Of a stretch of 64,000 bases of DNA, positions 1 to 64,000 are shown piece after piece. Numbering within the stretch: position 1 is the first letter of the stretch; every line of letters begins with the position of its first letter. The DNA is from Abditibacterium sp. (GTDB taxonomy: Bacteria; Armatimonadota; Abditibacteriia; Abditibacteriales; Abditibacteriaceae). The stretch lies in NCBI GenBank assembly GCA_965199495.1, contig CBDASK010000003.1, forward strand, positions 3,168,001 through 3,232,000, given 5' to 3'. Position numbers and translations under genes: made by a program. The notes under the pieces are model-generated. The model saw nothing but the letters and a program-made list of their open reading frames with translations, was not told the origin of the DNA and made no database searches.

Positions 1-970
1 AAGCCATGTTCATCGTTTGCATCTTCCACTGCGAAGCGCCTTCTTTGATCGCCTGATAAATCTGACCGGTACGACCTTCTTCAATATATTGGGCCACGGT
101 TGGGCTAACATTGAGAATTTCGATGGCGCAGGCGCGGCCTTTGCCGTCTACGGTCGGCACCAATTTCTGCGACAGAATCGCGCGCAGAGTTTTGCTCAAG
201 CGCTGTTGCACCAACTCTTTTTCGTGCGGCTGAAACATCGAAAGCATGCGCTCCATGCTTTCGGCGGCGGACGGCGTGTGCAGCGTCGAAAAAACCAAGT
301 GACCGGTTTCGGCGGCTTGCAGACAGATGCCCATCGTTTCGGCGTCGCGAAGCTCGCCGACCAGAATAATATCGGGCGCTTCGCGCAAAGCGGCGCGCAG
401 GGCGCTGGCGAAATTTTTGGTGTCCAGACCGACTTCGCGCTGCGAAACGAAACAGTTTTTGTCAGGATGGACGTATTCAATCGGGTCTTCGATGGTGACG
501 ATATGACCTTTGCGCTCTTGGTTTATTAAATCAATCATCGCCGCCAAAGTCGTGGATTTGCCGCTGCCCGTGGCTCCCGTCACCAAGACTAAACCGGAAT
601 GGGCGCGCGTGAATTCGGCCAGAACTTCGGGCAGACCCAGTTCAGAGAATTTGCGGATGCGCAGTTGAACCACGCGCAAACAGAGCGCGTAGCCGCCCTT
701 GACCTTATAGATGTTGACGCGAAAACGCGCGATGTCGGGGATGTTGTAGGAAACATCGTGGTCGGGGTCTTTCTGAAAATGCTCGAACTGTTCGGGCGTC
801 ATCAGGCTGCGCACGACCGGCTCCAAATCTTCTTTGGTGAGCGGCGGATGTTCGAGCTTGCGCAACGTCGAATCAATTTTGAGCGCGGGGGGCGCGTCTT
901 CTTTAATGTAAATGTCGGACGCGCCGCTCTCGGCGGCGAATCGGCACAATCCTTCAAAATCAAGAGCCAT
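1..970 (-). CDS. pilT: Type IV pilus retraction ATPase, PilT/PilU family (3' end runs off the window; absent from the ORF track)
   Basis: Hand translation from ATG 970: MALDFEGLCRFAAESGASDIYIK...GLVLVTGATGSGKSTT (Walker A)...TIEDPIEY (Asp box)...QREVG...ALREAPDIILVGELRD (Walker B)...AETGHLVFSTLHT (His box). Confidence 0.93.
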   Translation of the reverse strand, partial: MALDFEGLCRFAAESGASDIYIKEDAPPALKIDSTLRKLEHPPLTKEDLEPVVRSLMTPEQFEHFQKDPDHDVSYNIPDIARFRVNIYKVKGGYALCLRVVQLRIRKFSELGLPEVLAEFTRAHSGLVLVTGATGSGKSTTLAAMIDLINQERKGHIVTIEDPIEYVHPDKNCFVSQREVGLDTKNFASALRAALREAPDIILVGELRDAETMGICLQAAETGHLVFSTLHTPSAAESMERMLSMFQPHEKELVQQRLSKTLRAILSQKLVPTVDGKGRACAIEILNVSPTVAQYIEEGRTGQIYQAIKEGASQWKMQTMNMA

Positions 971-1031
971 AATTGGAAAACCTTGGGAGTTGGAATCTGA
1001 AAATTTCAGATTTTAGATGTTCACTTGCGAA

Positions 1032-1499
1032 CTAAACAGTTTGGCTTTGCCAGTGCCGAAACGACAACAGCGCGCCTGCTCCAATGCTGGCAACGGCCAG
1101 CAAAGCGAAAAACCACGAAAGCGGCGTCGGCGTCATTTGATCAACGCGCAGTCCGCTGGTCAGCGCCGCGCGCACCGCGCCGTGCAACGTCAGCAAGCAA
1201 AACGCCGCCATCAGCCAGCCAAAGGCCGATAACAGCAAACCGTTATCGCGCAAGCGCAGGTCGCTTTCGCGCGCGTAGCCAAAACCGTAGCAGACCGCCA
1301 GCGCCAGAGGCACCGGCGTCATCCACAGATAAGCCGTGTCGAGCGCCACATCGCCGCCCAACAGGCCGATGCCCACGCCCAGAGCGTAAAGCAGCAACAC
1401 CGCCGCGCCAACAAAAAACGCGACATTCTGCGCCGCGTCATCGGCGCGCGAAGGGGAATTGGCTGGAAGCACGTTAAAAGCATAACTCAAATTAGCCAT
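1032..1499 (-). CDS. Hypothetical membrane protein (about 4 TM)
   Basis: Four hydrophobic segments in ORF 1032..1595; ATG 1499 chosen to avoid overlap with the divergent gene. Confidence 0.65.
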   Translation of the reverse strand: MANLSYAFNVLPANSPSRADDAAQNVAFFVGAAVLLLYALGVGIGLLGGDVALDTAYLWMTPVPLALAVCYGFGYARESDLRLRDNGLLLSAFGWLMAAFCLLTLHGAVRAALTSGLRVDQMTPTPLSWFFALLAVASIGAGALLSFRHWQSQTV

Positions 1500-1563
1500 C
1501 GTTTGAATGGCTGGAAATGTTTCCCGGCGCAAGGGAAACGTTCGCTGCGTTAAATTATCTGGG

Positions 1564-2604
1564 GTGACGCCCGATTCCATTTTGCGCGAGGCCATCGAAA
1601 ACGCCGCTTTTCCCGGCGCCGTGGCTTGGTGCGCGCGCGGCGAAAACGTGATGTTTCACGGTGCGCAGGGCCATTTGGGCCTCGCGCCGCCGTTCGATAA
1701 GCCCGCCGATTTAAACACGATTTACGATTTGGCTTCGCTCACCAAAATCTACGTGTTGGCCGCCGCGTTGCGCTGTTTGCGCGCGCACCAAATCGCGCTC
1801 GATACGCCGTTGGCCCATTTTCTCGACGGCTTCGCGCCGTCAATTACGCTCGCGCATTTGATGAATCATAGCAGCGGCCTCGATCTGCATCTGCAAGCGC
1901 TGACAGAACTTCCAATTGAACAATGGTTGCCCCAAATCCGTGTTGCGCCGATAACAGCCACGCCGGGCGAGCGCGTGCTTTATCTTTGCACCAACTATTT
2001 TTTGCTGGGCCGCGCGCTCGCTCAAATCGAGGGCGTGCCGCTCGAAACCATCGTCGAAAAATATGTTTTGAAACCCGCCAATCTGCGCGCGACGTTTGCG
2101 CCGATGGTTTTTGCCAACGTCGCGCCAACCGAAACGGACGGGCAAGGCGGCACTTTTCGCGGCATCGTTCACGACGAAGCCGCGCGCGCTTTTCGCGCGC
2201 AAACCGGCGATTGCGCGGGCAACGCCGGAGTGTTCGCCGACGCGCGAGATGTCGGCAAATTCGGCCAATTATGGCTGGACAATTTCTTCCATCCCGCCGA
2301 CGTGGCTGCTGTTTGCGCGCGTCCGTTGCCCGAAGAAAGCGGCGCGCGCGGATTGGGTTTTCAAATTGACAAACCGTTTTATATGAGCGACAAAGCGCCG
2401 CCTAATACGTGGGGACATCTGGGTTTTACCGGCCCGTCTCTGGTCATTCATCGCGCGACGAAAAGCGTGATTGTGCTGCTCAATAATCGCGTTCATCCCA
2501 CGCGCAACGGGCCGAATCGCATGCCGTGGCATCGCGCGCTGGCGGCGTGGAGTTTTTCGGATGTCGCATCCGTCCAGCGAATGAATTCGCGGCTGGGAGG
2601 CTAA
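1564..2604 (+). CDS. Serine hydrolase, beta-lactamase class C/AmpC-like family
   Basis: YDLASLTK (SxxK), YLCTNY, WGHLGFTG, LNNRVHP motifs; start uncertain (GTG 1564 vs ATG 1507). Confidence 0.88.
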   Translation: MTPDSILREAIENAAFPGAVAWCARGENVMFHGAQGHLGLAPPFDKPADLNTIYDLASLTKIYVLAAALRCLRAHQIALDTPLAHFLDGFAPSITLAHLMNHSSGLDLHLQALTELPIEQWLPQIRVAPITATPGERVLYLCTNYFLLGRALAQIEGVPLETIVEKYVLKPANLRATFAPMVFANVAPTETDGQGGTFRGIVHDEAARAFRAQTGDCAGNAGVFADARDVGKFGQLWLDNFFHPADVAAVCARPLPEESGARGLGFQIDKPFYMSDKAPPNTWGHLGFTGPSLVIHRATKSVIVLLNNRVHPTRNGPNRMPWHRALAAWSFSDVASVQRMNSRLGG

Positions 2605-2714
2605 AGCCGGAAGTCCGCCTACGCGGACACGAGATTACAACTGTTCTTCGTGTCCGCGCAGGCGGACTTCCGGCTTTAGCCTCCCAGCCGCGAATTTATT
2701 CGCTGGACGGATGC
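2566..2714. repeat. Composite REP-like inverted repeat (about 67-bp arms)
   Basis: GCATCCGTCCAGCGAATGAATTCGCGGCTG...GTCCGCCTACGCGGACACGA and its near-perfect reverse complement at 2648-2714. Confidence 0.9.
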
Positions 2715-2721
2715 TTTGAAC

Positions 2722-2760
2722 AATCCGAAATCTGACATCCGCCATCCGACATCTGAAATA
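2722..2760 (+). repeat. Tandem heptamer repeat (MATCYGA-like)
   Basis: aatccga aatctga catccgc catccga catctga; related units at 33936-33968 and 34057-34088. Confidence 0.7.
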
Positions 2761-2770
2761 CTTCAGCGCG

Positions 2771-4363
2771 ATGAAATTATTTTTCACAAGCGCGCTCACG
2801 TTGAGCGCGCTGAGTTGCGTTTGGGCCAAACCCGCGCCGACCCAATTGCCGCCCGCGACGCTAAAACAAATCGAAAGTTTGCTGCGCCATCCCGGCATTC
2901 AGAACGCGCGCGTCGGCATTTCGGTTGTGGCATTGGGCGAAGCGAAAACTCCGGCGCAATTTCCCGCCAATCCCTACGATAACGGCGCGCAACCTTTACT
3001 GTTTGGCCGCGACGAAACCAAGCGATTCACGCCCGCCAGCAATTTTAAATTGTTCACCGCGACGTGGGCCTTGAAAACGCTGGGGCCAAAAACTACGCTC
3101 GAAACGAAAGTTTTGGCCGCGCCCGCCACTTTTCTCAAGCCCGGTTCGTGGCCCGATAGTGAAAAGACGCCGACGGTTTTGACGCTCGTTGGCGGCGGCG
3201 ACCCTTCGCTTACGACCGAGGATATTCAGGCGCTGGCGCGTCAGATTACGTCGCCGATTGCGGGTGCCGACAAAGGATTTTTCGTGGTGCGCGCGCAAAA
3301 TTCCATCGCGGGCGATTTGCTCAACGGCGAATTTGGCGGGCACCGCTATCCCGACGGTTGGACGCTCGACGATGCGATTTGGTATTACGGCGCGCCCGTC
3401 ACCGGTCTGGCGGTCAATCGCAACGAGGTGGATGTGAAGATTACTGGCGCCGATAAAGCGGGCGAGCTGGCGCAAACCGCGAGCGAGCCAAATGCGCCAT
3501 TTCAAATTTTGTCCACGGTGATTACGGTGGATAAAACCGATGCGCGCGCCGGAAAAATTTCGTGGGACAGAGGCGATTCCGATTCGCCGCTGGGCAACAC
3601 GCTGCGCCTGCGCGGTTTTATCGCGGTCGGCGCCCGCGCGACCGAAGGTATTGCCGTCCCCGATCCGACGCAGTGGGCGGCCAACATTTTGGCCGACGAA
3701 ATCGTGGCGCAGGGCGGCAAAATCGCCCAACTGAGCAGTCCCTATTCGATTGACCAAGCCGTCGTCGTGGCGCGCCACCAATCAGCGCCGGTCGGCACGT
3801 TGATTCACCGCTTTCTCAAAAATTCCGATAATCTCTATGGCGAAATGCTGCTGCGCCGCGCCGGAGCCACGATTACCAAAGACGCGCCATTGCCACCAAA
3901 TTCGGGCGCCTCCATTTCGTCGGAGGGCGTGGCTGCAGTTGCGCACCGCAACCTTATCGGTTGGCTAATGCAAAACAAAGTGCCCGTTGCGGGTCTGCGT
4001 TTTTCCGACGGCAGCGGTCTGTCGCGCTACGATACAGCCACGCCGCTCGCCATCACGCGCGTGTTGGGTGTCGCGCAAACGTTGGACGGCGGCGATTTAT
4101 TCTACAACTCGCTCCCGATTGCTGGCGTTGATGGCACGCTAAAAAATCGTTTCAAAGATAGCGCCGCGCAGGGCAATTTGCACGGCAAAACCGGCACCTT
4201 TTCTACCGTCAATTGCCTGAGTGGCTACGTCACCACGCGCGACGGGCAACGTCTGGCGGTCTCGATTTTGACCAACTTCATCGAAGACAGCGAACTCGCC
4301 CGCAACTGGGAAGGCCGCATCATGGCGACTTTGGCGAACGCGAGTTGGACGGAGAAAAAATAA
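2771..4363 (+). CDS. dacB: D-alanyl-D-alanine carboxypeptidase/endopeptidase (PBP4, peptidase S13)
   Basis: Signal peptide; PASNFK, NSDN, DGSGLSR, HGKTGT motifs. Confidence 0.93.
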   Translation: MKLFFTSALTLSALSCVWAKPAPTQLPPATLKQIESLLRHPGIQNARVGISVVALGEAKTPAQFPANPYDNGAQPLLFGRDETKRFTPASNFKLFTATWALKTLGPKTTLETKVLAAPATFLKPGSWPDSEKTPTVLTLVGGGDPSLTTEDIQALARQITSPIAGADKGFFVVRAQNSIAGDLLNGEFGGHRYPDGWTLDDAIWYYGAPVTGLAVNRNEVDVKITGADKAGELAQTASEPNAPFQILSTVITVDKTDARAGKISWDRGDSDSPLGNTLRLRGFIAVGARATEGIAVPDPTQWAANILADEIVAQGGKIAQLSSPYSIDQAVVVARHQSAPVGTLIHRFLKNSDNLYGEMLLRRAGATITKDAPLPPNSGASISSEGVAAVAHRNLIGWLMQNKVPVAGLRFSDGSGLSRYDTATPLAITRVLGVAQTLDGGDLFYNSLPIAGVDGTLKNRFKDSAAQGNLHGKTGTFSTVNCLSGYVTTRDGQRLAVSILTNFIEDSELARNWEGRIMATLANASWTEKK

Positions 4364-4499
4364 GCCACCAAGTGCGCGAAGGGGCACAAAGATGGGAAAA
4401 GAAATTAATTTGTAAAAGCAAAACTATGAAATTTAGTTCTGTTCCTTTTTAATCTCTTTTCCCATCTTTGTGCCCCTTCGCGCACTTGGTGGCTTATTT
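4358..4499. repeat. Long inverted repeat (about 45-bp arms) between convergent genes, likely a bidirectional terminator
   Basis: AAATAAGCCACCAAGTGCGCGAAGGGGCACAAAGATGGGAAAAGA ... reverse complement ending 4499. Confidence 0.88.
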
Positions 4500-4709
4500 C
4501 AAATCGTCGAATGTGGTTTGGTCTATTCCCAATTGGCGCAAAATATCGTAATAAAGCCGATTTCTGATTGTCGTAGAAGGATGAACTGGAATCGTTGTTG
4601 CCCGACCATCGGGATGAATCCAGGGTTGATGACTGCCTTTTTGACGCGATATGGCGAAACCTAATTTGCGCGCGACGCGCTGAAACTCGGACGATTTTGC
4701 ATCAGGCAC
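4494..4709 (-). CDS. hicA: HicA family toxin (mRNA interferase)
   Basis: GF-x3-RQKGSH...HPDGRATTIPVH signature; GTG start overlaps the upstream antitoxin stop. Confidence 0.88.
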   Translation of the reverse strand: MPDAKSSEFQRVARKLGFAISRQKGSHQPWIHPDGRATTIPVHPSTTIRNRLYYDILRQLGIDQTTFDDLK

Positions 4710-4914
4710 AAACAAGCTCCCGATTGGCGGGCAACGCTTCGCCGCGCGCGCGAAACTCGTCCGTAATCATCTCAAATACGAGTTGAAGTTCATCTAACGC
4801 TTCATCACGCGTTGGCATGAGCGCGTGACAACCTTCGATGGACGGGATTTGAGCGACCCACCAACCATCGCTCTGCCGGTAAAGCACAATGTGGTAATCG
4901 TTTATCGTTGACAT
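4702..4914 (-). CDS. hicB: Short HicB-like antitoxin (no DNA-binding domain)
   Basis: DGWWVAQIPSIEGCHA...TRDEALDEL...GEALP pattern, 70 aa, coupled to hicA. Confidence 0.85.
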   Translation of the reverse strand: MSTINDYHIVLYRQSDGWWVAQIPSIEGCHALMPTRDEALDELQLVFEMITDEFRARGEALPANRELVCA

Positions 4915-4935
4915 AATTCAAGTTTACTCGCGCGT

Positions 4936-6204
4936 TTAATTCAACGGGCGCAAAACCATTCCCGTCATCAATTTTGGATAAAAATAAGTGGACTTCTGTG
5001 GCATCTTTTCGCCCGACGCCGCGACTTCCGCGACCTGTTTGGCGGGCGTCGCACGCATCAAAAACGCCGCTTGCGCCGCGCCGCTCTCGACTTTTTCTAT
5101 CGCTTCTGCCGCATGAATCGTGTAACCGACGTGCTGCCCCGCCGCGAGTTTGTCGGCGTCAATGCCCAGTTCTTGTTCCAAGATTTGGTTGTGCAAAACC
5201 GAAACGTCCAACTTTTCCAACGCGCTTTGGGCGTTATTTTCGCGGAGCGTCAAAAGATAGCTCTGGCCGGGCAAATGCAAACCTAATTTCGCATTTCCGC
5301 CTTCATCGGCCAGCGCCTTCGATACAGCCACGGCGCCGCCATCGAGCGGCGTAACATCGAACAACTGTTTCAATGATGCGGGCAAATTCGCGACTTTTTC
5401 TGGCTCGACATTTTGGATCAAACGATGCGTCGGCAACACGATTAAACCGGCATCGTTCATCGAAACGCACATCATCATCACGCCGTTGGCGGCTTCGGCG
5501 CCCGTCCAATTTTCGCCCGCTTTTTCGCGCTGTTCGCGCATATAATTGAGCGCTGTTTCGTAGCGATGATGCCCATCGGCGATGAGAATATTCTCGTTCT
5601 CGAAGCCGGCTTCGATGCCGTTGACGGTTTCGTCGTCGGTGATTTTCCACAAACGATGCACAACGCCCTCGCCATCAGTCGCCACGCCGTCCGGGGCAGT
5701 CTCGCTAACGCTGTCCAAAAGCAGTTCAACCCACGCATCGTCGTCGGCGATTAATCCGAAAATCGGCGAAATATTGGTTTGCGTAGCGCGCAACAAATTC
5801 AAGCGGTCAGCTTTGGGGCCGCTCAGCGTGTGTTCGTGCGGTTGCACGCCTTCGCCAAACTCTTCCAAAGTGAGAGCGCCCATCACGCCGCGCCGTTTAA
5901 CCGTGTCGGGCGTGCCGGGCACGGCGAACTCTTGTTCATAAAGATAATACGACGAATCGTCGCGCACCAAAACGCCTTCGCTGATCCACTGCGAAAGTAA
6001 ATCGGCGGATTGTTGGTATTGCCCCGCCGTGGCTGCTTCGCCGTAGGGCGCGGCCAGTTCGACGGCGACGATGTTATGCGCGTCGCGCTGCATAAGTTCG
6101 GCGCGCGCGTCGCCTTTGATCACGTCGTAAGGCGGGCAAATGACGGCGGAGAGATCGGCGTCGGAAGAATAGCGGAGACCGCGAAAGGGAAGAAATTGTG
6201 CCAT
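4936..6204 (-). CDS. DUF1015 family protein
   Basis: PFRGLRY, PPYDVI, PHEHTL, IADGHHRYETA, MPQKSTYFYPKL motifs. Confidence 0.9.
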   Translation of the reverse strand: MAQFLPFRGLRYSSDADLSAVICPPYDVIKGDARAELMQRDAHNIVAVELAAPYGEAATAGQYQQSADLLSQWISEGVLVRDDSSYYLYEQEFAVPGTPDTVKRRGVMGALTLEEFGEGVQPHEHTLSGPKADRLNLLRATQTNISPIFGLIADDDAWVELLLDSVSETAPDGVATDGEGVVHRLWKITDDETVNGIEAGFENENILIADGHHRYETALNYMREQREKAGENWTGAEAANGVMMMCVSMNDAGLIVLPTHRLIQNVEPEKVANLPASLKQLFDVTPLDGGAVAVSKALADEGGNAKLGLHLPGQSYLLTLRENNAQSALEKLDVSVLHNQILEQELGIDADKLAAGQHVGYTIHAAEAIEKVESGAAQAAFLMRATPAKQVAEVAASGEKMPQKSTYFYPKLMTGMVLRPLN

Positions 6205-6246
6205 GATTTTTTAGGTTTTTGGGAGAAATGGTAAGTTTCATCGCCT

Positions 6247-6343
6247 CGTAGAGACGCCGATTTATCGCGTCTAAAACGTGAATGAATCCGCAAAGTTAGC
6301 GGGAATTATGACGTTTTAGACGCGATAAATCGGCGTCTCTACG
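6247..6343. repeat. GTAG-type REP doublet (REPIN-like)
   Basis: CGTAGAGACGCCGATTTATCGCGTCTAAAACGT and its reverse complement; other copies at 19598 and 20332. Confidence 0.9.
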
Positions 6344-6358
6344 GGAACAAAGCGAACT

Positions 6359-8185
6359 CTAATTATCCAATAATGCCGCCCGCTTACGCGCGGAGGCCTC
6401 CAAATCGGAAGCCAACGCATCATCGCGTTCGGCGCACGCCGCCGCCAATCGCTCTTCGCTCTGGCCCAGCGCGGCCAGAACTTCGGCGCGCGCTAAAGCC
6501 GGGTTGACGGTTTGCGCGACGGCTTTTTGCAACGCATCGGAAAAGCTCAATTGCGCCGCGTCCATTTCAACATGATCGACTTGTTCGATGCCCGTCGCCA
6601 ACAGCGAAATGCCGGTCATCGCGGCGGGTTTTTCGATGTTCATCAAGTCGAGTAATGTCGGCGCGATGTCGGCCAAACGTCCGCCGCCACGCAAAACGGC
6701 GCCTTCGGGGAAATGGCCCCACAGCGCGCACGGAACCGGATTCGTCGTGTGCGCCGTGTGCGGCTCGCCGGTTATCGGGTCAACCATCACTTCGCAATTG
6801 CCGTGATCGGCGATGACAATTAAAGCGCCGCCAACGCCTTCGATGGCGTCCATCACTATGCCCAAACCTTCGTCAGTCGCTTCGACGGCTTCAATCGCTG
6901 CGCTCAAAATGCCGGTGTGACCGACCATATCGGGGTTGGCGAAGTTGAGAATAATCAAGTCCAAATTGCCGCTTTCGATGGCGTATTTGACCGATTCAGC
7001 GACTTCGGGTTCGCTCATTTCGGGCTGCAAATCGTAAGTCGCTACGTCGGGCGAATTAACTAAGCTGCGTTCTTCGCCCGTCCAGGGCGTTTCCATGCCG
7101 CCCGAAAAGAAGAACGTGACGTGCGGATACTTCTCGGTCTCAGCGATGCGCAACTGCGTTTTTCCGGCTTTGGCGACGGTTTCGCCCAGACCGTCGCGTT
7201 GTGGGCGCGGCCCGAACGCATACGGCGCGGTTTGGTTTTCCGCATAACGCGTCATCGTCGTCCATAAAACATCGGGACGCACTTTGCGCACAAACGGCGC
7301 GCGCTCCGCGTCGGGCGGCGTGGCTGGTAGGTCGGCGTCGAAGTCGGGATCCAAAAACACGTCGGTCAGTTCGCGGCCCCGATCCGAGCGATAATTAAAG
7401 AAAATGACCGCGTCGCCATCTTCGATGCGCGGGCGCGGGTTGCCGTCTTTGTCGAGAACAACCGTCGCGCCGATAAATTCGTCGGTTTCGCCGCGCTCGT
7501 AAGCGGCTTTAATCGCGCTAATCGCGTCGGGCGCGCTGTGGCCGATGCCCTGCGTCAACAGTTCATACGCCTGTTTCACGCGCGGCCAGCGCGTGTCTCT
7601 GTCCATCGCGTAATAGCGCCCGACGACCGAACCGACGCAACCGCATCCGGTTTTCATCATCTGTTCGAGCAAACGCGAAACGTAGCCCAGACCCGATTGC
7701 GGCGGCGTATCGCGCCCATCGGTGAAAACGTGAAATACGACTTTATCGCCGGTCAAACCGTGGCGCGCCGCCATTTCGAGTAAAGCGAAATAATGGCCTT
7801 CTGAGGCGTGAACGTTGCCATTTGAAGTCAAACCCAGCAAATGCAAACGCGTGTTATTTTCTTTGACTTTATGAATCGCGGCGAGCAAATTTTCGTTGTC
7901 GAAAAATTCGCCGGTGCGAATGGACTGGTCAATCAGCGACGAATCCTGAAACACGATGCGCCCGGCGCCGATGTTGAGATGGCCGACTTCGGAGTTGCCC
8001 ATCACGCCGGGCGGCAAACCAACGTCAACGCCGTGCGCGACGAGTTGCGTGTGCGGCCCGCGCATCAAACGGTCGTAGTTGGGCGTGCGCGCCTGCGCGA
8101 CGGCGTTATTTTCGGGGTTATCGGAAAGGCCCCAGCCGTCCAAAATGGTCAGCATCACGGGGCGCGGAGTGGTTTGTTCAGACAT
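6359..8185 (-). CDS. gpmI: 2,3-bisphosphoglycerate-independent phosphoglycerate mutase
   Basis: ILDGWG, MGNSEVGH, DGRD, GRYYAMDRD, AETEKYPHVT, DMVGHTG, ADHGN, HTAHT. Confidence 0.96.
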   Translation of the reverse strand: MSEQTTPRPVMLTILDGWGLSDNPENNAVAQARTPNYDRLMRGPHTQLVAHGVDVGLPPGVMGNSEVGHLNIGAGRIVFQDSSLIDQSIRTGEFFDNENLLAAIHKVKENNTRLHLLGLTSNGNVHASEGHYFALLEMAARHGLTGDKVVFHVFTDGRDTPPQSGLGYVSRLLEQMMKTGCGCVGSVVGRYYAMDRDTRWPRVKQAYELLTQGIGHSAPDAISAIKAAYERGETDEFIGATVVLDKDGNPRPRIEDGDAVIFFNYRSDRGRELTDVFLDPDFDADLPATPPDAERAPFVRKVRPDVLWTTMTRYAENQTAPYAFGPRPQRDGLGETVAKAGKTQLRIAETEKYPHVTFFFSGGMETPWTGEERSLVNSPDVATYDLQPEMSEPEVAESVKYAIESGNLDLIILNFANPDMVGHTGILSAAIEAVEATDEGLGIVMDAIEGVGGALIVIADHGNCEVMVDPITGEPHTAHTTNPVPCALWGHFPEGAVLRGGGRLADIAPTLLDLMNIEKPAAMTGISLLATGIEQVDHVEMDAAQLSFSDALQKAVAQTVNPALARAEVLAALGQSEERLAAACAERDDALASDLEASARKRAALLDN

Positions 8186-8241
8186 AAAGCGAACGCGAGT
8201 TTAAAAGAATCGCTTGAGAGGGGTTCGATTGGCGCCCCAAT

Positions 8242-9174
8242 TCAAGCAGCCACGGCGCGCAGCAAGTCTTCGACATGACGGCGCGGCGGCGCGCCGAAAA
8301 AACGGCGATAATCGCGGCTGAAATGCGATGGGTCGTCGTAACCGACGCGCCCGCCCGCGCTGGCGGCGTCCAGTTCGCCCGCGAGCATCAGGCGTTTGGC
8401 CTCTTGCAAGCGCATCTGCTTGCCGAATTGCAGCGGGCTAAGGCCAGTCACGTCCTTGAAATGATGATGCAGCGCCGACAAACTCATGCCGGTTTCGCGC
8501 GCTAATTTTTCCAATTTTAGCGGCTTGTCGAAGTTCTGGCGCACCCATTCGATGGCGCCCAGAACGCGTTGCGTTTGTCCGCCGCTCGCCGCGATTTGAT
8601 GCAGACGCGGTGCTTGATCGGTTTGCAGCAGACGATAAACGATTTCGCGCGTTAACAAAGGCGCCAGAAATTTGGCGTCGTTTGGCGTCTCGAACAAACG
8701 CGCCAAACGCACGACGGCATCGAGCAAATTGGCGTTAATCGCGGGCGTTTCCATCGCCGCTAACGGCGCGCTGGAAGCTGGAAGTGCCAATTCGCTTTCG
8801 ACGAAGACCGAAGCGATGGTCGCCGCATCGAGTTCGAGCATGACCCACAAACACGGACAATGCGGCGTCGCTTCGATGACTTGTCCCGACGCGGGCAACG
8901 CGACTGAATTGAGCAAAAAGCGGCCTCGATTGTAGACCAAGTTTTGCGCGCCCATCGTAATTTGTTTGGCGCCTTGCGCCATGACGCACAGCATCGGCGT
9001 GTAAATCGCGTGGCTGGGCGCGGTTGGGCGATTGGCGCGCAAAGCCCACAGCGGCCCCAAACGAACGTGCGCGTCAAAATCGCCCAATGCCGCGCCCCCC
9101 GCGACGGCGCGTTCGATGATTTGTGCGAGTTCGTCCAATAAATTATCGAGTTCTGGCGAGTGTGAATTGGGCAT
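8242..9174 (-). CDS. AraC family transcriptional regulator (YqhC-like)
   Basis: AraC N-terminal domain plus C-terminal HTH (HHHFKDVTGLSPLQ...VGYDDPSHFSRDYRRFFG); divergent from ADH genes. Confidence 0.92.
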   Translation of the reverse strand: MPNSHSPELDNLLDELAQIIERAVAGGAALGDFDAHVRLGPLWALRANRPTAPSHAIYTPMLCVMAQGAKQITMGAQNLVYNRGRFLLNSVALPASGQVIEATPHCPCLWVMLELDAATIASVFVESELALPASSAPLAAMETPAINANLLDAVVRLARLFETPNDAKFLAPLLTREIVYRLLQTDQAPRLHQIAASGGQTQRVLGAIEWVRQNFDKPLKLEKLARETGMSLSALHHHFKDVTGLSPLQFGKQMRLQEAKRLMLAGELDAASAGGRVGYDDPSHFSRDYRRFFGAPPRRHVEDLLRAVAA

Positions 9175-9312
9175 CGCAGTTTCAGACGCGTAGCTTCGTC
9201 GCGGCTCCGCATTTTGCAGGATCGTCCAATGAAAAACGAAGATTGTTCAAGTCGTTGGCGTTTTTACAACGTTTGTTCAATGCAGCAAAAAAACTGCCGA
9301 CAGGAATCAACA

Positions 9313-10365
9313 ATGACGAAAACTTTAGCTTACGCGGCGCAGTCCGCGACGACACCGATGGCGCCGTGGGAATTTGAGCGCCGCGAATTGCGCGCCGACG
9401 ACGCGGACATCGAAATATTATATTGCGGCGTCTGTCACACCGACATTCACATGACGCGCGACGAGTGGGGCGGCGGCGTTTTCCCGATGGTGCCCGGCCA
9501 CGAAATCATCGGGCGCGTCGTTGGCGTCGGCAGCGCCGTGACCAAACACCAAGTTGGCGATATGGTCGGCGTCGGCACTCTGGTGGATTCGTGCCGCGAA
9601 TGCGCGGCTTGCCAGCAAGATTTGGAAGTGTATTGCGAGCAATATCCGACTTCGACTTACGGCGCGCGCGACCGTCACGACGGCTCCCTGACTTACGGCG
9701 GTTACTCGCAGCGCATCGTGACGGCGGAGCATTTCGTGTTGAAATTGCCCGAAGGTTTAAACCCGAAATCTGCCGGGCCGCTGCTCTGCGCGGGCATCAC
9801 GACTTACTCGCCGCTGCGCCACTGGAAAGTCGGGCCGGGACAACGCGTCGCGGTCATCGGTTTGGGCGGTTTGGGCCACATGGGAATCAAATTCGCTCAC
9901 GCGATGGGCGCGCAGGTCACGCTGTTCACGCGCAGCGCAGACAAAGCCGAAGAAGCCACGCGATTGGGCGCCACAAACGTGATAATTTCGACCGATGCGG
10001 AACAGATGAAAGCGGCGGGCAACAGTTTCGATTTGATTCTCGATACGGTTCCGGTCGCCCACGATTTGAACCCGTATCTGGCGACTTTGAAGCTAAACGG
10101 CACCTTCGTCATCGTCGGCCAACTGGACGCGATTGACCCGACAGTGCAGGCGGTTTCGTTGATTTTGAACCGTCGTTCGCTGGCCGGTTCGGGCAGCGGA
10201 GGCGTTGCTGAGACGCAGGAAATGCTCGAATTCTGCGCCGAAAAAGGTATCACTTGCGACGTGGAAATGATTGATATTCAAGACATCAATCAGGCGTTCG
10301 AGCGCGTGGTGAAAAGCGATGTGCGCTATCGTTTCGTGATCGATATGGCGTCGCTGAAAAAGTAG
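9313..10365 (+). CDS. Zn/NADP-dependent cinnamyl-type alcohol dehydrogenase (YahK/AdhC-like)
   Basis: CGVCHTD, GHE, four-Cys Zn loop, PLLCAGITTYSPL, GLGGLG; RBS AGGA before ATG 9313. Confidence 0.93.
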   Translation: MTKTLAYAAQSATTPMAPWEFERRELRADDADIEILYCGVCHTDIHMTRDEWGGGVFPMVPGHEIIGRVVGVGSAVTKHQVGDMVGVGTLVDSCRECAACQQDLEVYCEQYPTSTYGARDRHDGSLTYGGYSQRIVTAEHFVLKLPEGLNPKSAGPLLCAGITTYSPLRHWKVGPGQRVAVIGLGGLGHMGIKFAHAMGAQVTLFTRSADKAEEATRLGATNVIISTDAEQMKAAGNSFDLILDTVPVAHDLNPYLATLKLNGTFVIVGQLDAIDPTVQAVSLILNRRSLAGSGSGGVAETQEMLEFCAEKGITCDVEMIDIQDINQAFERVVKSDVRYRFVIDMASLKK

Positions 10366-10385
10366 GGGAGCGCATAAAATAAATC

Positions 10386-11354
10386 ATGTCACAGAATTCA
10401 AACCCAACGAAAACGATGAAAGCGATGATGGTGCCGCAATTTGGCGGGAGCGACCAATTTCGCATGGAACAGATCGAACGTCCCGCCCCCAAAGCTGGCG
10501 AAGTGCTGATTCGGATCGCGGGAACGAGCGTGAATCCGGTTGATGTCAAAGCCCGCGCGGGCGAACTTCCGCAGATGTTTCCCCCGGCGCGACTGCCATT
10601 TTTGCTCGGATTCGATGCCAGTGGCCGAGTGGAAGAGTTGGGCGCGGGCGTCAGCGATTGGAAAATTGGCGATACGGTTTATGGCTTTCCCGCGATGGAT
10701 CCGGGCACCTTCGCCGAATATGTTTGCATTGATGCGAATAACGTCGCCGCGCCGCCGCAATCTTTGGCGCTGGCCGATGCGGGCGCAATTCCCCTCGCGG
10801 CGATGACGGCGTGGCATGGTCTGATCACACAGGGCGAAATGAAGCGCGGTCAAAGCGTGCTAATTCAGGGCGGATCGGGCGGCGTCGGTCATTTCGCCGT
10901 GCAGTTCGCTCATCGGTTGGGCGCTAAGGTTTACGTCACGGCGTCGGGCAAAAATCAGGATTTTCTGCGCGAACTGGGCGCGGACATGGCGATTGATTAC
11001 AACACCGATGAACTTCAAGAGTTGGCGGGCCAGATGGATTTGGTGTTCGACCTCGCGTTTTTCAAAACGCAGGAAAAATCGTGGGCGTGCCTGAAACCCG
11101 ACGGGATGCTGGTGATGGCGGCGGGGCAACCCAATATGACGCTGGCCACTTCGCCCAATCAACGCGCCCTTTTTGCGATGGCGCAATCCACGAGCGACGA
11201 TTTGGCGCGCGTCGCCAAAATGGTGGATGACAACGAAGTGCGCCTCACGATTTCTGGGCGTTTTGATTTGGAACAAGTCGGCGCCGCGCAAGACCAATTG
11301 GATCGCGGCGGCAATCGGGGCAAATTGTTGGTGACCGTCGCGCCAGAACTCTAA
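10386..11354 (+). CDS. NADP-dependent oxidoreductase (MDR, quinone reductase-like)
   Basis: SVNPVD, GFDASG, GGSGGVGHFAVQ, GKLLV; no Zn ligands. Confidence 0.9.
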   Translation: MSQNSNPTKTMKAMMVPQFGGSDQFRMEQIERPAPKAGEVLIRIAGTSVNPVDVKARAGELPQMFPPARLPFLLGFDASGRVEELGAGVSDWKIGDTVYGFPAMDPGTFAEYVCIDANNVAAPPQSLALADAGAIPLAAMTAWHGLITQGEMKRGQSVLIQGGSGGVGHFAVQFAHRLGAKVYVTASGKNQDFLRELGADMAIDYNTDELQELAGQMDLVFDLAFFKTQEKSWACLKPDGMLVMAAGQPNMTLATSPNQRALFAMAQSTSDDLARVAKMVDDNEVRLTISGRFDLEQVGAAQDQLDRGGNRGKLLVTVAPEL

Positions 11355-11475
11355 AGTTGGAAGCCGCTTTCGAGCGCAAAATTAAAAATATAAAAACATG
11401 ACACGTCGGCCTCGTCGGAGCCAATCCGAACCAGAGTTGGGCCAAACTTTCGCATTTGCTTGCGATTGCGGCTTT

Positions 11476-11499
11476 GCGAACACAAGATTCGCCCCTACG
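11476..11499 (-). repeat. Single GTAG-type REP (second family)
   Basis: Reverse strand reads CGTAGGGGCGAATCTTGTGTTCGC (GTAG foot plus hairpin). Confidence 0.55.
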
Positions 11500-11521
11500 A
11501 AAAAACGTAATCAACCAATAT

Positions 11522-12463
11522 TCAGCCCGCGTAAATTTCCAGTTCCCAATCTTCCAATTCCGGTTCGGGCGAATCGCGCGCGAACTCGACCGCCGCTTCG
11601 ATTTCGGCTTCGACAGCAGCAGCCACGGCGGCGTAATCGTCATCGCTAATATTCATCGCGCGACGCAATTGCAAAATTGGGTCGCGCAATTTTTCGCGGT
11701 CTTCTTCTTCGCGCGTGCGGTAATCGCGCATATCGCTTTTGGAGTGGCCGTAATAACGATAGGTTTTCATCTCCAACAAACTCGGCCCTTGGCCGTCGCG
11801 CGCGCGCGTGGCTGCTATCTCGACGGCATTGCGCACGGCGAAGAAATCGCTGCCATCGGTGACGCTGCCCGGCACGCCATAACCGATGGCGCGCGCGGCG
11901 ATGTCGGGCGTGGCGAAGGCTTCGTCGAAACGCGTGGACATCGCGTATTGATTGTTTTCGCAGATGAACAAAACCGGCAGTTTCCAGATCGCCGCCATAT
12001 TCAAACTTTCGTGAAACGTGCCCTGATTGGCGCCGCCCTCGCCGAAAAATGTGGCGACGATTTGCCCGCTTTCACGCATCTGCGCGCTCAAGCCCGCGCC
12101 GGTGGCTATTGGCAGGCCGCCTGCCGTGATGCCGTTTGAACCTAAAAAACCAATCCCATAATCGGCGACGTGCTGCGAGCCGCCGCGCCCTTTGCTCGGC
12201 CCGCCCGATTTCCCCCAGATTTCGGCCATCAAAGCCGGAGCGCTACCGCCTTTGGCCAGAAAATGGCCGTGCCCGCGATGCGTCGAAGTCATTAAATCGT
12301 CATCGCGCAAAACGGCGCACACGCCACAAGCCACGGCCTCTTGACCGGCGTAAAGATGCGACGTGCCTTTAATGACGCCGCTCGAAAACAGTTCGTCGAG
12401 CTTTTCTTCAAAGCGGCGAATTAAAAGCATCTGGCGCAAAACGGGGAGCAGTTGTTGGGGCAT
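11522..12463 (-). CDS. TPP-dependent dehydrogenase E1 alpha subunit (PdhA/AcoA-like)
   Basis: IRRFEE, HLYAGQEA, STHRGHGH, GEGGANQGTFHESLN..ENNQYA, YRYYGHS. Confidence 0.9.
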   Translation of the reverse strand: MPQQLLPVLRQMLLIRRFEEKLDELFSSGVIKGTSHLYAGQEAVACGVCAVLRDDDLMTSTHRGHGHFLAKGGSAPALMAEIWGKSGGPSKGRGGSQHVADYGIGFLGSNGITAGGLPIATGAGLSAQMRESGQIVATFFGEGGANQGTFHESLNMAAIWKLPVLFICENNQYAMSTRFDEAFATPDIAARAIGYGVPGSVTDGSDFFAVRNAVEIAATRARDGQGPSLLEMKTYRYYGHSKSDMRDYRTREEEDREKLRDPILQLRRAMNISDDDYAAVAAAVEAEIEAAVEFARDSPEPELEDWELEIYAG

Positions 12464-12535
12464 AAAATAAGTTTGACAGACGTTCAGTTCTCTGGTGCCG
12501 CAAGTTAAACTTTGGTTTGGAGTTAATAAATTTTT

Positions 12536-13042
12536 ATGCCCCATTATTTCTACAATGGCGAGTTCACCAGCGAAGGAGATTTCGGCGACTCAGACCCACA
12601 TTCACGCGATGAGAACGGAGATTTTAGTGGCTATTATTCGGCCAATGCGCGGTTTGAGGCCAGCCAGTTACCCGCGCGCACACGCCGAATTCTCGGTGTT
12701 TTTGCCAATATGGGTGCGACTCATGTTCATTGTTCCTATAACGGCGGCTTCGACGAAGGATTCGCATTTTTCGAGGCGCTGACCGTTCACGGCGAAAAAG
12801 TCGAAAAAGCGACTGTCATTGAGCGCATCATTGCTAATTCGTTAGATCAAATGCCGGATTATGAATTTAACGGATATGAGCCAAATTCGCCTGAAGAGAA
12901 AATTGGCAATTTGCTCGATTGGTATTTCGCCGATGTTCTGGCGACGCTCTTGTTAGGGCGTGGCTATGGAACGGGCGAAGGTTCGATGCGCGGCGCTTTT
13001 GTAGCCGATTTAGGGAGCGGCCAAATCACTGACCAAGAGTAA
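12536..13042 (+). CDS. Hypothetical acidic protein, resembles DUF6878 family
   Basis: MGATHVHCSYNGGFDEG motif and position directly upstream of DUF6915; family call from recall. Confidence 0.6.
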   Translation: MPHYFYNGEFTSEGDFGDSDPHSRDENGDFSGYYSANARFEASQLPARTRRILGVFANMGATHVHCSYNGGFDEGFAFFEALTVHGEKVEKATVIERIIANSLDQMPDYEFNGYEPNSPEEKIGNLLDWYFADVLATLLLGRGYGTGEGSMRGAFVADLGSGQITDQE

Positions 13043-13048
13043 ATTTTC

Positions 13049-13456
13049 ATGGCTCATCCTTATCATCACGCCGTTCGTTCGGCCAAATTGTTCGGCGGCG
13101 AGCCAGAAGATTATCTGGCGATTCATTCGTGGTTCGACGAGTCAAAAGCGTTTATGCCCGACATTCGGCATCGGGCTTTGCGCCATCACAGCGAAGGCAT
13201 CTTTTTGTGCGAGAGCATTTTTGGCGTGACGCTGGGAAACAGCGCCGGACGCAAGGTGCCCGTGCGTTCGATTGGCGAACAGCACGTTCAAGACGATTTA
13301 GGTTGGATTCCCACGGTCAAAGATTGGCTGGGCCAAATGCCGATTCAGCCTTGGATGGGCCGCACGCCTTTTCGTCCGGCCCGCGAAGCAAGCCGGGAAT
13401 CGGAGCAAACGAAGGACGCGGAATCACAACGACAAAACGGCCCGATTTCGCAGTGA
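13049..13456 (+). CDS. DUF6915 family protein
   Basis: MAHPYHHA..S...GG..EDY..IH.WFDESK....D.RHRALRHHSEGIF...IGEQHV.DDLG.IPTV.DW. Confidence 0.85.
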   Translation: MAHPYHHAVRSAKLFGGEPEDYLAIHSWFDESKAFMPDIRHRALRHHSEGIFLCESIFGVTLGNSAGRKVPVRSIGEQHVQDDLGWIPTVKDWLGQMPIQPWMGRTPFRPAREASRESEQTKDAESQRQNGPISQ

Positions 13457-13482
13457 AAGCGGGCCGTTTTAATTCCGTCCAA

Positions 13483-14748
13483 TTACAAATTTAAAAACGC
13501 GCTTGGCCCGTTCTCGAAATCGAGACGCACGCCGCGACGGTTGTTGTCATACGTCGCGCTGCCGTTCAACCCATCGGCCAAAGTCGCGATGGGCGCGAAG
13601 AAATCGCTGCCGCTCTGTTGAATGGGCGCCGAAATATCCACGCGGCGCCCGTTGACGTTGGCGGTTTTGGCGCCCGGCGTGAAGACGACATAAGCATCAC
13701 CGCGCGACACAACCAACTCGCGCCCGCGCCGTTCGATGTTGCCGCCCGCATAACGCGCCATATCGTTGGCCGAAGCCAAAACTACGCGATATTTTCCATC
13801 CTGCACCATGCGAACGCCAATCGTGCGATTGCCGGTTTGTGGCATCGGATTGGGCGCCGTGTTCGATGGCCGAGGTGTGTTCGGGGAGTTGTAAGTTGGA
13901 TAATTATTGTTGGTCGGATAAATATCGCCGTTGTTGTAATTGCCACCTGATCCCGACAGGTTAAGCAAGCCGCCGCCTTTTTGAGCGACTTGCACCAGAT
14001 TATCTTTGCGAATGACTTCGGTCAGCTTTTTCACGCGCGCATCGGAAGTCGGATGGTCGGACAGATATTTACCGATGCCGTTGCCGCCATCGCCCAATTT
14101 GCCCATCATCGAAACCGCCGCGCGTGGGTCGAAGCCCAAACGCGACATCGCGTGAACGCCATAGTCATCGGCGTCGCTTTCCTCGCCACGCGAATAGCCC
14201 TTTTGCCACAGCGTGAAACCCACGCCAGTCAAAGTGCCAACGACGTTGCCATTGCCGCCACCACCCAAAATCGCGCCCAAAATGCCGACGCCCAAGCCGA
14301 CTTGCTGCTGTTTCTCGACCGAATGCACAACGTCGCGATGTTCGATGTGCCCGGTTTCGTGGCCCAAAACAAACGCCAGTTCGGCGTCGTTGGAGGTCGT
14401 CGAAATCAGCTTTGTCGTGACGAAAATCGGGCCACCGGGCGCGGCGAAGGCGTTCAAAACTTTATCGTTTTGCAAAACCGTGTAAGAGTAGGGAATGTTT
14501 TTGCGCGAAGCCTGGCGCGCGAACATCGCACCGATGCGATTGACGCGTTGCTGACGCGCATCGTTTTGCGAGAGCGCGCGGCCATACTCTTTCTCGGCCT
14601 GCGCTTTAGCCTGACGACCGGCGTCAATCTCTTCCTGCTCGGAAATTTTGGAAAACTGCGCCTGCGCCGGAGGAGCCACCGCGAGGGCGCCGCCAGTGGC
14701 GAGGGTGCAAAGCAACGCGGTGCGTCGCAAAAGAGAATTAAGTTTCAT
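13483..14748 (-). CDS. Secreted M48 family metallopeptidase with C-terminal copper-amine-oxidase-N-like domain
   Basis: Signal peptide from MKLNSLL; NAFAAPGG, HETGH, YSRGEESDAD, DHP; the track's longer N-terminus is antisense to the rhodanese. Confidence 0.9.
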   Translation of the reverse strand: MKLNSLLRRTALLCTLATGGALAVAPPAQAQFSKISEQEEIDAGRQAKAQAEKEYGRALSQNDARQQRVNRIGAMFARQASRKNIPYSYTVLQNDKVLNAFAAPGGPIFVTTKLISTTSNDAELAFVLGHETGHIEHRDVVHSVEKQQQVGLGVGILGAILGGGGNGNVVGTLTGVGFTLWQKGYSRGEESDADDYGVHAMSRLGFDPRAAVSMMGKLGDGGNGIGKYLSDHPTSDARVKKLTEVIRKDNLVQVAQKGGGLLNLSGSGGNYNNGDIYPTNNNYPTYNSPNTPRPSNTAPNPMPQTGNRTIGVRMVQDGKYRVVLASANDMARYAGGNIERRGRELVVSRGDAYVVFTPGAKTANVNGRRVDISAPIQQSGSDFFAPIATLADGLNGSATYDNNRRGVRLDFENGPSAFLNL

Positions 14749-14875
14749 GGTTTTTGGAATTTTGGCGCTCGAAAATGCGCCGGTTTGTTGGGTTTCAGAG
14801 ACGGCAAAATTCGCACCGCGTTCAAAATATCGCGAAAGGCGCGTAACTTGCGACAGGATTTGCGAAGAACTTTCA

Positions 14876-14934
14876 TCTAATCCTACCTCGCAGGTGGGAT
14901 TAGACTTGAACTCCGTTAGCGCGCAGGGTAAAAT
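14876..14934 (+). promoter_or_regulatory. Palindromic operator (Rrf2/CymR-like) followed by a sigma70 promoter
   Basis: TCTAATCCTACC-TCGCA-GGTGGGATTAGA at 14876-14904, then TTGAAC-17-TAAAAT at 14906-14934. Confidence 0.65.
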
Positions 14935-14973
14935 AATTTGCGCCGCGCGAAGAATTGCAAGGAAAAAATCAGA

Positions 14974-15825
14974 ATGTCCATTGAAAACAAGGGCTATGCC
15001 CACCCCGAAGTGCTGGTTGATACCGATTGGGTTCGCCAGCATAAAGATGACGCCAACGTTAAATTGTTGGAAGTTGACGTTGACACCAACGCTTATGACG
15101 AGGGCCACATTCCCGGTGCCGTCGCATGGAACTGGACGAGCCAATTGTCCGATAATGTGCGCCGCGATATTTTGAGCGCCGACGATTTGGAAAAGTTGGC
15201 GTCGCAGAGCGGCGTTTCCAACGACGACACCATCATTTTGTATGGCGACAACAACAACTGGTTCGCGGCGTTCGCGTTCTGGATTTTGAAGATGTATGGT
15301 CACCAAGATGTGCGCCTGATGGATGGTGGACGCAAAAAATGGGTCGCCGAAAACGGCGAACTGACGACGAGCGAGGAAAAGCCCGAATCGAGCGAATATA
15401 AGTCGCAAGAGTTGGATTCGAGCATCCGCTCCAACGTCACCGAAGTTTTGCGCATCATCGAGAGCGGCGATTATCAGTTGGTTGATGTGCGCTCGCCCGC
15501 CGAATTTAGCGGCGACGTGATCGCACCGCCCGGCATGACCGAAACCGCCCAGCGCGGCGGCCACGTCCCCGGCGCCAAAAGCATTCCGTGGGCTTTGACT
15601 GTCGAAGAAGATGGCACTTTCAAGGACGCCGACAAGTTGAAAAATTTGTATGGCGACAAGGGCATTGATACCGATAAACCCGTCGTGGCTTACTGCCGCA
15701 TCGGCGAGCGTTCGAGCCATACCTGGTTCGTTTTAACCTATCTGCTGGGCGTCGAAGGTTGCAAAAACTACGACGGTTCATGGACGGAATACGGCTCGAT
15801 GGTCGGCGTGCCCATCGAGAAATAG
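14974..15825 (+). CDS. Tandem-domain rhodanese sulfurtransferase (CysA/SseA/TtuD-like)
   Basis: YAHPEVLV, GHIPGA, active-site YCRIGERS, YDGSWTEYG. Confidence 0.95.
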   Translation: MSIENKGYAHPEVLVDTDWVRQHKDDANVKLLEVDVDTNAYDEGHIPGAVAWNWTSQLSDNVRRDILSADDLEKLASQSGVSNDDTIILYGDNNNWFAAFAFWILKMYGHQDVRLMDGGRKKWVAENGELTTSEEKPESSEYKSQELDSSIRSNVTEVLRIIESGDYQLVDVRSPAEFSGDVIAPPGMTETAQRGGHVPGAKSIPWALTVEEDGTFKDADKLKNLYGDKGIDTDKPVVAYCRIGERSSHTWFVLTYLLGVEGCKNYDGSWTEYGSMVGVPIEK

Positions 15826-15952
15826 TCGCACTGTAAATCACGCCAAAACTCTGAAATGGCTTTGTCCGCGCCCGCGAAAGGGAATGCGATTTTCGTATTT
15901 AAAGGCGCGCCCGTGCGGGCAAAGTCTTGTTTGCTCACCCGATAACCCTCTT

Positions 15953-16453
15953 ATGTCAACCCAAGAATCTCATCTCCGCAGCCTCGTCAAAGGCATTAGC
16001 TGGCGTGCAACCGGCACCATTGATACAATCGTCATCGCGACTTTTGTGACGCACGATTTTTCGACTGCCCTCAAAATCGGCGCCGTCGAAGTTTTCACCA
16101 AAGTTGCGCTTTATTACGGCCACGAACGCGTGTGGCAGAAAATCGGCTGGGGCAAACCCGTCGTCAACGCGCAGTGGAAGACTGAAAAACCGACCAAAGA
16201 TTCTCCACTGCGCAGCATTGTCAAAGGTATCAGTTGGCGCATCACCGGCACCGTGGACACGATGGTCATCTCCTACTTCGTCACTGGGAATCCGATGTTG
16301 GCGCTTAAAATCGGTGGCGTCGAGATATTCACCAAGCTGGCGCTTTACTATGTTCACGAGCGCGTCTGGCAAAAAGTCAAGTGGGGCCAACCCAAAAATT
16401 CGAGCGGCCAAACGCCCACAATTGGCGCCGAAGCGACGGCCATCGGTTCGTAA
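15953..16453 (+). CDS. Membrane protein with two tandem DUF2061 domains
   Basis: Duplicated RS(L/I)VKGISWR.TGT.DT...K.ALYY.HERVWQK..WG. Confidence 0.88.
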   Translation: MSTQESHLRSLVKGISWRATGTIDTIVIATFVTHDFSTALKIGAVEVFTKVALYYGHERVWQKIGWGKPVVNAQWKTEKPTKDSPLRSIVKGISWRITGTVDTMVISYFVTGNPMLALKIGGVEIFTKLALYYVHERVWQKVKWGQPKNSSGQTPTIGAEATAIGS

Positions 16454-16456
16454 ATT

Positions 16457-16840
16457 ATGTCTACCGCTTCCAACTTCACCAAAAAAGTCTTGAACGCGCC
16501 CGAATTGGCGCAGATTCCGTTCGACGTGGCTGTGCTTGACGGCTACCTCGAAAAAAGCGATGTGCGTATCACGCGTACACGTAGCGTGGGGCGAGTTAAG
16601 GCGCCGACGTGGAGCGTGGATTTTGGCATTGCGCCCGATGAAAAAACACTTCACGTCACGCTCAATCAGTTGATTCAGAAACTGCCCGAACGCGAGCGCG
16701 AAAACTGGTTCCGCCATGTTGCCGCCGACCGTTATTCGGAGAATTATCTGAAGATGCAAGGTTCGCACGCCTGCATTGACGACGGTAACTTGCGCGGCTG
16801 GGGCGAACCCGAGCCATCGGACGAAGATAGTTTGTTTTAA
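16457..16840 (+). CDS. Hypothetical protein in the rhodanese operon
   Basis: 127-aa ORF, 3-bp gap to the upstream gene, typical codon usage, followed by a terminator. Confidence 0.75.
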   Translation: MSTASNFTKKVLNAPELAQIPFDVAVLDGYLEKSDVRITRTRSVGRVKAPTWSVDFGIAPDEKTLHVTLNQLIQKLPERERENWFRHVAADRYSENYLKMQGSHACIDDGNLRGWGEPEPSDEDSLF

Positions 16841-16851
16841 AACGGATAGTA

Positions 16852-16912
16852 AAAGACCCGCGACGAGAGTGGAGCCAAACGGTTTAACTCTTGTCGCGGG
16901 TTTTTGTTTTTG
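16852..16912 (+). terminator. Intrinsic terminator
   Basis: ACCCGCGACGAGAGT...ACTCTTGTCGCGGGT followed by TTTTGTTTTT. Confidence 0.75.
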
Positions 16913-16927
16913 GGAGCATAATTTATT

Positions 16928-17359
16928 ATGATGAAATGGCAAGCCAGTTGGCAATTTTGGGCTTTGGGTAGCGCGATTTTCGCGGCGGCGACGGCGATTA
17001 CCGCCAAAGTCGGCGTGAGCGGCGTGGATTCCAACTTGGCGACGGCGATTCGCACCGTCGTCATCGGCGCGTTCGCGTGGGCTATCGCGTGGAAAACCGG
17101 CGCCTTTAGCGAAGTCGGCCAACTCAGCAATCGCACTTGGCTGTTTTTGATTATTTCGGGTTTGGCGACGGGCGCTTCGTGGCTCTGTTACTTTCGTGCG
17201 TTGCAGTTGGGGCCAGCCGCGCGCGTGGCGCCGGTTGACAAACTCAGCGTTGTCTTCGTCATCGTTTTGGCGGCGCTGTTTCTGGGCGAACCTCTGACTT
17301 GGCGTTCTGCGCTGGGCGGTGGACTTATCGCGTTAGGCGCGTGGATTTTGGCGACTTAA
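16928..17359 (+). CDS. EamA/DMT family transporter (single domain)
   Basis: AKVGVSGVDSNLATAIRT...SWLCYFRALQ.G....VAPVDKLS. Confidence 0.9.
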   Translation: MMKWQASWQFWALGSAIFAAATAITAKVGVSGVDSNLATAIRTVVIGAFAWAIAWKTGAFSEVGQLSNRTWLFLIISGLATGASWLCYFRALQLGPAARVAPVDKLSVVFVIVLAALFLGEPLTWRSALGGGLIALGAWILAT

Positions 17360-18360
17360 CGCATCTCGATTTTGCTCACGCGCATCATTTTGTTGCTCCA
17401 CGAGCCGGTCAATTTGACTTTGGAACCGACGGTCAAAAGCGCGGGTTTGGCGACCAGTAATTGAATCGGATAATTGGTATCGCCAGCGCGCACCGTCCAT
17501 TTGGAGCCACCGCCAGCGACGATATTGCCGCTCAAAACGCGCGGGCGATAATTGGGGCCATAGGGTTTGCTGACATTGGGCGCTGAACCGATGCCACTGG
17601 ATTTACCATTCAAAACGCGCAGGTTGCTCGCTTGCCACAAGCCTTGCGCGCTATCCCAAAAAGCCCAGATGCGCACGCGCTGACCCGCCTTCACATTGGG
17701 ATTATCGCCAAAAAGCGAAAGCACGCGATCTTGCCTTCCACCGGCTTGAATCTCGAAAATGTTGCCGCGCGGATTACTGGCGACGGCGCCCACAACAGCC
17801 TGCTGCGGTTCGTAAGTGGGCGCTGTGCCAATCGCCTGACGTTGCGCCGTGATCATCACTTGGGTCGCCAGAACCACGCCTTTTTCGCGCTTGCCGACAA
17901 CGCTCACCAAATCGCCGCGACTTAGCCCCGCCGCCTTTTCCTTGACCGGTAAAACGCGATAAATCGAGCCTCCCAGACTTTTAACCTGAAATTCATCGCC
18001 CGGCAAATCGCGATAAACCGCACCGCTAATTGTGAAATTTGGCGTGACTTTGCCGTTCAACGCTTTCACAGATTTCCAACTATAACCGGTCAAAACGCCG
18101 TTTTTCCACGCTCCCGATACGCGAATTCGGTCGCCGTTAGCAATTGCGAACGGCGCTTTGCCCGCGACGCGATAATAACGGTCATAGGAACGCAGCCAAA
18201 CTTCGTCTGCATCGCGACGCCCGACGATGTCGCCCGTCAACGTTAAGGTCTGCGCGCTTTGCGCTTGCGCGACGGGCAAACTAAGCGGCAAAGTCAACGG
18301 CGTGACGAGAAAAAGCGAGAGCGAAACGGCGGTTTTAGTTTTCATGGATGACAAACTCAT
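17356..18360 (-). CDS. Secreted basic protein with about 4 repeated OB-fold-like beta modules
   Basis: Signal peptide; recurring G(D/Q/S)-x-V-x-V-x-G-x-W units. Confidence 0.7.
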   Translation of the reverse strand: MSLSSMKTKTAVSLSLFLVTPLTLPLSLPVAQAQSAQTLTLTGDIVGRRDADEVWLRSYDRYYRVAGKAPFAIANGDRIRVSGAWKNGVLTGYSWKSVKALNGKVTPNFTISGAVYRDLPGDEFQVKSLGGSIYRVLPVKEKAAGLSRGDLVSVVGKREKGVVLATQVMITAQRQAIGTAPTYEPQQAVVGAVASNPRGNIFEIQAGGRQDRVLSLFGDNPNVKAGQRVRIWAFWDSAQGLWQASNLRVLNGKSSGIGSAPNVSKPYGPNYRPRVLSGNIVAGGGSKWTVRAGDTNYPIQLLVAKPALLTVGSKVKLTGSWSNKMMRVSKIEMR

Positions 18361-18411
18361 GAGCGTTTTTCGCGCCACGAACTGAGCGCGATGAGTTTTC
18401 AAACGTCGCAT

Positions 18412-19581
18412 TTATTGGCCAATTACATCTTTGGCGTCGGTCGCTGTCCACAGCGCGCGCGCTTTTAGGCGCATTTCGTCGTATTCGGCCTCGGCGTCCG
18501 AATCGGCGACGATGCCGCCGCCCGCATGGAAATAGGCGCGCTTGCCGACAATCGTCGCCGTGCGAATCGCGACGTTCCATTCCATATCGCCGTCGAAACC
18601 GAAATAACCGATGGCTCCCATCGAAGCGCCGCGTGGTCGCATTTCCAATTCATTGAGTATCTGCATCGCGCGAATTTTGGGCGCGCCCGTAATTGAGCCG
18701 CACGGAAACGCCGCGACAAACGCATCGAGGCCATCGCACTCCGCGCGTAACTTTCCGCGCACGACCGAAACTCCGTGATGCAGCGTCGGAAACGTTTCGA
18801 TTTGATACAATTGCGGCACATGGACGCTGCCAAATTCGCAGACGCGGCCCAGATCGTTGCGCATCAAATCCACGATCATCACGTTTTCGGCGCGGTCTTT
18901 CGCGCTATTTCTAAGTTGAGTTATGCGCGCCTGATCATCGGTGGCATCGCAGCCACGGCGCATGGTGCCTTTAATCGGGCGCGCTTCGAGAACGCTGTTT
19001 TGCAGGGTCAGAAACGTTTCGGGCGAATCGGAGATAATCGAGAAATCGCGCCATTGCAATAATGCTCCACGATTCGCGAGACGGCCATTAAAAAACGATA
19101 ATCTATCGTCTAATTCGGCGGCACTATAATTTGTTTTAACCGCAAAACGGTAGGTTAAATTCGCCTGATAAATATCGCCCGCCGCGATATAATTTTTAAT
19201 TTTCTCGACGCCCGCGCAGTAAAATTCGCGTGCTTCGGCAAAATCTGGCGCTTCGATTGGCTCTATCGGAGCGTAGCGATAACGTTTGAACAGTTGTTTA
19301 CGGCGCTCTAACTTTTCGTAAAACACCAAACGCGCGAGCGGCAAACCCAAATCATCAGCGCGTGGCTGTGGAATCGAGCGCGGCTCCAAGCTGCGCAACG
19401 CTTCGTAACTCCAAAAGCCGATGGCGCCGCCATTGGGGAAACGAACGCGCGCGCCTTCAAGACGCGCGCGCAATGCAGTCCCATCGAACGGCTCGTCGGC
19501 GCGCAATTCCCAAACATCGAACGGATCGAGACCGGAAATATCATCGCCGTTGAAATGCAGGACATGACTGCCAAAGTTCAT
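18412..19581 (-). CDS. pabB: Aminodeoxychorismate synthase component I (chorismate-binding family)
   Basis: GDIYQANL, SPETFL, RPIKGT, KDRAENVMIVDLMRND, FPCGSITGAPKIRAM, AGGGIVADS. Confidence 0.85.
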   Translation of the reverse strand: MNFGSHVLHFNGDDISGLDPFDVWELRADEPFDGTALRARLEGARVRFPNGGAIGFWSYEALRSLEPRSIPQPRADDLGLPLARLVFYEKLERRKQLFKRYRYAPIEPIEAPDFAEAREFYCAGVEKIKNYIAAGDIYQANLTYRFAVKTNYSAAELDDRLSFFNGRLANRGALLQWRDFSIISDSPETFLTLQNSVLEARPIKGTMRRGCDATDDQARITQLRNSAKDRAENVMIVDLMRNDLGRVCEFGSVHVPQLYQIETFPTLHHGVSVVRGKLRAECDGLDAFVAAFPCGSITGAPKIRAMQILNELEMRPRGASMGAIGYFGFDGDMEWNVAIRTATIVGKRAYFHAGGGIVADSDAEAEYDEMRLKARALWTATDAKDVIGQ

Positions 19582-19597
19582 GCGGTGAAATTGTTTT

Positions 19598-19694
19598 CGT
19601 AAAGACGTCAATTTATCGCGTCTAAAATGTCGAATTTGCTTTAAAGTTAGAGCAATTTCCACTTTTTTAGACGCGATAAATCGGCGTCTCTACG
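19598..19694. repeat. GTAG-type REP doublet (left arm degenerate)
   Basis: CGTAAAGACGTCAATTTATCGCGTCT ... AGACGCGATAAATCGGCGTCTCTACG. Confidence 0.85.
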
Positions 19695-19700
19695 ATTGGC

Positions 19701-19949
19701 TTAACCTGCCATAATGTCGCCGCCTGCGGGCGTGACACGAACGCCCTGTTCTTCGAGCCACTTAATCGCTTTGTCAATTTCGGTTTGATCGCCTTCGAGC
19801 GACAAATCCATCCAACCGGCCTGCGGTTGAATGTCAGCGCGACGAATCGAAAAAGTGACGTCGAATTTCTTGGCCATCTGACACACGACGGGTTCGGTCG
19901 CGCGCGGCGGATAAAAAGTGAGCCGTAAACGGTCGGAATGTTCGTTCAT
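19701..19949 (-). CDS. NIL domain protein
   Basis: RLRLTF....TEPVVC....FDVTFSIRRADI....GWMDLSLEG...I..AI.WL...GV.V; ATG 4 nt after the MoaD-like stop. Confidence 0.85.
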   Translation of the reverse strand: MNEHSDRLRLTFYPPRATEPVVCQMAKKFDVTFSIRRADIQPQAGWMDLSLEGDQTEIDKAIKWLEEQGVRVTPAGGDIMAG

Positions 19950-19953
19950 AATT

Positions 19954-20235
19954 TTAGATTTGGCCGCCAGCAATCGCGGGGACAATCGAAACCTCGTCGC
20001 CGTCTTTGAGCGGCGTGTCCAATTTCTGAAGAAAACGCACGTCTTCTTCGTTGACGTAAACGTTGACGAAACGGCGCAACTCGCCTTTGTCGTCGAGCAT
20101 ACGGGTTTTGAACTCGTCGCTCTGCGATGCGAGTTCGTTGACGGCGCCCCGCAAATCGGTGGCTTCAACGGAAACTTCGGCGCGGTCGCCGACGAGTTTT
20201 TGTAATGGTGTGGGAATGCGAACTAAAACGGACAT
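19954..20235 (-). CDS. MoaD/ThiS/CysO-like ubiquitin-fold sulfur carrier (C-terminal GG capped by QI)
   Basis: VRIPTPL...LRRFVNVYVNEEDVRFL..LDTPL.DGDEVSIVPAIAGG-QI*. Confidence 0.92.
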   Translation of the reverse strand: MSVLVRIPTPLQKLVGDRAEVSVEATDLRGAVNELASQSDEFKTRMLDDKGELRRFVNVYVNEEDVRFLQKLDTPLKDGDEVSIVPAIAGGQI

Positions 20236-20331
20236 GATATTTTTGTGTTGTGCTCGTTGCGAGCTTTTTTGTGACAGCTTCAATCAACGCGCAAGCGGCG
20301 CGCGGCGTTGCAAATGTTGTGCTTTTGTTTT

Positions 20332-20425
20332 CGTAGAGACACCGATTTATCGCGTCTAAAAACGTATGAATTGCGTCAAATTCGGCGATTATCAAGTTTT
20401 TAGACGCGATAAATCGGTGTCTCTA
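20332..20425. repeat. GTAG-type REP doublet
   Basis: CGTAGAGACACCGATTTATCGCGTCTAAAA ... TTTTAGACGCGATAAATCGGTGTCTCTA. Confidence 0.9.
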
Positions 20426-20440
20426 TGGGGAAGAAGAGAT

Positions 20441-21742
20441 TTATAACTTTCGGCCCAGCGCTTTCTCAAACGAAGCCAAATTCGCCTCGATTTGCATCGG
20501 CTGGCCGATTTTACCAGCCACGGCCTCGACGGTCTTCAAGCCGCCGCCGGTGATATAAGCCACTGTCACTTCGTCGGGCTTGATATGGCCGCTCTCGGCC
20601 ATTTTTTTCAGGTTGGCGATGGTGACGCCGCCCGCCGTTTCGCCCCAGATGCCTTCGGTTTCGGCCAACAATTGAATGCCTTCAACGACTTCTTCGTCGG
20701 TCACAGCGCCCGCCGCGCCATTTGTGGAGCGCATGGTTTCGAGCGCGTAAATGCCGTCGGCAGGATTGCCAATCGCCAGACTTTTGGCGATAGTGTTGGG
20801 TTTAACCGGCGTCACGAAATCCAAACCTTCGGCGAACGCTTTAGCGACGGGCGAACAGCCTTGCGCTTGCGCGCCCGAAACGCGGAAATCTTTTTGATCA
20901 ATTAAACCGAGCTTCATCAGCTCGTTGAAACCTTTATGAATTTTGGTCAGCATCGAACCCGACGCGATGGGAATCACGACGTGATCGGGCGCGACCCAGC
21001 CCAATTGTTCGGCGACTTCGTAGGCCAGAGTTTTGCTGCCTTCCGAGTAAAACGGGCGCACGTTGACGTTGACAAACGCCCAATCGGTGCGGTCGGCGAT
21101 TTCGGCGCACAAACGGTTCACTTCGTCGTAGTTGCCCTTGACGGCGACCAAGTTCGGCTTGTAAATCAGCGACCCCATGACTTTGCCGCTTTCCAAATCG
21201 GACGGAATAAAAACGTAGGCTTTCATGCCCGCGCGCGCGGCGTGCGCGGCCACGCTGTTGGCCAAATTGCCCGTCGAAGCGCAAGCGGCGGTGTCGAACC
21301 CGAACTCAACGGCGCGACTCAACGCGGTCGAAACGACGCGATCTTTGAAGCTCCAAGTTGGATTGGCCGTATCGTTTTTGATGTAAAGATTTTTGATGCC
21401 CAATCGTTTGCCCAGATTATGAGCTTTGACGAGCGGCGTAAATCCGGCGCCAATGTCAACGGCGGGCGTGCCTTCGACGGGCAATAAATCTTGATAACGC
21501 CAGATCGAGCGCGGGCCTTTTTCGATTTTTTCGCGCGAGATTTGACCGGCGATAACGTCGTAATCGTATTGGACTTCGAGCGGGCCAAAACACAATTCGC
21601 AAACGTGTTTGGGTTCGATGGGATACTCGGCGCCACATTCGCGGCAGGTGAGATTTTTGAGGCGCGATGCGCGCGGTGCGGCGGAAGTTTTTCCGTTGGC
21701 GTGGCCGTTGGTGGACGGCGTTGGGAGAGTTTCTGTGGACAA
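20441..21742 (-). CDS. Threonine synthase-like PLP enzyme, probably a sulfur-carrier-dependent O-phosphohomoserine sulfhydrylase
   Basis: N-terminal CxxC..CxxC, NPTWSFKDR (PLP Lys), CASTGNLANS, EGSKT; TTG start with AAGGA RBS; co-transcribed with the MoaD-like carrier. Confidence 0.85.
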   Translation of the reverse strand: MSTETLPTPSTNGHANGKTSAAPRASRLKNLTCRECGAEYPIEPKHVCELCFGPLEVQYDYDVIAGQISREKIEKGPRSIWRYQDLLPVEGTPAVDIGAGFTPLVKAHNLGKRLGIKNLYIKNDTANPTWSFKDRVVSTALSRAVEFGFDTAACASTGNLANSVAAHAARAGMKAYVFIPSDLESGKVMGSLIYKPNLVAVKGNYDEVNRLCAEIADRTDWAFVNVNVRPFYSEGSKTLAYEVAEQLGWVAPDHVVIPIASGSMLTKIHKGFNELMKLGLIDQKDFRVSGAQAQGCSPVAKAFAEGLDFVTPVKPNTIAKSLAIGNPADGIYALETMRSTNGAAGAVTDEEVVEGIQLLAETEGIWGETAGGVTIANLKKMAESGHIKPDEVTVAYITGGGLKTVEAVAGKIGQPMQIEANLASFEKALGRKL

Positions 21743-21895
21743 GAGAGCGTGTTCCTTGCGGTGCGTTAGCGAAAAAGAGGCTGGCACGCGCCATCGTTTT
21801 GGGTTCTCCGTTCGGCGAATCCCTTTTGCCGTTTTCGAGCAAAAAACGGCACCTTTGAAACGCGCAACGCAGGACGATGACTGCATTAAAGCCTA

Positions 21896-22507
21896 TCACT
21901 TTTCGGGCCGAACGGAAATCTCTGTGTCGTCAATTTCTTGGCGCAACGGCATGTTGCGGCCAAGGTTTCGGACATCGGCGAGCAAAGCAGCCAATCCGCG
22001 CGCGCCGAAAAGTAAGTAAAGACCGAGCGCGATTTCTACGAAAGTGTAAACCAAATTGGGCGCAAAACCCGTCCAATCTCGCTGGAATATGGCGTCTTGC
22101 GATTTGATGTTCCACGCGCGAACTAAAAGTTGCGTGAGGCGCGGCAGGGCAAGCGTCAAAACGTAAGCGCCCAAAACGGAAAACGCGAGTTGTTGGATCT
22201 CTTGATTTGTGGAAATGGGCACAACTTTTTCGTTGCGCTCGCCGACCATTTTTGCAGCCACGAAATCGGCTTCCATCCACAAAAATCCGGCAAAAATGAG
22301 CAGCAACGCTATGGGCGAAAGATAAATTAACGCCACCCAAAGTGACAGTGGAACAAAGCCGATGGGCGATTCCATTCTTGGAAACTGGTCGGGATTGAAC
22401 GCTTCATAAAAGGACGGCAGCAAAAACGCGCTCGCTTGAATAACGCTGATTAACGCCACAATCGACAAAATTCGGCACGCCAGCGCCGCCACAGAACGCA
22501 AATTCAT
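21896..22507 (-). CDS. Hypothetical membrane protein (4 TM)
   Basis: Four hydrophobic helices; tight spacing with mobA. Confidence 0.75.
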   Translation of the reverse strand: MNLRSVAALACRILSIVALISVIQASAFLLPSFYEAFNPDQFPRMESPIGFVPLSLWVALIYLSPIALLLIFAGFLWMEADFVAAKMVGERNEKVVPISTNQEIQQLAFSVLGAYVLTLALPRLTQLLVRAWNIKSQDAIFQRDWTGFAPNLVYTFVEIALGLYLLFGARGLAALLADVRNLGRNMPLRQEIDDTEISVRPEK

Positions 22508-22516
22508 ACTTCGATT

Positions 22517-23083
22517 TTACTCGATGTCGGTTGGCACATTCCAATTACTAAACATTTTTAAATTTTCATCGAACTCGCGCGCGACTTCGGGCGCGATAAA
22601 ATGGGCGCCAATTTCTTCCAAAACGCGACGAAGCGGTGGCATTTTGCCTTCGATTCGCAAATATCGCTCGAAAAACGGCGTCGCCGTGGCTGCATAGATC
22701 GCGTGCAACGGCTCGAAGCCGTCGTCGGATAAAGGCACGCGCGCGATTCCGTCGAAATCTCGAATCAAGTAGCGAATGAAATCGGCGTTTAAATATGGCA
22801 TATCGCACGCGACGACAAACGTTGGCGCGCCAAAATGAGACAATGCGGCGTGAATGCCGCCGAGCGAGCCGCGATTGAGGAAGACATCAGCCACGGCGGG
22901 CAATCCGGCGGCGCGTGCGATAGTTGGATTGGCGGTGACGACGATGATTTCGTCGAAAATTGGCGTCAGAATTTGCGCGATATGCGCAATGAGCGGTTGG
23001 CCGTTGAACGGAATTAACGCTTTATCGCGGCCCATGCGCGACGATTTGCCGCCCGCGATTATCGCGGCGCGCGTGACGTTCAT
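22517..23083 (-). CDS. mobA: Molybdenum cofactor guanylyltransferase
   Basis: IIAGGKSSRMGRDKA, GSLGGIHAAL, VACDMPY, EPLHAIY, NWN.P.D. Confidence 0.92.
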   Translation of the reverse strand: MNVTRAAIIAGGKSSRMGRDKALIPFNGQPLIAHIAQILTPIFDEIIVVTANPTIARAAGLPAVADVFLNRGSLGGIHAALSHFGAPTFVVACDMPYLNADFIRYLIRDFDGIARVPLSDDGFEPLHAIYAATATPFFERYLRIEGKMPPLRRVLEEIGAHFIAPEVAREFDENLKMFSNWNVPTDIE

Positions 23084-23086
23084 GGT

Positions 23087-23479
23087 TTAATAATCGGCTT
23101 CGTAAGCCGAAACGACGGGCATTTCCTCGATTTCGGGCGCGCTCTGTCGGTCGGATTTGCGGCGTTTTTGTGTGCTGGCCTCTTTTTGCGCTTCGATGAA
23201 AACTTGGCGTTGCAGGAAAAACGCGTAAGCCAACGCCAGACCGAAAATCATTTCGACGATGGACGAAAGTTGCAGCGCGCTCATGTAGGGCACGCCGACG
23301 ATTTCGCAAAAGCGCAGCGCCTGCATCAATGCGAACAAAACCGCCGCGATAATCATCACGCGCCACGAAGCACCCGTGCGTCCGACGCGCAGTTGCGGAT
23401 AAAGATTAATCGCCAGCACCGCCGCGCCGATGCTGGTCAGAAACGAAAAGAGCGCGGAAATAACGTCGTAAGAAGCCAT
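23087..23479 (-). CDS. Hypothetical membrane protein (3 TM)
   Basis: Hydrophobic helices; in an operon between ispE and mobA. Confidence 0.7.
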   Translation of the reverse strand: MASYDVISALFSFLTSIGAAVLAINLYPQLRVGRTGASWRVMIIAAVLFALMQALRFCEIVGVPYMSALQLSSIVEMIFGLALAYAFFLQRQVFIEAQKEASTQKRRKSDRQSAPEIEEMPVVSAYEADY

Positions 23480-23507
23480 AATAAAGACGTTTGAAAAACG
23501 GTGGGAA

Positions 23508-24404
23508 TTAAATTTTCGCCAGTTCGATGCCTCGCTCCACTAACGGAGCTACGCGCGTCATGGCTCCTTGAGTTAGCACGTCTTTCGCCAACGAGATTTC
23601 CAGTTGCGCACGCGCGCCGCGCGCCGCATTTTCGTCGGAGAAGAGTCCGAAACACGCCGATCCGCTACCGCTCATCTGCGCGCCCAACGCGCCATTTTGT
23701 TTCAACAATTCGACGCAACGCGCGGGCGAAAGTGTCAGTTCGTCCACGACGCGCGCGAAATCGTTGCCCATTCGTTTGGCAACAGCAGCTACGTCGCCCG
23801 CGTCCCAGACTTTTAATAGTTCTGGCGTCGCGTTTTCGCTGGCCAAACCGCTGTCGTCCCACGCGCGATACATCGGTGGCGTCGCCAGCGAAACCTGTGG
23901 TTTAACAATTAATATCCAACCTTGCAACGGCTCAAGCGGCGTTAGTTTTTCGCCGGTGCCTTCCATCAACATCGCGCCGCCGCGAATAAATAGTGGCACG
24001 TCGGCGCCCAACTGCGCGCCAATTTTTTCCAATGCGCCATCGGAAATCTGAATTTTCGACGCGCTTTGCAACGCCTTGAGAATCGCCGCCGCGTTGCCCG
24101 AACCTCCACCCAACCCGGCGCCCGTTGGAATGTTTTTAACTAACCGAATGCGCGCGCCAAAAACATCGCCGGTAGATTCGTTCCAGACGCGCACAGCGCG
24201 CGCACACAAATTCGATTCGCCGCACAAATCTGGATTGGCGCACGAAACGTTAATGCGGTCGTCGCGCGTCAGTTGCAATTCGATTTCGTCATACCAGCCG
24301 CAGGTGTGAACGACCGAGCGCAATTCGTGGTAACCGTCGGCGCGGCGCGATAATAAGTCGAGCGAAAAATTAACTTTGGCGGCGGATTGAAGCTGAAATT
24401 TCAT
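23508..24404 (-). CDS. ispE: 4-diphosphocytidyl-2-C-methyl-D-erythritol kinase
   Basis: AKVNFSL, DGYHEL, KNIPTGAGLGGGSGNAA, GADVP, MSGSGS. Confidence 0.95.
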   Translation of the reverse strand: MKFQLQSAAKVNFSLDLLSRRADGYHELRSVVHTCGWYDEIELQLTRDDRINVSCANPDLCGESNLCARAVRVWNESTGDVFGARIRLVKNIPTGAGLGGGSGNAAAILKALQSASKIQISDGALEKIGAQLGADVPLFIRGGAMLMEGTGEKLTPLEPLQGWILIVKPQVSLATPPMYRAWDDSGLASENATPELLKVWDAGDVAAVAKRMGNDFARVVDELTLSPARCVELLKQNGALGAQMSGSGSACFGLFSDENAARGARAQLEISLAKDVLTQGAMTRVAPLVERGIELAKI

Positions 24405-24409
24405 AATTC

Positions 24410-24526
24410 AAAATTCGCGCAGAGATGCGGAGGGAATAAAGCGATCTGAAAATTAGAGAACAGGCGAATAAATACTTTTAGAATTGCTTTATTCTCCCTG
24501 CGTCTCCGCGTCTCTGCGCGAATTTT
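24410..24526. repeat. Inverted repeat of the CACAGAG/CGCAGAG family overlapping the rsmA 3' end
   Basis: AAAATTCGCGCAGAGATGCGGAG ... CTCCGCGTCTCTGCGCGAATTTT. Confidence 0.8.
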
Positions 24527-25400
24527 CGTCCGTTTCTGTTGCCAGAGCATCCGTCAAATTTCCAAATTCGTCCAGCGATAACGTTTCGCCGCGTCGCATC
24601 GGGTCAATGCCCGTGGCTTGCCAAACTTCGGCCAATTTTTCTTTCGAGGCCAACGGTTTCATCGTGTTGCCCAGAGTTTTGCGGCGCTGCGAAAACGCGG
24701 CGCGCACGACCGTCCAAAAGCGTTTTTCGTCGTGCAGTTCCAATGCGGGCGTTTCCAAAAATTGCGCGTGAATTACGCTTGACGTGACTTCGGGCGCTGG
24801 CATAAACGAGCCGGGCGCGATGTCGAAAATGCGCTTGGTTTGGGAATACAAATGCGCCATAATCGAAAGCGGCCCATATTCGCGCGTGCCCGGCTGCGCG
24901 ATCATGCGCAACGCGACTTCGCGTTGCACGAGTAGAGTCGCGCTACTCAAATGCGGGCGCCACTCTTCGTAAACGCGGCGTAGCATCGGTTTGGAAATCG
25001 AGTAGGGCAAGTTCGCCACGATTTTGGTTCCATCGGGCAATTCGAGGTCTTCCCACGCGATGTCGAGGGCATCGCCGTGAATGAGCCGAAACGGTTGCGG
25101 CGCGAACTGGCGTTCCAAAAACGCGGCGAATTTCGCGTCTTTTTCGATGGCGACGACGCGGCCACCATCGCGCAATAATCGCACCGATAACGCGCCCAAT
25201 CCGGGGCCGATTTCTAAAATCGCGTCGTCTTTGGACAGTTGCGCCGTCGCAGCAATTTTATCCAATGCGCCCGAATTGACCAAAAAGTTTTGGCCCAGAG
25301 TTTTATTGGGCGCGGCGCCCAAAAGTTCGAGGATTTCGCGCGCCGTCGAGAGGCGCGACGGATCGAATTCGAGAGGATTTGGCGAAATTTCGGGCGGCAT
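24489..25400 (-). CDS. rsmA: 16S rRNA adenine dimethyltransferase
   Basis: LGQNFL, EIGPGLG, ANLPY, QREVA, FSQRRKTL, RGETL. Confidence 0.95.
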   Translation of the reverse strand: MPPEISPNPLEFDPSRLSTAREILELLGAAPNKTLGQNFLVNSGALDKIAATAQLSKDDAILEIGPGLGALSVRLLRDGGRVVAIEKDAKFAAFLERQFAPQPFRLIHGDALDIAWEDLELPDGTKIVANLPYSISKPMLRRVYEEWRPHLSSATLLVQREVALRMIAQPGTREYGPLSIMAHLYSQTKRIFDIAPGSFMPAPEVTSSVIHAQFLETPALELHDEKRFWTVVRAAFSQRRKTLGNTMKPLASKEKLAEVWQATGIDPMRRGETLSLDEFGNLTDALATETDENSRRDAETQGE

Positions 25401-25412
25401 GAGACGGAGAGT

Positions 25413-27374
25413 TTAGCGAGCGACCTCATTCACTTGCGCCCACGCGCGTAGCGTTTCGGCGACGCTCCACGCTTGCGCGAAACAGCCGCGTGTCTGGTGC
25501 GGCGCGGCGCCGTCGAATATCTCGGAAATCGAACCTAATCCGGCTTCGTCCAGATGCGCGATCATCGGTTGCAGCCACGTTTGCACCTGCGCTTTGGATT
25601 CGTCGCTTTCGGCGTTGACGTGCAAATAGGCGCTCAAAAACGGCCCCAAAAGCCAGCCCCACACCGTGCCCTGATGATACGCCGAATCGCGTTGCCACTG
25701 GTCGCCTTCGTAATACGGACGATAGCGCGAATCGCGCGGCGACAGCGAACGAAGCCCAACGGGCGTTAGTAACTCGCGCTGCACGACTTCGACGACCGCT
25801 TTGTTTTGCTCGTCGCTCAATAATTGATGCGGCAGCGAAACCGCGAAAATTTGGTTGGGCCGAATCGCGCCATCCTTGGAGTTGTCGTCAATGCAATCGT
25901 AAAGGCAATTTTCGGCTTCGTTCCAAAACGCGTCGGGAAAACTCGCGGCGATTTTGCGGCTCCACTCGGTGCAAATCGCCGCCGTATTGTGATCGTCAAA
26001 GCAACGCCCCCATGTCGCCATTTCGCATAACGCGTTAAACCACAACGCCTGAATTTCGACGGCTTTGCCCGACCTCGGCGTGAAAGCTGTGTCGCCGACT
26101 TTGGCGTCCATCCACGTTAATTGCGTGTTTTTGTCGCCCGCGCGCAACATCCCGTCATCGTCGTCGGCCACGATGCCGTAGCGCGTGCCCGCCAGATGCC
26201 ATTCGATGCTCTCGACCAACTTCGGATAAAGTTCCTGCACCGTTTTCCAGTCGCCCGAAATATGACCGTATTGAAAGACCGCGTGAAAGAACCATAATGT
26301 GCCGTCCACGGTATTATAATCGGGCGTTTCGTTGCCTTCGGGAAAGCGATTGGGAATCATGCCTTGACTCATCGCGCCCGCGAAACTGCGCAAAATCGAG
26401 GCGGCGATGTCGTATCGTTTCGTCGTCAAACACAAGCCGGGCAGGGCAATCATGGTGTCGCGGCCCCAGTCGGTGAACCACGGATAACCCGCCAAAACCG
26501 TATGCAAACCGTCGGCGCGCCGCACGATGAATTGGTCGGCGGCCAACTCCAAGCGTGCCGTGGCTGCACCCCAGTCGTCGCTCTGAATTAAGCCGCGTTT
26601 ATATTCGATATTCTTTTGCTCAGATTTAGCGGCAGTTTCCAAATCAATCGGTTCAATCGAAGCCGCGAATAATTTGGACGCCTTAACTTCGAGCGACAGA
26701 GAAAAATAACCGGGACAAAACGCGTCTTCGCTACTTTCCAAACCGCGCTCTTTTTCGAGCGGCCATTGAAAGCCATAATACCAATTTTCGTCGGCACAAA
26801 ACCGCCCATCGCTCGCCAGATGAACCGGCGGTTGCGAGGGATAAGGCCGCATTGAAAGCGCGCTTTGATCGGCGTTGAGTTCGATATTTTTATCGAACTC
26901 AGCGTTGACGCGTTGCTCCGAATGATACGAGCGCGGCGCCAAAAACGCGCGCACCTGCAACTCGCAATGTGGCCCGCTTTTGAGTTCGTAACGCGCAACC
27001 GACACGTTTTTGTGCGCTTCCATCCAAATCGTTTTCTCGATGACGATTTCGCCTTCGTCGGTCGGCACGCGATACGTCCAGCGCGGAAGCGGAGCCATCT
27101 CGAAATTTTCGATGAACAAATCGCCGCGCGGTGAAACGTCATTGGGCCAGAAGTTGGTGCCGAGGGGATAAGTTTTGCCGTCGCAAATCACGGTATCTTC
27201 GATTTTGGTGACCAAAACGCGACGATCTTGCGGGCCGTTTAGGGCCGCGCACAAAAACGCGTGATAGCGGCGCGTGACAGCGCCCGCAACGCTGCCGCTG
27301 GCAAAAGCTCCACTGCCGTTGGTGGCGAGCCACTCGTTATAAAATCGGCGCGTCGGCGCCCATTGGGGAATCAT
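25413..27374 (-). CDS. Amylo-alpha-1,6-glucosidase (glycogen debranching enzyme, archaeal type)
   Basis: EWLATNG.G, TRRYH, AGYPWFTDWGRDTMI, TWMDAK, RPNQ, YHQGTVWGWL, QAWSVAE. Confidence 0.93.
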   Translation of the reverse strand: MIPQWAPTRRFYNEWLATNGSGAFASGSVAGAVTRRYHAFLCAALNGPQDRRVLVTKIEDTVICDGKTYPLGTNFWPNDVSPRGDLFIENFEMAPLPRWTYRVPTDEGEIVIEKTIWMEAHKNVSVARYELKSGPHCELQVRAFLAPRSYHSEQRVNAEFDKNIELNADQSALSMRPYPSQPPVHLASDGRFCADENWYYGFQWPLEKERGLESSEDAFCPGYFSLSLEVKASKLFAASIEPIDLETAAKSEQKNIEYKRGLIQSDDWGAATARLELAADQFIVRRADGLHTVLAGYPWFTDWGRDTMIALPGLCLTTKRYDIAASILRSFAGAMSQGMIPNRFPEGNETPDYNTVDGTLWFFHAVFQYGHISGDWKTVQELYPKLVESIEWHLAGTRYGIVADDDDGMLRAGDKNTQLTWMDAKVGDTAFTPRSGKAVEIQALWFNALCEMATWGRCFDDHNTAAICTEWSRKIAASFPDAFWNEAENCLYDCIDDNSKDGAIRPNQIFAVSLPHQLLSDEQNKAVVEVVQRELLTPVGLRSLSPRDSRYRPYYEGDQWQRDSAYHQGTVWGWLLGPFLSAYLHVNAESDESKAQVQTWLQPMIAHLDEAGLGSISEIFDGAAPHQTRGCFAQAWSVAETLRAWAQVNEVAR

Positions 27375-27411
27375 CGCGCTTTAGTTTTGCAGATACGGCG
27401 CCCAAAAACAT

Positions 27412-28254
27412 TTACTGCAAATATCGTCCAAAGAAACGTGCGATGCGCGCGTCGGCCTGGGCGCGCGCGTTCTTCAATCCATGCGCTTCGCCCGCGTAAA
27501 CCTGAAAATCCACCGTCGCGCCCGCCGCCTTTAATTTTTGATACAATTTTTCGCTTTGTTGAAGTGGCACGAATTCGTCGGCATCGCCGTGCAACAGCAA
27601 AATCGGTGGCGCATATTCGTCGGCGTAAAATAATGGACTGGCGCGCTGGGCCAAATCGGCTTTTTGCTGAACTGTGCCGCCCAACAATCGTGTGAGCGGC
27701 GACAAAGGCGCGTTCCAATCTAAACCCGCGCCGTTGTTTAAGCTGAGCAAATCGGTCGGCGCGCTTTCGAGCGCGGCGCATTTGACACTCGAACTCGTCA
27801 GCGCCAACAATCCGGCCAAATGTCCGCCCGTCGAAATTCCGTAAACGCCGATTTTGGCGGCATCGAGCGAATAATTTTTGGCGTGTTGCTTAATAAAGCC
27901 AATCGCCGCTCGACAATCGTCAATTTGCGCCGGATAAACCGCGTCATCGCTGGAGCGGAACTCGACAGCAGCCACGGCGAAGCCCAACTTCGCCAAATTC
28001 CACGCGGCGCTGTTGAGTTTTTCGTAAGAGCCGGTGCGCCACGCGCCGCCGTGCAGATAAATCACGACCGGTAACGCGGTTTTGGGCAATGGATTGGGCC
28101 GCGACAACAACAGATGCAATTGGTGTTTGCCGATTTTGGAATAGACGATTTCACGTTTAACACCAACGCCCTGCGGCGGCGTGGCTGTTGATTTTTGTGC
28201 GTGCGCGGCGGGCGCAAAAATGGAGCAAAGCGCGATTGCCCAAAGGATTTTCAT
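27412..28254 (-). CDS. Secreted alpha/beta hydrolase (esterase/lipase, BD-FAE-like)
   Basis: Signal peptide; HGGAW, GISTGG nucleophile elbow, HGDADEFVP, AHG. Confidence 0.9.
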   Translation of the reverse strand: MKILWAIALCSIFAPAAHAQKSTATPPQGVGVKREIVYSKIGKHQLHLLLSRPNPLPKTALPVVIYLHGGAWRTGSYEKLNSAAWNLAKLGFAVAAVEFRSSDDAVYPAQIDDCRAAIGFIKQHAKNYSLDAAKIGVYGISTGGHLAGLLALTSSSVKCAALESAPTDLLSLNNGAGLDWNAPLSPLTRLLGGTVQQKADLAQRASPLFYADEYAPPILLLHGDADEFVPLQQSEKLYQKLKAAGATVDFQVYAGEAHGLKNARAQADARIARFFGRYLQ

Positions 28255-28382
28255 GTTTTGATTATAGCGCGATTATGTGAGAAGTTATAGATATGCTCAC
28301 TTCGTCATTCTGAGCGCAGTGAAGCACGAACAAAGCGGGCATATTTATAACTAAAACAAAGTGGAAGAATCGCGTTCTAAAC

Positions 28383-29642
28383 TCACTCCGCCGTCCTGTT
28401 CAAACCGGCAAACGAGTGCGCGCCATCACGGGCGAACGGCAAATCGGTGGGGCGACCGTTAGTGAAGACGATTTGATGCACATAAACGTCTTCGACGCGC
28501 AGGCTGGCCGCCGAAAATTGCAGATACAAACGCCACATTCGCACGAACTCAGCGCCGTATTTCGCCTCGACCCAATTCACCTCGCGCTCGAAATTTTCGG
28601 CCCATTTGTCGAGTGTGAGCGGATAATTCGGGCCTATATTTTCCACATCCCAGATAATTAAATCTTCGCGCGTCAGTTCGCGCACGATTTCGGAAATACC
28701 GGGAATATAGCCGCCGGGGAAAATATATTTGACCAGCCACGCGCTCGTCGGCTCCTCGACGATGCCGGTGATGCAGTGCAATAATCCGACGCCGCCCGGT
28801 TTGAGCAATTTTTTCAAAGCCGCGATATAGCCGGGCAAATTGTGACGCCCGACGTGTTCGGCCATGCCGACGCTGACGATTTTATCGAAACGCTCGCCGC
28901 GCTCAACGAGGGTTTGATAGTGCAACAATTCCATTTCGGCACTCGCGCCATCAGGCAGTTCGGGCCGATGCGCCTGAAACCATTCGAGTTGCTCTTGGCT
29001 GAGCGTAATTCCCAGCGCTTTAGCGCCTTTGTCGCGCGCGGCGCTCGCAATCAGCGCGCCCCAACCGCAACCGACATCGAGCAGAGTTTCGCCCGGCTGC
29101 AAGCGCAATTTGCTGAGAACGTGGCGAATTTTACGCTGTTGGGCGTCTTCCAAATCGCCGTTTCCGCCGTCGAAATAAGCGCACGAATAACTCATCGTCG
29201 GGTCGAGCCAGCGCCAGTAAAACTCGTTGCCCAAATCGTAATGATGACTGACATCGCGGCGGTGCGCGCCGATGGAAAGCGGGCGGGCGCGCGCGATAAT
29301 CGTCGCGGCGCCAAACAATCGCTCCAAAATCCACGGCATCGGCGCGTCGTTGGCGTCCAAAATCCGCAGCAAATCGTCGAGCGAACCATCAATTTCGATT
29401 TGGTCGCGCATGATCGCCTCGCCAAACGCGAGTTCCGGGTCAACCAGCAGACGCGGCACCAATTTCGCGTCGCGCAAACGCAGACCGACGCGCGGCAAAC
29501 CGTTTCCTAAAACAGCGCGCGTGCCGTCCCAAAATGTGAGATCAATGGTGCCGCCGCGCAGCTTGCGCCCGCCGCGCCGAATTAAACGTTTGTAAAGATT
29601 GATAGCAAATTCCTCGGTAGGCGCTGTTAAAATGCGCGCCAT
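28383..29642 (-). CDS. cfa: Cyclopropane-fatty-acyl-phospholipid synthase family methyltransferase
   Basis: HYDLGNEFY, MSYSCAYF, LDVGCGWG, SVGMAEHVG, YIFPGG, RMWRLYL. Confidence 0.92.
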   Translation of the reverse strand: MARILTAPTEEFAINLYKRLIRRGGRKLRGGTIDLTFWDGTRAVLGNGLPRVGLRLRDAKLVPRLLVDPELAFGEAIMRDQIEIDGSLDDLLRILDANDAPMPWILERLFGAATIIARARPLSIGAHRRDVSHHYDLGNEFYWRWLDPTMSYSCAYFDGGNGDLEDAQQRKIRHVLSKLRLQPGETLLDVGCGWGALIASAARDKGAKALGITLSQEQLEWFQAHRPELPDGASAEMELLHYQTLVERGERFDKIVSVGMAEHVGRHNLPGYIAALKKLLKPGGVGLLHCITGIVEEPTSAWLVKYIFPGGYIPGISEIVRELTREDLIIWDVENIGPNYPLTLDKWAENFEREVNWVEAKYGAEFVRMWRLYLQFSAASLRVEDVYVHQIVFTNGRPTDLPFARDGAHSFAGLNRTAE

Positions 29643-29731
29643 TGCCACCGAGTTTGCCAGAGCTAAAGCGTTTGGGGCATCGAATCTGAGCCGACTCTTA
29701 ACCGCGCGAAACGCGCCGTGCCACTACGAAA

Positions 29732-30550
29732 CTAAAACGACTGATTTTCATCGTTTTCGCGTGCCTGCGCCTCGCGAATCAAACGCCGTTCTTTAATCGA
29801 AACTTGAATCGCGCGAACCATCAACGGCCCCATCATCCAGAATATAATCCAAGTCAATAACAATAATTTTATCGGTTCGCCGATTTTAATATCATAGACA
29901 ATCACATAATAAGCTGGAACCATCGCGAGTGCAAGATAAAATATGGCCCACAAAAGCAACGTGCTGACGCGCACGATTTTCCACGTCAGTGATTTCCCCG
30001 ACCAATCCACGTTATTGAAACTTCTTACCGCTAACTCGTGTGTATTGGCGGGCACGAACGGTTTTTCAACTCGCTTGCCTTGTAATTGCGCTTCGACAAA
30101 ACGCCACAATTCGCGCCGTTGCACGATGATTTTGTTCGACGATTTAAGAACGTGGGCGAAACCTTGAAACACGATTTCGCCGCGCGCATTCAGCAGAACC
30201 GGTTCGACGTGGCTGCGTCGCTCAGCGTGATAGCGCGGGTTAAAATCGAGGTAATAACTTTCGACCTGTGACCAAAGCACACTTTGGCGAAAAAAGCCGT
30301 TGAATTGCGAAATCCCGTCGCGGTCGGCGCGAATAGAATAGCGCATGATCGGCCAAAAGCAAAAGAAAAATCCGCTCAAAAATAATCCGAGCGCAATCGC
30401 CAAAATTGGATGCGGCGCTGGCCCACTGAATATCGGCAGCCACGGCGAAACGCAACACGCCAAGCCCGCGACGATAAACGGCAAAGCGACGACCGAAGCA
30501 AATATTTTTTGCCACAGCGCGCTTTTGACTTCAACAAAATCGGATTGCAC
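29732..30550 (-). CDS. Hypothetical membrane protein (2 TM, PH-like region, 2 TM)
   Basis: Hydrophobicity pattern; GTG start 9 nt after the upstream stop. Confidence 0.7.
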   Translation of the reverse strand: MQSDFVEVKSALWQKIFASVVALPFIVAGLACCVSPWLPIFSGPAPHPILAIALGLFLSGFFFCFWPIMRYSIRADRDGISQFNGFFRQSVLWSQVESYYLDFNPRYHAERRSHVEPVLLNARGEIVFQGFAHVLKSSNKIIVQRRELWRFVEAQLQGKRVEKPFVPANTHELAVRSFNNVDWSGKSLTWKIVRVSTLLLWAIFYLALAMVPAYYVIVYDIKIGEPIKLLLLTWIIFWMMGPLMVRAIQVSIKERRLIREAQARENDENQSF

Positions 30551-30559
30551 TTTCGTAAG

Positions 30560-31732
30560 TTATTTCCGCGAAACGCGCCACAAACGGCCCATGCCGTCGT
30601 CGGTGAACAAAAGCGATCCGTCGGGCGCGATTTGCACGTCAACGGGCCGACCGACTTCGCTGCCGTTATCGTCCAAACCGGTCACGAAATCCGAAATTTT
30701 CGCTGGTTTGCCGCCCTCGAAATGAACGCGCACCAATTTATAGCCGGTTTTTTGCGAGCGATTCCACGAACCGTGAAACGCTAAAAACGCGTCGCCGTTG
30801 TAATCGGCGCCAAAAGTGCCGCCGCTCGTCGGGTAAAATGCCAAACCCAGCGCCGCCGAATGCGCCTGAACCGGGAAAGAAGGCGCCGTGGTTTGCGCGA
30901 CTTTGGCGGGATTTTTATCGCCAAACGTTGGGTCGGGATGAATTTTTCCTTCGATGTCGGTATAAGCGTAAGGCCATCCGTAAAATCCGCCGTCTTTGAC
31001 GCGCGTCAGATAATCGGGCGGTACGTCGTCGCCCAGATTATCGCGTTCGTTGACGACCGTCCATAATTCGTCCGATCCGGGCCGCAGCGCCAAACCGACG
31101 GGATTACGTAGACCCGACGCGTAAACGCGTTTGCCGCTGCCGTCGGGGTTCATCACCGAAATGGCGGCGCGTTGCGGATCGGATTCTTCGCAGGTGTTGC
31201 ACGACGAACCGACGGTAACAAACAGCTTGGTTTTGTCGCGATTCGCCAGCAGATTGCGCGTCCAATGTTGGTTGTAGCCGCCCTGCGTCAGTGTCGCGAC
31301 GCGTTGCGGTTGCGCGCTGGTTTCAGTTTCGCCGGTTGTGTAGGGCACTTTCACGACGGCGTCGGTGTTGCCGATGTAGAGCGAATCATTCAAGAACGCC
31401 AATCCATACGGTTGATTCAAACCTTCGATCCATTTGGTGCGTTTAGTGGTTTTGCCGTCTTCGATGCGCACGAGGGAAACGCGATTGGCTTTGCTTTCGG
31501 CGATGAGAATATCGTATTTTTGCGCGGTCGCGCCCGGCGCAAAGGCGATGCGGCGCGGCACGGTGAAATTGTCGGCCACGACTTCGATTTTGAAACCTTC
31601 GGGCACTCGCGTCCCGAACGGCCCACTCACTGTGCCCGGCGTGGCGGGATTGGCGGGCCGACTGCCGCCGCCCGATGAGCAGCCAGCAAACAAAACGATG
31701 CCCAGCAATGGCAAGAAAATTGGCTTTAACAT
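30560..31732 (-). CDS. PQQ-dependent sugar/sorbosone dehydrogenase family lipoprotein
   Basis: Lipobox FAGC; HWTR, GLRNPVG, NERDNLGDD.PPDY, HSAALG, HGSWNR, GRPVDV. Confidence 0.92.
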   Translation of the reverse strand: MLKPIFLPLLGIVLFAGCSSGGGSRPANPATPGTVSGPFGTRVPEGFKIEVVADNFTVPRRIAFAPGATAQKYDILIAESKANRVSLVRIEDGKTTKRTKWIEGLNQPYGLAFLNDSLYIGNTDAVVKVPYTTGETETSAQPQRVATLTQGGYNQHWTRNLLANRDKTKLFVTVGSSCNTCEESDPQRAAISVMNPDGSGKRVYASGLRNPVGLALRPGSDELWTVVNERDNLGDDVPPDYLTRVKDGGFYGWPYAYTDIEGKIHPDPTFGDKNPAKVAQTTAPSFPVQAHSAALGLAFYPTSGGTFGADYNGDAFLAFHGSWNRSQKTGYKLVRVHFEGGKPAKISDFVTGLDDNGSEVGRPVDVQIAPDGSLLFTDDGMGRLWRVSRK

Positions 31733-31785
31733 TGAGGTAAATGGACAATTGAAGCGCGCGTGCGTTCTGTCAATCGTGTAAGTTC

Positions 31786-31830
31786 AAAAACAGAAAAGCT
31801 CGCAGCAAACGCCGCGAGCTTTTCTGTTTT
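31786..31830. terminator. Intrinsic terminator
   Basis: AAAAACAGAAAAGCTCGC-AGCAAACGCC-GCGAGCTTTTCTGTTTT. Confidence 0.75.
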
Positions 31831-33796
31831 ACCGTCGCACGAACGGCTGTTTCTCTTCGCGGAAACCGCCGCCGTTTTTATCATAAAGCCACAACGTTTC
31901 TTTGTTGCGGCCCTCTTTGTGCGAAAACACGCCATAACTGCTTAAAACCGAAGCCATCAGGCGCTTGGAAGTGCGGCGAACGACGTTGACTTCGGCCCAC
32001 AGCGACGGCAAAGTCATGCCCGCCGGATGATCTTCGACCAGGCGCGAGAGCAATTCAAAGAGCGACATTCGGGCGGCGGGTTTGCGCAAATCTTCCAATT
32101 CGTGCAAGCGCCGCGGTGTCATGAACGTTTCGGCGTTAGGCCGATCCACGCTGATTTCGATGCCTTTGTCGGTGCGCTCGAACTTAATTGTGCCGCCCGA
32201 TGGCGGCAGATTTTCGTCGAACCACTGGCCCATTTCGTAAACGATGCCGATGGCGCGCGCGACCCAGACTTCCAAGTTTTCGTCGTCTTCGGGATCGTGA
32301 AATTTGAACTGCACAAACGGTTCGGTCATGCCGAAAAACGCGCGATCCACGCCGCGAATTTTGACCGTGCCACTGCGAATGTGATGGTTGAGCATCACGA
32401 TTTTGGTTTCGGTCGGCGTTTTGTCCGATTCGGGCAGAGCCGACACTTCGATTTCCTCGCCGATGTCTTCCCACATCGGATCGTGAACGAAAGCGGCGGC
32501 GCCGCCATCTAAACCGGCGTCGTCGAGCGCATAATCGAACGGCGCGTCGGTTTTCGGATCAACGATTTGCAGCGCAATTGGCAACAGAGTTTCGGGCACG
32601 ACTCCGACATAAGGCGGCACTTCGGCGCCGCGCGCCGCCAAATCGAGCGATTCTGGCGTTGGCTCGGCTTCGACTGCGGCGACTTCCGGTGCGGCGTTTT
32701 CGACTTCGCCCTCGGATGCAGCCACGGCGGCGGTCTCCGTTTCAACTTCGGCTTGCGGCGCCGCGATTTCGGCGGTCGGTTCGTTGGCGGCGGCGACGAT
32801 GGTTTCGGTTTCCGATTGCGCGGCGGGCGCGATGAGTTCGCCCAACCATTCCTGGGTGAGCGCGCGCAAATCGGGGATTTGGGCTTGCAGCGTGACGAAA
32901 CCGTCAATGAGCGGCTGGAACAACGCGCGGTCGTTGAGCGTGGCTGCCAATTCGCGCGGCGAGAATTGGCCGGGCGCGTTGCAATGCACGAAAAATCCGA
33001 TGACCTTTTGGTTGAGCGGGCCGCCGGTGAATTCCATCAATTCGAGCGCGATGGCGCTCGGATCGGTCGCGCTAATTTCGGCGAATTCGCGCAAGCCCTG
33101 AAAATCGGGATCGCGGCTCAAACGGTTCTCGCGAATCAGCATTTCGTCGTCGGGCGCGCCCATACGCAACATCCAATTCTCGTGCAGATAAATGCCCGGC
33201 GCAATCGGAATCGCCCAGCGCAGAGTTTTGATGATGCCGTTGACGATATTTTTTAGATTCGGATCGTGCGAGTGCAGCATCAAACTAACTTCGCGCGCGA
33301 TGACCGGAACCGGCAACGGCTTTCCAACCGCCAGCAAAAGCTCGCGAATCAACGATTCGATGGGCGCGCGGGCGCGGTCTTCGCGGCTCTGGTTGCGGCG
33401 CTTGCTGTGCCAGATCAAATTCCATGCGCCATCGTCGAAGCGCACGCGCTTCGATTTGCTCAGCGCCTGACCGATGGCGGGCAACGGCAACGACCAACCT
33501 TCGGCGCGTTCGGCCAGTTTTTCGGACGTGAGCGCGTGGCCCGCCGAAAGCAGCGAAGTCACGACGAAATCTTCCAGAAAAAGCAGGGCCGGAGAAAACT
33601 CTTCTTCGTGTTCCGGCTCCGGTTCAACGATAACTTCGGGAGTGGGCGCGACTTCGGCAACAGCATCTGTGGCGGCAGTTTCGGTTTTTGCCGCGCTTTT
33701 GCGTTTGCGCGGGGCGCGCTTGCGAGGCGGTCTGGGGGAATCTTCGGGAGCGGAACTGGGGGACAACTCGATCTGTTCTGTTTCTAATGTGGGCAT
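31829..33796 (-). CDS. Large conserved hypothetical protein (possible winged-helix modules, acidic linker)
   Basis: 655-aa ORF with typical codon usage; no recognisable catalytic motif. Confidence 0.8.
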   Translation of the reverse strand: MPTLETEQIELSPSSAPEDSPRPPRKRAPRKRKSAAKTETAATDAVAEVAPTPEVIVEPEPEHEEEFSPALLFLEDFVVTSLLSAGHALTSEKLAERAEGWSLPLPAIGQALSKSKRVRFDDGAWNLIWHSKRRNQSREDRARAPIESLIRELLLAVGKPLPVPVIAREVSLMLHSHDPNLKNIVNGIIKTLRWAIPIAPGIYLHENWMLRMGAPDDEMLIRENRLSRDPDFQGLREFAEISATDPSAIALELMEFTGGPLNQKVIGFFVHCNAPGQFSPRELAATLNDRALFQPLIDGFVTLQAQIPDLRALTQEWLGELIAPAAQSETETIVAAANEPTAEIAAPQAEVETETAAVAASEGEVENAAPEVAAVEAEPTPESLDLAARGAEVPPYVGVVPETLLPIALQIVDPKTDAPFDYALDDAGLDGGAAAFVHDPMWEDIGEEIEVSALPESDKTPTETKIVMLNHHIRSGTVKIRGVDRAFFGMTEPFVQFKFHDPEDDENLEVWVARAIGIVYEMGQWFDENLPPSGGTIKFERTDKGIEISVDRPNAETFMTPRRLHELEDLRKPAARMSLFELLSRLVEDHPAGMTLPSLWAEVNVVRRTSKRLMASVLSSYGVFSHKEGRNKETLWLYDKNGGGFREEKQPFVRR

Positions 33797-34020
33797 ATGG
33801 CGGGCGAAAACCTCGAATGACGCGCTAAACGGCAAACAACCCGGACGCTTTTCATATAAACGTGCCGGGATGCTCCAGACGGGTGGGCGCCGATGGGGTT
33901 GCAATTGGCAATTGCGCGAAACTGGCAGTATAACCGGATGCCAGATTTCGGATGTCAGATTTCAGATAACGGAAATGAGAATCGTAGGCCCTTGCCCCAT
34001 GACAGAGCGATCCTATAATC

Positions 34021-34056
34021 AAAAAGTCCGCGACAATTCAATTGTCGCGGACTTTT
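34021..34056. terminator. Intrinsic terminator flanked by inverted heptamer repeats
   Basis: AAAAAGTCCGCGACAAT-TCA-ATTGTCGCGGACTTTT. Confidence 0.8.
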
Positions 34057-34088
34057 ATCTGATTATCCGAAATCTGTCATCCGAAATC

Positions 34089-35633
34089 TTAGCGGCGGGC
34101 GCCGACGAAGATGTTCCAGTTGCGGCCTTGAAACAGTTTGGAGACCATGACTTTGCGGCCCGACCCCGAAGCGTGAACGAACAATCCGTCGCCCATGTAA
34201 AGTCCGGTGTGGTCAACGCGCGTGCCCGACGCCGAGAAATACAAACGGTCGCCCGGTTGCAGGTTGGCCGGATCAACGGCCTGACCGACTTTGGCCTGTT
34301 CTGCCGCCGTGCGCGGCAGGTTGATGCCGCACGATTTGAACGAATTCTGGATCATCGCCGAGCAGTCAATGCCGTTGCGTCCGGTGCCGCCATAGACGTA
34401 GCGTGTGCCCAGCCAACGCAGCGCCTGCGCGACGGTTCTGCTGCGCGTCGAGTAAGCGCCGACGTTATAAACCGCGTCGCCGCCCGGCCCATCGAGCGGA
34501 CGGATTTGCTGCGAAACGTCCAATGTCTGGTCTGTCATACGCAGATATTTGGTCGGCACCCAACCGGTCGAATGATCGCTCATTAAAACCGCCGACCACA
34601 TGCCCTTGGAAGTCAAAACTGCCAACTGGCTGCCCTGCGGGCACTGGAACAACATCGCCGCCGAAGGTTCGGGAATGCGACGAATCGCCGCGCCCGATAG
34701 AGCCACGTCGGCCACGCGGGCGATGTTGGCGCCCGTCACGACCGGCTGCGACACCACATCGGGCGCGGCCATGCCCACGCGCGGGGCGGGCGCATCTTCG
34801 TTGGAAGGCAAAACTCGCACGCCGCCACCCATCGCGGTGCGCGCCAACTGGCCGTAGCCGCCGCGCGAGGCCAAAACGCCGCGCGAACCGGGGCCAAAAA
34901 CCGGAGCTTTGTCGGGAGTCGCGTCTTTGGCAACCGGCAAGTTGGTTTCGGTCGCGGTATAAACGCCGTCGCCCAGCGAACGCGGCGCGAAGTTGGGCGT
35001 GATAATCGGCGGCATCTTTTGCGCCACGGTCGAAACCGTTGGGAACGCGCGCGCCGTCGTGGCGATGCGCTGCGCCGTGGCGGGAGCGGTATAACTGGTT
35101 CTATCGAGCGGCACGACAATGGTCGCACCAGCCACGAGCGCGATGCTGTTGTTGCGATTGCGCAGTGAATCGGCGCTGACATCGTAGCCCGCCGAACTAT
35201 AGCGCGCGGCGATGGCTTCCCACGAATCGCCCAGACGAACGGTTTCGCTCATGGTGCGCGCGATGAAGCCGGAGCCGGTGGCTGATGCGCCGCCCAGAGA
35301 GGAGCCGAACGCGTTGGCGCTTGCGTTGGTCGAGGCAATGGGCGAAGCTGTGTTGGTTAAACCGGTCAGAGCGGATTCGCTCCCAGCTTGAATGCCGGGC
35401 ACGCGCAAAAGCATGGCGGGCAAATAGGCGCTATCTTCGCCTTTGAGGCCGTTGGCCGTCCGCAAATCGCTCGTCGAAACGTGATATTTGGCGGCGACAG
35501 ACGACAATGTTTCGCCTTGAGCGACAGCGTGGTAAACGTCAGCACGCGCCATTGGCGCGGAAACAGCTAAAAGACCACAGAACAAAAATCCGCTAACGGA
35601 TACAGCTTGCACAGTTAAACGACCATTACGCAT
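34089..35633 (-). CDS. LysM-SH3-NlpC/P60 peptidoglycan endopeptidase
   Basis: Signal peptide; LysM (YHAVAQGETLSSVA), second LysM-like unit, SH3b (GWVPTKY), NlpC/P60 (YVYGG..GIDCS..LPRTA..HTGLY..HAS). Confidence 0.92.
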   Translation of the reverse strand: MRNGRLTVQAVSVSGFLFCGLLAVSAPMARADVYHAVAQGETLSSVAAKYHVSTSDLRTANGLKGEDSAYLPAMLLRVPGIQAGSESALTGLTNTASPIASTNASANAFGSSLGGASATGSGFIARTMSETVRLGDSWEAIAARYSSAGYDVSADSLRNRNNSIALVAGATIVVPLDRTSYTAPATAQRIATTARAFPTVSTVAQKMPPIITPNFAPRSLGDGVYTATETNLPVAKDATPDKAPVFGPGSRGVLASRGGYGQLARTAMGGGVRVLPSNEDAPAPRVGMAAPDVVSQPVVTGANIARVADVALSGAAIRRIPEPSAAMLFQCPQGSQLAVLTSKGMWSAVLMSDHSTGWVPTKYLRMTDQTLDVSQQIRPLDGPGGDAVYNVGAYSTRSRTVAQALRWLGTRYVYGGTGRNGIDCSAMIQNSFKSCGINLPRTAAEQAKVGQAVDPANLQPGDRLYFSASGTRVDHTGLYMGDGLFVHASGSGRKVMVSKLFQGRNWNIFVGARR

Positions 35634-35860
35634 GAAATCACCTTGAAATTTCCCAGCCGGGATGGAGCCGCGAAAGACTCTCGTCGTGCTTCACCTTTCG
35701 TTGGAATTGCGCTGCGCATTGATAATCAAGGGCAACGAGCGAAAGACGAATTGAAAAATGGGTTCCTTTGGTTCGCGTTTGTGGCAACAATCCCAACTTC
35801 AGAGGGACTGTCAGGTAAAGATGAGCCAAGAAAAAGCTCTGCTTTGCCACAGTTGCGGAA

Positions 35861-35889
35861 ATTTTACCCCGAACTTTCTTTCAACACAA
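35861..35889 (-). promoter_or_regulatory. Putative sigma70 promoter of the NlpC/P60 gene (5' UTR about 220 nt)
   Basis: Minus strand TTGTGT-17-TAAAAT. Confidence 0.45.
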
Positions 35890-36069
35890 GTCAAAATTTC
35901 TGATTTCCCCCTTGCTCCATTTTTGCCGTTCACGCTGAAAATGGGCGCCGAGAGTGAAATCGCGAAAAATTTAAAATTGGATTTTTCGGGAAATTTCGCT
36001 TTATCGCGCGAAAAATTTGGGCAATTTGGGGAGTTGGTTGCGAAGAGATTATCAAATGCAAACTTCGTT

Positions 36070-36534
36070 TTAATCTCGCTTCAATAAATCCAGCCGCATC
36101 CGCAAATGCGGCCCAATGCCCTGAATTTCGAACACTTCGCCCACGCCAATGAATCCTTCGCGGCGATACAGTTCGACGGCGCGCACACGCGCGTTGCACC
36201 ACAAAACCGGTGCGTTTTCCTCGCGCGCCGCTTCAATACAGCGCAACACAATCGCGCGTCCGATGCCGCGTCCGCGCTGATTTTCGCTGACCGACATTCC
36301 ACGCAATTGCCAGCCACCGGGCGTGGCTCCTTCCGAATCGATATCGTTTGGCTCGGAGTTGGGCGAAATATATCCGGCGCCGACGAGTTCGCCTTCAGCA
36401 AACGCGCCGAAATGACGCGAGCCGGGCGGATTATTATCGTGAAAATTCACTTGTTCGACGGGAATGCCCGCGCGCAAAACGGCGGCGCGTAAGCTAAAAG
36501 TTTGGGCGGCAGAGAGTTCGACAATTTCGATCAT
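36070..36534 (-). CDS. GNAT family N-acetyltransferase
   Basis: [30 protein letters not shown]...GF. Confidence 0.9.
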
Positions 36535-36612
36535 CGCAGGAGATTTTATCCTTTTGGCGCGATTTTTGGTGGTATTAAAGGGCTTCCCCACACAAGGAGA
36601 AACTCAAAAATT

Positions 36613-37617
36613 ATGGCAAGACCAGTAACACTCTTCACCGGACAATGGGCGGATTTGCCGCTCAGCGAACTCGCGCCGCGCGCCAAAGAAATGGGCTTCG
36701 ACGGCCTCGAACTCGCCTGTTGGGGCGATCATTTCGATGTCTCGAAAGGCGCCACAGACCAAGTCTATTGCGACGCGCAAAAGAAAATTTTGAGCGACAA
36801 CGGTTTGCAACTGTTCACGATTTCCAACCATTTGGTCGGTCAGGCGGTTTCGGACAAAATTGACGAGCGCCACAAAGCGATTTTGCCCGATCACGTCTGG
36901 GGCGACGGCGATCCCAAAGGCGTCAATCAGCGCGCCGCGCAGGAAATGATGGACACCGCGCGCGCGGCCAAAAACTTGGGCATTCAAACCGTTTGCGGCT
37001 TTACCGGCTCTTCGATTTGGCCGTATTTGTATTCGTTCCCGCCGGTTCCGCCCGCGTGGATTGACAAAGGTTACGAAGATTTCGCCGCCGACTGGAATCC
37101 GATTTTGGACGTGTTCGACGAATGCGGCGTTAAGTTCGCCTTGGAAGTTCACCCGACCGAAATCGCGTTTGATTTGGTGACGGCGCAACGTGCTTTGGAC
37201 GCATTAGATAATCGCGAAGCGTTCGGTTTCAATTACGATCCATCGCATTTGGGTTATCAACACGTCGCCTATGTAGATTTCATTCGCGAGTTTGCCGACC
37301 GGATTTATCACGTTCACATGAAAGACGTTTACTGGTCGAGTTCGATGCAGCGTAGCGGCGTTTTCGGCGGCCATTTGCCGTTTGGCGATTGGCGCCGTTA
37401 TTGGGATTTTCGCTCGCTTGGCCACGGCAAAATTGATTTCGAGGAGATCATTCGCGCGCTTAACTCGATTGACTATCAAGGCCCGCTTTCCATCGAATGG
37501 GAAGATTCCGGCATGGACCGGTTTCACGGCGCGACCGAAGCGGCGGCGTTCACCAAAAACGCCGATTTCAAGCCGTCCGAGCGCGCGTTTGACGCGGCGT
37601 TCGACGACCAAAATTAA
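36613..37617 (+). CDS. Sugar phosphate isomerase/epimerase (xylose-isomerase-like TIM barrel)
   Basis: [42 protein letters not shown]. Confidence 0.9.
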
Positions 37618-37627
37618 GATGTTACCA

Positions 37628-37670
37628 ACAGAGATGCCGCTTCAATTCGTGAAGCGGCATCTCTGTTTTT
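37628..37670 (+). terminator. Intrinsic terminator
   Basis: ACAGAGATGCCGCTTCA-ATTCG-TGAAGCGGCATCTCTGTTTTT. Confidence 0.8.
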
Positions 37671-37724
37671 GGTGACTGGCAGACGCGCAAATTTTTTGTT
37701 GGCGTGATATAAATAAATGGAATT

Positions 37725-38132
37725 ATGAACACACAAATCGAATCGCATCAGGAGAAGACAAGCTCGGATGTGCGCGTGCAGGCGACCGCTAAAATCTGGG
37801 TTTTTTCCATCGCGATTATGGGCGTCGCCATTCCCATCACGGCGATTACGGGAAGCGTATTAATTCCAGCGTTGGTCGCCATTAGCCCGGCGTTGGCGAC
37901 GGCGGCGGTCTGGTATTTCGGCGCCCAGAGCCACAACATTCCAACGCCGAGTTCTGCTGACAATCGCGCGGAGCGTGTTGGCGCGCAACGCATCGCAGAG
38001 TTGGAAGAGCGTCTGGCCAATCTGGAAACCATCGATAATTTCGAGCGCCGTTTGGCCGAAGAAAGTTTGAAACGCGACAACGACAAAACCGATCTCGCAA
38101 AACACATCCAGCCCCAATTGGAAACGCAATGA
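37725..38132 (+). CDS. Hypothetical membrane protein (2 TM plus coiled coil)
   Basis: Two TM segments, then IAELEERLANLETI (PspB-like coil). Confidence 0.75.
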   Translation: MNTQIESHQEKTSSDVRVQATAKIWVFSIAIMGVAIPITAITGSVLIPALVAISPALATAAVWYFGAQSHNIPTPSSADNRAERVGAQRIAELEERLANLETIDNFERRLAEESLKRDNDKTDLAKHIQPQLETQ

Positions 38133-38203
38133 ACGTTCTCGCGCACAACAGAACCTCGCGCTTTTAAACGAACGCCCGTTACTCCCACGCGTAAATTTGC
38201 GCC

Positions 38204-38887
38204 ATGAAACTCTCTCGTCGTCGCGCACTCGTTGCTGCTTGCACTTTTGTCGCGTTGACAGCAGCCACGGCGACTTTGCCCGCGCCGTTCAATCCGCAAT
38301 TTATCGCGAATTATTTTGGAATTTCGCCGCGTCGCAATCAAACGCCATTAAAACCACAAAGTGCGACGGCGGCGAAGATTTTAGCGGGCGCCAAATCACA
38401 AATCGGCACGCATTACGACGCGAGTTACCAAACGATTGCCTATCCGATGGGCGACGTGGCTGCATCGAAGGGCGCCTGCACCGATGTCGTAATTCGCGCT
38501 TTGCGCAACGCCGGATTCGACCTGCAAAAGCGCATTCACGACGACATGACCGCGCGCTTCAACGCTTATCCCAAAACATGGGGATTGGATGCGCCTAATC
38601 CAAATATTGATCATCGGCGCGTGCCCAATCAAATAGTTTATTTCGCCAAATATGGGCGCGAACTGCCGCTTTCGACGAGCCGCGAAAATTTAAAAAGTTG
38701 GCAAGTCGGCGACATCGTTTATTGGAACACGGGCAATGCGGACAACACGCGTTTGCATACCGGCATCGTTTCCGACACGCGCGATTGGCGCGGTTTGCCC
38801 TACGTGATTCATAACGGCAGCATCTGCATCGAAGACGATGCGCTGGATCGCTGGCCGATTATCGGACATTTTCGTTTTCCGAAATAG
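38204..38887 (+). CDS. DUF1287 (YijF-like) exported protein
   Basis: YD.SY..I.YP.GDV....G.CTDVVIRA...DLQ..IH...NIDHRRVPN. Confidence 0.9.
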   Translation: MKLSRRRALVAACTFVALTAATATLPAPFNPQFIANYFGISPRRNQTPLKPQSATAAKILAGAKSQIGTHYDASYQTIAYPMGDVAASKGACTDVVIRALRNAGFDLQKRIHDDMTARFNAYPKTWGLDAPNPNIDHRRVPNQIVYFAKYGRELPLSTSRENLKSWQVGDIVYWNTGNADNTRLHTGIVSDTRDWRGLPYVIHNGSICIEDDALDRWPIIGHFRFPK

Positions 38888-39025
38888 AAATAGCCACAGA
38901 GGGCACAGAGAAGCACAGAGGGGGAACAAAGAAATTTGATAGAAAAAGGAAAGCAATTTCTGCTCTTTTTAAATTTCTTTGTTCCCCCTCTGTGCTTCTC
39001 TGTGCCCTCTGTGGCTATTTCTATT
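38883..39025. repeat. Long perfect inverted repeat (55-bp arms, CACAGAG units) between convergent genes
   Basis: AATAGAAATAGCCACAGAGGGCACAGAGAAGCACAGAGGGGGAACAAAGAAATTT and its reverse complement. Confidence 0.92.
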
Positions 39026-41086
39026 CTATTTACCCGAACGAATTTGATACATCCGCGTGCCGACATCGCGGACGGCGGCGCGCAGTTCGGGGTAGGGATT
39101 GTTGGTGTTATCGAACAGTCCGTCCTCATAATTTTCGCCATCGGCGCGCCCGGTGATGGCTTGCGGACAATAGGCGAACCAGTGCGCACCGACGATATAA
39201 GGGTTTTTCAGCGCGCCCTCGACGTAGAACCGATACTTCTCGGCGCGGTCGTTTTGATCCGACGCCGATTGCAAACCCGTTCCAAACGTTCCTCGGTCGA
39301 GCGAACCGAAATGAAATTCGGACGCGATGACGGGTTTATCTACGTCGTCGGCACGAAAATCGCTGATGTCGGAGCGATATAAATTGAAGCTCAGCACGTC
39401 GCAATATTTGCCCGCGCAGCGCACCGAAATCGAGTTGGAAACGTGCATGCGCGAACCCAAATACAGTTTGCCGGGCGCGTATTTATGCAACGCATCGGCG
39501 CAGGTCTTGAAGTAAATATCGCCATAACTTTCGTAAAACGCTTCACTTTCGGCCTTGACGCCGAATAAATCGAAGCCTTTGCGATTAGCAGCCACGGCGT
39601 CCCAGTCGGCGAAGTTTTGGCCGGTCGCGCGATTGAAATCGGCGATGTCAGGCATTTTTGCGCGCAACGTTTTAATCCATTCGATTTTGGTGTAAACGTT
39701 TGGATCGGCTTTCATCACGTTTGACATGAAGCCCAACGCGTTGCCGGGCCAAGCCATTTCGTTGTGAACGAAAAAGCCGATGCACCACGGATCATTGGCG
39801 TATTTGGCGACGCCGTCTTTGATGCTGTTGCTGAAATTTACAACGAAATCGGGATTGTAAACGTCCCAGTTGGTCTCGCCGTCAAAGGTCGGCGACCACG
39901 GCCACAGCGACGCGGTGAACGGCGTTACGTCCATCTCCTGAATGTCGGCGCTGCTCCAGTTGCCGATGGTATTCATGCCCCAACTGTGCAAACGTTGATG
40001 CGTCAAATCGCGATTGAAATTTTCCCAATTCGCGCCATATTGCCGCTCCATATTCCACGCCAAAAAGTTCGCGTCGCGCGGCGCATCCGGCTTGTCGCCG
40101 CCCGACCAAACGCCTTTTAAATCGCGCGGTGGCAGTTCCTCAAAGAAATTTTCGCGCCCGGTCACGCGCGTGCCCGCCGAATCAATGCCGACGCTGTTTG
40201 GCCCGTGCGACCAGAACAAATGGCCATCGGGGTCAACGATCCACCATTTGCCGTCGCGCTTAACCGTGCCCCAATTCCCGTTGGCTACAAGTTGTGGCCC
40301 GGTTTTCCAGCCGCCAAACCGATCCCACGACGCGGGCATCGGATGCGCTTTCAAATCGCGCGCCTCAGCGCGGGCGTTGGCTTTGAGTTGCGCGTCGCTT
40401 TTCACTTTGCCCGGCCAATTCGCCCAGCGATATTGGCCGTATCGGTCAACGAACGGAAAAAACGCGGCGCCTTTTTCCCGCAAAATCGCGGGCACAATCG
40501 GGTGTGTCGCGCGAATCGAGAAAACCTGCAATTGTTGTGGTTTGCTTTGTCCGCCGACGATTTCGATTTGCAAAGCGCGCACATCGCGGGCATCGAGCGC
40601 GTGCCAGTGACTGAGCAAACCGCCGGGCAAACCGCTCATGCCGATGAACGGTTTGAGTTCGGGATATTGATCGCGCACGTTATATTGGCGCGGAATCAAC
40701 AAATTAAAAATTTTGCGTTGGCCCGGCGCCAGAAAGCCGGTGTCAATGGCTGAATTGCCCCAATCGGTCGCGCCGTCGTTGTCGGCGCGCACGCGAATTT
40801 GCATCTTTTGCGTGCCGACGTTGGCGACATCGAATTCCAAACGCGTGAAATCGCCGATGTCCCAATTCTTGGTGGTCGGTCGCAATGTCCTCGAAGCGCC
40901 CGCTCCGGGCGGTGCGTTTAAGACGAGTTTTCCAGTTTTTTCGCTGGTGCGGAAATCGAAGAGCGTTACGGAATCGTTTGTTCTAACCTTGATGGGCGCC
41001 GTGGCTGGTTGGGCCAAACAGTTGTTGGCGAGCAATGGCAGACTTAAAAGTGAAAGCGCCAGCGCGCTGGTTAAATGATGTTTCAT
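39026..41086 (-). CDS. GH50 beta-agarase-like glycoside hydrolase, secreted
   Basis: Own signal peptide MKHHLTSALAL...CLA; FVDRYGQY...WPGKV, DRFGGW, WWIVDPDG, NTIGNWS, VHNE, SEFHFG, GRADGENY. Confidence 0.88.
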   Translation of the reverse strand: MKHHLTSALALSLLSLPLLANNCLAQPATAPIKVRTNDSVTLFDFRTSEKTGKLVLNAPPGAGASRTLRPTTKNWDIGDFTRLEFDVANVGTQKMQIRVRADNDGATDWGNSAIDTGFLAPGQRKIFNLLIPRQYNVRDQYPELKPFIGMSGLPGGLLSHWHALDARDVRALQIEIVGGQSKPQQLQVFSIRATHPIVPAILREKGAAFFPFVDRYGQYRWANWPGKVKSDAQLKANARAEARDLKAHPMPASWDRFGGWKTGPQLVANGNWGTVKRDGKWWIVDPDGHLFWSHGPNSVGIDSAGTRVTGRENFFEELPPRDLKGVWSGGDKPDAPRDANFLAWNMERQYGANWENFNRDLTHQRLHSWGMNTIGNWSSADIQEMDVTPFTASLWPWSPTFDGETNWDVYNPDFVVNFSNSIKDGVAKYANDPWCIGFFVHNEMAWPGNALGFMSNVMKADPNVYTKIEWIKTLRAKMPDIADFNRATGQNFADWDAVAANRKGFDLFGVKAESEAFYESYGDIYFKTCADALHKYAPGKLYLGSRMHVSNSISVRCAGKYCDVLSFNLYRSDISDFRADDVDKPVIASEFHFGSLDRGTFGTGLQSASDQNDRAEKYRFYVEGALKNPYIVGAHWFAYCPQAITGRADGENYEDGLFDNTNNPYPELRAAVRDVGTRMYQIRSGK

Positions 41087-42553
41087 AATGCTCGTTGTGT
41101 TAAGTGGTCGGCAAAAAAGAGAATCAATAAAAATCGATTGTGACCAGCGCATTTTGCCCGTCAACATCAACAGCTTGCCTCCACGAAGCGGCAATTGCAA
41201 AAGGGAACTGGGCAAAAACCCGCGCTCCAAATGGGTTTGATTTCCAATTCGCGCGCCGCCAAAAGTCGCCACGAAAATCTGATTCCAGCCATCAACGCGC
41301 TTCAAATACGCGATCTGTTTTCCGTCCGGCGAGAACACGCAGGCCAACGCCAACGGCACATTTTCGCCCATCGCGCGCGGCGTCACGCGCTGGCTTTTTC
41401 CGTTTTCGCTGTCCACGACAAATACGCTATCATCCGCAACGTAAGTGAGTGATTTGCCTTCGGAATCCCACGTAAACGCCGAAGCCACGCCCCAATTGTC
41501 GCGCGTGATTTGTCGCATTGCGCCGCCCCTCGGTGAAATCGTATGAATTTGCGCGACGCCGTTATCGTCGCGCATCAAAAACGCGATTTGCTCGCCGTCG
41601 GGCGAACTCCGCAACCAATGGCGCGGCCCCGCAATACCGGGAAATTTCCGATTTTCTGTTCGCGTCAAACGGCGTTGCGTTGTGCCCAACGGCGGCGTTG
41701 GCCGTTTGGTCAGCGTGCCCGCGAGCGGCCCGTCGAGTGAAGGGCGCGTCACATCGTTCGGCAAATCGGCGACGAAAACTTCGCTGATTTTCTCACCTTT
41801 TTCGGTCGTTACTTCGCCCTGAAACGCGAGCGCGTGTTTTTGGCGCGTGCCATCGGCGCGCAGGTAACCGTTTGCACCGATCCAACTCTCTTCAAACGCG
41901 CGCCCGATTTCATCAGAGCCGCGCCGTGGCTGGTTGACGGAGCGCGTCGCCAGCACGGTGAAAAAAGCGCCGTCGTGATTGCGCGCGTTATCAGCAGCCA
42001 CGCGCACCGGGCCGATAGGAACACTGACGCCGAGGTTGCGCTGGTCAACGTCGCTGCCGTTGACCGATTCAGCGCCCAGCAACGCATCGTTGTAGGTAAA
42101 GCTGAGCCAATCGCCGCGCGCGTCCCAGATATGAACGTGCGAGCCGCCGCGCAGAGCGCCCGGCGTGAATGGCGGCGTCAAATCGCGCGCATCCAGATGA
42201 ATCGCGCGGTTTGGGCGCGCCGTTTCGACAATAACGCCCTGACGATGCGCGGCGCCATATTGCCAGTCGGGCGTCGGGTTTTTCGGGCCTAAAATAAAAG
42301 CGATGCGCCAATGCTGCGGATCGAAACTGGCGACGCCACAATGCGCGCCGTTTTGCGATTGGTAAAGACGCCGCACCTCGCCGCTTTGCGCGTTCACCAT
42401 TTCGATGCAATCGCCATCGAAAACTGCGCCTTCGGCGTCGGAGCGCACGTCGTAAACCAACCACTTCCCGTCGGGCGACCAGACGTTGGCGTTGGTAAGA
42501 ATATGGCCGTGCGGCGCGAAAGTAATCTGTTTTTCGATGGGCTTTTCCTTCAA
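41087..42553 (-). CDS. DUF3748/YidR family beta-propeller protein (no stop codon before the GH50 gene)
   Basis: HILTNANVWSPDG.WLVYDVR, LDARD, PGALRGGSHVH, SFTYND, GPRHWLRSSPDG; reads in frame into GH50. Confidence 0.85.
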
Positions 42554-42607
42554 ATAAAATTAGAATGGGAAACGTTGGTTGACTCGGTTAAAATTTAGGG
42601 TTCAACT

Positions 42608-43360
42608 ATGGCAACTTATCAACAATGTCTTTCGCACTGGTGCATCTCCAAAGCCTCCGACGACGATTTCAAAAAACTCTACGAAATGGGTTTTCGCGGC
42701 GTCGAGTTGGCGCCGCCCGAAACGTGGGATAAATTCCGCGACATGGGATTTTCCATCGTGACGACGGGCGGCCACAAATCCATTGATAAAGGTTTGAACA
42801 ATCCCGCCGATCACGCGCGCATCCTTGACGAAATTCGCGCCAATCTGGAATTGGCTGTCCAATACGAAATTCCCAATCTCATCGTGTTTTCCGGGCGTCG
42901 CGATGGAATGTCGGACGAGCAGGGCATGGCCAACTGCGTCGAGGGTTTGAATTTGGTCAAAGCCGATGCCGAAAAAGCGGGCGTGACCTTGATTATGGAA
43001 TTGCTCAATTCCAAAGTTGACCACAAAGATTATCAATGCGACAAAACCGCGTGGGGCGTCGAAATGGTGAAGCAAGTCAACTCGCCGCGCGTGAAACTGC
43101 TCTACGACATTTATCATATGCAGATCATGGAAGGCGATTTGATTCGCAACATCCGCGATTATATCGAGCATTTCGGCCACATCCATACGGCGGGCAATCC
43201 GGGCCGCCACGATTTGGACGACCAACAGGAAATCTATTATCCCGCCGTGGCTGCTGCCATCGAAGCGACCGGCTACAACGGCTGGGTCGGCCACGAATTT
43301 ATTCCTAAAGGCGAAATTTTGCCCGCGTTGCAACAGGCGTTCGATATTTTCAACGTTTAA
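42608..43360 (+). CDS. Hydroxypyruvate isomerase family TIM-barrel protein
   Basis: ELLNSKVDH.DY, LLYDIYHMQIMEGD, HTAGNPGRH, GHEF. Confidence 0.9.
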   Translation: MATYQQCLSHWCISKASDDDFKKLYEMGFRGVELAPPETWDKFRDMGFSIVTTGGHKSIDKGLNNPADHARILDEIRANLELAVQYEIPNLIVFSGRRDGMSDEQGMANCVEGLNLVKADAEKAGVTLIMELLNSKVDHKDYQCDKTAWGVEMVKQVNSPRVKLLYDIYHMQIMEGDLIRNIRDYIEHFGHIHTAGNPGRHDLDDQQEIYYPAVAAAIEATGYNGWVGHEFIPKGEILPALQQAFDIFNV

Positions 43361-43364
43361 ATTC

Positions 43365-43513
43365 AGCCACAGAAGCCACAGAGAACGCGCAGAGGGGCAC
43401 AGAGAAAGACGAAGAAATTAAATTGAAGAACTCTTTTTATAGTTTTCTTTTACAAATAAATTTCTTTGTCTTTCTCTGTGCCCCTCTGCGCGTTCTCTGT
43501 GGCTTCTGTGGCT
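43365..43513. repeat. Long inverted repeat (CACAGAG family) between convergent genes
   Basis: AGCCACAGAAGCCACAGAGAACGCGCAGAGGGGCACAGAGAAAGAC ... reverse complement. Confidence 0.9.
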
Positions 43514-43517
43514 CCAA

Positions 43518-43994
43518 TTATTCTTCGTTTTTGCCGATTTGCAAAATCTCGAATTTGACGATGCCGTTTGGCCCTTCGACTTCAGCTATGTCGCCGACTT
43601 TCTTTTCCAGCAAAGCCTGTCCAATCGGCGATTCTTCCGACGCGGCGCCTTCGGTGAATTCCAATTCTTCCGAGGCGACGATTGTATAAAAACGGGTTTT
43701 GCCGTTTTCCAGGTTTTTGACTTCGACGGGCACGCCGAGCATCACTTCGTCGAAGGTCGGATTGTCCACGATAATGGCGTCTTCCAAGCGTTCTTCGAGG
43801 TTGGAAATGCGCGCTTCGAGCATGCCCTGCGTTTCGCGCGCGGCGTGATAACCGGCGTTTTCTTTCAGGTCGCCCAGTTCACGCGCCTCTTTGATTTCTT
43901 GGCGAATAATGACGCGTTGCGCTTTCAAATCTTCTAATTCGGCCTGTAAACGGTCGTGACCCTCGCGGGTAAATTGTGCTTGAACAGATGACAT
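43518..43994 (-). CDS. greA: Transcription elongation factor GreA
   Basis: ARELGDLKENAGYHAARE.Q..LEARI, SPIGQALL..KVGD. Confidence 0.95.
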   Translation of the reverse strand: MSSVQAQFTREGHDRLQAELEDLKAQRVIIRQEIKEARELGDLKENAGYHAARETQGMLEARISNLEERLEDAIIVDNPTFDEVMLGVPVEVKNLENGKTRFYTIVASEELEFTEGAASEESPIGQALLEKKVGDIAEVEGPNGIVKFEILQIGKNEE

Positions 43995-44336
43995 AAATAA
44001 AGCTCCTTTCAATTGAGTTGACAAAGTGTATCAAGGGAGCGACGTTTAAGGCGGAGATTCCCGATGGCCCAACTTTTGCCTTTATCTTTGGGACTTTGGT
44101 CTTTGCGCTATTGCCATTTGTTCGCGATTATGAGAAGCTGTTGGGCACGCGGTTTTCGAGCGCGTTCAAGCCAAAATTTTGGCAAATCGAAAATTCATTT
44201 CCAAAATGGGCATTTGATTTGCGAACCCTTGGTTTTGAAGTTTGGTGCAACGTTGAGTTTTTACTTTAGCGTTTGTGCCTTTCGATAAATCTCGAAAACG
44301 TCGCACCAATTCTTGCTTAGGGGAGGTGAATTAATA

Positions 44337-44573
44337 ATGCGTAAAATCATTCTCGGTATTGCTCTGGTTGGCGCCATGACGGCAGCCGCCGTTGTCGCCC
44401 CCAAAGCGGCTCAGGCTCAGGACTACCCCAACGTAACCAGCATCACGCCGTTCACGGCGGAGGCCAATTATATGTCCAAGCCCGGCTACCTGCGTTACCG
44501 CAACTACGTCAACACGAACAACTGGATCTCTTACGAAGAGGCCGCTCGTATCGTCGCAGAACAGGGTGGTTGA
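44337..44573 (+). CDS. Small secreted hypothetical protein
   Basis: GGAGGTG RBS, signal peptide ending AQAQ, highly-expressed-type codons, own terminator. Confidence 0.85.
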   Translation: MRKIILGIALVGAMTAAAVVAPKAAQAQDYPNVTSITPFTAEANYMSKPGYLRYRNYVNTNNWISYEEAARIVAEQGG

Positions 44574-44588
44574 TAAATCCAACCATCA

Positions 44589-44630
44589 AAAATCCGTTCT
44601 CCTTTTCATTAAGGAGAACGGATTTTTTTT
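44589..44630 (+). terminator. Intrinsic terminator
   Basis: AAAATCCGTTCTCCTT-TTCATT-AAGGAGAACGGATTTTTTTT. Confidence 0.85.
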
Positions 44631-44843
44631 GCTTTACATAACATTACGTTAAGCGCGCTCGCGCTTGCGCCACGCGCGACTTTTGCGATTAAAAACAGTC
44701 GAAATTCCGCTCGCCAGTTTTGGTTCGATAAGTCGCCCAAATTTCTGGCTCTGTCAGACTTTCTTTCCTCAAACTTTGCCGATTTGCTGGCGTCCTCTAT
44801 TTTCGCGTTCGCGCTCAAAGCAAAGTTAAAGGTTATTCTTGTT

Positions 44844-47510
44844 GTGAATCTATTTTCCACTCCTCATCGCTCTCGGCAACAATTCATGGTTGCATTTTCC
44901 ACTCTATCGCTCGGCCTCGCGTTCGCGGGCGCCGTGCAGGCTCAGCCAACTTTGCCGACATTGCCGCCGCCCAATGCAACGCCGCCCGTTGCGATTCCTG
45001 CGACGCCGCCAATCGCGACTCCGCCCTCAACAGCAGCCACGGCGCCGGTTTCTGTGCCCGCGCCCGCGACTTCAACCGCGACGCTTGACCGCGCGGCGGT
45101 GGCTGCTGTCGCCGACCCCAACGCGATTTCGATTAACATTGATGGGCGCAACGTCTTTTCCGATCCGCCGCCGCTCTTGCAAAAGGGTCGCACCTTCGTG
45201 CCCCTGCGCGGCGTTTTGGAAAATTTGGGCGCCAAAGTGGATTACATCGCCGCCGAAAAGCGCGTGAATATCGCGCGCGGCCCGCAAAACGTGCAACTGT
45301 TTCTGGGCACCACGCGCGCCGTTTTGGATGGCCGCGATGTCGAAGTCGAAAAACCGCTGTTGATTAACGGGCGTGCTTTCGTGCCATTGCGCGCGGTTTC
45401 CGAACTATTCGGCCTCAAGGTCGCGTGGCTGGCGCCGACGCGCACCGTCGCGATTTATACCGGCGCGCCGACCGCCAAACCGCTCAACGCGCGCGCTGAA
45501 CTCAAAGCCGCCGGGCCGTTCGGTTTAACGATTGATTTCACGCAATATCCGGTCGAACAAATTCCATCTTTGCTCGACAGCGCCAAAGCGGCGGGCGTTG
45601 GCTTGGTCAAATTTCGCTTCGATTGGGGCACGCTCGAACCGACCAAAGGCGCCGAATTCGACTGGACTCTTTACGACACCGTTTTACGCGAAGCGCGCGC
45701 GCGGGGTCTGCGCGTCGTGGGCATTCTGGGCGATACCGCGCCGTGGGCTTCGGTTTCGAGTTCGACTTTCGGCGGCGACCAACGCCAAAGCCCGCCGCGT
45801 CCCGACGCGCTCGATAGTTGGACGAACTACGTGCGCCGCACCATCGGGCGCTACGGCAACGATGTGTTGGCGTGGCAGGTCTGGGAAAATCCGAACTCGG
45901 CCAACTTCCGTTCGGTGGACAAAAACTATCGCAAACTGGCGCGCTTGGCGATTGATGAGGCGCGCAAAGAGAATCCGAATCTGATTATTTACATCAACGA
46001 TCCGGGCGGCGTTGATCTGGACACAATTCGCGGTTATAACGCCAACGGATTGACGAGCGTGGCCGATGGCATCGGGATTTACCCGAATTCGCTTTATCAG
46101 GCTTTGGCGCCCGCGCCCGCCGAAGCGTTTTTGCGGCCCTACGCGCGCCTGACGACCGCGCTGACTTTGCCCGATGGCAAGACGCGCGATTACTGGGTCG
46201 GCGGCGTTTCGCGCCCGGTCGCTCTGCCGTTTCCCGACGCCAAACCGACCGACGACGGCAAACGCGCACTGGAAATCTTCACGCCCGTCGCGCAGGCCGA
46301 CTATTTGGTCAAGGCGATGACGCTGGGGCTGGCGGCGGGCAGCGACAAAGTTTTCTACGATCAACTGCGCGATGTGCCCGACGCGCGTATGAACGCCACG
46401 CTCGAATCGAGGCCGCCTTTGGTCGCGACCGCCGACCCGGCGGTGACGCAGGTGCCCACCGATCCCACGACGTTGGCGATGACGCCACAAATCGCGACCG
46501 CGACTTCGGCGCGCGTCAGTGCGCCGCGCGAGGGCGTGGTGCAGGACAACGGTTTGCAGCGCGCCGACGGCACGCCGCGCCCCGGTTTCGCGGCCTTGGC
46601 TAATTTGACGGCGAATCTCAAAGATAAACCTTACCTCGGCAACTTGAGTTTCAATAACGATTTGGTCGCGCTGTTATTTGATAACACGCAAAATGGCGTT
46701 TTGGTGGCGTGGTCTCCCAAGGGCGAAGCGACCCTCGCCCTCAACAGTTCGGGCGCGACGGTAGATTTGCCGGGCGGTCAGTTCGTGGCTACGCGGCCCG
46801 ATTCGTTGGTCACCGACGCAGTTGGCAACATCGTCTCGCCGCCCGATGGCGTGATTAAAATCGGTGAGCGGCCCATTTTTATCACCAACGTGGCCTCGAA
46901 AACGGCGGAAGCGGCGATCAAACGTCCGCTTGGCGCGGCGTTGCAGTTGCAAAATCCGACGCCCTACGCCGATGCTACAACCGTGCAAACGCAACTCAGC
47001 CCCGATGGCGTCGAGGACGGCATTTTCTGGCGCAAATACGCCTCGTTTGGCTCGGTCGCTGATGCGTTCGTCACTCGCGATGGGCGCAAGGGTTTGACCA
47101 CGCAACCTCAACGCGACATCTTCGATTTGAAGTCGCAAAAGCCGTTCATTTACCTCGATATCGCCGACGATTTTCTTTACGATGCGCCCGGCGTGCCGGT
47201 GACTCTGAGCGTCGAAGTTTATGGCGCGCCTTTGTCCGACCCGACCAAGGCGCTGGGTTTTCGCGTGGAATATAACAGCAGTTCGGGCAATCGCTCGTTG
47301 CCGTGGCAACCTCTGGTGCCGGGCAGTGGCTGGCAGACGTTCCAAATTCTGCTGCCCGATGCGCAATTCGCCAATGCGGGCGGCTACGATATTCTGTTCA
47401 ACGTCGGTGCTTCGGCGACGGGCGTCACGTTCGGCAACATTTCGCTGACGCGCGGCACACCAGCCACGGCGGCAACGCCCGCGATTGCTGCGCCGATTGT
47501 AGCGCCGTAA
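44844..47510 (+). CDS. Secreted protein: copper-amine-oxidase-N domain plus clan-A (GH39/GH5-like) TIM barrel plus beta-sandwich
   Basis: Signal peptide, Pro/Ala/Thr linker, GRTFVPLR/GRAFVPLR repeats, RFDW..LEP.KG.FDW..YD; catalytic motifs altered; start uncertain. Confidence 0.85.
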   Translation: MNLFSTPHRSRQQFMVAFSTLSLGLAFAGAVQAQPTLPTLPPPNATPPVAIPATPPIATPPSTAATAPVSVPAPATSTATLDRAAVAAVADPNAISINIDGRNVFSDPPPLLQKGRTFVPLRGVLENLGAKVDYIAAEKRVNIARGPQNVQLFLGTTRAVLDGRDVEVEKPLLINGRAFVPLRAVSELFGLKVAWLAPTRTVAIYTGAPTAKPLNARAELKAAGPFGLTIDFTQYPVEQIPSLLDSAKAAGVGLVKFRFDWGTLEPTKGAEFDWTLYDTVLREARARGLRVVGILGDTAPWASVSSSTFGGDQRQSPPRPDALDSWTNYVRRTIGRYGNDVLAWQVWENPNSANFRSVDKNYRKLARLAIDEARKENPNLIIYINDPGGVDLDTIRGYNANGLTSVADGIGIYPNSLYQALAPAPAEAFLRPYARLTTALTLPDGKTRDYWVGGVSRPVALPFPDAKPTDDGKRALEIFTPVAQADYLVKAMTLGLAAGSDKVFYDQLRDVPDARMNATLESRPPLVATADPAVTQVPTDPTTLAMTPQIATATSARVSAPREGVVQDNGLQRADGTPRPGFAALANLTANLKDKPYLGNLSFNNDLVALLFDNTQNGVLVAWSPKGEATLALNSSGATVDLPGGQFVATRPDSLVTDAVGNIVSPPDGVIKIGERPIFITNVASKTAEAAIKRPLGAALQLQNPTPYADATTVQTQLSPDGVEDGIFWRKYASFGSVADAFVTRDGRKGLTTQPQRDIFDLKSQKPFIYLDIADDFLYDAPGVPVTLSVEVYGAPLSDPTKALGFRVEYNSSSGNRSLPWQPLVPGSGWQTFQILLPDAQFANAGGYDILFNVGASATGVTFGNISLTRGTPATAATPAIAAPIVAP

Positions 47511-47532
47511 GTCAGTAAAGATTGAAATGCAA

Positions 47533-47575
47533 AAGCGACGTGGCTCTTCTTGAGAGCCACGTCGCTTGCTTTTTT
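47533..47575 (+). terminator. Intrinsic terminator built from an inverted pair of the CGTGGCT motif core
   Basis: AAGCGACGTGGCTCT-TCTTG-AGAGCCACGTCGCTT-GCTTTTTT. Confidence 0.8.
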
Positions 47576-47760
47576 ACGTTGTGTCAAATAATAAGCCCCA
47601 TCTGACTAATCACAACAAACCGAATCAAAAGGAAACTTTCTTTTGGATTCTCAGTCAAACTTCGCCAGTTCCCGACAAACCTTATGGAACCGGAATTTTC
47701 GAGCTGAAGACTATTCAGCAAAAAAATTAAAGTTATTGGGCAAAAAGTTCTTGACAACGC

Positions 47761-47789
47761 TTTACAAGGCGCGCCAAAGGATGTAAAAT
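47761..47789 (+). promoter_or_regulatory. sigma70 promoter of the SLH/porin gene
   Basis: TTTACA-17-TAAAAT, with TTGACA just upstream at 47751. Confidence 0.6.
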
Positions 47790-48052
47790 GCCCGCGAACA
47801 TTGCTTTTTCAAGGCTTACTTTGATAGTGAAAGATAGCGAGAAAGCGTGAACACGAAACGACCGCAAATGGATGGACGTTTCGAGATTTGAAACTTCAAG
47901 TCGCGACAAATTGATTGCTGGCTTCCCCGGAGGCAACATGGATACTCCGCATCCGGCTCGCAATTGGTGATTCGCTGCTTTGGGTTTTTCTTTTCGAGAT
48001 GAAAAAATGTTTGCGTCGTAATTCAAAAGGGAGCTTTTACTCACAAACACAC

Positions 48053-49972
48053 ATGAAGAAAATCACCAAAATGAGCGCGCTGTTGGCTGTTGCCGCCGCC
48101 GCTCCCGCCATCGTCGCCCCCGGCTTCGTGGCTCCGGCTCACGCGCAAGACCGCGCTGAGTTCCAAGATGTCCCGTTGACCCACTGGGCCTACCCCGCTT
48201 TGCAGAAGCTGGCTGCCGCTGGCATTCTGGAAGGCTACCCGCCCAACGGCAACTTCATCGGACAGCGTCCGATGACCCGTTACGAATTCGCCGTCGCCAT
48301 CGCCCGTCTGTTGGACAAAATGAACAATGGCGCTGGCCCGGCTGGCCCCGAAGGCCCGGCTGGCCCTCAAGGCCCTGTTGGCCCCGCTGGCACTGGCGGT
48401 GGCTCCGATGTCGATCTTAGCAACTACTTGACTCGCGACCAGATCATGGGGATTGTCAACCCGTTGCAGCGCGAATTCCGCGATGAGCTGGCCCGCGTTG
48501 ACGCTCGTTTGACCGCGCTGGAAAATCGCATGTCAACCGAAGAGTCGAAAGTCGTGGCTCCGCCCCGTTTGACGTTTGCTCCCGCCTTGCTGCACCGCGA
48601 GGGCTATGCGTCTTACATCGGCAACGGCGGACGCAACTTCCTGAACCCGAACTTTGCCGGACTTGACCCAGTGGCGACCAACTTTGGCACGAACCTCAAC
48701 AATCTCGCTGGCAACCCCGGCGATTTACCCGCGCCCAACGGCGCTGGCGGTTATACCACCCCCCGCGCTAACCGTTACACCGCCGACATCGCGAATAAGA
48801 AATTCTCTTATACCGATATGGAACTGCGTTTGACCGACCGCGTGTCGGATCGCGTCAGCCTCAACGCTGCGCTCCGTTCGCTCGGTTCCAATCAAGAGGA
48901 TCCTTGGGCTGGCAACAGCGCGGGCGGCGTCTATGTTCGCGAAGCCTATGCGAATTTGGATTTGACCGACCGTCGTATCTTGGGTTTGAGCGGCATCACG
49001 GCGTCCGTTGGTCGTCAGCGCACCGCGATTGCTCAGGGTTTGTTGTATGACAACCAGTTGTCGCCCACCGACCAGATGCGCGGCGATGCGTTGCTCGGCC
49101 CGATCACCCTCACTGGTATCACCGGCACGAACAACGACGTTTCTGTCCTCAATGGTGGCGACATCAGCGATCCCTATACCACGCAGGGCAGCGTTCGTTA
49201 TTTGAGCACCGGTGGTTCCGTCGCTCAGCAGCGTTTCGTGGGCACTCCGGGAAACACCGCTCTTGACGCGGGTAACGACAACGAGTCCATCCTGCGCGGT
49301 AGCGTCAACGTGTTCAAAATCGCGGGCCGTCCCGTGGCTTTGGGCTACACCCGCTTGTTCGATGGTTATCGTAGCCAGAGCGGCGATTCGTTCGACGTTT
49401 CGTTGCCCCTGTTCAACCGCACCATCGGCTTTGAATACGTCCGTCAGTACAAGGATGCTGCTGGCAACAACCTCACCAATAACAAGCCCGCCGCCTACAA
49501 CGCGACTTTGAACGTGTTGCGCACCAACGTGCTGGACTTGAACGTGGCCTATGGTTACGCCGAAGGTGGCTTCGAGTACTTCGCGACTTCGTCGGCCAAC
49601 CCCTACGCTCGCAGCTACGGCGAAGCGATCTTTGATCGTCCCATCGCTTTGGGCGCTCCGTTGCTCAATGGCAATCGTCAGCCGGGCCAGCCAGCCTTCT
49701 TGACTGCCAAGCGTGCTTTTGACGTGAACGGCACCGTCCGTTTGCCCATCAGCTTCCTGAAGCGCGTTCCGTTGAACTTCCGCTACTACGAAGCGGAAAG
49801 TGGTGCGGACGTGGGTCAGCCGCGCCGCGGCTTGGGCGAGGTCTACTCGGTCGGCACTAAAGTCAACGTCACCCCTGGCATTGATGTCGAAGTCAAAGGT
49901 GGCGTCTACAACCCCAAGGGCAACCTTGAGAGCATCGAATACTTCCGCGTTGGCGCCAGCATTGGCTTCTAA
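48053..49972 (+). CDS. SLH-domain outer-membrane protein (OmpM/SlpA-like: SLH, coiled coil, beta-barrel)
   Basis: Signal peptide; FQDVPLTHWAY..GILEGYP..MTRYEFAVAIARL (SLH); LQREFRDELA coil; amphipathic strands ending in VGASIGF; strong codon bias. Confidence 0.88.
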   Translation: MKKITKMSALLAVAAAAPAIVAPGFVAPAHAQDRAEFQDVPLTHWAYPALQKLAAAGILEGYPPNGNFIGQRPMTRYEFAVAIARLLDKMNNGAGPAGPEGPAGPQGPVGPAGTGGGSDVDLSNYLTRDQIMGIVNPLQREFRDELARVDARLTALENRMSTEESKVVAPPRLTFAPALLHREGYASYIGNGGRNFLNPNFAGLDPVATNFGTNLNNLAGNPGDLPAPNGAGGYTTPRANRYTADIANKKFSYTDMELRLTDRVSDRVSLNAALRSLGSNQEDPWAGNSAGGVYVREAYANLDLTDRRILGLSGITASVGRQRTAIAQGLLYDNQLSPTDQMRGDALLGPITLTGITGTNNDVSVLNGGDISDPYTTQGSVRYLSTGGSVAQQRFVGTPGNTALDAGNDNESILRGSVNVFKIAGRPVALGYTRLFDGYRSQSGDSFDVSLPLFNRTIGFEYVRQYKDAAGNNLTNNKPAAYNATLNVLRTNVLDLNVAYGYAEGGFEYFATSSANPYARSYGEAIFDRPIALGAPLLNGNRQPGQPAFLTAKRAFDVNGTVRLPISFLKRVPLNFRYYEAESGADVGQPRRGLGEVYSVGTKVNVTPGIDVEVKGGVYNPKGNLESIEYFRVGASIGF

Positions 49973-50005
49973 ATCGGAAATCGAAAGTTGTAACTGTCGT
50001 AAATC

Positions 50006-50038
50006 AAAAGCCTCGCCGAGCAATCGGCGGGGCTTTTT
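50006..50038 (+). terminator. Intrinsic terminator
   Basis: AAAAGCCTCGCCGA-GCAA-TCGGCGGGGCTTTTT. Confidence 0.8.
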
Positions 50039-50103
50039 AGTTTTTCTTCGTTGTTTTTACCCGCCCCTTTTATTGTCGAGAACGCTAAACTTTCCTCCCA
50101 ACT

Positions 50104-51117
50104 ATGACTCCTTCCGCGTCTCCTTCTGCTCCCGTTTATCTGCCGCCTAAACGCAAGTCTGGTTATGGTTTTTGGCCGTGGTTGGGCCTGATACTGTTTC
50201 TAATCATCAGCTTTTTTGGTTTGATTTTAGTTGCCGTCGTGATGGGTGATGAAATTAAACCAAGCGTGGGGTTAATCGAGCTTTCCGGCCCGATTAGCGA
50301 TAGCGGGGCGGGCGGTTTGTTGGGCGGCACATCGGGCGGCGCGCGCGGATTCATTCGCGAAGTCGAGGCGGCGCGCAAAGACGACAACATTAAATCCGTC
50401 GTGATTCGCATTAACTCGCCCGGCGGCGCGGCTTCGGCCTCGCAGGAAATGTATGAAGCCGTGATGCGATTGCGCAAAGCGAAACCCGTCATTTGCTCGA
50501 TGGGCGACGTGGCTGCATCGGGCGGCTATTACACCGCCGCCGCCTGCTCGAAAATTTACGCCAATCGAGCCACGACGACTGGCTCCATTGGCGTGATTAC
50601 CGAATTGCCCAATTATCAGGAGCTGGCCAAAAAAGTCGGCATCAGTCAGGCGATTATCAAAAGCGGCAAATTCAAGGATACCGGCAACCCGGCGCGGCCC
50701 CTGACTGCGCAAGAAAAACAACTGTTTCAAGGCTTAATTAACAATCTCTATAACCAGTTCGTCAACGATGTCGTCGCTGGGCGCAAAGAGGCGACCAAAG
50801 GACAACTGACGCGCGAAAAGTTGTTGAAACTGGCCGATGGTCGCGTTTATACCGGCGAACAGGCCGTGCAAAATAAGTTGGTTGACGAGACGGGCGATCT
50901 TTACACCGCCGTTGGTTATGCCGCCAGCGCAGGCGGTTTGAAAGAAGACGCGCCTGTCACACCGCTTTCGAGTGGTGGCGGTTTGAGTTCGTTGTTCGGC
51001 GCCAGCGCGCAATCGTTCGTCGGTGGCCTCTCCGAACAGGTTGGAGGCGCCTTTGCGCGTGGCGCAGTCGCCCAGTTCAAAAACGAGGCGAAGGATTTGC
51101 CAACGCCAACGTATTAA
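50104..51117 (+). CDS. sppA: Signal peptide peptidase SppA (36K type)
   Basis: RINSPGG, SMGDVAASGGYY, TGSIGVI, KSGKFKD, ADGRVYTG.QA. Confidence 0.93.
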   Translation: MTPSASPSAPVYLPPKRKSGYGFWPWLGLILFLIISFFGLILVAVVMGDEIKPSVGLIELSGPISDSGAGGLLGGTSGGARGFIREVEAARKDDNIKSVVIRINSPGGAASASQEMYEAVMRLRKAKPVICSMGDVAASGGYYTAAACSKIYANRATTTGSIGVITELPNYQELAKKVGISQAIIKSGKFKDTGNPARPLTAQEKQLFQGLINNLYNQFVNDVVAGRKEATKGQLTREKLLKLADGRVYTGEQAVQNKLVDETGDLYTAVGYAASAGGLKEDAPVTPLSSGGGLSSLFGASAQSFVGGLSEQVGGAFARGAVAQFKNEAKDLPTPTY

Positions 51118-51155
51118 TTCCCTTCCACGCTTCGGGCCAAATACCGCTCAACTTT

Positions 51156-53840
51156 ATGTCCAAACTGCTTCTCATTGATTGCTATTCTCTACTGTTTCGC
51201 GCGTTTTTTTCGTCGCCGCCGTTCTCGACTTCGGCGGGCGAACCGACGGGCGCGCTTTACGGGTTCGCGCGCATGGTTACGGCGCTACTCGACGAACACC
51301 ATCCCGATTATGTCGCCGTCGCTATTGATGCGCCCGGCGGAACTTTTCGCCACGAGGCCGACGAAACCTACAAAGCCAATCGCAACGATACGCCAGATGA
51401 TCTGAAAATTCAACAAAAATTGGTGCGCGAAATGCTCGATGGTTTGTCCATTCCGCGCTACGAACACGCCGGTTTCGAGGCCGACGATATTATCGGCACG
51501 TTGGCCAAAAAGGGCGAATCGCAGGGCCAAAAAGTTATCGTCGTGACCGGCGATGGCGATATGTTGCAGTTGGTGGACGAGAATATCACCGTGATGCTGA
51601 CCAAACGCGGCGTTTCGGATTTGGATGTTTACGATCCGGCTGCCGTCGTCAAACGCTACGAATTCGAGGCCGCGCGCGTGCCCGATTTCAAAGGTTTGAA
51701 GGGCGACGCCAGCGACAACATTCCCGGCGTGCCCGGCATCGGTGACAAAACCGCGACGACTTTGCTGAAAAAATATGGCAGTTTGGACGGAATTTACGAG
51801 AACATAGACGACGTGGCTCCCACGCGCATTCAGAAATTGCTGCGCGAAAATCAGGAACAGGCGTTCCATTCGCGCACGATGGCGACGATTATCACCAATT
51901 TGCCGGTCGAAAAAGAACCCGAAGAGTTTCGCTACGATCCGAACGATGTCACAAAACGCCGAATTGCGGGCGAAACCGCGCGCCGTTTTGAGTTTCGCAG
52001 CTTGGCCAAACGCTACGAAACTCCGGCGCAGATCGCCAAAGCCGAGCCGGAACCGTCGAAAGAATTTGTCGCTGAACTCAGCATCGCGAAAAATTTGGAC
52101 GAGGTGAAGGGGTGGCTGACAGACGATTTAACGTCAGTCGCTTGGATTGAAGATCAAATTTGGCTGGGCCGCAATGGCAACGCGTTATTGTTCGAGGGCA
52201 AAATCGGCGAAATGAAAGCGTGGCTCGAAGACGCCGATGCGCCCAAAATCGCGCACGATGTGAAAACGTTGGAGCGCGCGTTGCAACCGTTCGATATTCA
52301 TCTGCGCGGCGCCACCGCCGATACGTTGTTGATGAGTTATTTGGTCGAGCCGACGCGGCAAAATCATCCGATTGATCTAATCGCCGAGAAATACGCGAAT
52401 CTGCAACTGCCCGCCGCACCCACGCCGATTAAGAAAGCGAAACCAAAAAACGCAAGTTTGTTCGATGATGACAACGATGAAATGAGCGCCGAAGAGCGTA
52501 AGCGTTTGGACGAGCAACGCAGCCACGTCGCCGCGCAAGTCGCGGTTTTGCCGATTTTAGAACCGCTTTTGCGCGCGCAGTTAAAAGAAATTGGCGCCGA
52601 ATCGTTGTTCGACAATTTGGAATTGCCGCTCGCCGATTTGTTAGCGCAGATGGAATGCGTCGGGATGTTGATCGAGCCGAATCAATTGCGCACTCTGGGC
52701 GAAAAATTGGAAAAAGACGCCGCGCGTTTGCAATCCTCGATTTGGGAAATGGCGGGCGAAGAATTCAATATTGGTTCGCCCAAGCAGTTGCAGGTCGTTT
52801 TGTTCGACAAAATGAACTTGGAAAGCGGGCGTAAAAACAAGTCGGGCGGCTACTCGACCGATGTTCACACGCTCGAACGATTGGCCGAAGAACACCAAAT
52901 CGTGCGCGAAGTTTTGGAGTATCGCGGCACGACCAAACTCAAATCCACCTACGTTGATGCGCTCTTAAAATTGGTGACGCCGCAAAATCGGATTCACTCG
53001 TCGCTCAATCAGACCGGCACGGTTTCGGGGCGCCTGAGTTCGAGCGATCCAAACTTGCAAAACGTGCCGATTCGCACCGAGCAAGGCCGCCTGATTCGCA
53101 AAGCCTTCATCGCGCCGTCCGGCCATAAATTGATGGCGGTGGATTATTCGCAAATCGAACTGCGTCTGCTGGCGCACATCACCGGCGACGCGCCTTTGGT
53201 TGATGCGTTTAGCGCGGGCGAAGACGTTCACGCGACGACGGCGGCGCGTTTGTTTAACGTCGACGTGAAAGATGTGGACGGAGAAATGCGGCGCAAAGCC
53301 AAAATGACGAATTACGCCATCGCTTACGGTGTTTCGGGTTTTGGGTTGGCCAAGCAGTTGGGAACGGGCAACGCCGCCGAAGCCAAAGAATTCATAGACC
53401 GCTATTTTGAAGGTTTGCCGGGCGTCAAAAAATATATTGACGACACGCTCGAAACCGCCAAAAAACTCGGTTATGTCGAGACTTTAATGGGCCGTCGCCG
53501 TCCCGTCCCGGAGATTAATTCCAATCGTTTTCAAGAAAAATCCGCCGCCGAGCGCACCGCGATCAACCATCCGATTCAGGGCACCAGCGCCGACGTGATG
53601 AAACTGGCGATGCTGGCGATTCAGCGCGAAATGCGCGAGAAGAATTACCAATCGAGCATGACGATGCAGGTTCACGACGAATTAGTTTTCGAGGTTACAG
53701 ACGATGAATTGGACGCGATGAAAGAGATGGTCGCAAGATTAATGTGCGAAGTTCCGGCGCGCGAGTTGGGTTTGAAAGTTCCGCTCGCCGTTGGCGTGGG
53801 CGTCGGTAGCAACTGGGACAACGCCAAGGGCGATGAGTGA
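51156..53840 (+). CDS. polA: DNA polymerase I (degenerate 3'-5' exonuclease domain)
   Basis: 5'-3' exonuclease (EADDIIGTL, GDASDNIPGVPGIG); motifs A DYSQIELR, B RRKAKMTNYAIAYG, C QVHDE. Confidence 0.97.
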   Translation: MSKLLLIDCYSLLFRAFFSSPPFSTSAGEPTGALYGFARMVTALLDEHHPDYVAVAIDAPGGTFRHEADETYKANRNDTPDDLKIQQKLVREMLDGLSIPRYEHAGFEADDIIGTLAKKGESQGQKVIVVTGDGDMLQLVDENITVMLTKRGVSDLDVYDPAAVVKRYEFEAARVPDFKGLKGDASDNIPGVPGIGDKTATTLLKKYGSLDGIYENIDDVAPTRIQKLLRENQEQAFHSRTMATIITNLPVEKEPEEFRYDPNDVTKRRIAGETARRFEFRSLAKRYETPAQIAKAEPEPSKEFVAELSIAKNLDEVKGWLTDDLTSVAWIEDQIWLGRNGNALLFEGKIGEMKAWLEDADAPKIAHDVKTLERALQPFDIHLRGATADTLLMSYLVEPTRQNHPIDLIAEKYANLQLPAAPTPIKKAKPKNASLFDDDNDEMSAEERKRLDEQRSHVAAQVAVLPILEPLLRAQLKEIGAESLFDNLELPLADLLAQMECVGMLIEPNQLRTLGEKLEKDAARLQSSIWEMAGEEFNIGSPKQLQVVLFDKMNLESGRKNKSGGYSTDVHTLERLAEEHQIVREVLEYRGTTKLKSTYVDALLKLVTPQNRIHSSLNQTGTVSGRLSSSDPNLQNVPIRTEQGRLIRKAFIAPSGHKLMAVDYSQIELRLLAHITGDAPLVDAFSAGEDVHATTAARLFNVDVKDVDGEMRRKAKMTNYAIAYGVSGFGLAKQLGTGNAAEAKEFIDRYFEGLPGVKKYIDDTLETAKKLGYVETLMGRRRPVPEINSNRFQEKSAAERTAINHPIQGTSADVMKLAMLAIQREMREKNYQSSMTMQVHDELVFEVTDDELDAMKEMVARLMCEVPARELGLKVPLAVGVGVGSNWDNAKGDE

Positions 53841-54207
53841 AATGCCCAAAATACGTATCATCTCGGTTCCTCCCGGAGAGGCTCCCGAACACATTCGCCA
53901 AGCTTGGATTGGTTGCTCTCTTCCTTTGTTGGAAGGGAGCAGTATCGAGCCGTCCAAATGTCCGAGTGTAGGTGTTCTGTCCGGGCCAAAAAGTTTTGTT
54001 GGGTTGTGGATAGCTTCAATTTTCGGGCGTTGTGAAGAGTGGCAAGGCTATAAAGTTGATGCCGCAACTGCTATAAAAATTCTGGCGCTCACGCATCCCG
54101 AAGCTGCAAAATGGTGGCGTGAAGAAACTCCTCATCTGGTAACTCGCGAACACGCGTTAGTATTTCCAGCGGATAACTGCCAGCTTGAAGAGGAGACCGA
54201 AATTTGA
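53833..54207 (+). CDS. Conserved hypothetical protein
   Basis: PPGEAP..IR.AWIG..LP...A..WW.E.TPHL pattern; overlaps the polA stop. Confidence 0.75.
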   Translation: MSEMPKIRIISVPPGEAPEHIRQAWIGCSLPLLEGSSIEPSKCPSVGVLSGPKSFVGLWIASIFGRCEEWQGYKVDAATAIKILALTHPEAAKWWREETPHLVTREHALVFPADNCQLEEETEI

Positions 54208-54446
54208 AAAATGGAATTTGCTCCAAATGTCAATCCGAGAAAATCGTGCGCGACACAATTAAGATCAATCCGCCTTTCGCGCCGCTAATGATTAAAGGCG
54301 AGTTGAGCGTTGATAATATTAAAGGTCTAAATCCCAAATTAATGGAAGCCTATATCTGTTGCGATTGCGGTTTTACCGAACTGTATGTGATAAATCCGGC
54401 GTCGCTGTGGAAGAAGCACGACGAGAAAGTGTTTGGCGATAAGTAA
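54204..54446 (+). CDS. Small zinc-ribbon protein
   Basis: CSKC...CCDCGFTELY; TTG start overlapping the upstream stop. Confidence 0.75.
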   Translation: MKNGICSKCQSEKIVRDTIKINPPFAPLMIKGELSVDNIKGLNPKLMEAYICCDCGFTELYVINPASLWKKHDEKVFGDK

Positions 54447-54507
54447 ATTTGCGCGAAAAAGGTTGCGTCGCAAACTTTTCGCTTTTCTGCGCGTCTGGCG
54501 CTTGCCC

Positions 54508-56184
54508 ATGAATCGTTTTTCCGTCGCTTTACTCTGCGCGTTGCCCGCGCTCGCTTTCGGTTGCACGCCGACTAAAGCGCAGACGCCGCCGATTAATTTG
54601 CTGCGCGCCAACAATGCAGCCACGGCGCCGGTGTCGTCGCAATTACAAACGCAATTCGATAGTCGCGGCTTGATTAAATTGAGTTACAACGGCGCGACCT
54701 TGCTCGACGTGGCTGCTAATGGCGCCGGGTTGTTTGGTGTGGGCGATGTCCATTTTTTGGGCGCGAATGGAACGGTGACAAAAGAAAATTCGGGCGAACC
54801 GCGTCGCAGTTGGGACGACGCGGGCAAAACTTTAACTTTGGCTTATGATTGGGGCCGCGTAATTTGTCAATACGAAGTTCAGGGCGACCGTTTGAACTTG
54901 AATATCAGCGTCGAAAATACCGGACAACAAACATTAGCGGGCGTCAATTTGTTTCCGCTCGCGGTGCAGTTCACGTGCTTTCCCGATGGCTTCGATGCCA
55001 CGACGCCGCACGTCAATTTCAATCTCGATGGGCCGACGGTTCAATCCGCCGATTTCGGCGCGGGAAGTTTGACGATTGTGAATCGCGGTGTGACAAAACC
55101 TCTGGCAGTTGGATTTATTTCGACGAACGATACCGGCAAAACTTTTCGATACAACATTTACGTTGGCTCGGCGCCGTTGTGGTATCAACCGGGCAACTGG
55201 CCCAAATTTAACCGTCCGATTGCGCCCGGAGCGCGCGATGAATATCAAATTTCGCTGCGTTTTTCGCCGTCTAACCCAAGTAAAGAAAGCGCCGATGTGT
55301 TGCACGATTTCGCGACAGCGCATCCCTCAACGCTCAATTGGCTGGATCGGCGTCCGATTGGCGCGCTGTTTCTGGCGTCGTCGCTGATTGATCAGCCGCC
55401 CAATAATTTGCGCGGCTGGTTCTATAACGATAAAACCATTGATTTGAAGTCCGACGAGGGGCGCGCCAAATTTCGCGCGCGCGTGTTGGATTTCGCGCGC
55501 GACAGCGTGACCGAATTGCGCAAAGTCGGCGCACAGGGTGCGATTACGTGGGACATCGAGGGCCAGCAATATCCGCATTCGACGAGTTATATCGGCGACC
55601 CGCGTTTGCTTCCGCGATTGGCGCCCGAAATGGATGCTGTCGCCGACGATTATTTTCGCGTGTTCAAAGAGGCCGGATTCAAAGTTGGAATTTGCGTGCG
55701 CCCGCAGCAATTAACCTTCGGTGCCGATGGCAAACCCGACCAGAAAAATGTCGCGGACGAAGCGGCGATATTGATCGAAAAAATCGCTTACGCGAAAAAA
55801 CGTTGGGGCGCGACGCTGTTTTATGTGGATTCCAACGGCGGCCCATTCGACCCGTCCGATGCCGAAATTTTTCGGCGCGTGGCGGCGGCGTTTCCCGATG
55901 TTTTGCTGATGCCCGAACATCAGAACTTGAAATACCAAGCGTATACCGCGCCTTATAATGATTTGCGTTTTGACGATTCGATTACGCCCGACGAAGTGCG
56001 CGTGGCTTATCCGCGCGCCTTTAGCGTGATCAACGGCGAGGCGGCGCAATTGACCAAACGCCGCGCTGAATTGGTGCGCGCGGTGCGCGCGGGCGACGTT
56101 TTGGTTTTCAACGCGTGGTATGACAGCGACGAGGGCAAATTGGTGAAAAACATTTACGATGAGGCCAAGGCAGGCGGCGGCTAA
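54508..56184 (+). CDS. Lipoprotein with beta-sandwich plus putative glycoside-hydrolase-like TIM barrel
   Basis: Lipobox AFGC; WDIEGQ, FYVDS, LMPEH motifs. Confidence 0.75.
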   Translation: MNRFSVALLCALPALAFGCTPTKAQTPPINLLRANNAATAPVSSQLQTQFDSRGLIKLSYNGATLLDVAANGAGLFGVGDVHFLGANGTVTKENSGEPRRSWDDAGKTLTLAYDWGRVICQYEVQGDRLNLNISVENTGQQTLAGVNLFPLAVQFTCFPDGFDATTPHVNFNLDGPTVQSADFGAGSLTIVNRGVTKPLAVGFISTNDTGKTFRYNIYVGSAPLWYQPGNWPKFNRPIAPGARDEYQISLRFSPSNPSKESADVLHDFATAHPSTLNWLDRRPIGALFLASSLIDQPPNNLRGWFYNDKTIDLKSDEGRAKFRARVLDFARDSVTELRKVGAQGAITWDIEGQQYPHSTSYIGDPRLLPRLAPEMDAVADDYFRVFKEAGFKVGICVRPQQLTFGADGKPDQKNVADEAAILIEKIAYAKKRWGATLFYVDSNGGPFDPSDAEIFRRVAAAFPDVLLMPEHQNLKYQAYTAPYNDLRFDDSITPDEVRVAYPRAFSVINGEAAQLTKRRAELVRAVRAGDVLVFNAWYDSDEGKLVKNIYDEAKAGGG

Positions 56185-56218
56185 ATCAAATTTTAGCCGT
56201 GAAATAAGGGTTTTTACC

Positions 56219-56247
56219 TTGCGCCTCGCGCTCAGTCTTGTTAAAAT
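56219..56247 (+). promoter_or_regulatory. sigma70 promoter of rpsA
   Basis: TTGCGC-17-TAAAAT with TGn extended -10. Confidence 0.55.
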
Positions 56248-56399
56248 GGGATAGGTTTTCTCTCGCATTTTCCTCTTGCCGCCGCCAGATTTTTCTCTCG
56301 CGAACGCTTTGGGTTAAATCAATCATATCGAGAGAAGCAAATTTTGATGCCTTAGAGATTGGCTTTGCCTGATTTTTTCGCGCTCCAAGGACAACTGCT

Positions 56400-58118
56400 G
56401 TGGCAGATACCCCCAACAACGACACGCCCGTGACCCCCGACATCCAGAATTCCGCAACCCCTCCCGTCGAGCAGGAAACGGCCCCGACTTCCTCCGGCAC
56501 CCCCGGAACGACCGGCGCCGTTTCCACCGATGGTGCCCCCGAACAGATCGAAACGCAAGTCTCGACCTCGACGCCCGAAACCGCCGCCGCGACAGCAGCC
56601 ACGGCGCCCGCTTCTGAGGCTGCTCCCGCCGCTGATGTGCCCGCGCCCGCTTCAACGCCCGCAACGGCGGCCCCAACTCCGGTGCCCGCTCCGGCTCCCG
56701 CTCCCGTTGGCAAACAGCCTTCGATGGAGCAGGTCATGGAATCGGACGAATTCGCCGAATACATGAGCGGCGCCCAGTCGCTGGAGCGCAATGCACTCGT
56801 CACCGGAATTGTTGTCCGTCTCGAAGAGAACGGCAGCATCTTGGTTGACATCGGCTCCAAAAGCGAGGGCATTATCCCGCGCTCCGAGATCGGCGACGAC
56901 GAAGTCGAAGTCGGCGCCGAAGTTGAGTGTCTGGTCGTGCGCCCCGAAGACGAAGAGGGCCATCCGATTCTGTCCAAGCGCCGCGCCGATTTTGAGAAGA
57001 CGCGCCGCGACGTGGCTGCCGCCCGCGAGTCGGGCGAAGTCTTGCAAGCCACCGTCAAAGACGCCGTTAAAGGCGGCTTGATCGTGGATTTGGGCATTGA
57101 CGCGTTCGTGCCCGCTTCGCACGTTGACCAACGCGTGCGCGGTCAGCTCGAACGTTTGGTCGGCCAGATTTTGCCAGTCAAAGTCATCGAAACCGACTTC
57201 CGCAAAGGCCGCGACAAAGTCATCGCGTCGCACCGTTTGGCTTATGCCGAAGAGCGCGATAAACGCGAGTCGGAAGCGTGGGACAGCATCGAGAAAGACA
57301 AAATCGTTGAGGGCGTGGTGCGCCGCATTACCGAGTTCGGCGCTTTCGTTGACATCGGCGGTTTGGACGGTTTGCTGCACGTCCGCGAAATGGCGTGGAG
57401 CCGCGTGGATCATCCGTCGAGCGTAGTGAAAAAAGGCCAGAAATTGCAGGTCTTGATTCTCGATATTGACGAAGAACGTCGCCGCGTCGCGTTGGGTTTG
57501 AAACAGTTGTTGCCCGATCCGTGGAAAAAGGCCGCGAAAAACTACAGCGTTGGCCAAGTCGTGCCGATCAAAGTTTTGCGTTTGGCGCCGACGGTCGCGT
57601 TTGTCGAACTCGAACCCGGCATTGAAGCGATTATCCCGATTTCCGAATTGTCGGAAGACCGCATCAACAAACCCGAAGACGCGGTTTCCATCGGTCAAGA
57701 AGTCGAAGGCCGCATCAAGAGCATTCAGCCCAACCAGCGCCGCATTACCATGAGTTTGCGCGCGGCTGTCGCCGAAAAAGAGCGCCGCGAGACGCGCACT
57801 GCGGTGCGCGAAGTCAACCAGCGCGCGGGCGAAGATGGCCCGCTTTCGTTGGGCGATTTGTTCGGCAAAGAGCTGCGCGCCGTGCGCGACCGTGGTCGCA
57901 ACCGTGACCGCGACGAGGCGCGCTCGCGCGCTCAGGAAGAGGCCGACGATGCCGACTTCGAGGAAATCGAGGCCGAGTTGGATGACAACGCGACCGCCGC
58001 GATGGACGAAGAAGTCGCCGTTGACGATGCGCCCGCCGTGGCTGCATCGGACGAAGCACCAGCCGATGAACCCGAACCGGGTTCGCTGGCCGCAGCGTTG
58101 AAAAATGCGGGTGCGTAA
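56400..58118 (+). CDS. rpsA: 30S ribosomal protein S1 (four S1 domains, long disordered termini)
   Basis: VDIGSKSEG, VKGGLIVDLG..AFVPAS, FGAFVDIGG.DGLLH..E.AW..V.HP, LGLKQL.PDPW, SLGDL. Confidence 0.93.
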   Translation: MADTPNNDTPVTPDIQNSATPPVEQETAPTSSGTPGTTGAVSTDGAPEQIETQVSTSTPETAAATAATAPASEAAPAADVPAPASTPATAAPTPVPAPAPAPVGKQPSMEQVMESDEFAEYMSGAQSLERNALVTGIVVRLEENGSILVDIGSKSEGIIPRSEIGDDEVEVGAEVECLVVRPEDEEGHPILSKRRADFEKTRRDVAAARESGEVLQATVKDAVKGGLIVDLGIDAFVPASHVDQRVRGQLERLVGQILPVKVIETDFRKGRDKVIASHRLAYAEERDKRESEAWDSIEKDKIVEGVVRRITEFGAFVDIGGLDGLLHVREMAWSRVDHPSSVVKKGQKLQVLILDIDEERRRVALGLKQLLPDPWKKAAKNYSVGQVVPIKVLRLAPTVAFVELEPGIEAIIPISELSEDRINKPEDAVSIGQEVEGRIKSIQPNQRRITMSLRAAVAEKERRETRTAVREVNQRAGEDGPLSLGDLFGKELRAVRDRGRNRDRDEARSRAQEEADDADFEEIEAELDDNATAAMDEEVAVDDAPAVAASDEAPADEPEPGSLAAALKNAGA

Positions 58119-58128
58119 TAATTAGCCA

Positions 58129-58170
58129 AAAAGAAAAGCGGGCGTCCAGCAATGGGCGCCCGCTTTTTTG
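58129..58170 (+). terminator. Intrinsic terminator
   Basis: AAAAGCGGGCGTCCA-GCAA-TGGGCGCCCGCTTTTTTG. Confidence 0.8.
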
Positions 58171-58293
58171 TATTTTGCGTTGAAATTAAGCCATGACGAA
58201 AATTTTAGATGTCGCCTCATTGCCAGATTCTTTGTGGCTGGGAAACGCATGAAAAGCATCGCGGATGCTTCTACTTTGAGGTAAGATAAAGCT

Positions 58294-58539
58294 ATGACGA
58301 AAACATTGGATGTATCGGCGTGGCCCCAACTGGCCGAAATTCTAAGCGCGATTGGCGAAGATGAGGCCATTGTTCTGACACAAAACGGGCGCGTAATTGC
58401 CGAAGTGAAACCGGTGGAGGAAGGCTCTACCGAAAAACCAAAAGAAAGAGTTTTCGGGCTTGGCGCAGGAGAGGGATATTACATGGCAGATGATTTTGAT
58501 GCCGAGTTGCCAGATTCATTCTGGTTGGGAGAAGAATGA
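58294..58539 (+). CDS. Phd/YefM-type antitoxin with DUF2281-like C-terminus
   Basis: E.IVLT.NG..IAEV.P...R.FG......MADDFDAELPD; ATGA overlap with the PIN toxin. Confidence 0.85.
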   Translation: MTKTLDVSAWPQLAEILSAIGEDEAIVLTQNGRVIAEVKPVEEGSTEKPKERVFGLGAGEGYYMADDFDAELPDSFWLGEE

Positions 58540-58922
58540 AAATTCTAAGCGACACGCACATATTCATTTGGTTTTCGCAAGACTCCGCTCAACTTTCTCG
58601 CTCTGCGCACGATTTATTGAAAAACCCCGCTAACGAAATCTTCTTGAGCATTGCCAGTGTTTGGGAAATCCAGATAAAATTGGACATCAAAAAGCTGGCT
58701 TTACCGCTTCCGCTTCCAGATCTGATTACCCTTCAGCAACGCGTCAACAACATTCAAATTCTGCCCATCGAACCGCGTCACATCTATGCTTTAAGCGATT
58801 TGCCGATGCACCATCGCGATCCGTTCGACCGGTTGCTCATCGCGCAATCTGTCACGGAGGCGATGCCGATCTTAACGGCGGACGCGGTTTTCGACCGCTA
58901 TGACGCGCAAATTTTGCGTTGA
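58536..58922 (+). CDS. vapC: VapC family PIN-domain toxin
   Basis: ILSDTHIFIW, S.AS.WE..IK, HHRDPFDRLLIAQ, LTAD. Confidence 0.92.
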   Translation: MKILSDTHIFIWFSQDSAQLSRSAHDLLKNPANEIFLSIASVWEIQIKLDIKKLALPLPLPDLITLQQRVNNIQILPIEPRHIYALSDLPMHHRDPFDRLLIAQSVTEAMPILTADAVFDRYDAQILR

Positions 58923-58925
58923 AAG

Positions 58926-58954
58926 TTGCAGCCACGCGCCGGAGTTGGTATAAT
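58926..58954 (+). promoter_or_regulatory. sigma70 promoter of the str operon
   Basis: TTGCAG-17-TATAAT with TGn extended -10. Confidence 0.75.
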
Positions 58955-59098
58955 TTGAGAGGTCTTTTCCCTCTGATGCCCCTTTCCGGGACACGGTAAG
59001 GGGCTTTTTTGTGAGCCAAATTCAATGGCTGCGGCCCCGAAATTGAGAGTAGGTAAGAACGAAGAATTAGAAGAGACTCGGAGAACCACGAACGTCGT

Positions 59099-59524
59099 AT
59101 GCCAACAATTTCCCAATTGATTCGTAAAGGCCGCAAGCCGGCCCCCAAGAAATCCACCACGGCGGCCTTCAAAGAAGCCTATAACGGCGTCAAAGGTCAG
59201 CCCACCGAAAACGTCGCCGCCCCTTTAATGCGCGGCGTCTGTTTGCAGGTCAAAACCGATAAGCCCAAAAAGCCCAACTCGGCTTTGCGCGCCAAAGCCC
59301 GCATTCGCCTGTCGAATAAGAAAGAAATCACCGCCTACATTCCCGGCGAAAAGCATAACTTGCAGGAACATTCAGTTGTTCTGGTGCGCGGTGGCCGCGT
59401 CAAAGATATGCCCGGCATCAAATATAAAGTCGTGCGCGGTGCGCTTGATTGTGCCGGTGTCGCCAACCGCAAGCGTTCGCGCTCGAAATATGGCGCCAAG
59501 AAACCCAAAGTAGCCGCTAAGTAA
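59099..59524 (+). CDS. rpsL: 30S ribosomal protein S12
   Basis: [47 protein letters not shown]. Confidence 0.97.
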
Positions 59525-59526
59525 GT

Positions 59527-59580
59527 TTCCAGTTGTCAGGAAGCAGTGTTTTCTGACAACTGACTCCTGAAAAACTGAAC
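59527..59580. repeat. Inverted heptamer repeat (TTGTCAG/CTGACAA family)
   Basis: ttccagttgtcag ... ctgacaactgactcctgaaaaactgaa; related array at 62046-62155. Confidence 0.65.
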
Positions 59581-59588
59581 CCTTGTAA

Positions 59589-60065
<477 letters not shown>

Positions 60066-60079
60066 AACGAAGAGCAAAA

Positions 60080-60118
60080 CAGAAAAAGCGTCGCGACGAA
60101 AGTCGCGGCGCTTTTCTG
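60080..60118 (+). terminator. Intrinsic terminator after rpsG
   Basis: CAGAAAAAGCGTCGCGAC-GAAA-GTCGCGGCGCTTTTCTG. Confidence 0.8.
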
Positions 60119-60161
60119 TGTTTGAAATTCTATTTCTGCCGATAACACATTATTTTTGAAC

Positions 60162-60363
60162 TTAGGAGTTACGCAGTTCGCTTTGTGTCCGCAAAGGCGG
60201 ACAGTTGCGCGCGGAGCGCGATCCGAGACCCCGATTTCAATCGGGGGACAAACGGGAATACGCGCCTTTCTCTGTGAACTCACATTTTAATGTGAGCCTT
60301 AGATCGCGCTCCGCGCGCAACTGTCCGCCTTTGCGGACACAAAGCGAACTGCGTAACTCCTAA
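60162..60363. mobile_element. MITE/REPIN-like non-autonomous element with 62-bp perfect terminal inverted repeats
   Basis: TTAGGAGTTACGCAG...GCGCGATC (60162-60223) exactly complements 60302-60363; internal REP-like hairpins. Confidence 0.75.
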
Positions 60364-60412
60364 AACTCCTGTGTGCGTTCTAAACGCAAAGACGAGCATC
60401 GAAGAGAAATAT

Positions 60413-60452
60413 AAAAAAAGGCCCGCGCACGTTTATGTGCGCGGGCCTTTTT
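60413..60452 (-). terminator. Intrinsic terminator of the ABC/TPR operon
   Basis: AAAAAAAGGCCCGCGCAC-GTTTAT-GTGCGCGGGCCTTTTT. Confidence 0.8.
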
Positions 60453-60467
60453 GAATATTCGTGATTT

Positions 60468-62036
60468 TTATGCGCCGTAATATCCCGAAACGTTGGGCGC
60501 GGTTTTGGGCGCAGCGTCCGGGGTGCCACCTTTGCGCGATTTTTTGATTTCCGCCACGATGTCGTCGGGCGTGGTGAAACCGTATTTATCCTCGTAGACG
60601 CGCGTTTTGCGGAGCGCGTAAAAGTCGAGGGCATCGCGGGTGCGCGAACGATACCAAGTGCGATACGCCTGCAATGCCAGAGCTTTTTTCTCGGCGGGGT
60701 CAGTCGCCTTTTCTTCTTTCATTTCGTAGAGTTTGGCCAGAAAATGCAACCCCAAATCTTGCGACGAAGTTTTTTCGTCGGCGCGCGTTTTGGCGAGCGC
60801 CGCTTCGATTGTCGCAGGCGAATCGCCGCGAAGCTCGTAGATTTTCTTGAGAACCGGCAGACCCTGCAAATGAAATTTCTCGTTGACGTTCATTACGCCG
60901 ATCATTTCGTTGATGGCGCCGTCCAAATCGCCCGCTTGCATCATGCGCCACGCGGGCATATAACGTGCTTCGATGGTGACGTAAGCGCCGACAGGTTGGT
61001 CTTTGCCGGTTTCTCCCGCGATTTTCTGACGCAAATCTTGGGCGGCGACGATTTGTTGGACGTTGGGCACCAGAGCTTTGACATCGGCCTTAGTCACGGC
61101 GTCGCCGTCGCGATAAACGTCCACGATATCGGTATAACCGGCACCATAACGATGCCATGCGGCGCCCGCGACATCGAGAAGTTGGCGTTGCGCGGGCGTC
61201 GCGCCCATCAAATCGTTGGCGTATTGGTCTTGCGCTTTGTCGAATTCGGGCACGCTCTCCCACAGATGCCCGATGGTGCGGCCCAAAATATCCAGCCCTT
61301 TTTCTTTGATCATCTGACCGCCCGCTCCCTGGATTTCAATGGTGCGCGCATCCGATTTCGAGCGTGCCGTTTTGTAGAGTTCGACGGTTTTTAAGTCGTA
61401 ATAACCAGCTTTTTCGGCGCGCGTCCAGCCGTATTCAAACCACAGGCGATAGGTATCGGGATTGATATTGGAACCGCGATCCAGATAGTCGAGGCCAGTA
61501 GCCACGGCGGCTTCCTGCTTTTGGCGGATGACGGCTGGCCCAGCCTTGATGTTATCGGGGTTAGTCGCGATGTCAGCGTAGATGTTATAAGCCCAGTGCC
61601 AGCCCGCCGTTGACCACGCGTCAATGAACTGCGGATCGAGCGTGACGACCGCTTCCATCAACGGCACCTGACGCGTGAACAAGCCTTCGTGCCAGTATTC
61701 GTCCGATTTCATCCACAATAGGTTGGCGACTTGCGATTTGAAGCCCGACGCCAAACCGGCGACCATGAGCGACGACATCACCGAAAAATCGAGTTTGACT
61801 TTGCCCGAACCTTCGAGCTGACCCGTCTTGGCGTCGTAAACCGTGCCGCCCGAATCCGAGGCGCGCGCCAAGCGGTCGAGCCAGACCAGCGACGGCCCGT
61901 AAGCCTCGCGTTTGGCCTCGGTTTTGGGATGAACCGCGTCGGTATCGCGCAGACGGTTGATGCCCGGTTGCGCGAGGTTGTATGAGACAAGGAGCAAGCC
62001 CGCACCCGCGAGCGCACCCCATTTTGAAAGTTCCAT
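60468..62036 (-). CDS. Membrane-anchored TPR-like protein (Myxococcus PilG/Geobacter XapA-like)
   Basis: GF...VANLLW....YWH...LDPQF..AW....W...YN...G...L.RG...NP....L..E.GW pattern downstream of the ABC ATPase and permease. Confidence 0.7.
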   Translation of the reverse strand: MELSKWGALAGAGLLLVSYNLAQPGINRLRDTDAVHPKTEAKREAYGPSLVWLDRLARASDSGGTVYDAKTGQLEGSGKVKLDFSVMSSLMVAGLASGFKSQVANLLWMKSDEYWHEGLFTRQVPLMEAVVTLDPQFIDAWSTAGWHWAYNIYADIATNPDNIKAGPAVIRQKQEAAVATGLDYLDRGSNINPDTYRLWFEYGWTRAEKAGYYDLKTVELYKTARSKSDARTIEIQGAGGQMIKEKGLDILGRTIGHLWESVPEFDKAQDQYANDLMGATPAQRQLLDVAGAAWHRYGAGYTDIVDVYRDGDAVTKADVKALVPNVQQIVAAQDLRQKIAGETGKDQPVGAYVTIEARYMPAWRMMQAGDLDGAINEMIGVMNVNEKFHLQGLPVLKKIYELRGDSPATIEAALAKTRADEKTSSQDLGLHFLAKLYEMKEEKATDPAEKKALALQAYRTWYRSRTRDALDFYALRKTRVYEDKYGFTTPDDIVAEIKKSRKGGTPDAAPKTAPNVSGYYGA

Positions 62037-62045
62037 TGGTGTTCT

Positions 62046-62155
62046 CCGTCAGGTGTCAGTCGTCAGGAAACAGTTGTCAGGAAGTAAAATAAGCGATTTT
62101 GCTCCTATCTTCTTCGCATCCTGAGACCCGTCACCTGAGAACTGATACCTGAACA
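62046..62155. repeat. Inverted heptamer repeat array
   Basis: tcaggtgtcagtcgtcaggaaacagttgtcagg ... cctgagacccgtcacctgagaactgatacctga. Confidence 0.65.
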
Positions 62156-62157
62156 AA

Positions 62158-63315
62158 TTAAAATTCTCGTTCGCTGAAAGCGAAGTAAGCTACGGCCAAC
62201 ATTACAGCCGTATAGGTTATGCCCGCCGAACCGGCTTTGAGCATATAATTCAGACCGACGGGTAAATCGTTGACCAGACGTTCGCGCACATCGAAGGTAT
62301 CGAGATGCGGCAAAAGCGCGTAAACGCCATCGGCAACGGTGCGAATCGGGCCGGACAAAACGGGCGCTCCGTTGCCGCTACCGCCGCTTAGACGCGCCCA
62401 GTAAGCCGCCGATTGGCCCAGAAAATAGACGACGAACGAAACGATAATCGCCGTGATGCCGGTCAAGTATTGGCTGAGCATGATGGCAAACGCCGCCATA
62501 ATGCTCAGCGTGCCCATGTGCAAAAACAACGCGCGCCCCAGATTTACAATGTCTGAACCAACGCCATTGGGACTCACGCCGAGACCATCGGGCCGATTGG
62601 CGAGGGCATAAGCCTGCGGCAGGTGCGGAATATTCGCGAAGAAACTGCCTCCAGTTAAAGCGTCGGCGCCATCTTTTTGCACAACGAACAGGGCATAAGA
62701 AAGCATGAAAATGCCGCCCATAACCGCCAGATTAAGCGCGAGCGTCAGCATCAAACCGAGATATTTGCCGATGAGAAACTCGACGCGCGTGACCGGTTTA
62801 GACAAAATCGTGAGAATCGTGCGACGCTCGATTTCCGGCGTGATGAGCGCCACGCCCAGAAACACGGCGGCGATCAGCGTCATAATGGCGGTGAAACCCA
62901 GACCATAATCGCGCAGGAATTTCTGCTGCGAGCCGGGCTGCATCCAAGTGAAAAACGTCGAAATTCCCAACATCACGACGGCAAATCCCAACAGCGCCGT
63001 GACCCAGCGGCGGCGAATCGCTTCGTGAAACGTCGTCGTGGCGACAACCCATGCCGTTGGCGTCGTCAGGAAAATCAGTCCCATCGCGAGCGCGAAACCG
63101 ACTAAATCAATCGGTGAAAAGTTATCGGCGGCGCCCGTATCGCCGACCGGCGAGCGATAGCCCGCGACGGCATACCAAATCGCGAGCAGGGCAATTAAGC
63201 CCATCAAAACGAATTGGCCGATGCGCCACGAAGCAGGAATCGCGATACCGCGATTGTCGGCGAGTTGCGACGAAATCAGTTCGCGGTTGGATTGGGGAGA
63301 GGAAGAAACGGCCAT
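62158..63315 (-). CDS. ABC-2 type permease (PilI-like)
   Basis: TF.EAIRRR, EIERRTI.TILSKPVTR.EFLIGKYLG, LPHL..F, FSEREF; multiple TMs. Confidence 0.88.
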   Translation of the reverse strand: MAVSSSPQSNRELISSQLADNRGIAIPASWRIGQFVLMGLIALLAIWYAVAGYRSPVGDTGAADNFSPIDLVGFALAMGLIFLTTPTAWVVATTTFHEAIRRRWVTALLGFAVVMLGISTFFTWMQPGSQQKFLRDYGLGFTAIMTLIAAVFLGVALITPEIERRTILTILSKPVTRVEFLIGKYLGLMLTLALNLAVMGGIFMLSYALFVVQKDGADALTGGSFFANIPHLPQAYALANRPDGLGVSPNGVGSDIVNLGRALFLHMGTLSIMAAFAIMLSQYLTGITAIIVSFVVYFLGQSAAYWARLSGGSGNGAPVLSGPIRTVADGVYALLPHLDTFDVRERLVNDLPVGLNYMLKAGSAGITYTAVMLAVAYFAFSEREF

Positions 63316-64000
63316 TTAGCTTAACCTCGCATCGCTCTTAACCGAGCGCACGAACACATCTTCCAACGTTTCGGAGTGGCCCTTAACATCCAGAGTGCGA
63401 CCGTTGGAATCGTTGATAAAGCGCAAAACGGTTTGCAAACCTTCGCTCGATTCGGCCTCGAAACGGATGCGACCATCTTGGCGCTCGAACGGCAAATTGA
63501 GGCCGCGCGCCTTTTGCAATGCGGCATCGTCGAAGCCTTCGGCGTAAATATCGAAATGCTGGCTCGGCCCGACCAATTCGGGAACGGTGCCGAATTTGAC
63601 CAAGCGGCCTTCGCTCAAAATCGCGACGCGGTCGCAGATTTCTTGCACATCAGCCAACAAGTGCGAACATAGCAACACGGTTTTGCCCGCGTCGCGCACT
63701 TTGAGAATCGTCTCTTTCATCTGGCGCGCGCCAATTGGGTCAAGGCCCGTCGTCGGCTCGTCCAAAAACAACAATTCGGGATCGTTGAGCAGCGCCTGCG
63801 CCAAACCGACGCGTTGCATCATTCCCTTGGAATAGGTGCGAATTTGGCGCTTGCGGTCGGTGCGGTTGAGACCGACCATATCCAAAATTTCTTCGGTGCG
63901 CTTTTGGCGCAGTTCTTTGGAGAATCCGAACAATTTGCCGTAGAAATCCAAGACTTCGGCGGAATTGAGGTGATCGTAGAAGTAAGGGCCGTCGGGCAAA
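63316..64000 (-). CDS. ABC transporter ATP-binding protein (PilH-like; 5' end outside the window)
   Basis: YSKGMMQRVGLAQAL (signature), LFLDEPTTGLDP (Walker B), CSH. Confidence 0.93.
   Translation of the reverse strand, partial: LPDGPYFYDHLNSAEVLDFYGKLFGFSKELRQKRTEEILDMVGLNRTDRKRQIRTYSKGMMQRVGLAQALLNDPELLFLDEPTTGLDPIGARQMKETILKVRDAGKTVLLCSHLLADVQEICDRVAILSEGRLVKFGTVPELVGPSQHFDIYAEGFDDAALQKARGLNLPFERQDGRIRFEAESSEGLQTVLRFINDSNGRTLDVKGHSETLEDVFVRSVKSDARLS

What the first reader, a model, noticed from the sequence alone, without database searches (positions are those of the whole stretch)
1955..58936. Highly iterated non-palindromic motif (G)CAGCCACG: candidate new DNA uptake sequence
Seen: I counted about 43 copies of the 8-mer by eye. 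There are 22 as CAGCCACG (1955, 4035, 5325, 8247, 11620, 18950, 22255, 22888, 25572, 27969, 28734, 30437, 32719, 38262, 39589, 41995, 45034, 47461, 52520, 54617, 56596, 58929) and 21 as CGTGGCTG (2301, 3928, 6028, 7319, 9009, 11807, 16525, 19361, 22685, 26559, 28180, 30208, 38455, 41000, 41925, 43246, 45424, 50508, 54708, 57011, 58037). About 29 carry the full 9-mer GCAGCCACG, often extended to ACAGCAGCCACGGCG. A rough zero-order estimate, assuming about 57% GC, gives about 3 (8-mer) and about 1 (9-mer) expected. The motif sits inside CDS in all six frames (VAA, AAT, SHV, PWL, RGC, QPR) and often uses GCT/GCA codons that look uncommon here, which points to DNA-level selection. Established: about 1 per 1-1.5 kb, no strand bias, non-palindromic and embedded in core genes is how Neisseria DUS and Pasteurellaceae USS behave, whereas Chi and KOPS are strand-skewed and HIP1 is palindromic. 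Inference: a self-DNA uptake signal or genome-wide protein-binding site that I do not know to be described for this lineage. Type IV pilus genes are present in this window.
Basis: partly seen in the sequence, partly recalled or inferred. Interest (0 to 1): 0.9.

Follow-up and report, generated by a model that had tools for sequence, protein, structure and literature searches.

The report
Strand-aware hyper-abundant genome word CAGCCACG
An Abditibacteriaceae bacterium and its two closest relatives have written one short DNA word about every 1.5 kb through their genes, against their own codon habits, and copies on the same strand keep about 1 kb apart, which suggests an unidentified machine that reads the word on one strand.

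Summary
CAGCCACG occurs 46 times in the window against about 2 expected. It occurs 3083 times on the 4.7-Mb chromosome, equally on both strands, and sits at chance level on the two small replicons. The full motif is [G>A]CAGCCACG[G/C/T]CG.

A synonymous-codon null expects 259 copies in genes; 2789 are seen. Copies arose in place by point substitutions and are conserved about twice as well as other 8-mers.

Among 27 Abditibacteriaceae genomes only three species carry the word. One of them uses the same core with different flanks. Sister clades carry unrelated hyper-abundant words, some palindromic.

The new result is that same-strand copies exclude each other within about 1 kb, while opposite-strand copies are independent. 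A small control set of Neisseria-type uptake-sequence contigs shows this only weakly.

My best reading (0.42) is a self-DNA tag spread by biased transmission during DNA exchange and read on one strand or directionally. Uptake itself is untested and no reader was found. The main rival is a methylation-linked repair ratchet of the kind proposed for cyanobacterial HIP1.

This scan has noted similar hyper-abundant words in other genomes, but none in this family.

The parts
1..970 (-). 3' part of a 362-aa T2SSE (PilT-sized) ATPase gene, the only pilus-type gene touching the window. It is context, not part of the motif.
   Evidence: Pfam T2SSE E 1.5e-51.
1955..1962 (+). motif copy, full 11-mer
   Evidence: sense, peptide TAT (own ORF-based gene model)
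2301..2308 (-). motif copy, full 11-mer
   Evidence: antisense, DVAA
3928..3935 (-). motif copy, core only
   Evidence: antisense, GVAA
4035..4042 (+). motif copy, full 11-mer
   Evidence: sense, TAT
5325..5332 (+). motif copy, full 11-mer
   Evidence: antisense, AVAV
6028..6035 (-). motif copy, full 11-mer
   Evidence: sense, AAT
7319..7326 (-). motif copy, full 11-mer
   Evidence: sense, PAT
8247..8254 (+). motif copy, full 11-mer
   Evidence: antisense, AVAA
9009..9016 (-). motif copy, core only
   Evidence: sense, PSHA
11620..11627 (+). motif copy, full 11-mer
   Evidence: antisense, AVAA
11807..11814 (-). motif copy, core only
   Evidence: sense, AAT
16525..16532 (-). motif copy, full 11-mer
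   Evidence: antisense, DVAV
18950..18957 (+). motif copy, full 11-mer
   Evidence: antisense, RGC
19361..19368 (-). motif copy, core only
   Evidence: sense, QPR
   Evidence: antisense, AVAG
22255..22262 (+). motif copy, core only
   Evidence: antisense, FVAA. With 22888 it forms the only same-strand pair under 750 bp in the window.
22685..22692 (-). motif copy, full 11-mer
   Evidence: sense, AAT
22888..22895 (+). motif copy, full 11-mer
   Evidence: antisense, AVAD
25572..25579 (+). motif copy, core only
   Evidence: antisense, TWL
26559..26566 (-). motif copy, core only
   Evidence: sense, AAT
27969..27976 (+). motif copy, full 11-mer
   Evidence: antisense, AVAA
28180..28187 (-). motif copy, full 11-mer
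   Evidence: sense, TAT
28734..28741 (+). motif copy, core only
   Evidence: antisense, AWL
30208..30215 (-). motif copy, full 11-mer
   Evidence: sense, RSHV
30437..30444 (+). motif copy, full 11-mer
   Evidence: antisense, PWL
32719..32726 (+). motif copy, full 11-mer
   Evidence: antisense, AVAA
   Evidence: sense, AAT
   Evidence: antisense, LVAG
38262..38269 (+). motif copy, full 11-mer
   Evidence: sense, AAT
38455..38462 (-). motif copy, full 11-mer
   Evidence: antisense, DVAA
39589..39596 (+). motif copy, full 11-mer
   Evidence: antisense, AVAA
41000..41007 (-). motif copy, full 11-mer
   Evidence: sense, PAT
41925..41932 (-). motif copy, full 11-mer
   Evidence: sense, QPR
41995..42002 (+). 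motif copy, core only
   Evidence: antisense, RVAA
43246..43253 (-). motif copy, full 11-mer
   Evidence: antisense, AVAA
45034..45041 (+). motif copy, full 11-mer
   Evidence: sense, AAT
45424..45431 (-). motif copy, core only
   Evidence: antisense, AWL
47461..47468 (+). motif copy, full 11-mer
   Evidence: sense, PAT
50508..50515 (-). motif copy, full 11-mer
   Evidence: antisense, DVAA
52520..52527 (+). motif copy, full 11-mer (inside polA)
   Evidence: sense, RSHV
54617..54624 (+). motif copy, full 11-mer
   Evidence: sense, AAT
54708..54715 (-). motif copy, full 11-mer
   Evidence: antisense, DVAA
56596..56603 (+). motif copy, full 11-mer
   Evidence: sense, AAT
57011..57018 (-). motif copy, full 11-mer
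   Evidence: antisense, DVAA
58037..58044 (-). motif copy, full 11-mer
   Evidence: antisense, AVAA
58929..58936 (+). motif copy, core only, at a gene edge or intergenic

Best explanation
CAGCCACG, in full [G>A]CAGCCACG[G/C/T]CG, is a lineage-specific self-DNA tag. It accumulates because DNA carrying it is transmitted preferentially during homologous DNA exchange between cells, most plausibly natural transformation through the intact ComEA/ComEC/DprA route. An unidentified sequence-specific factor reads the tag. I infer that the factor reads one strand or works directionally, for example on the single strand that enters the cell or as a tracking enzyme in the manner of Chi, and does not act as an orientation-blind surface receptor. 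On this reading one copy covers roughly 0.5-1 kb of its own strand. A second same-strand copy inside that range gains no transmission advantage, so it does not arise or it decays. Copies on the other strand form an independent set. Shown here: the enrichment, its independence from codon usage, in-place origin by substitution, extra conservation, clade restriction with a flank variant, depletion on foreign DNA, and strand-specific exclusion. Inferred: the link to transformation, and single-strand or directional reading.
For: Enrichment: 46 copies against 1.9 expected in the window and 3083 on the chromosome. Codon-aware null: 2789 copies in genes against a mean of 259 (largest 282) in 20 synonymous shuffles, and the peptide AATA is written GCAGCCACGGCG in 279 of 363 cases against 1.6 expected. 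Both strands are equal and no genome bin is strongly skewed. The small replicons sit at chance level, at 0.08-0.09 copies per kb against 0.65; windows with GC below 0.50 hold 1.4 copies per 10 kb against 6.2-6.9 elsewhere. In-place origin: at 34 aligned sites in motif-less congeners, 1 has the word, 9 have the identical peptide with other codons and 15 differ by one residue. Maintenance: 119 of 171 G000 copies are conserved in G011 (0.70), against 0.36 for all 8-column windows and 0.39 for GC-matched ones. There is also turnover, with 52 G000-only and 31 G011-only copies. Clade restriction: 3 of 27 family genomes hold 2676-3503 copies and the other 24 hold 130-530, the level of the reversed control. 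Flank variant: G004 keeps the core at 0.70 per kb but with flanks gACAC-core-TCC-tA. Strand-specific exclusion: the same-strand pair density ratio g for the 8-mer is 0.09-0.15 below 100 bp, 0.29 at 100-300 bp, 0.54 at 500-750 bp and about 1 beyond 1.5 kb, while opposite-strand g is about 1. Eight control 8-mers cluster instead of excluding. 62.9% of neighbouring copies alternate strand, against 50.0 +/- 0.9% in permutations. Within a fixed peptide class, AAT is written as the word in 4.5% of cases when a same-strand copy lies within 250 bp and in 55-61% beyond 1.5 kb, but in a flat 33-44% against distance to the opposite-strand copy; VA[AGVDE] behaves the same way, rising from 5.6% to 46%. The same exclusion appears in G011, G004, G017 and, for a palindromic word, in G035. 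Import genes are intact: ComEA (SLBB+HHH_3), ComEC (DUF4131+Competence+Lactamase_B) and DprA. Precedents: HIP1 raises transformation in a methylation-dependent way, possibly through uptake or processing or in a Chi-like manner (abstract of bioRxiv 10.1101/2024.09.10.611283; PMC13756078, sections 4 and 14). Oriented repeats are read on incoming single-stranded DNA by SsnA in Neisseria (PMC11893778, passages).
Against: Nothing here shows uptake or transformation, and competence has not been described for this phylum in the papers I could find. ComEC is in 27 of 27 family genomes, so the import genes do not track the motif. No ComP_DUS homologue was found in 27 genomes, though nothing rang in the controls either. 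No candidate reader was found: the Dna2-like nuclease-helicase was rejected. Published uptake in H. influenzae does not depend on orientation (PMC1939737, passages). In my 498-kb DUS control, single DUS copies show only weak strand-specific exclusion, with 66 same-strand against 102 opposite-strand pairs at 100-1000 bp. The signature therefore differs from the classical uptake sequence. Sister clades carry unrelated words, some palindromic and built around AGTACT, which look like methyltransferase or restriction targets. Divergence between species is flat around copies, so no recombination or repair gradient is visible. Earlier notes of this scan report similar words in giant viruses, which do not transform (unchecked).
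Confidence: 0.42

Rival explanations
1. A methylation-linked repair ratchet, the model proposed for cyanobacterial HIP1. A methyltransferase marks the word, on one strand only because the word is not palindromic. A repair system uses the mark to choose a strand, so errors that destroy a copy are corrected and errors that create one persist. Each marked copy serves about 1 kb of its own strand, which would explain strand-specific exclusion without any DNA exchange.
For: Sister clades carry unrelated palindromic words with restriction-site-like cores: WTCGAGTACTCGAW in G032-G035 and GCAAGTACTTGC in G014. Changes of that kind are typical of changing methyltransferase specificity. The genome holds many DNA methyltransferases, several of them large fused enzymes of 790-1433 aa. 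HIP1 is tied to the methylases DmtC and DmtA, and Elhai's ratchet model is described in PMC13756078, section 4. One-strand marking would naturally make + and - copies independent (inference).
Against: The known strand-choosing nickases do not track the motif. Vsr is over its cut-off only in G004, G017 and G016. MutH is found only in four motif-less genomes and in none of the genomes where I saw a hyper-abundant word. No methyltransferase could be assigned to the clade. Divergence between G000 and G011 or G004 does not fall near copies. No methylome is available: the runs found are kept only as contigs.
Confidence: 0.25
2. A binding site for a chromosome-organising or chromosome-processing protein, kept at regular spacing by natural selection and not by biased transmission. 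This is the structural role that has been proposed for the quasi-periodic HIP1.
For: Spacing is more regular than random: the coefficient of variation of same-strand spacing is 0.85, and 0.70 for the palindromic word in G035. Copies are conserved. Quasi-periodicity of HIP1 was read this way (PMC13756078, section 4, citing Xu et al. 2018).
Against: Selection on a single copy would need to outweigh both codon preference and amino-acid changes at thousands of sites. The two strands form independent sets, which is not expected for a double-strand architectural site. Close relatives with similar genomes have no such word. The word changes completely between sister clades.
Confidence: 0.12
3. A Chi-like signal for double-strand-break repair. 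A translocating helicase-nuclease is switched by the word in one orientation. Breaks occur anywhere in a genome without replichore structure, so both orientations are kept, each evenly spaced.
For: The behaviour is orientation-specific and has a range. The genome shows no GC skew or gene-strand bias, so the usual replication-linked skew of Chi need not appear. A Chi-like role was suggested for HIP1 (abstract of bioRxiv 10.1101/2024.09.10.611283).
Against: No RecC was found. The AddA and RecB models hit only a UvrD-like helicase, at 70 and 67 bits against cut-offs of 708 and 696. Only two PD-(D/E)XK_1 proteins were found. The one nuclease-helicase candidate is truncated in motif-bearing G011, present in motif-less G016, and not found in G032-G035. 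The enrichment over a codon-aware null, using rare codons, is stronger than I recall for known Chi sites (recalled, not tested).
Confidence: 0.1
4. Remnants of a small mobile or REP-like repeat that spread by insertion.
For: In G004 many copies sit in long inverted-repeat hairpins: 59 close convergent pairs in 400 kb, 27 of them at one spacing, with A-runs and T-runs outside the stems.
Against: In G000 information is confined to about 12 bases with no conserved flanks. 90% of copies lie inside genes. Orthologous sites in relatives align without gaps and differ by point substitutions. Single copies with G004-type flanks also exist outside hairpins.
Confidence: 0.03

Closest known systems
DNA uptake sequences: DUS of Neisseriaceae (ComP receptor, dialects) and USS of Pasteurellaceae
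   Same: A 10-12-base non-palindromic word at about one copy per kb, equal on both strands, mostly inside genes and imposed on codons and peptides. It is depleted on foreign DNA, conserved, and restricted to a clade with a flank variant in a relative. The spacing is fairly even.
   Different: The phylum and the sequence are different. No ComP-type pilin was found. Close inverted pairs lie inside genes and are not terminators: 72 of 85 are in coding sequence and 2 of 85 have a T-run. Same-strand exclusion is strong here (g 0.1-0.5) but weak in my DUS control, with 66 against 102 pairs. Published USS uptake does not depend on orientation (PMC1939737, passages). An uptake bias is untested.
HIP1 (GCGATCGC) and alternative HIPs of cyanobacteria
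   Same: A hyper-abundant word that spreads by substitutions, is conserved in coding and non-coding DNA, is quasi-periodic, and is replaced by other words in some lineages. The host genomes have weak replichore structure. HIP1 has recently been linked to transformation (PMC13756078, sections 4 and 14; abstract of bioRxiv 10.1101/2024.09.10.611283). The palindromic words in the sister clades G032-G035 and G014 look HIP-like.
   Different: The word in this genome is not a palindrome, so its two orientations can be told apart, and they behave independently. No cognate methyltransferase has been identified.
Chi sites of RecBCD/AddAB
   Same: An over-represented 8-mer with orientation-dependent behaviour.
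   Different: RecBCD and AddAB were not found, there is no replication-linked skew, and the word uses rare codons.
NTS repeats read by the single-strand nuclease SsnA in Neisseria
   Same: An oriented genomic repeat read on incoming single-stranded DNA during transformation (PMC11893778, passages). This is a precedent for strand-specific reading.
   Different: NTS is a hairpin of about 30 bases, is almost never inside genes, occurs in hundreds of copies, and lowers transformation. No Ssn search was made here.

Membership tests
DUS/USS-type uptake sequence | Hyper-abundance beyond base, dinucleotide and codon expectation | tested here: met
   46 against 1.9; 2789 against 259 under synonymous shuffling
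DUS/USS-type uptake sequence | Both orientations equally frequent, no replichore skew | tested here: met
   1558 + and 1525 -; no strongly skewed bin
DUS/USS-type uptake sequence | Depletion on plasmids, phages and islands | tested here: met
   C1 and C2 hold 0.08-0.09 per kb against 0.65; low-GC windows hold 1.4 per 10 kb against 6.2-6.9
DUS/USS-type uptake sequence | Conserved core with lineage-specific variants in relatives | tested here: met
   G004 has the same core with flanks gACAC / TCC-tA; G011 has the same logo as G000
DUS/USS-type uptake sequence | Close inverted pairs that serve as transcription terminators | tested here: not met
   G000 has 85 close pairs; 72 are in coding sequence and 2 have a T-run. 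G004 does have hairpins flanked by A-runs and T-runs.
DUS/USS-type uptake sequence | Cognate surface receptor (ComP minor pilin for DUS) | tested here: inconclusive
   PF16732 matched 0 of 27 genomes, but no control genome rang either
DUS/USS-type uptake sequence | Action independent of orientation | tested here: not met
   Same-strand copies exclude each other and opposite-strand copies do not. The DUS control is only weakly strand-specific.
DUS/USS-type uptake sequence | Preferential uptake or transformation by motif-bearing DNA | not testable with these tools
   Needs uptake or transformation assays
HIP1-type iterated palindrome | Palindromic word | tested here: not met
   CAGCCACG is not a palindrome. 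Palindromic words occur in the sister clades G032-G035 and G014.
HIP1-type iterated palindrome | Spreads by substitution, without insertions or deletions | tested here: met
   Gap-free orthologous alignments that differ by point changes
HIP1-type iterated palindrome | Cognate DNA methyltransferase | tested here: inconclusive
   Many methyltransferases are present and none could be assigned. No methylome is available.
HIP1-type iterated palindrome | Quasi-periodic spacing | tested here: met
   Same-strand spacing CV 0.85, with an exclusion zone
Chi site | RecBCD, AddAB or AdnAB present | tested here: not met
   No RecC. AddA and RecB models score far below their cut-offs. Only two PDDEXK_1 proteins were found.
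Chi site | Co-orientation with replication | tested here: not met
   No skew in any bin, and the genome itself shows no replichore structure
REP/MITE-type repeat | Longer conserved unit, intergenic, spread by insertion | tested here: not met
   Information is limited to about 12 bases; 9.4% of copies are intergenic; origin is by substitution

The most novel reading that the evidence does not exclude
Abditibacteriaceae possess a general, still unknown genome-watermark machinery whose specificity switches between unrelated words, both asymmetric and palindromic, in different clades. This would be a strand-aware relative of DUS, USS and HIP1 in a phylum with no known gene exchange system. The exclusion statistic would become a general way to tell strand-reading tags from surface-receptor tags in any genome.
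Probability: 0.3. Interest if true: 0.85.

Novelty: new variant of a known kind. Interest (0 to 1): 0.72.

Why it matters
Sequence-specific self-DNA tags are established experimentally in only two proteobacterial families, and HIP1 in cyanobacteria has recently been proposed as a third case. This clade belongs to the barely studied Abditibacteriota and has a tag of comparable strength. Sister clades carry unrelated tags, which makes the family a natural experiment in how such specificities arise and switch. The strand-specific exclusion zone is a sequence-only measurement that constrains the mechanism to a reader working on one strand or in one direction, with a reach of about 1 kb. It can be applied to any genome with such a word. 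If the tag governs DNA exchange, it also offers a practical way to make these bacteria genetically tractable, by putting the word on transforming DNA.

Tried and rejected
- Rfam scan of the window: no match.
- Maximal-order Markov null: observed counts roughly equal expected counts, because the sub-words carry the enrichment. This null is uninformative; lower orders and the codon null were used instead.
- Replichore test: the genome has no usable GC skew or gene-strand bias. Only per-bin strand counts could be used.
- Vsr and MutH as ratchet nucleases: neither correlates with the motif.
- Methyltransferase orthology across the genus: too many paralogues to resolve.
However, it is truncated in G011, present in G016 (no word seen in 122 kb), and not found in G032-G035. 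Rejected.
- ComP_DUS: no match, and no positive control.
- Directionality: weak or one-off copies are not significantly more depleted on one side of strong copies, at 27 against 43 and 105 against 99.
- Divergence gradient around copies: flat.
- Slippage deletion between close direct repeats as the cause of exclusion: other 11-mer direct repeats are in excess at short range, at 7.2x below 100 bp and 1.4-1.7x up to 1 kb. It is not a general force here, though it is not strictly excluded for this word.
- Coding or intergenic labelling of G004 copies with an ORF mask: useless, because the mask covered 93-95% of the sequence.
- Sequencing runs: 2 rows, both kept only as contigs, so no read-level signal of modification could be had.
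- Earlier-findings look-up by sequence: nothing.
- Literature: a search for the word itself gave 1,208 papers, and the 20 listed were unrelated primers or viruses. 'Abditibacterium' gave 62 papers, and none of the 15 listed concerns genome motifs. None of the 12 papers listed contains 'Abditibacteriota'. No supplementary files were consulted.

Full report
**Identity and setting**

The window is G000:C3:3168001-3232000, part of a 4.72-Mb chromosome. The assembly also holds two small replicons of 24.7 and 64.6 kb, and its GC content is 55.7%.

The closest named relatives of the window's DNA polymerase I are metagenome-assembled genomes labelled Abditibacteriales or Abditibacteriaceae, at 92%, 58% and 56% identity. 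The organism is therefore a member of the Abditibacteriaceae.

The window encodes ordinary housekeeping genes, including polA, S1, S12/S7, iPGM and KsgA. The only pilus-type gene is one 362-aa T2SSE ATPase at the left edge, and its neighbours are unrelated genes.

- CAGCCACG occurs 46 times in the window (24 on +, 22 on -), against 1.89 +/- 1.50 in shuffles.
- The 9-mer occurs 30 times against 0.66 expected.
- Genome-wide there are 1558 + and 1525 - copies on the chromosome (0.65 per kb). The small replicons hold only 2 and 6 copies (0.08-0.09 per kb), which is the level of the reversed-word control.
- Conditioning on the rest of the word shows a strict motif, [G>A]CAGCCACG[G 690 / C 357 / T 276 / A 27]CG. 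Positions A-G-C-C-A-C-G and the terminal CG are 95-99% fixed. The flanks further out carry no information.

**It is a DNA-level phenomenon**

I used an ORF-based gene model of my own (3464 genes, 82.5% coding). With it, 2789 copies lie in genes, against 259 on average (largest 282) in 20 shuffles that keep each protein and its codon usage.

The peptide AATA is written GCAGCCACGGCG in 279 of 363 cases, against 1.6 expected. The codons involved, GCA (6.0%) and GCT (10.1%), are the rare alanine codons.

Two reading frames hold 2023 of the 3083 copies, and 9.4% of copies are intergenic against 17.5% of the sequence.

At 34 sites aligned without gaps to motif-less congeners (73% identity), only 1 carries the word. 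Nine encode the same peptide with other codons and 15 differ by one residue, often a conservative one. Copies therefore arise in place by point substitutions, and some of these change the protein.

**Maintenance and turnover**

Against 400 kb of G011 (85.0% identity), 119 copies are shared, 52 are G000-only and 31 are G011-only. G000 copies are conserved at 0.70, against 0.36 for all 8-column windows and 0.39 for GC-matched ones.

**Distribution among relatives**

Among 27 family genomes, the 8-mer is hyper-abundant in exactly three species of one genus: G000 (3091), G011 (2676) and G004 (3503). The other 24 hold 130-530 copies, the same as the reversed control.

G004 keeps the core at 0.70 per kb but with different flanks, gACAC-CAGCCACG-TCC-tA. 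About 40% of its copies sit in long convergent hairpins with A-runs and T-runs outside the stems. This is a flank variant in the sense of the DUS dialects.

**Other words in the family**

- Four species of a sister genus (G032-G035) carry CGAGTACTC 5100-6800 times, against 0-23 elsewhere. In G035 the word is the palindrome WTCGAGTACTCGAW at 1.01 per kb.
- G014 carries GCAAGTACTTGC, with 40 sites in 60 kb.
- G017 carries AGTACGGTCGA, often as a 24-base palindrome, with 61 sites in 60 kb.
- G003 has CACACGTGTG at low density.
- No such word was seen in 40-122 kb samples of G002, G006, G009, G010, G016 or G038.

**The new result: strand-specific exclusion**

Neighbouring copies alternate strand in 62.9% of cases, against 50.0 +/- 0.9% in 2000 permutations (largest 53.0%).

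The pair density ratio g (observed over random expectation) for same-strand copies is:

| Distance | g, 8-mer | g, full 11-mer |
|---|---|---|
| below 100 bp | 0.09-0.15 | 0.07 |
| 100-300 bp | 0.29 | 0.13 |
| 300-500 bp | 0.35 | 0.25 |
| 500-750 bp | 0.54 | 0.45 |
| 750-1000 bp | 0.78 | 0.68 |
| beyond 1.5 kb | about 1 | about 1 |

Opposite-strand pairs stay at about 1 at all distances, apart from a 3-4-fold excess at 9-30 bp. Eight control 8-mers of similar abundance cluster on the same strand instead.

The effect holds within genes (146 same-strand against 451 opposite-strand pairs at 40-750 bp) and across gene boundaries (126 against 230).

The cleanest test fixes the peptide:

| Peptide class | Same-strand copy within 250 bp | 250-500 bp | 0.5-1 kb | Beyond 1.5 kb | By distance to nearest opposite-strand copy |
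|---|---|---|---|---|---|
| AAT written as the word | 4.5% | 13% | 31% | 55-61% | flat, 33-44% |
| VA[AGVDE] written as the word | 5.6% | 10% | 23% | 39-46% | 21-27% out to 5 kb |

The same exclusion is seen in G011 (74 same-strand against 145 opposite-strand neighbours), in G004 (85 against 191) and in G017 (17 against 43). For the palindrome in G035, g is 0.14-0.22 at 30-300 bp and 1.0 beyond 500 bp. In the window itself, 34 of 45 neighbour pairs alternate, and there is 1 same-strand pair under 750 bp against 16 opposite-strand pairs.

**What the exclusion rules in and out**

- A general loss of close direct repeats is unlikely. Other 11-mer direct repeats are in excess at short range.
- An orientation-blind reader does not predict the pattern.
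- As a control I used 28 non-overlapping metagenome loci (498 kb) that carry the canonical DUS core (a recalled motif). They were chosen from the loci. Single DUS copies there show 127 same-strand against 137 opposite-strand neighbours, and 66 against 102 pairs at 100-1000 bp. That is the same direction but far weaker. The control is a mixture of species and was selected through inverted DUS pairs.
- Published work reports that USS uptake does not depend on orientation (PMC1939737, passages) and that close inverted USS pairs act as terminators (PMC7811141, passage).
- Here 72 of 85 close inverted pairs lie in coding sequence and only 2 have T-runs.

**Search for a reader**

- ComEA, ComEC and DprA are intact. 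ComEC is present in all 27 family genomes, so it does not discriminate.
- No ComP_DUS domain was found, but the search had no positive control.
- No RecC was found. AddA and RecB models hit nothing beyond a UvrD-like helicase, far below their cut-offs.
- The one nuclease-helicase, a Dna2-like protein of 1421 aa, fails as a candidate.
- Vsr and MutH do not track the words.
- Methyltransferases are numerous and unresolved.
- No methylome could be obtained.
- Divergence is flat around copies, and no upstream/downstream asymmetry was detected.

**Interpretation**

The data show a strong, sequence-specific, strand-aware force that creates and keeps this word. The force has a reach of about 0.5-1 kb and acts only in one clade.

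I judge the most likely mechanism (0.42) to be biased transmission during homologous DNA exchange, read on one strand or directionally. Two precedents make this plausible. HIP1 enhances transformation in a methylation-dependent way, possibly in a Chi-like manner (abstract of bioRxiv 10.1101/2024.09.10.611283; PMC13756078, sections 4 and 14). SsnA reads oriented repeats on incoming single-stranded DNA in Neisseria (PMC11893778, passages).

A one-strand methylation and repair ratchet (0.25) explains the strand independence equally well. The restriction-site-like palindromes in sister clades favour it, but it lacks any identified nuclease or methylase. The other rivals are architectural binding under selection (0.12), a Chi-like repair signal without known machinery (0.10) and a mobile repeat (0.03).

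**Relation to earlier work**

I found no paper on such words in this phylum (listings only, and no supplements were read).

Earlier notes of this scan describe comparable hyper-abundant words in other bacteria and in giant viruses. I did not check them. They suggest the phenomenon is wider than the two textbook families, and the viral cases argue against assuming uptake by default.

Noticed in passing
G032-G035 (whole-genome counts); G035:C1:1000001-1400000 = L172-L191: A second, unrelated hyper-abundant word occurs in a sister genus. It is the palindrome WTCGAGTACTCGAW, at 1.01 per kb in G035. The 9-mer CGAGTACTC is counted 5100-6800 times in four genomes against 0-23 in the other 23. It has its own exclusion zone (g 0.14-0.22 at 30-300 bp; spacing CV 0.70).
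   Followed up: partly
G014:C6:300001-360000 (L201-L203); G017:C14:200001-260000 (L204-L206); G003 C1-C3 (L093-L095): There are further lineage-specific words. G014 has GCAAGTACTTGC (40 sites in 60 kb). G017 has AGTACGGTCGA, often as the 24-base palindrome AGTACGGTCGAATTCGACCGTACT (61 sites in 60 kb, 20 close inverted pairs). G003 has CACACGTGTG (10 counts in 60 kb). Several share an AGTACT or GTAC centre.
   Followed up: partly
G004:C3:100001-300000 and 1000001-1200000 (L130-L149): In G004 the core word sits in hairpins of about 50 bases (GACACCAGCCACGTCCTAC ... GTAGGACGTGGCTGGTGTC), with A-runs upstream and T-runs downstream. They look like bidirectional terminators or REP-type elements. There are 59 close convergent pairs, 27 of them at spacing 33.
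   Followed up: partly
G000:C3 whole chromosome: There is no replichore-scale GC skew (bins within +/-0.02) and no gene-strand bias along the chromosome, which is unusual for a bacterial chromosome of this size. (CG)n-type words such as CGCGCGCGC are also very frequent, at 3093 copies.
   Followed up: no
G000:C3:2766475-2774998 (outside the window): A CRISPR-like array of 131 repeats with a 65-base period lies inside one of the largest motif-free gaps.
   Followed up: partly
G000:C3:4111365-4115630 (L109:6365-10630, minus strand): A 1421-aa protein has an N-terminal PD-(D/E)XK nuclease and a C-terminal SF1 (AAA_11/AAA_12) helicase, and lies next to a bacterial topoisomerase IB gene. Its distribution is patchy: G004 86% identity, G016 45%, G017 42%. 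In G011 it is truncated to residues 680-1421 with a frame break.
   Followed up: partly
G006 C12, C23, C24 (L102-L104): Long poly-C/poly-G runs are present: the 10-base C run is counted 36 times in 60 kb.
   Followed up: no
G000:C3:1119395-1224542: A cluster of the largest motif-free gaps (11-18 kb, GC 0.48-0.54) contains a type I HsdM gene and a 1433-aa N6-methyltransferase-domain protein. It is probably a set of acquired islands.
   Followed up: no
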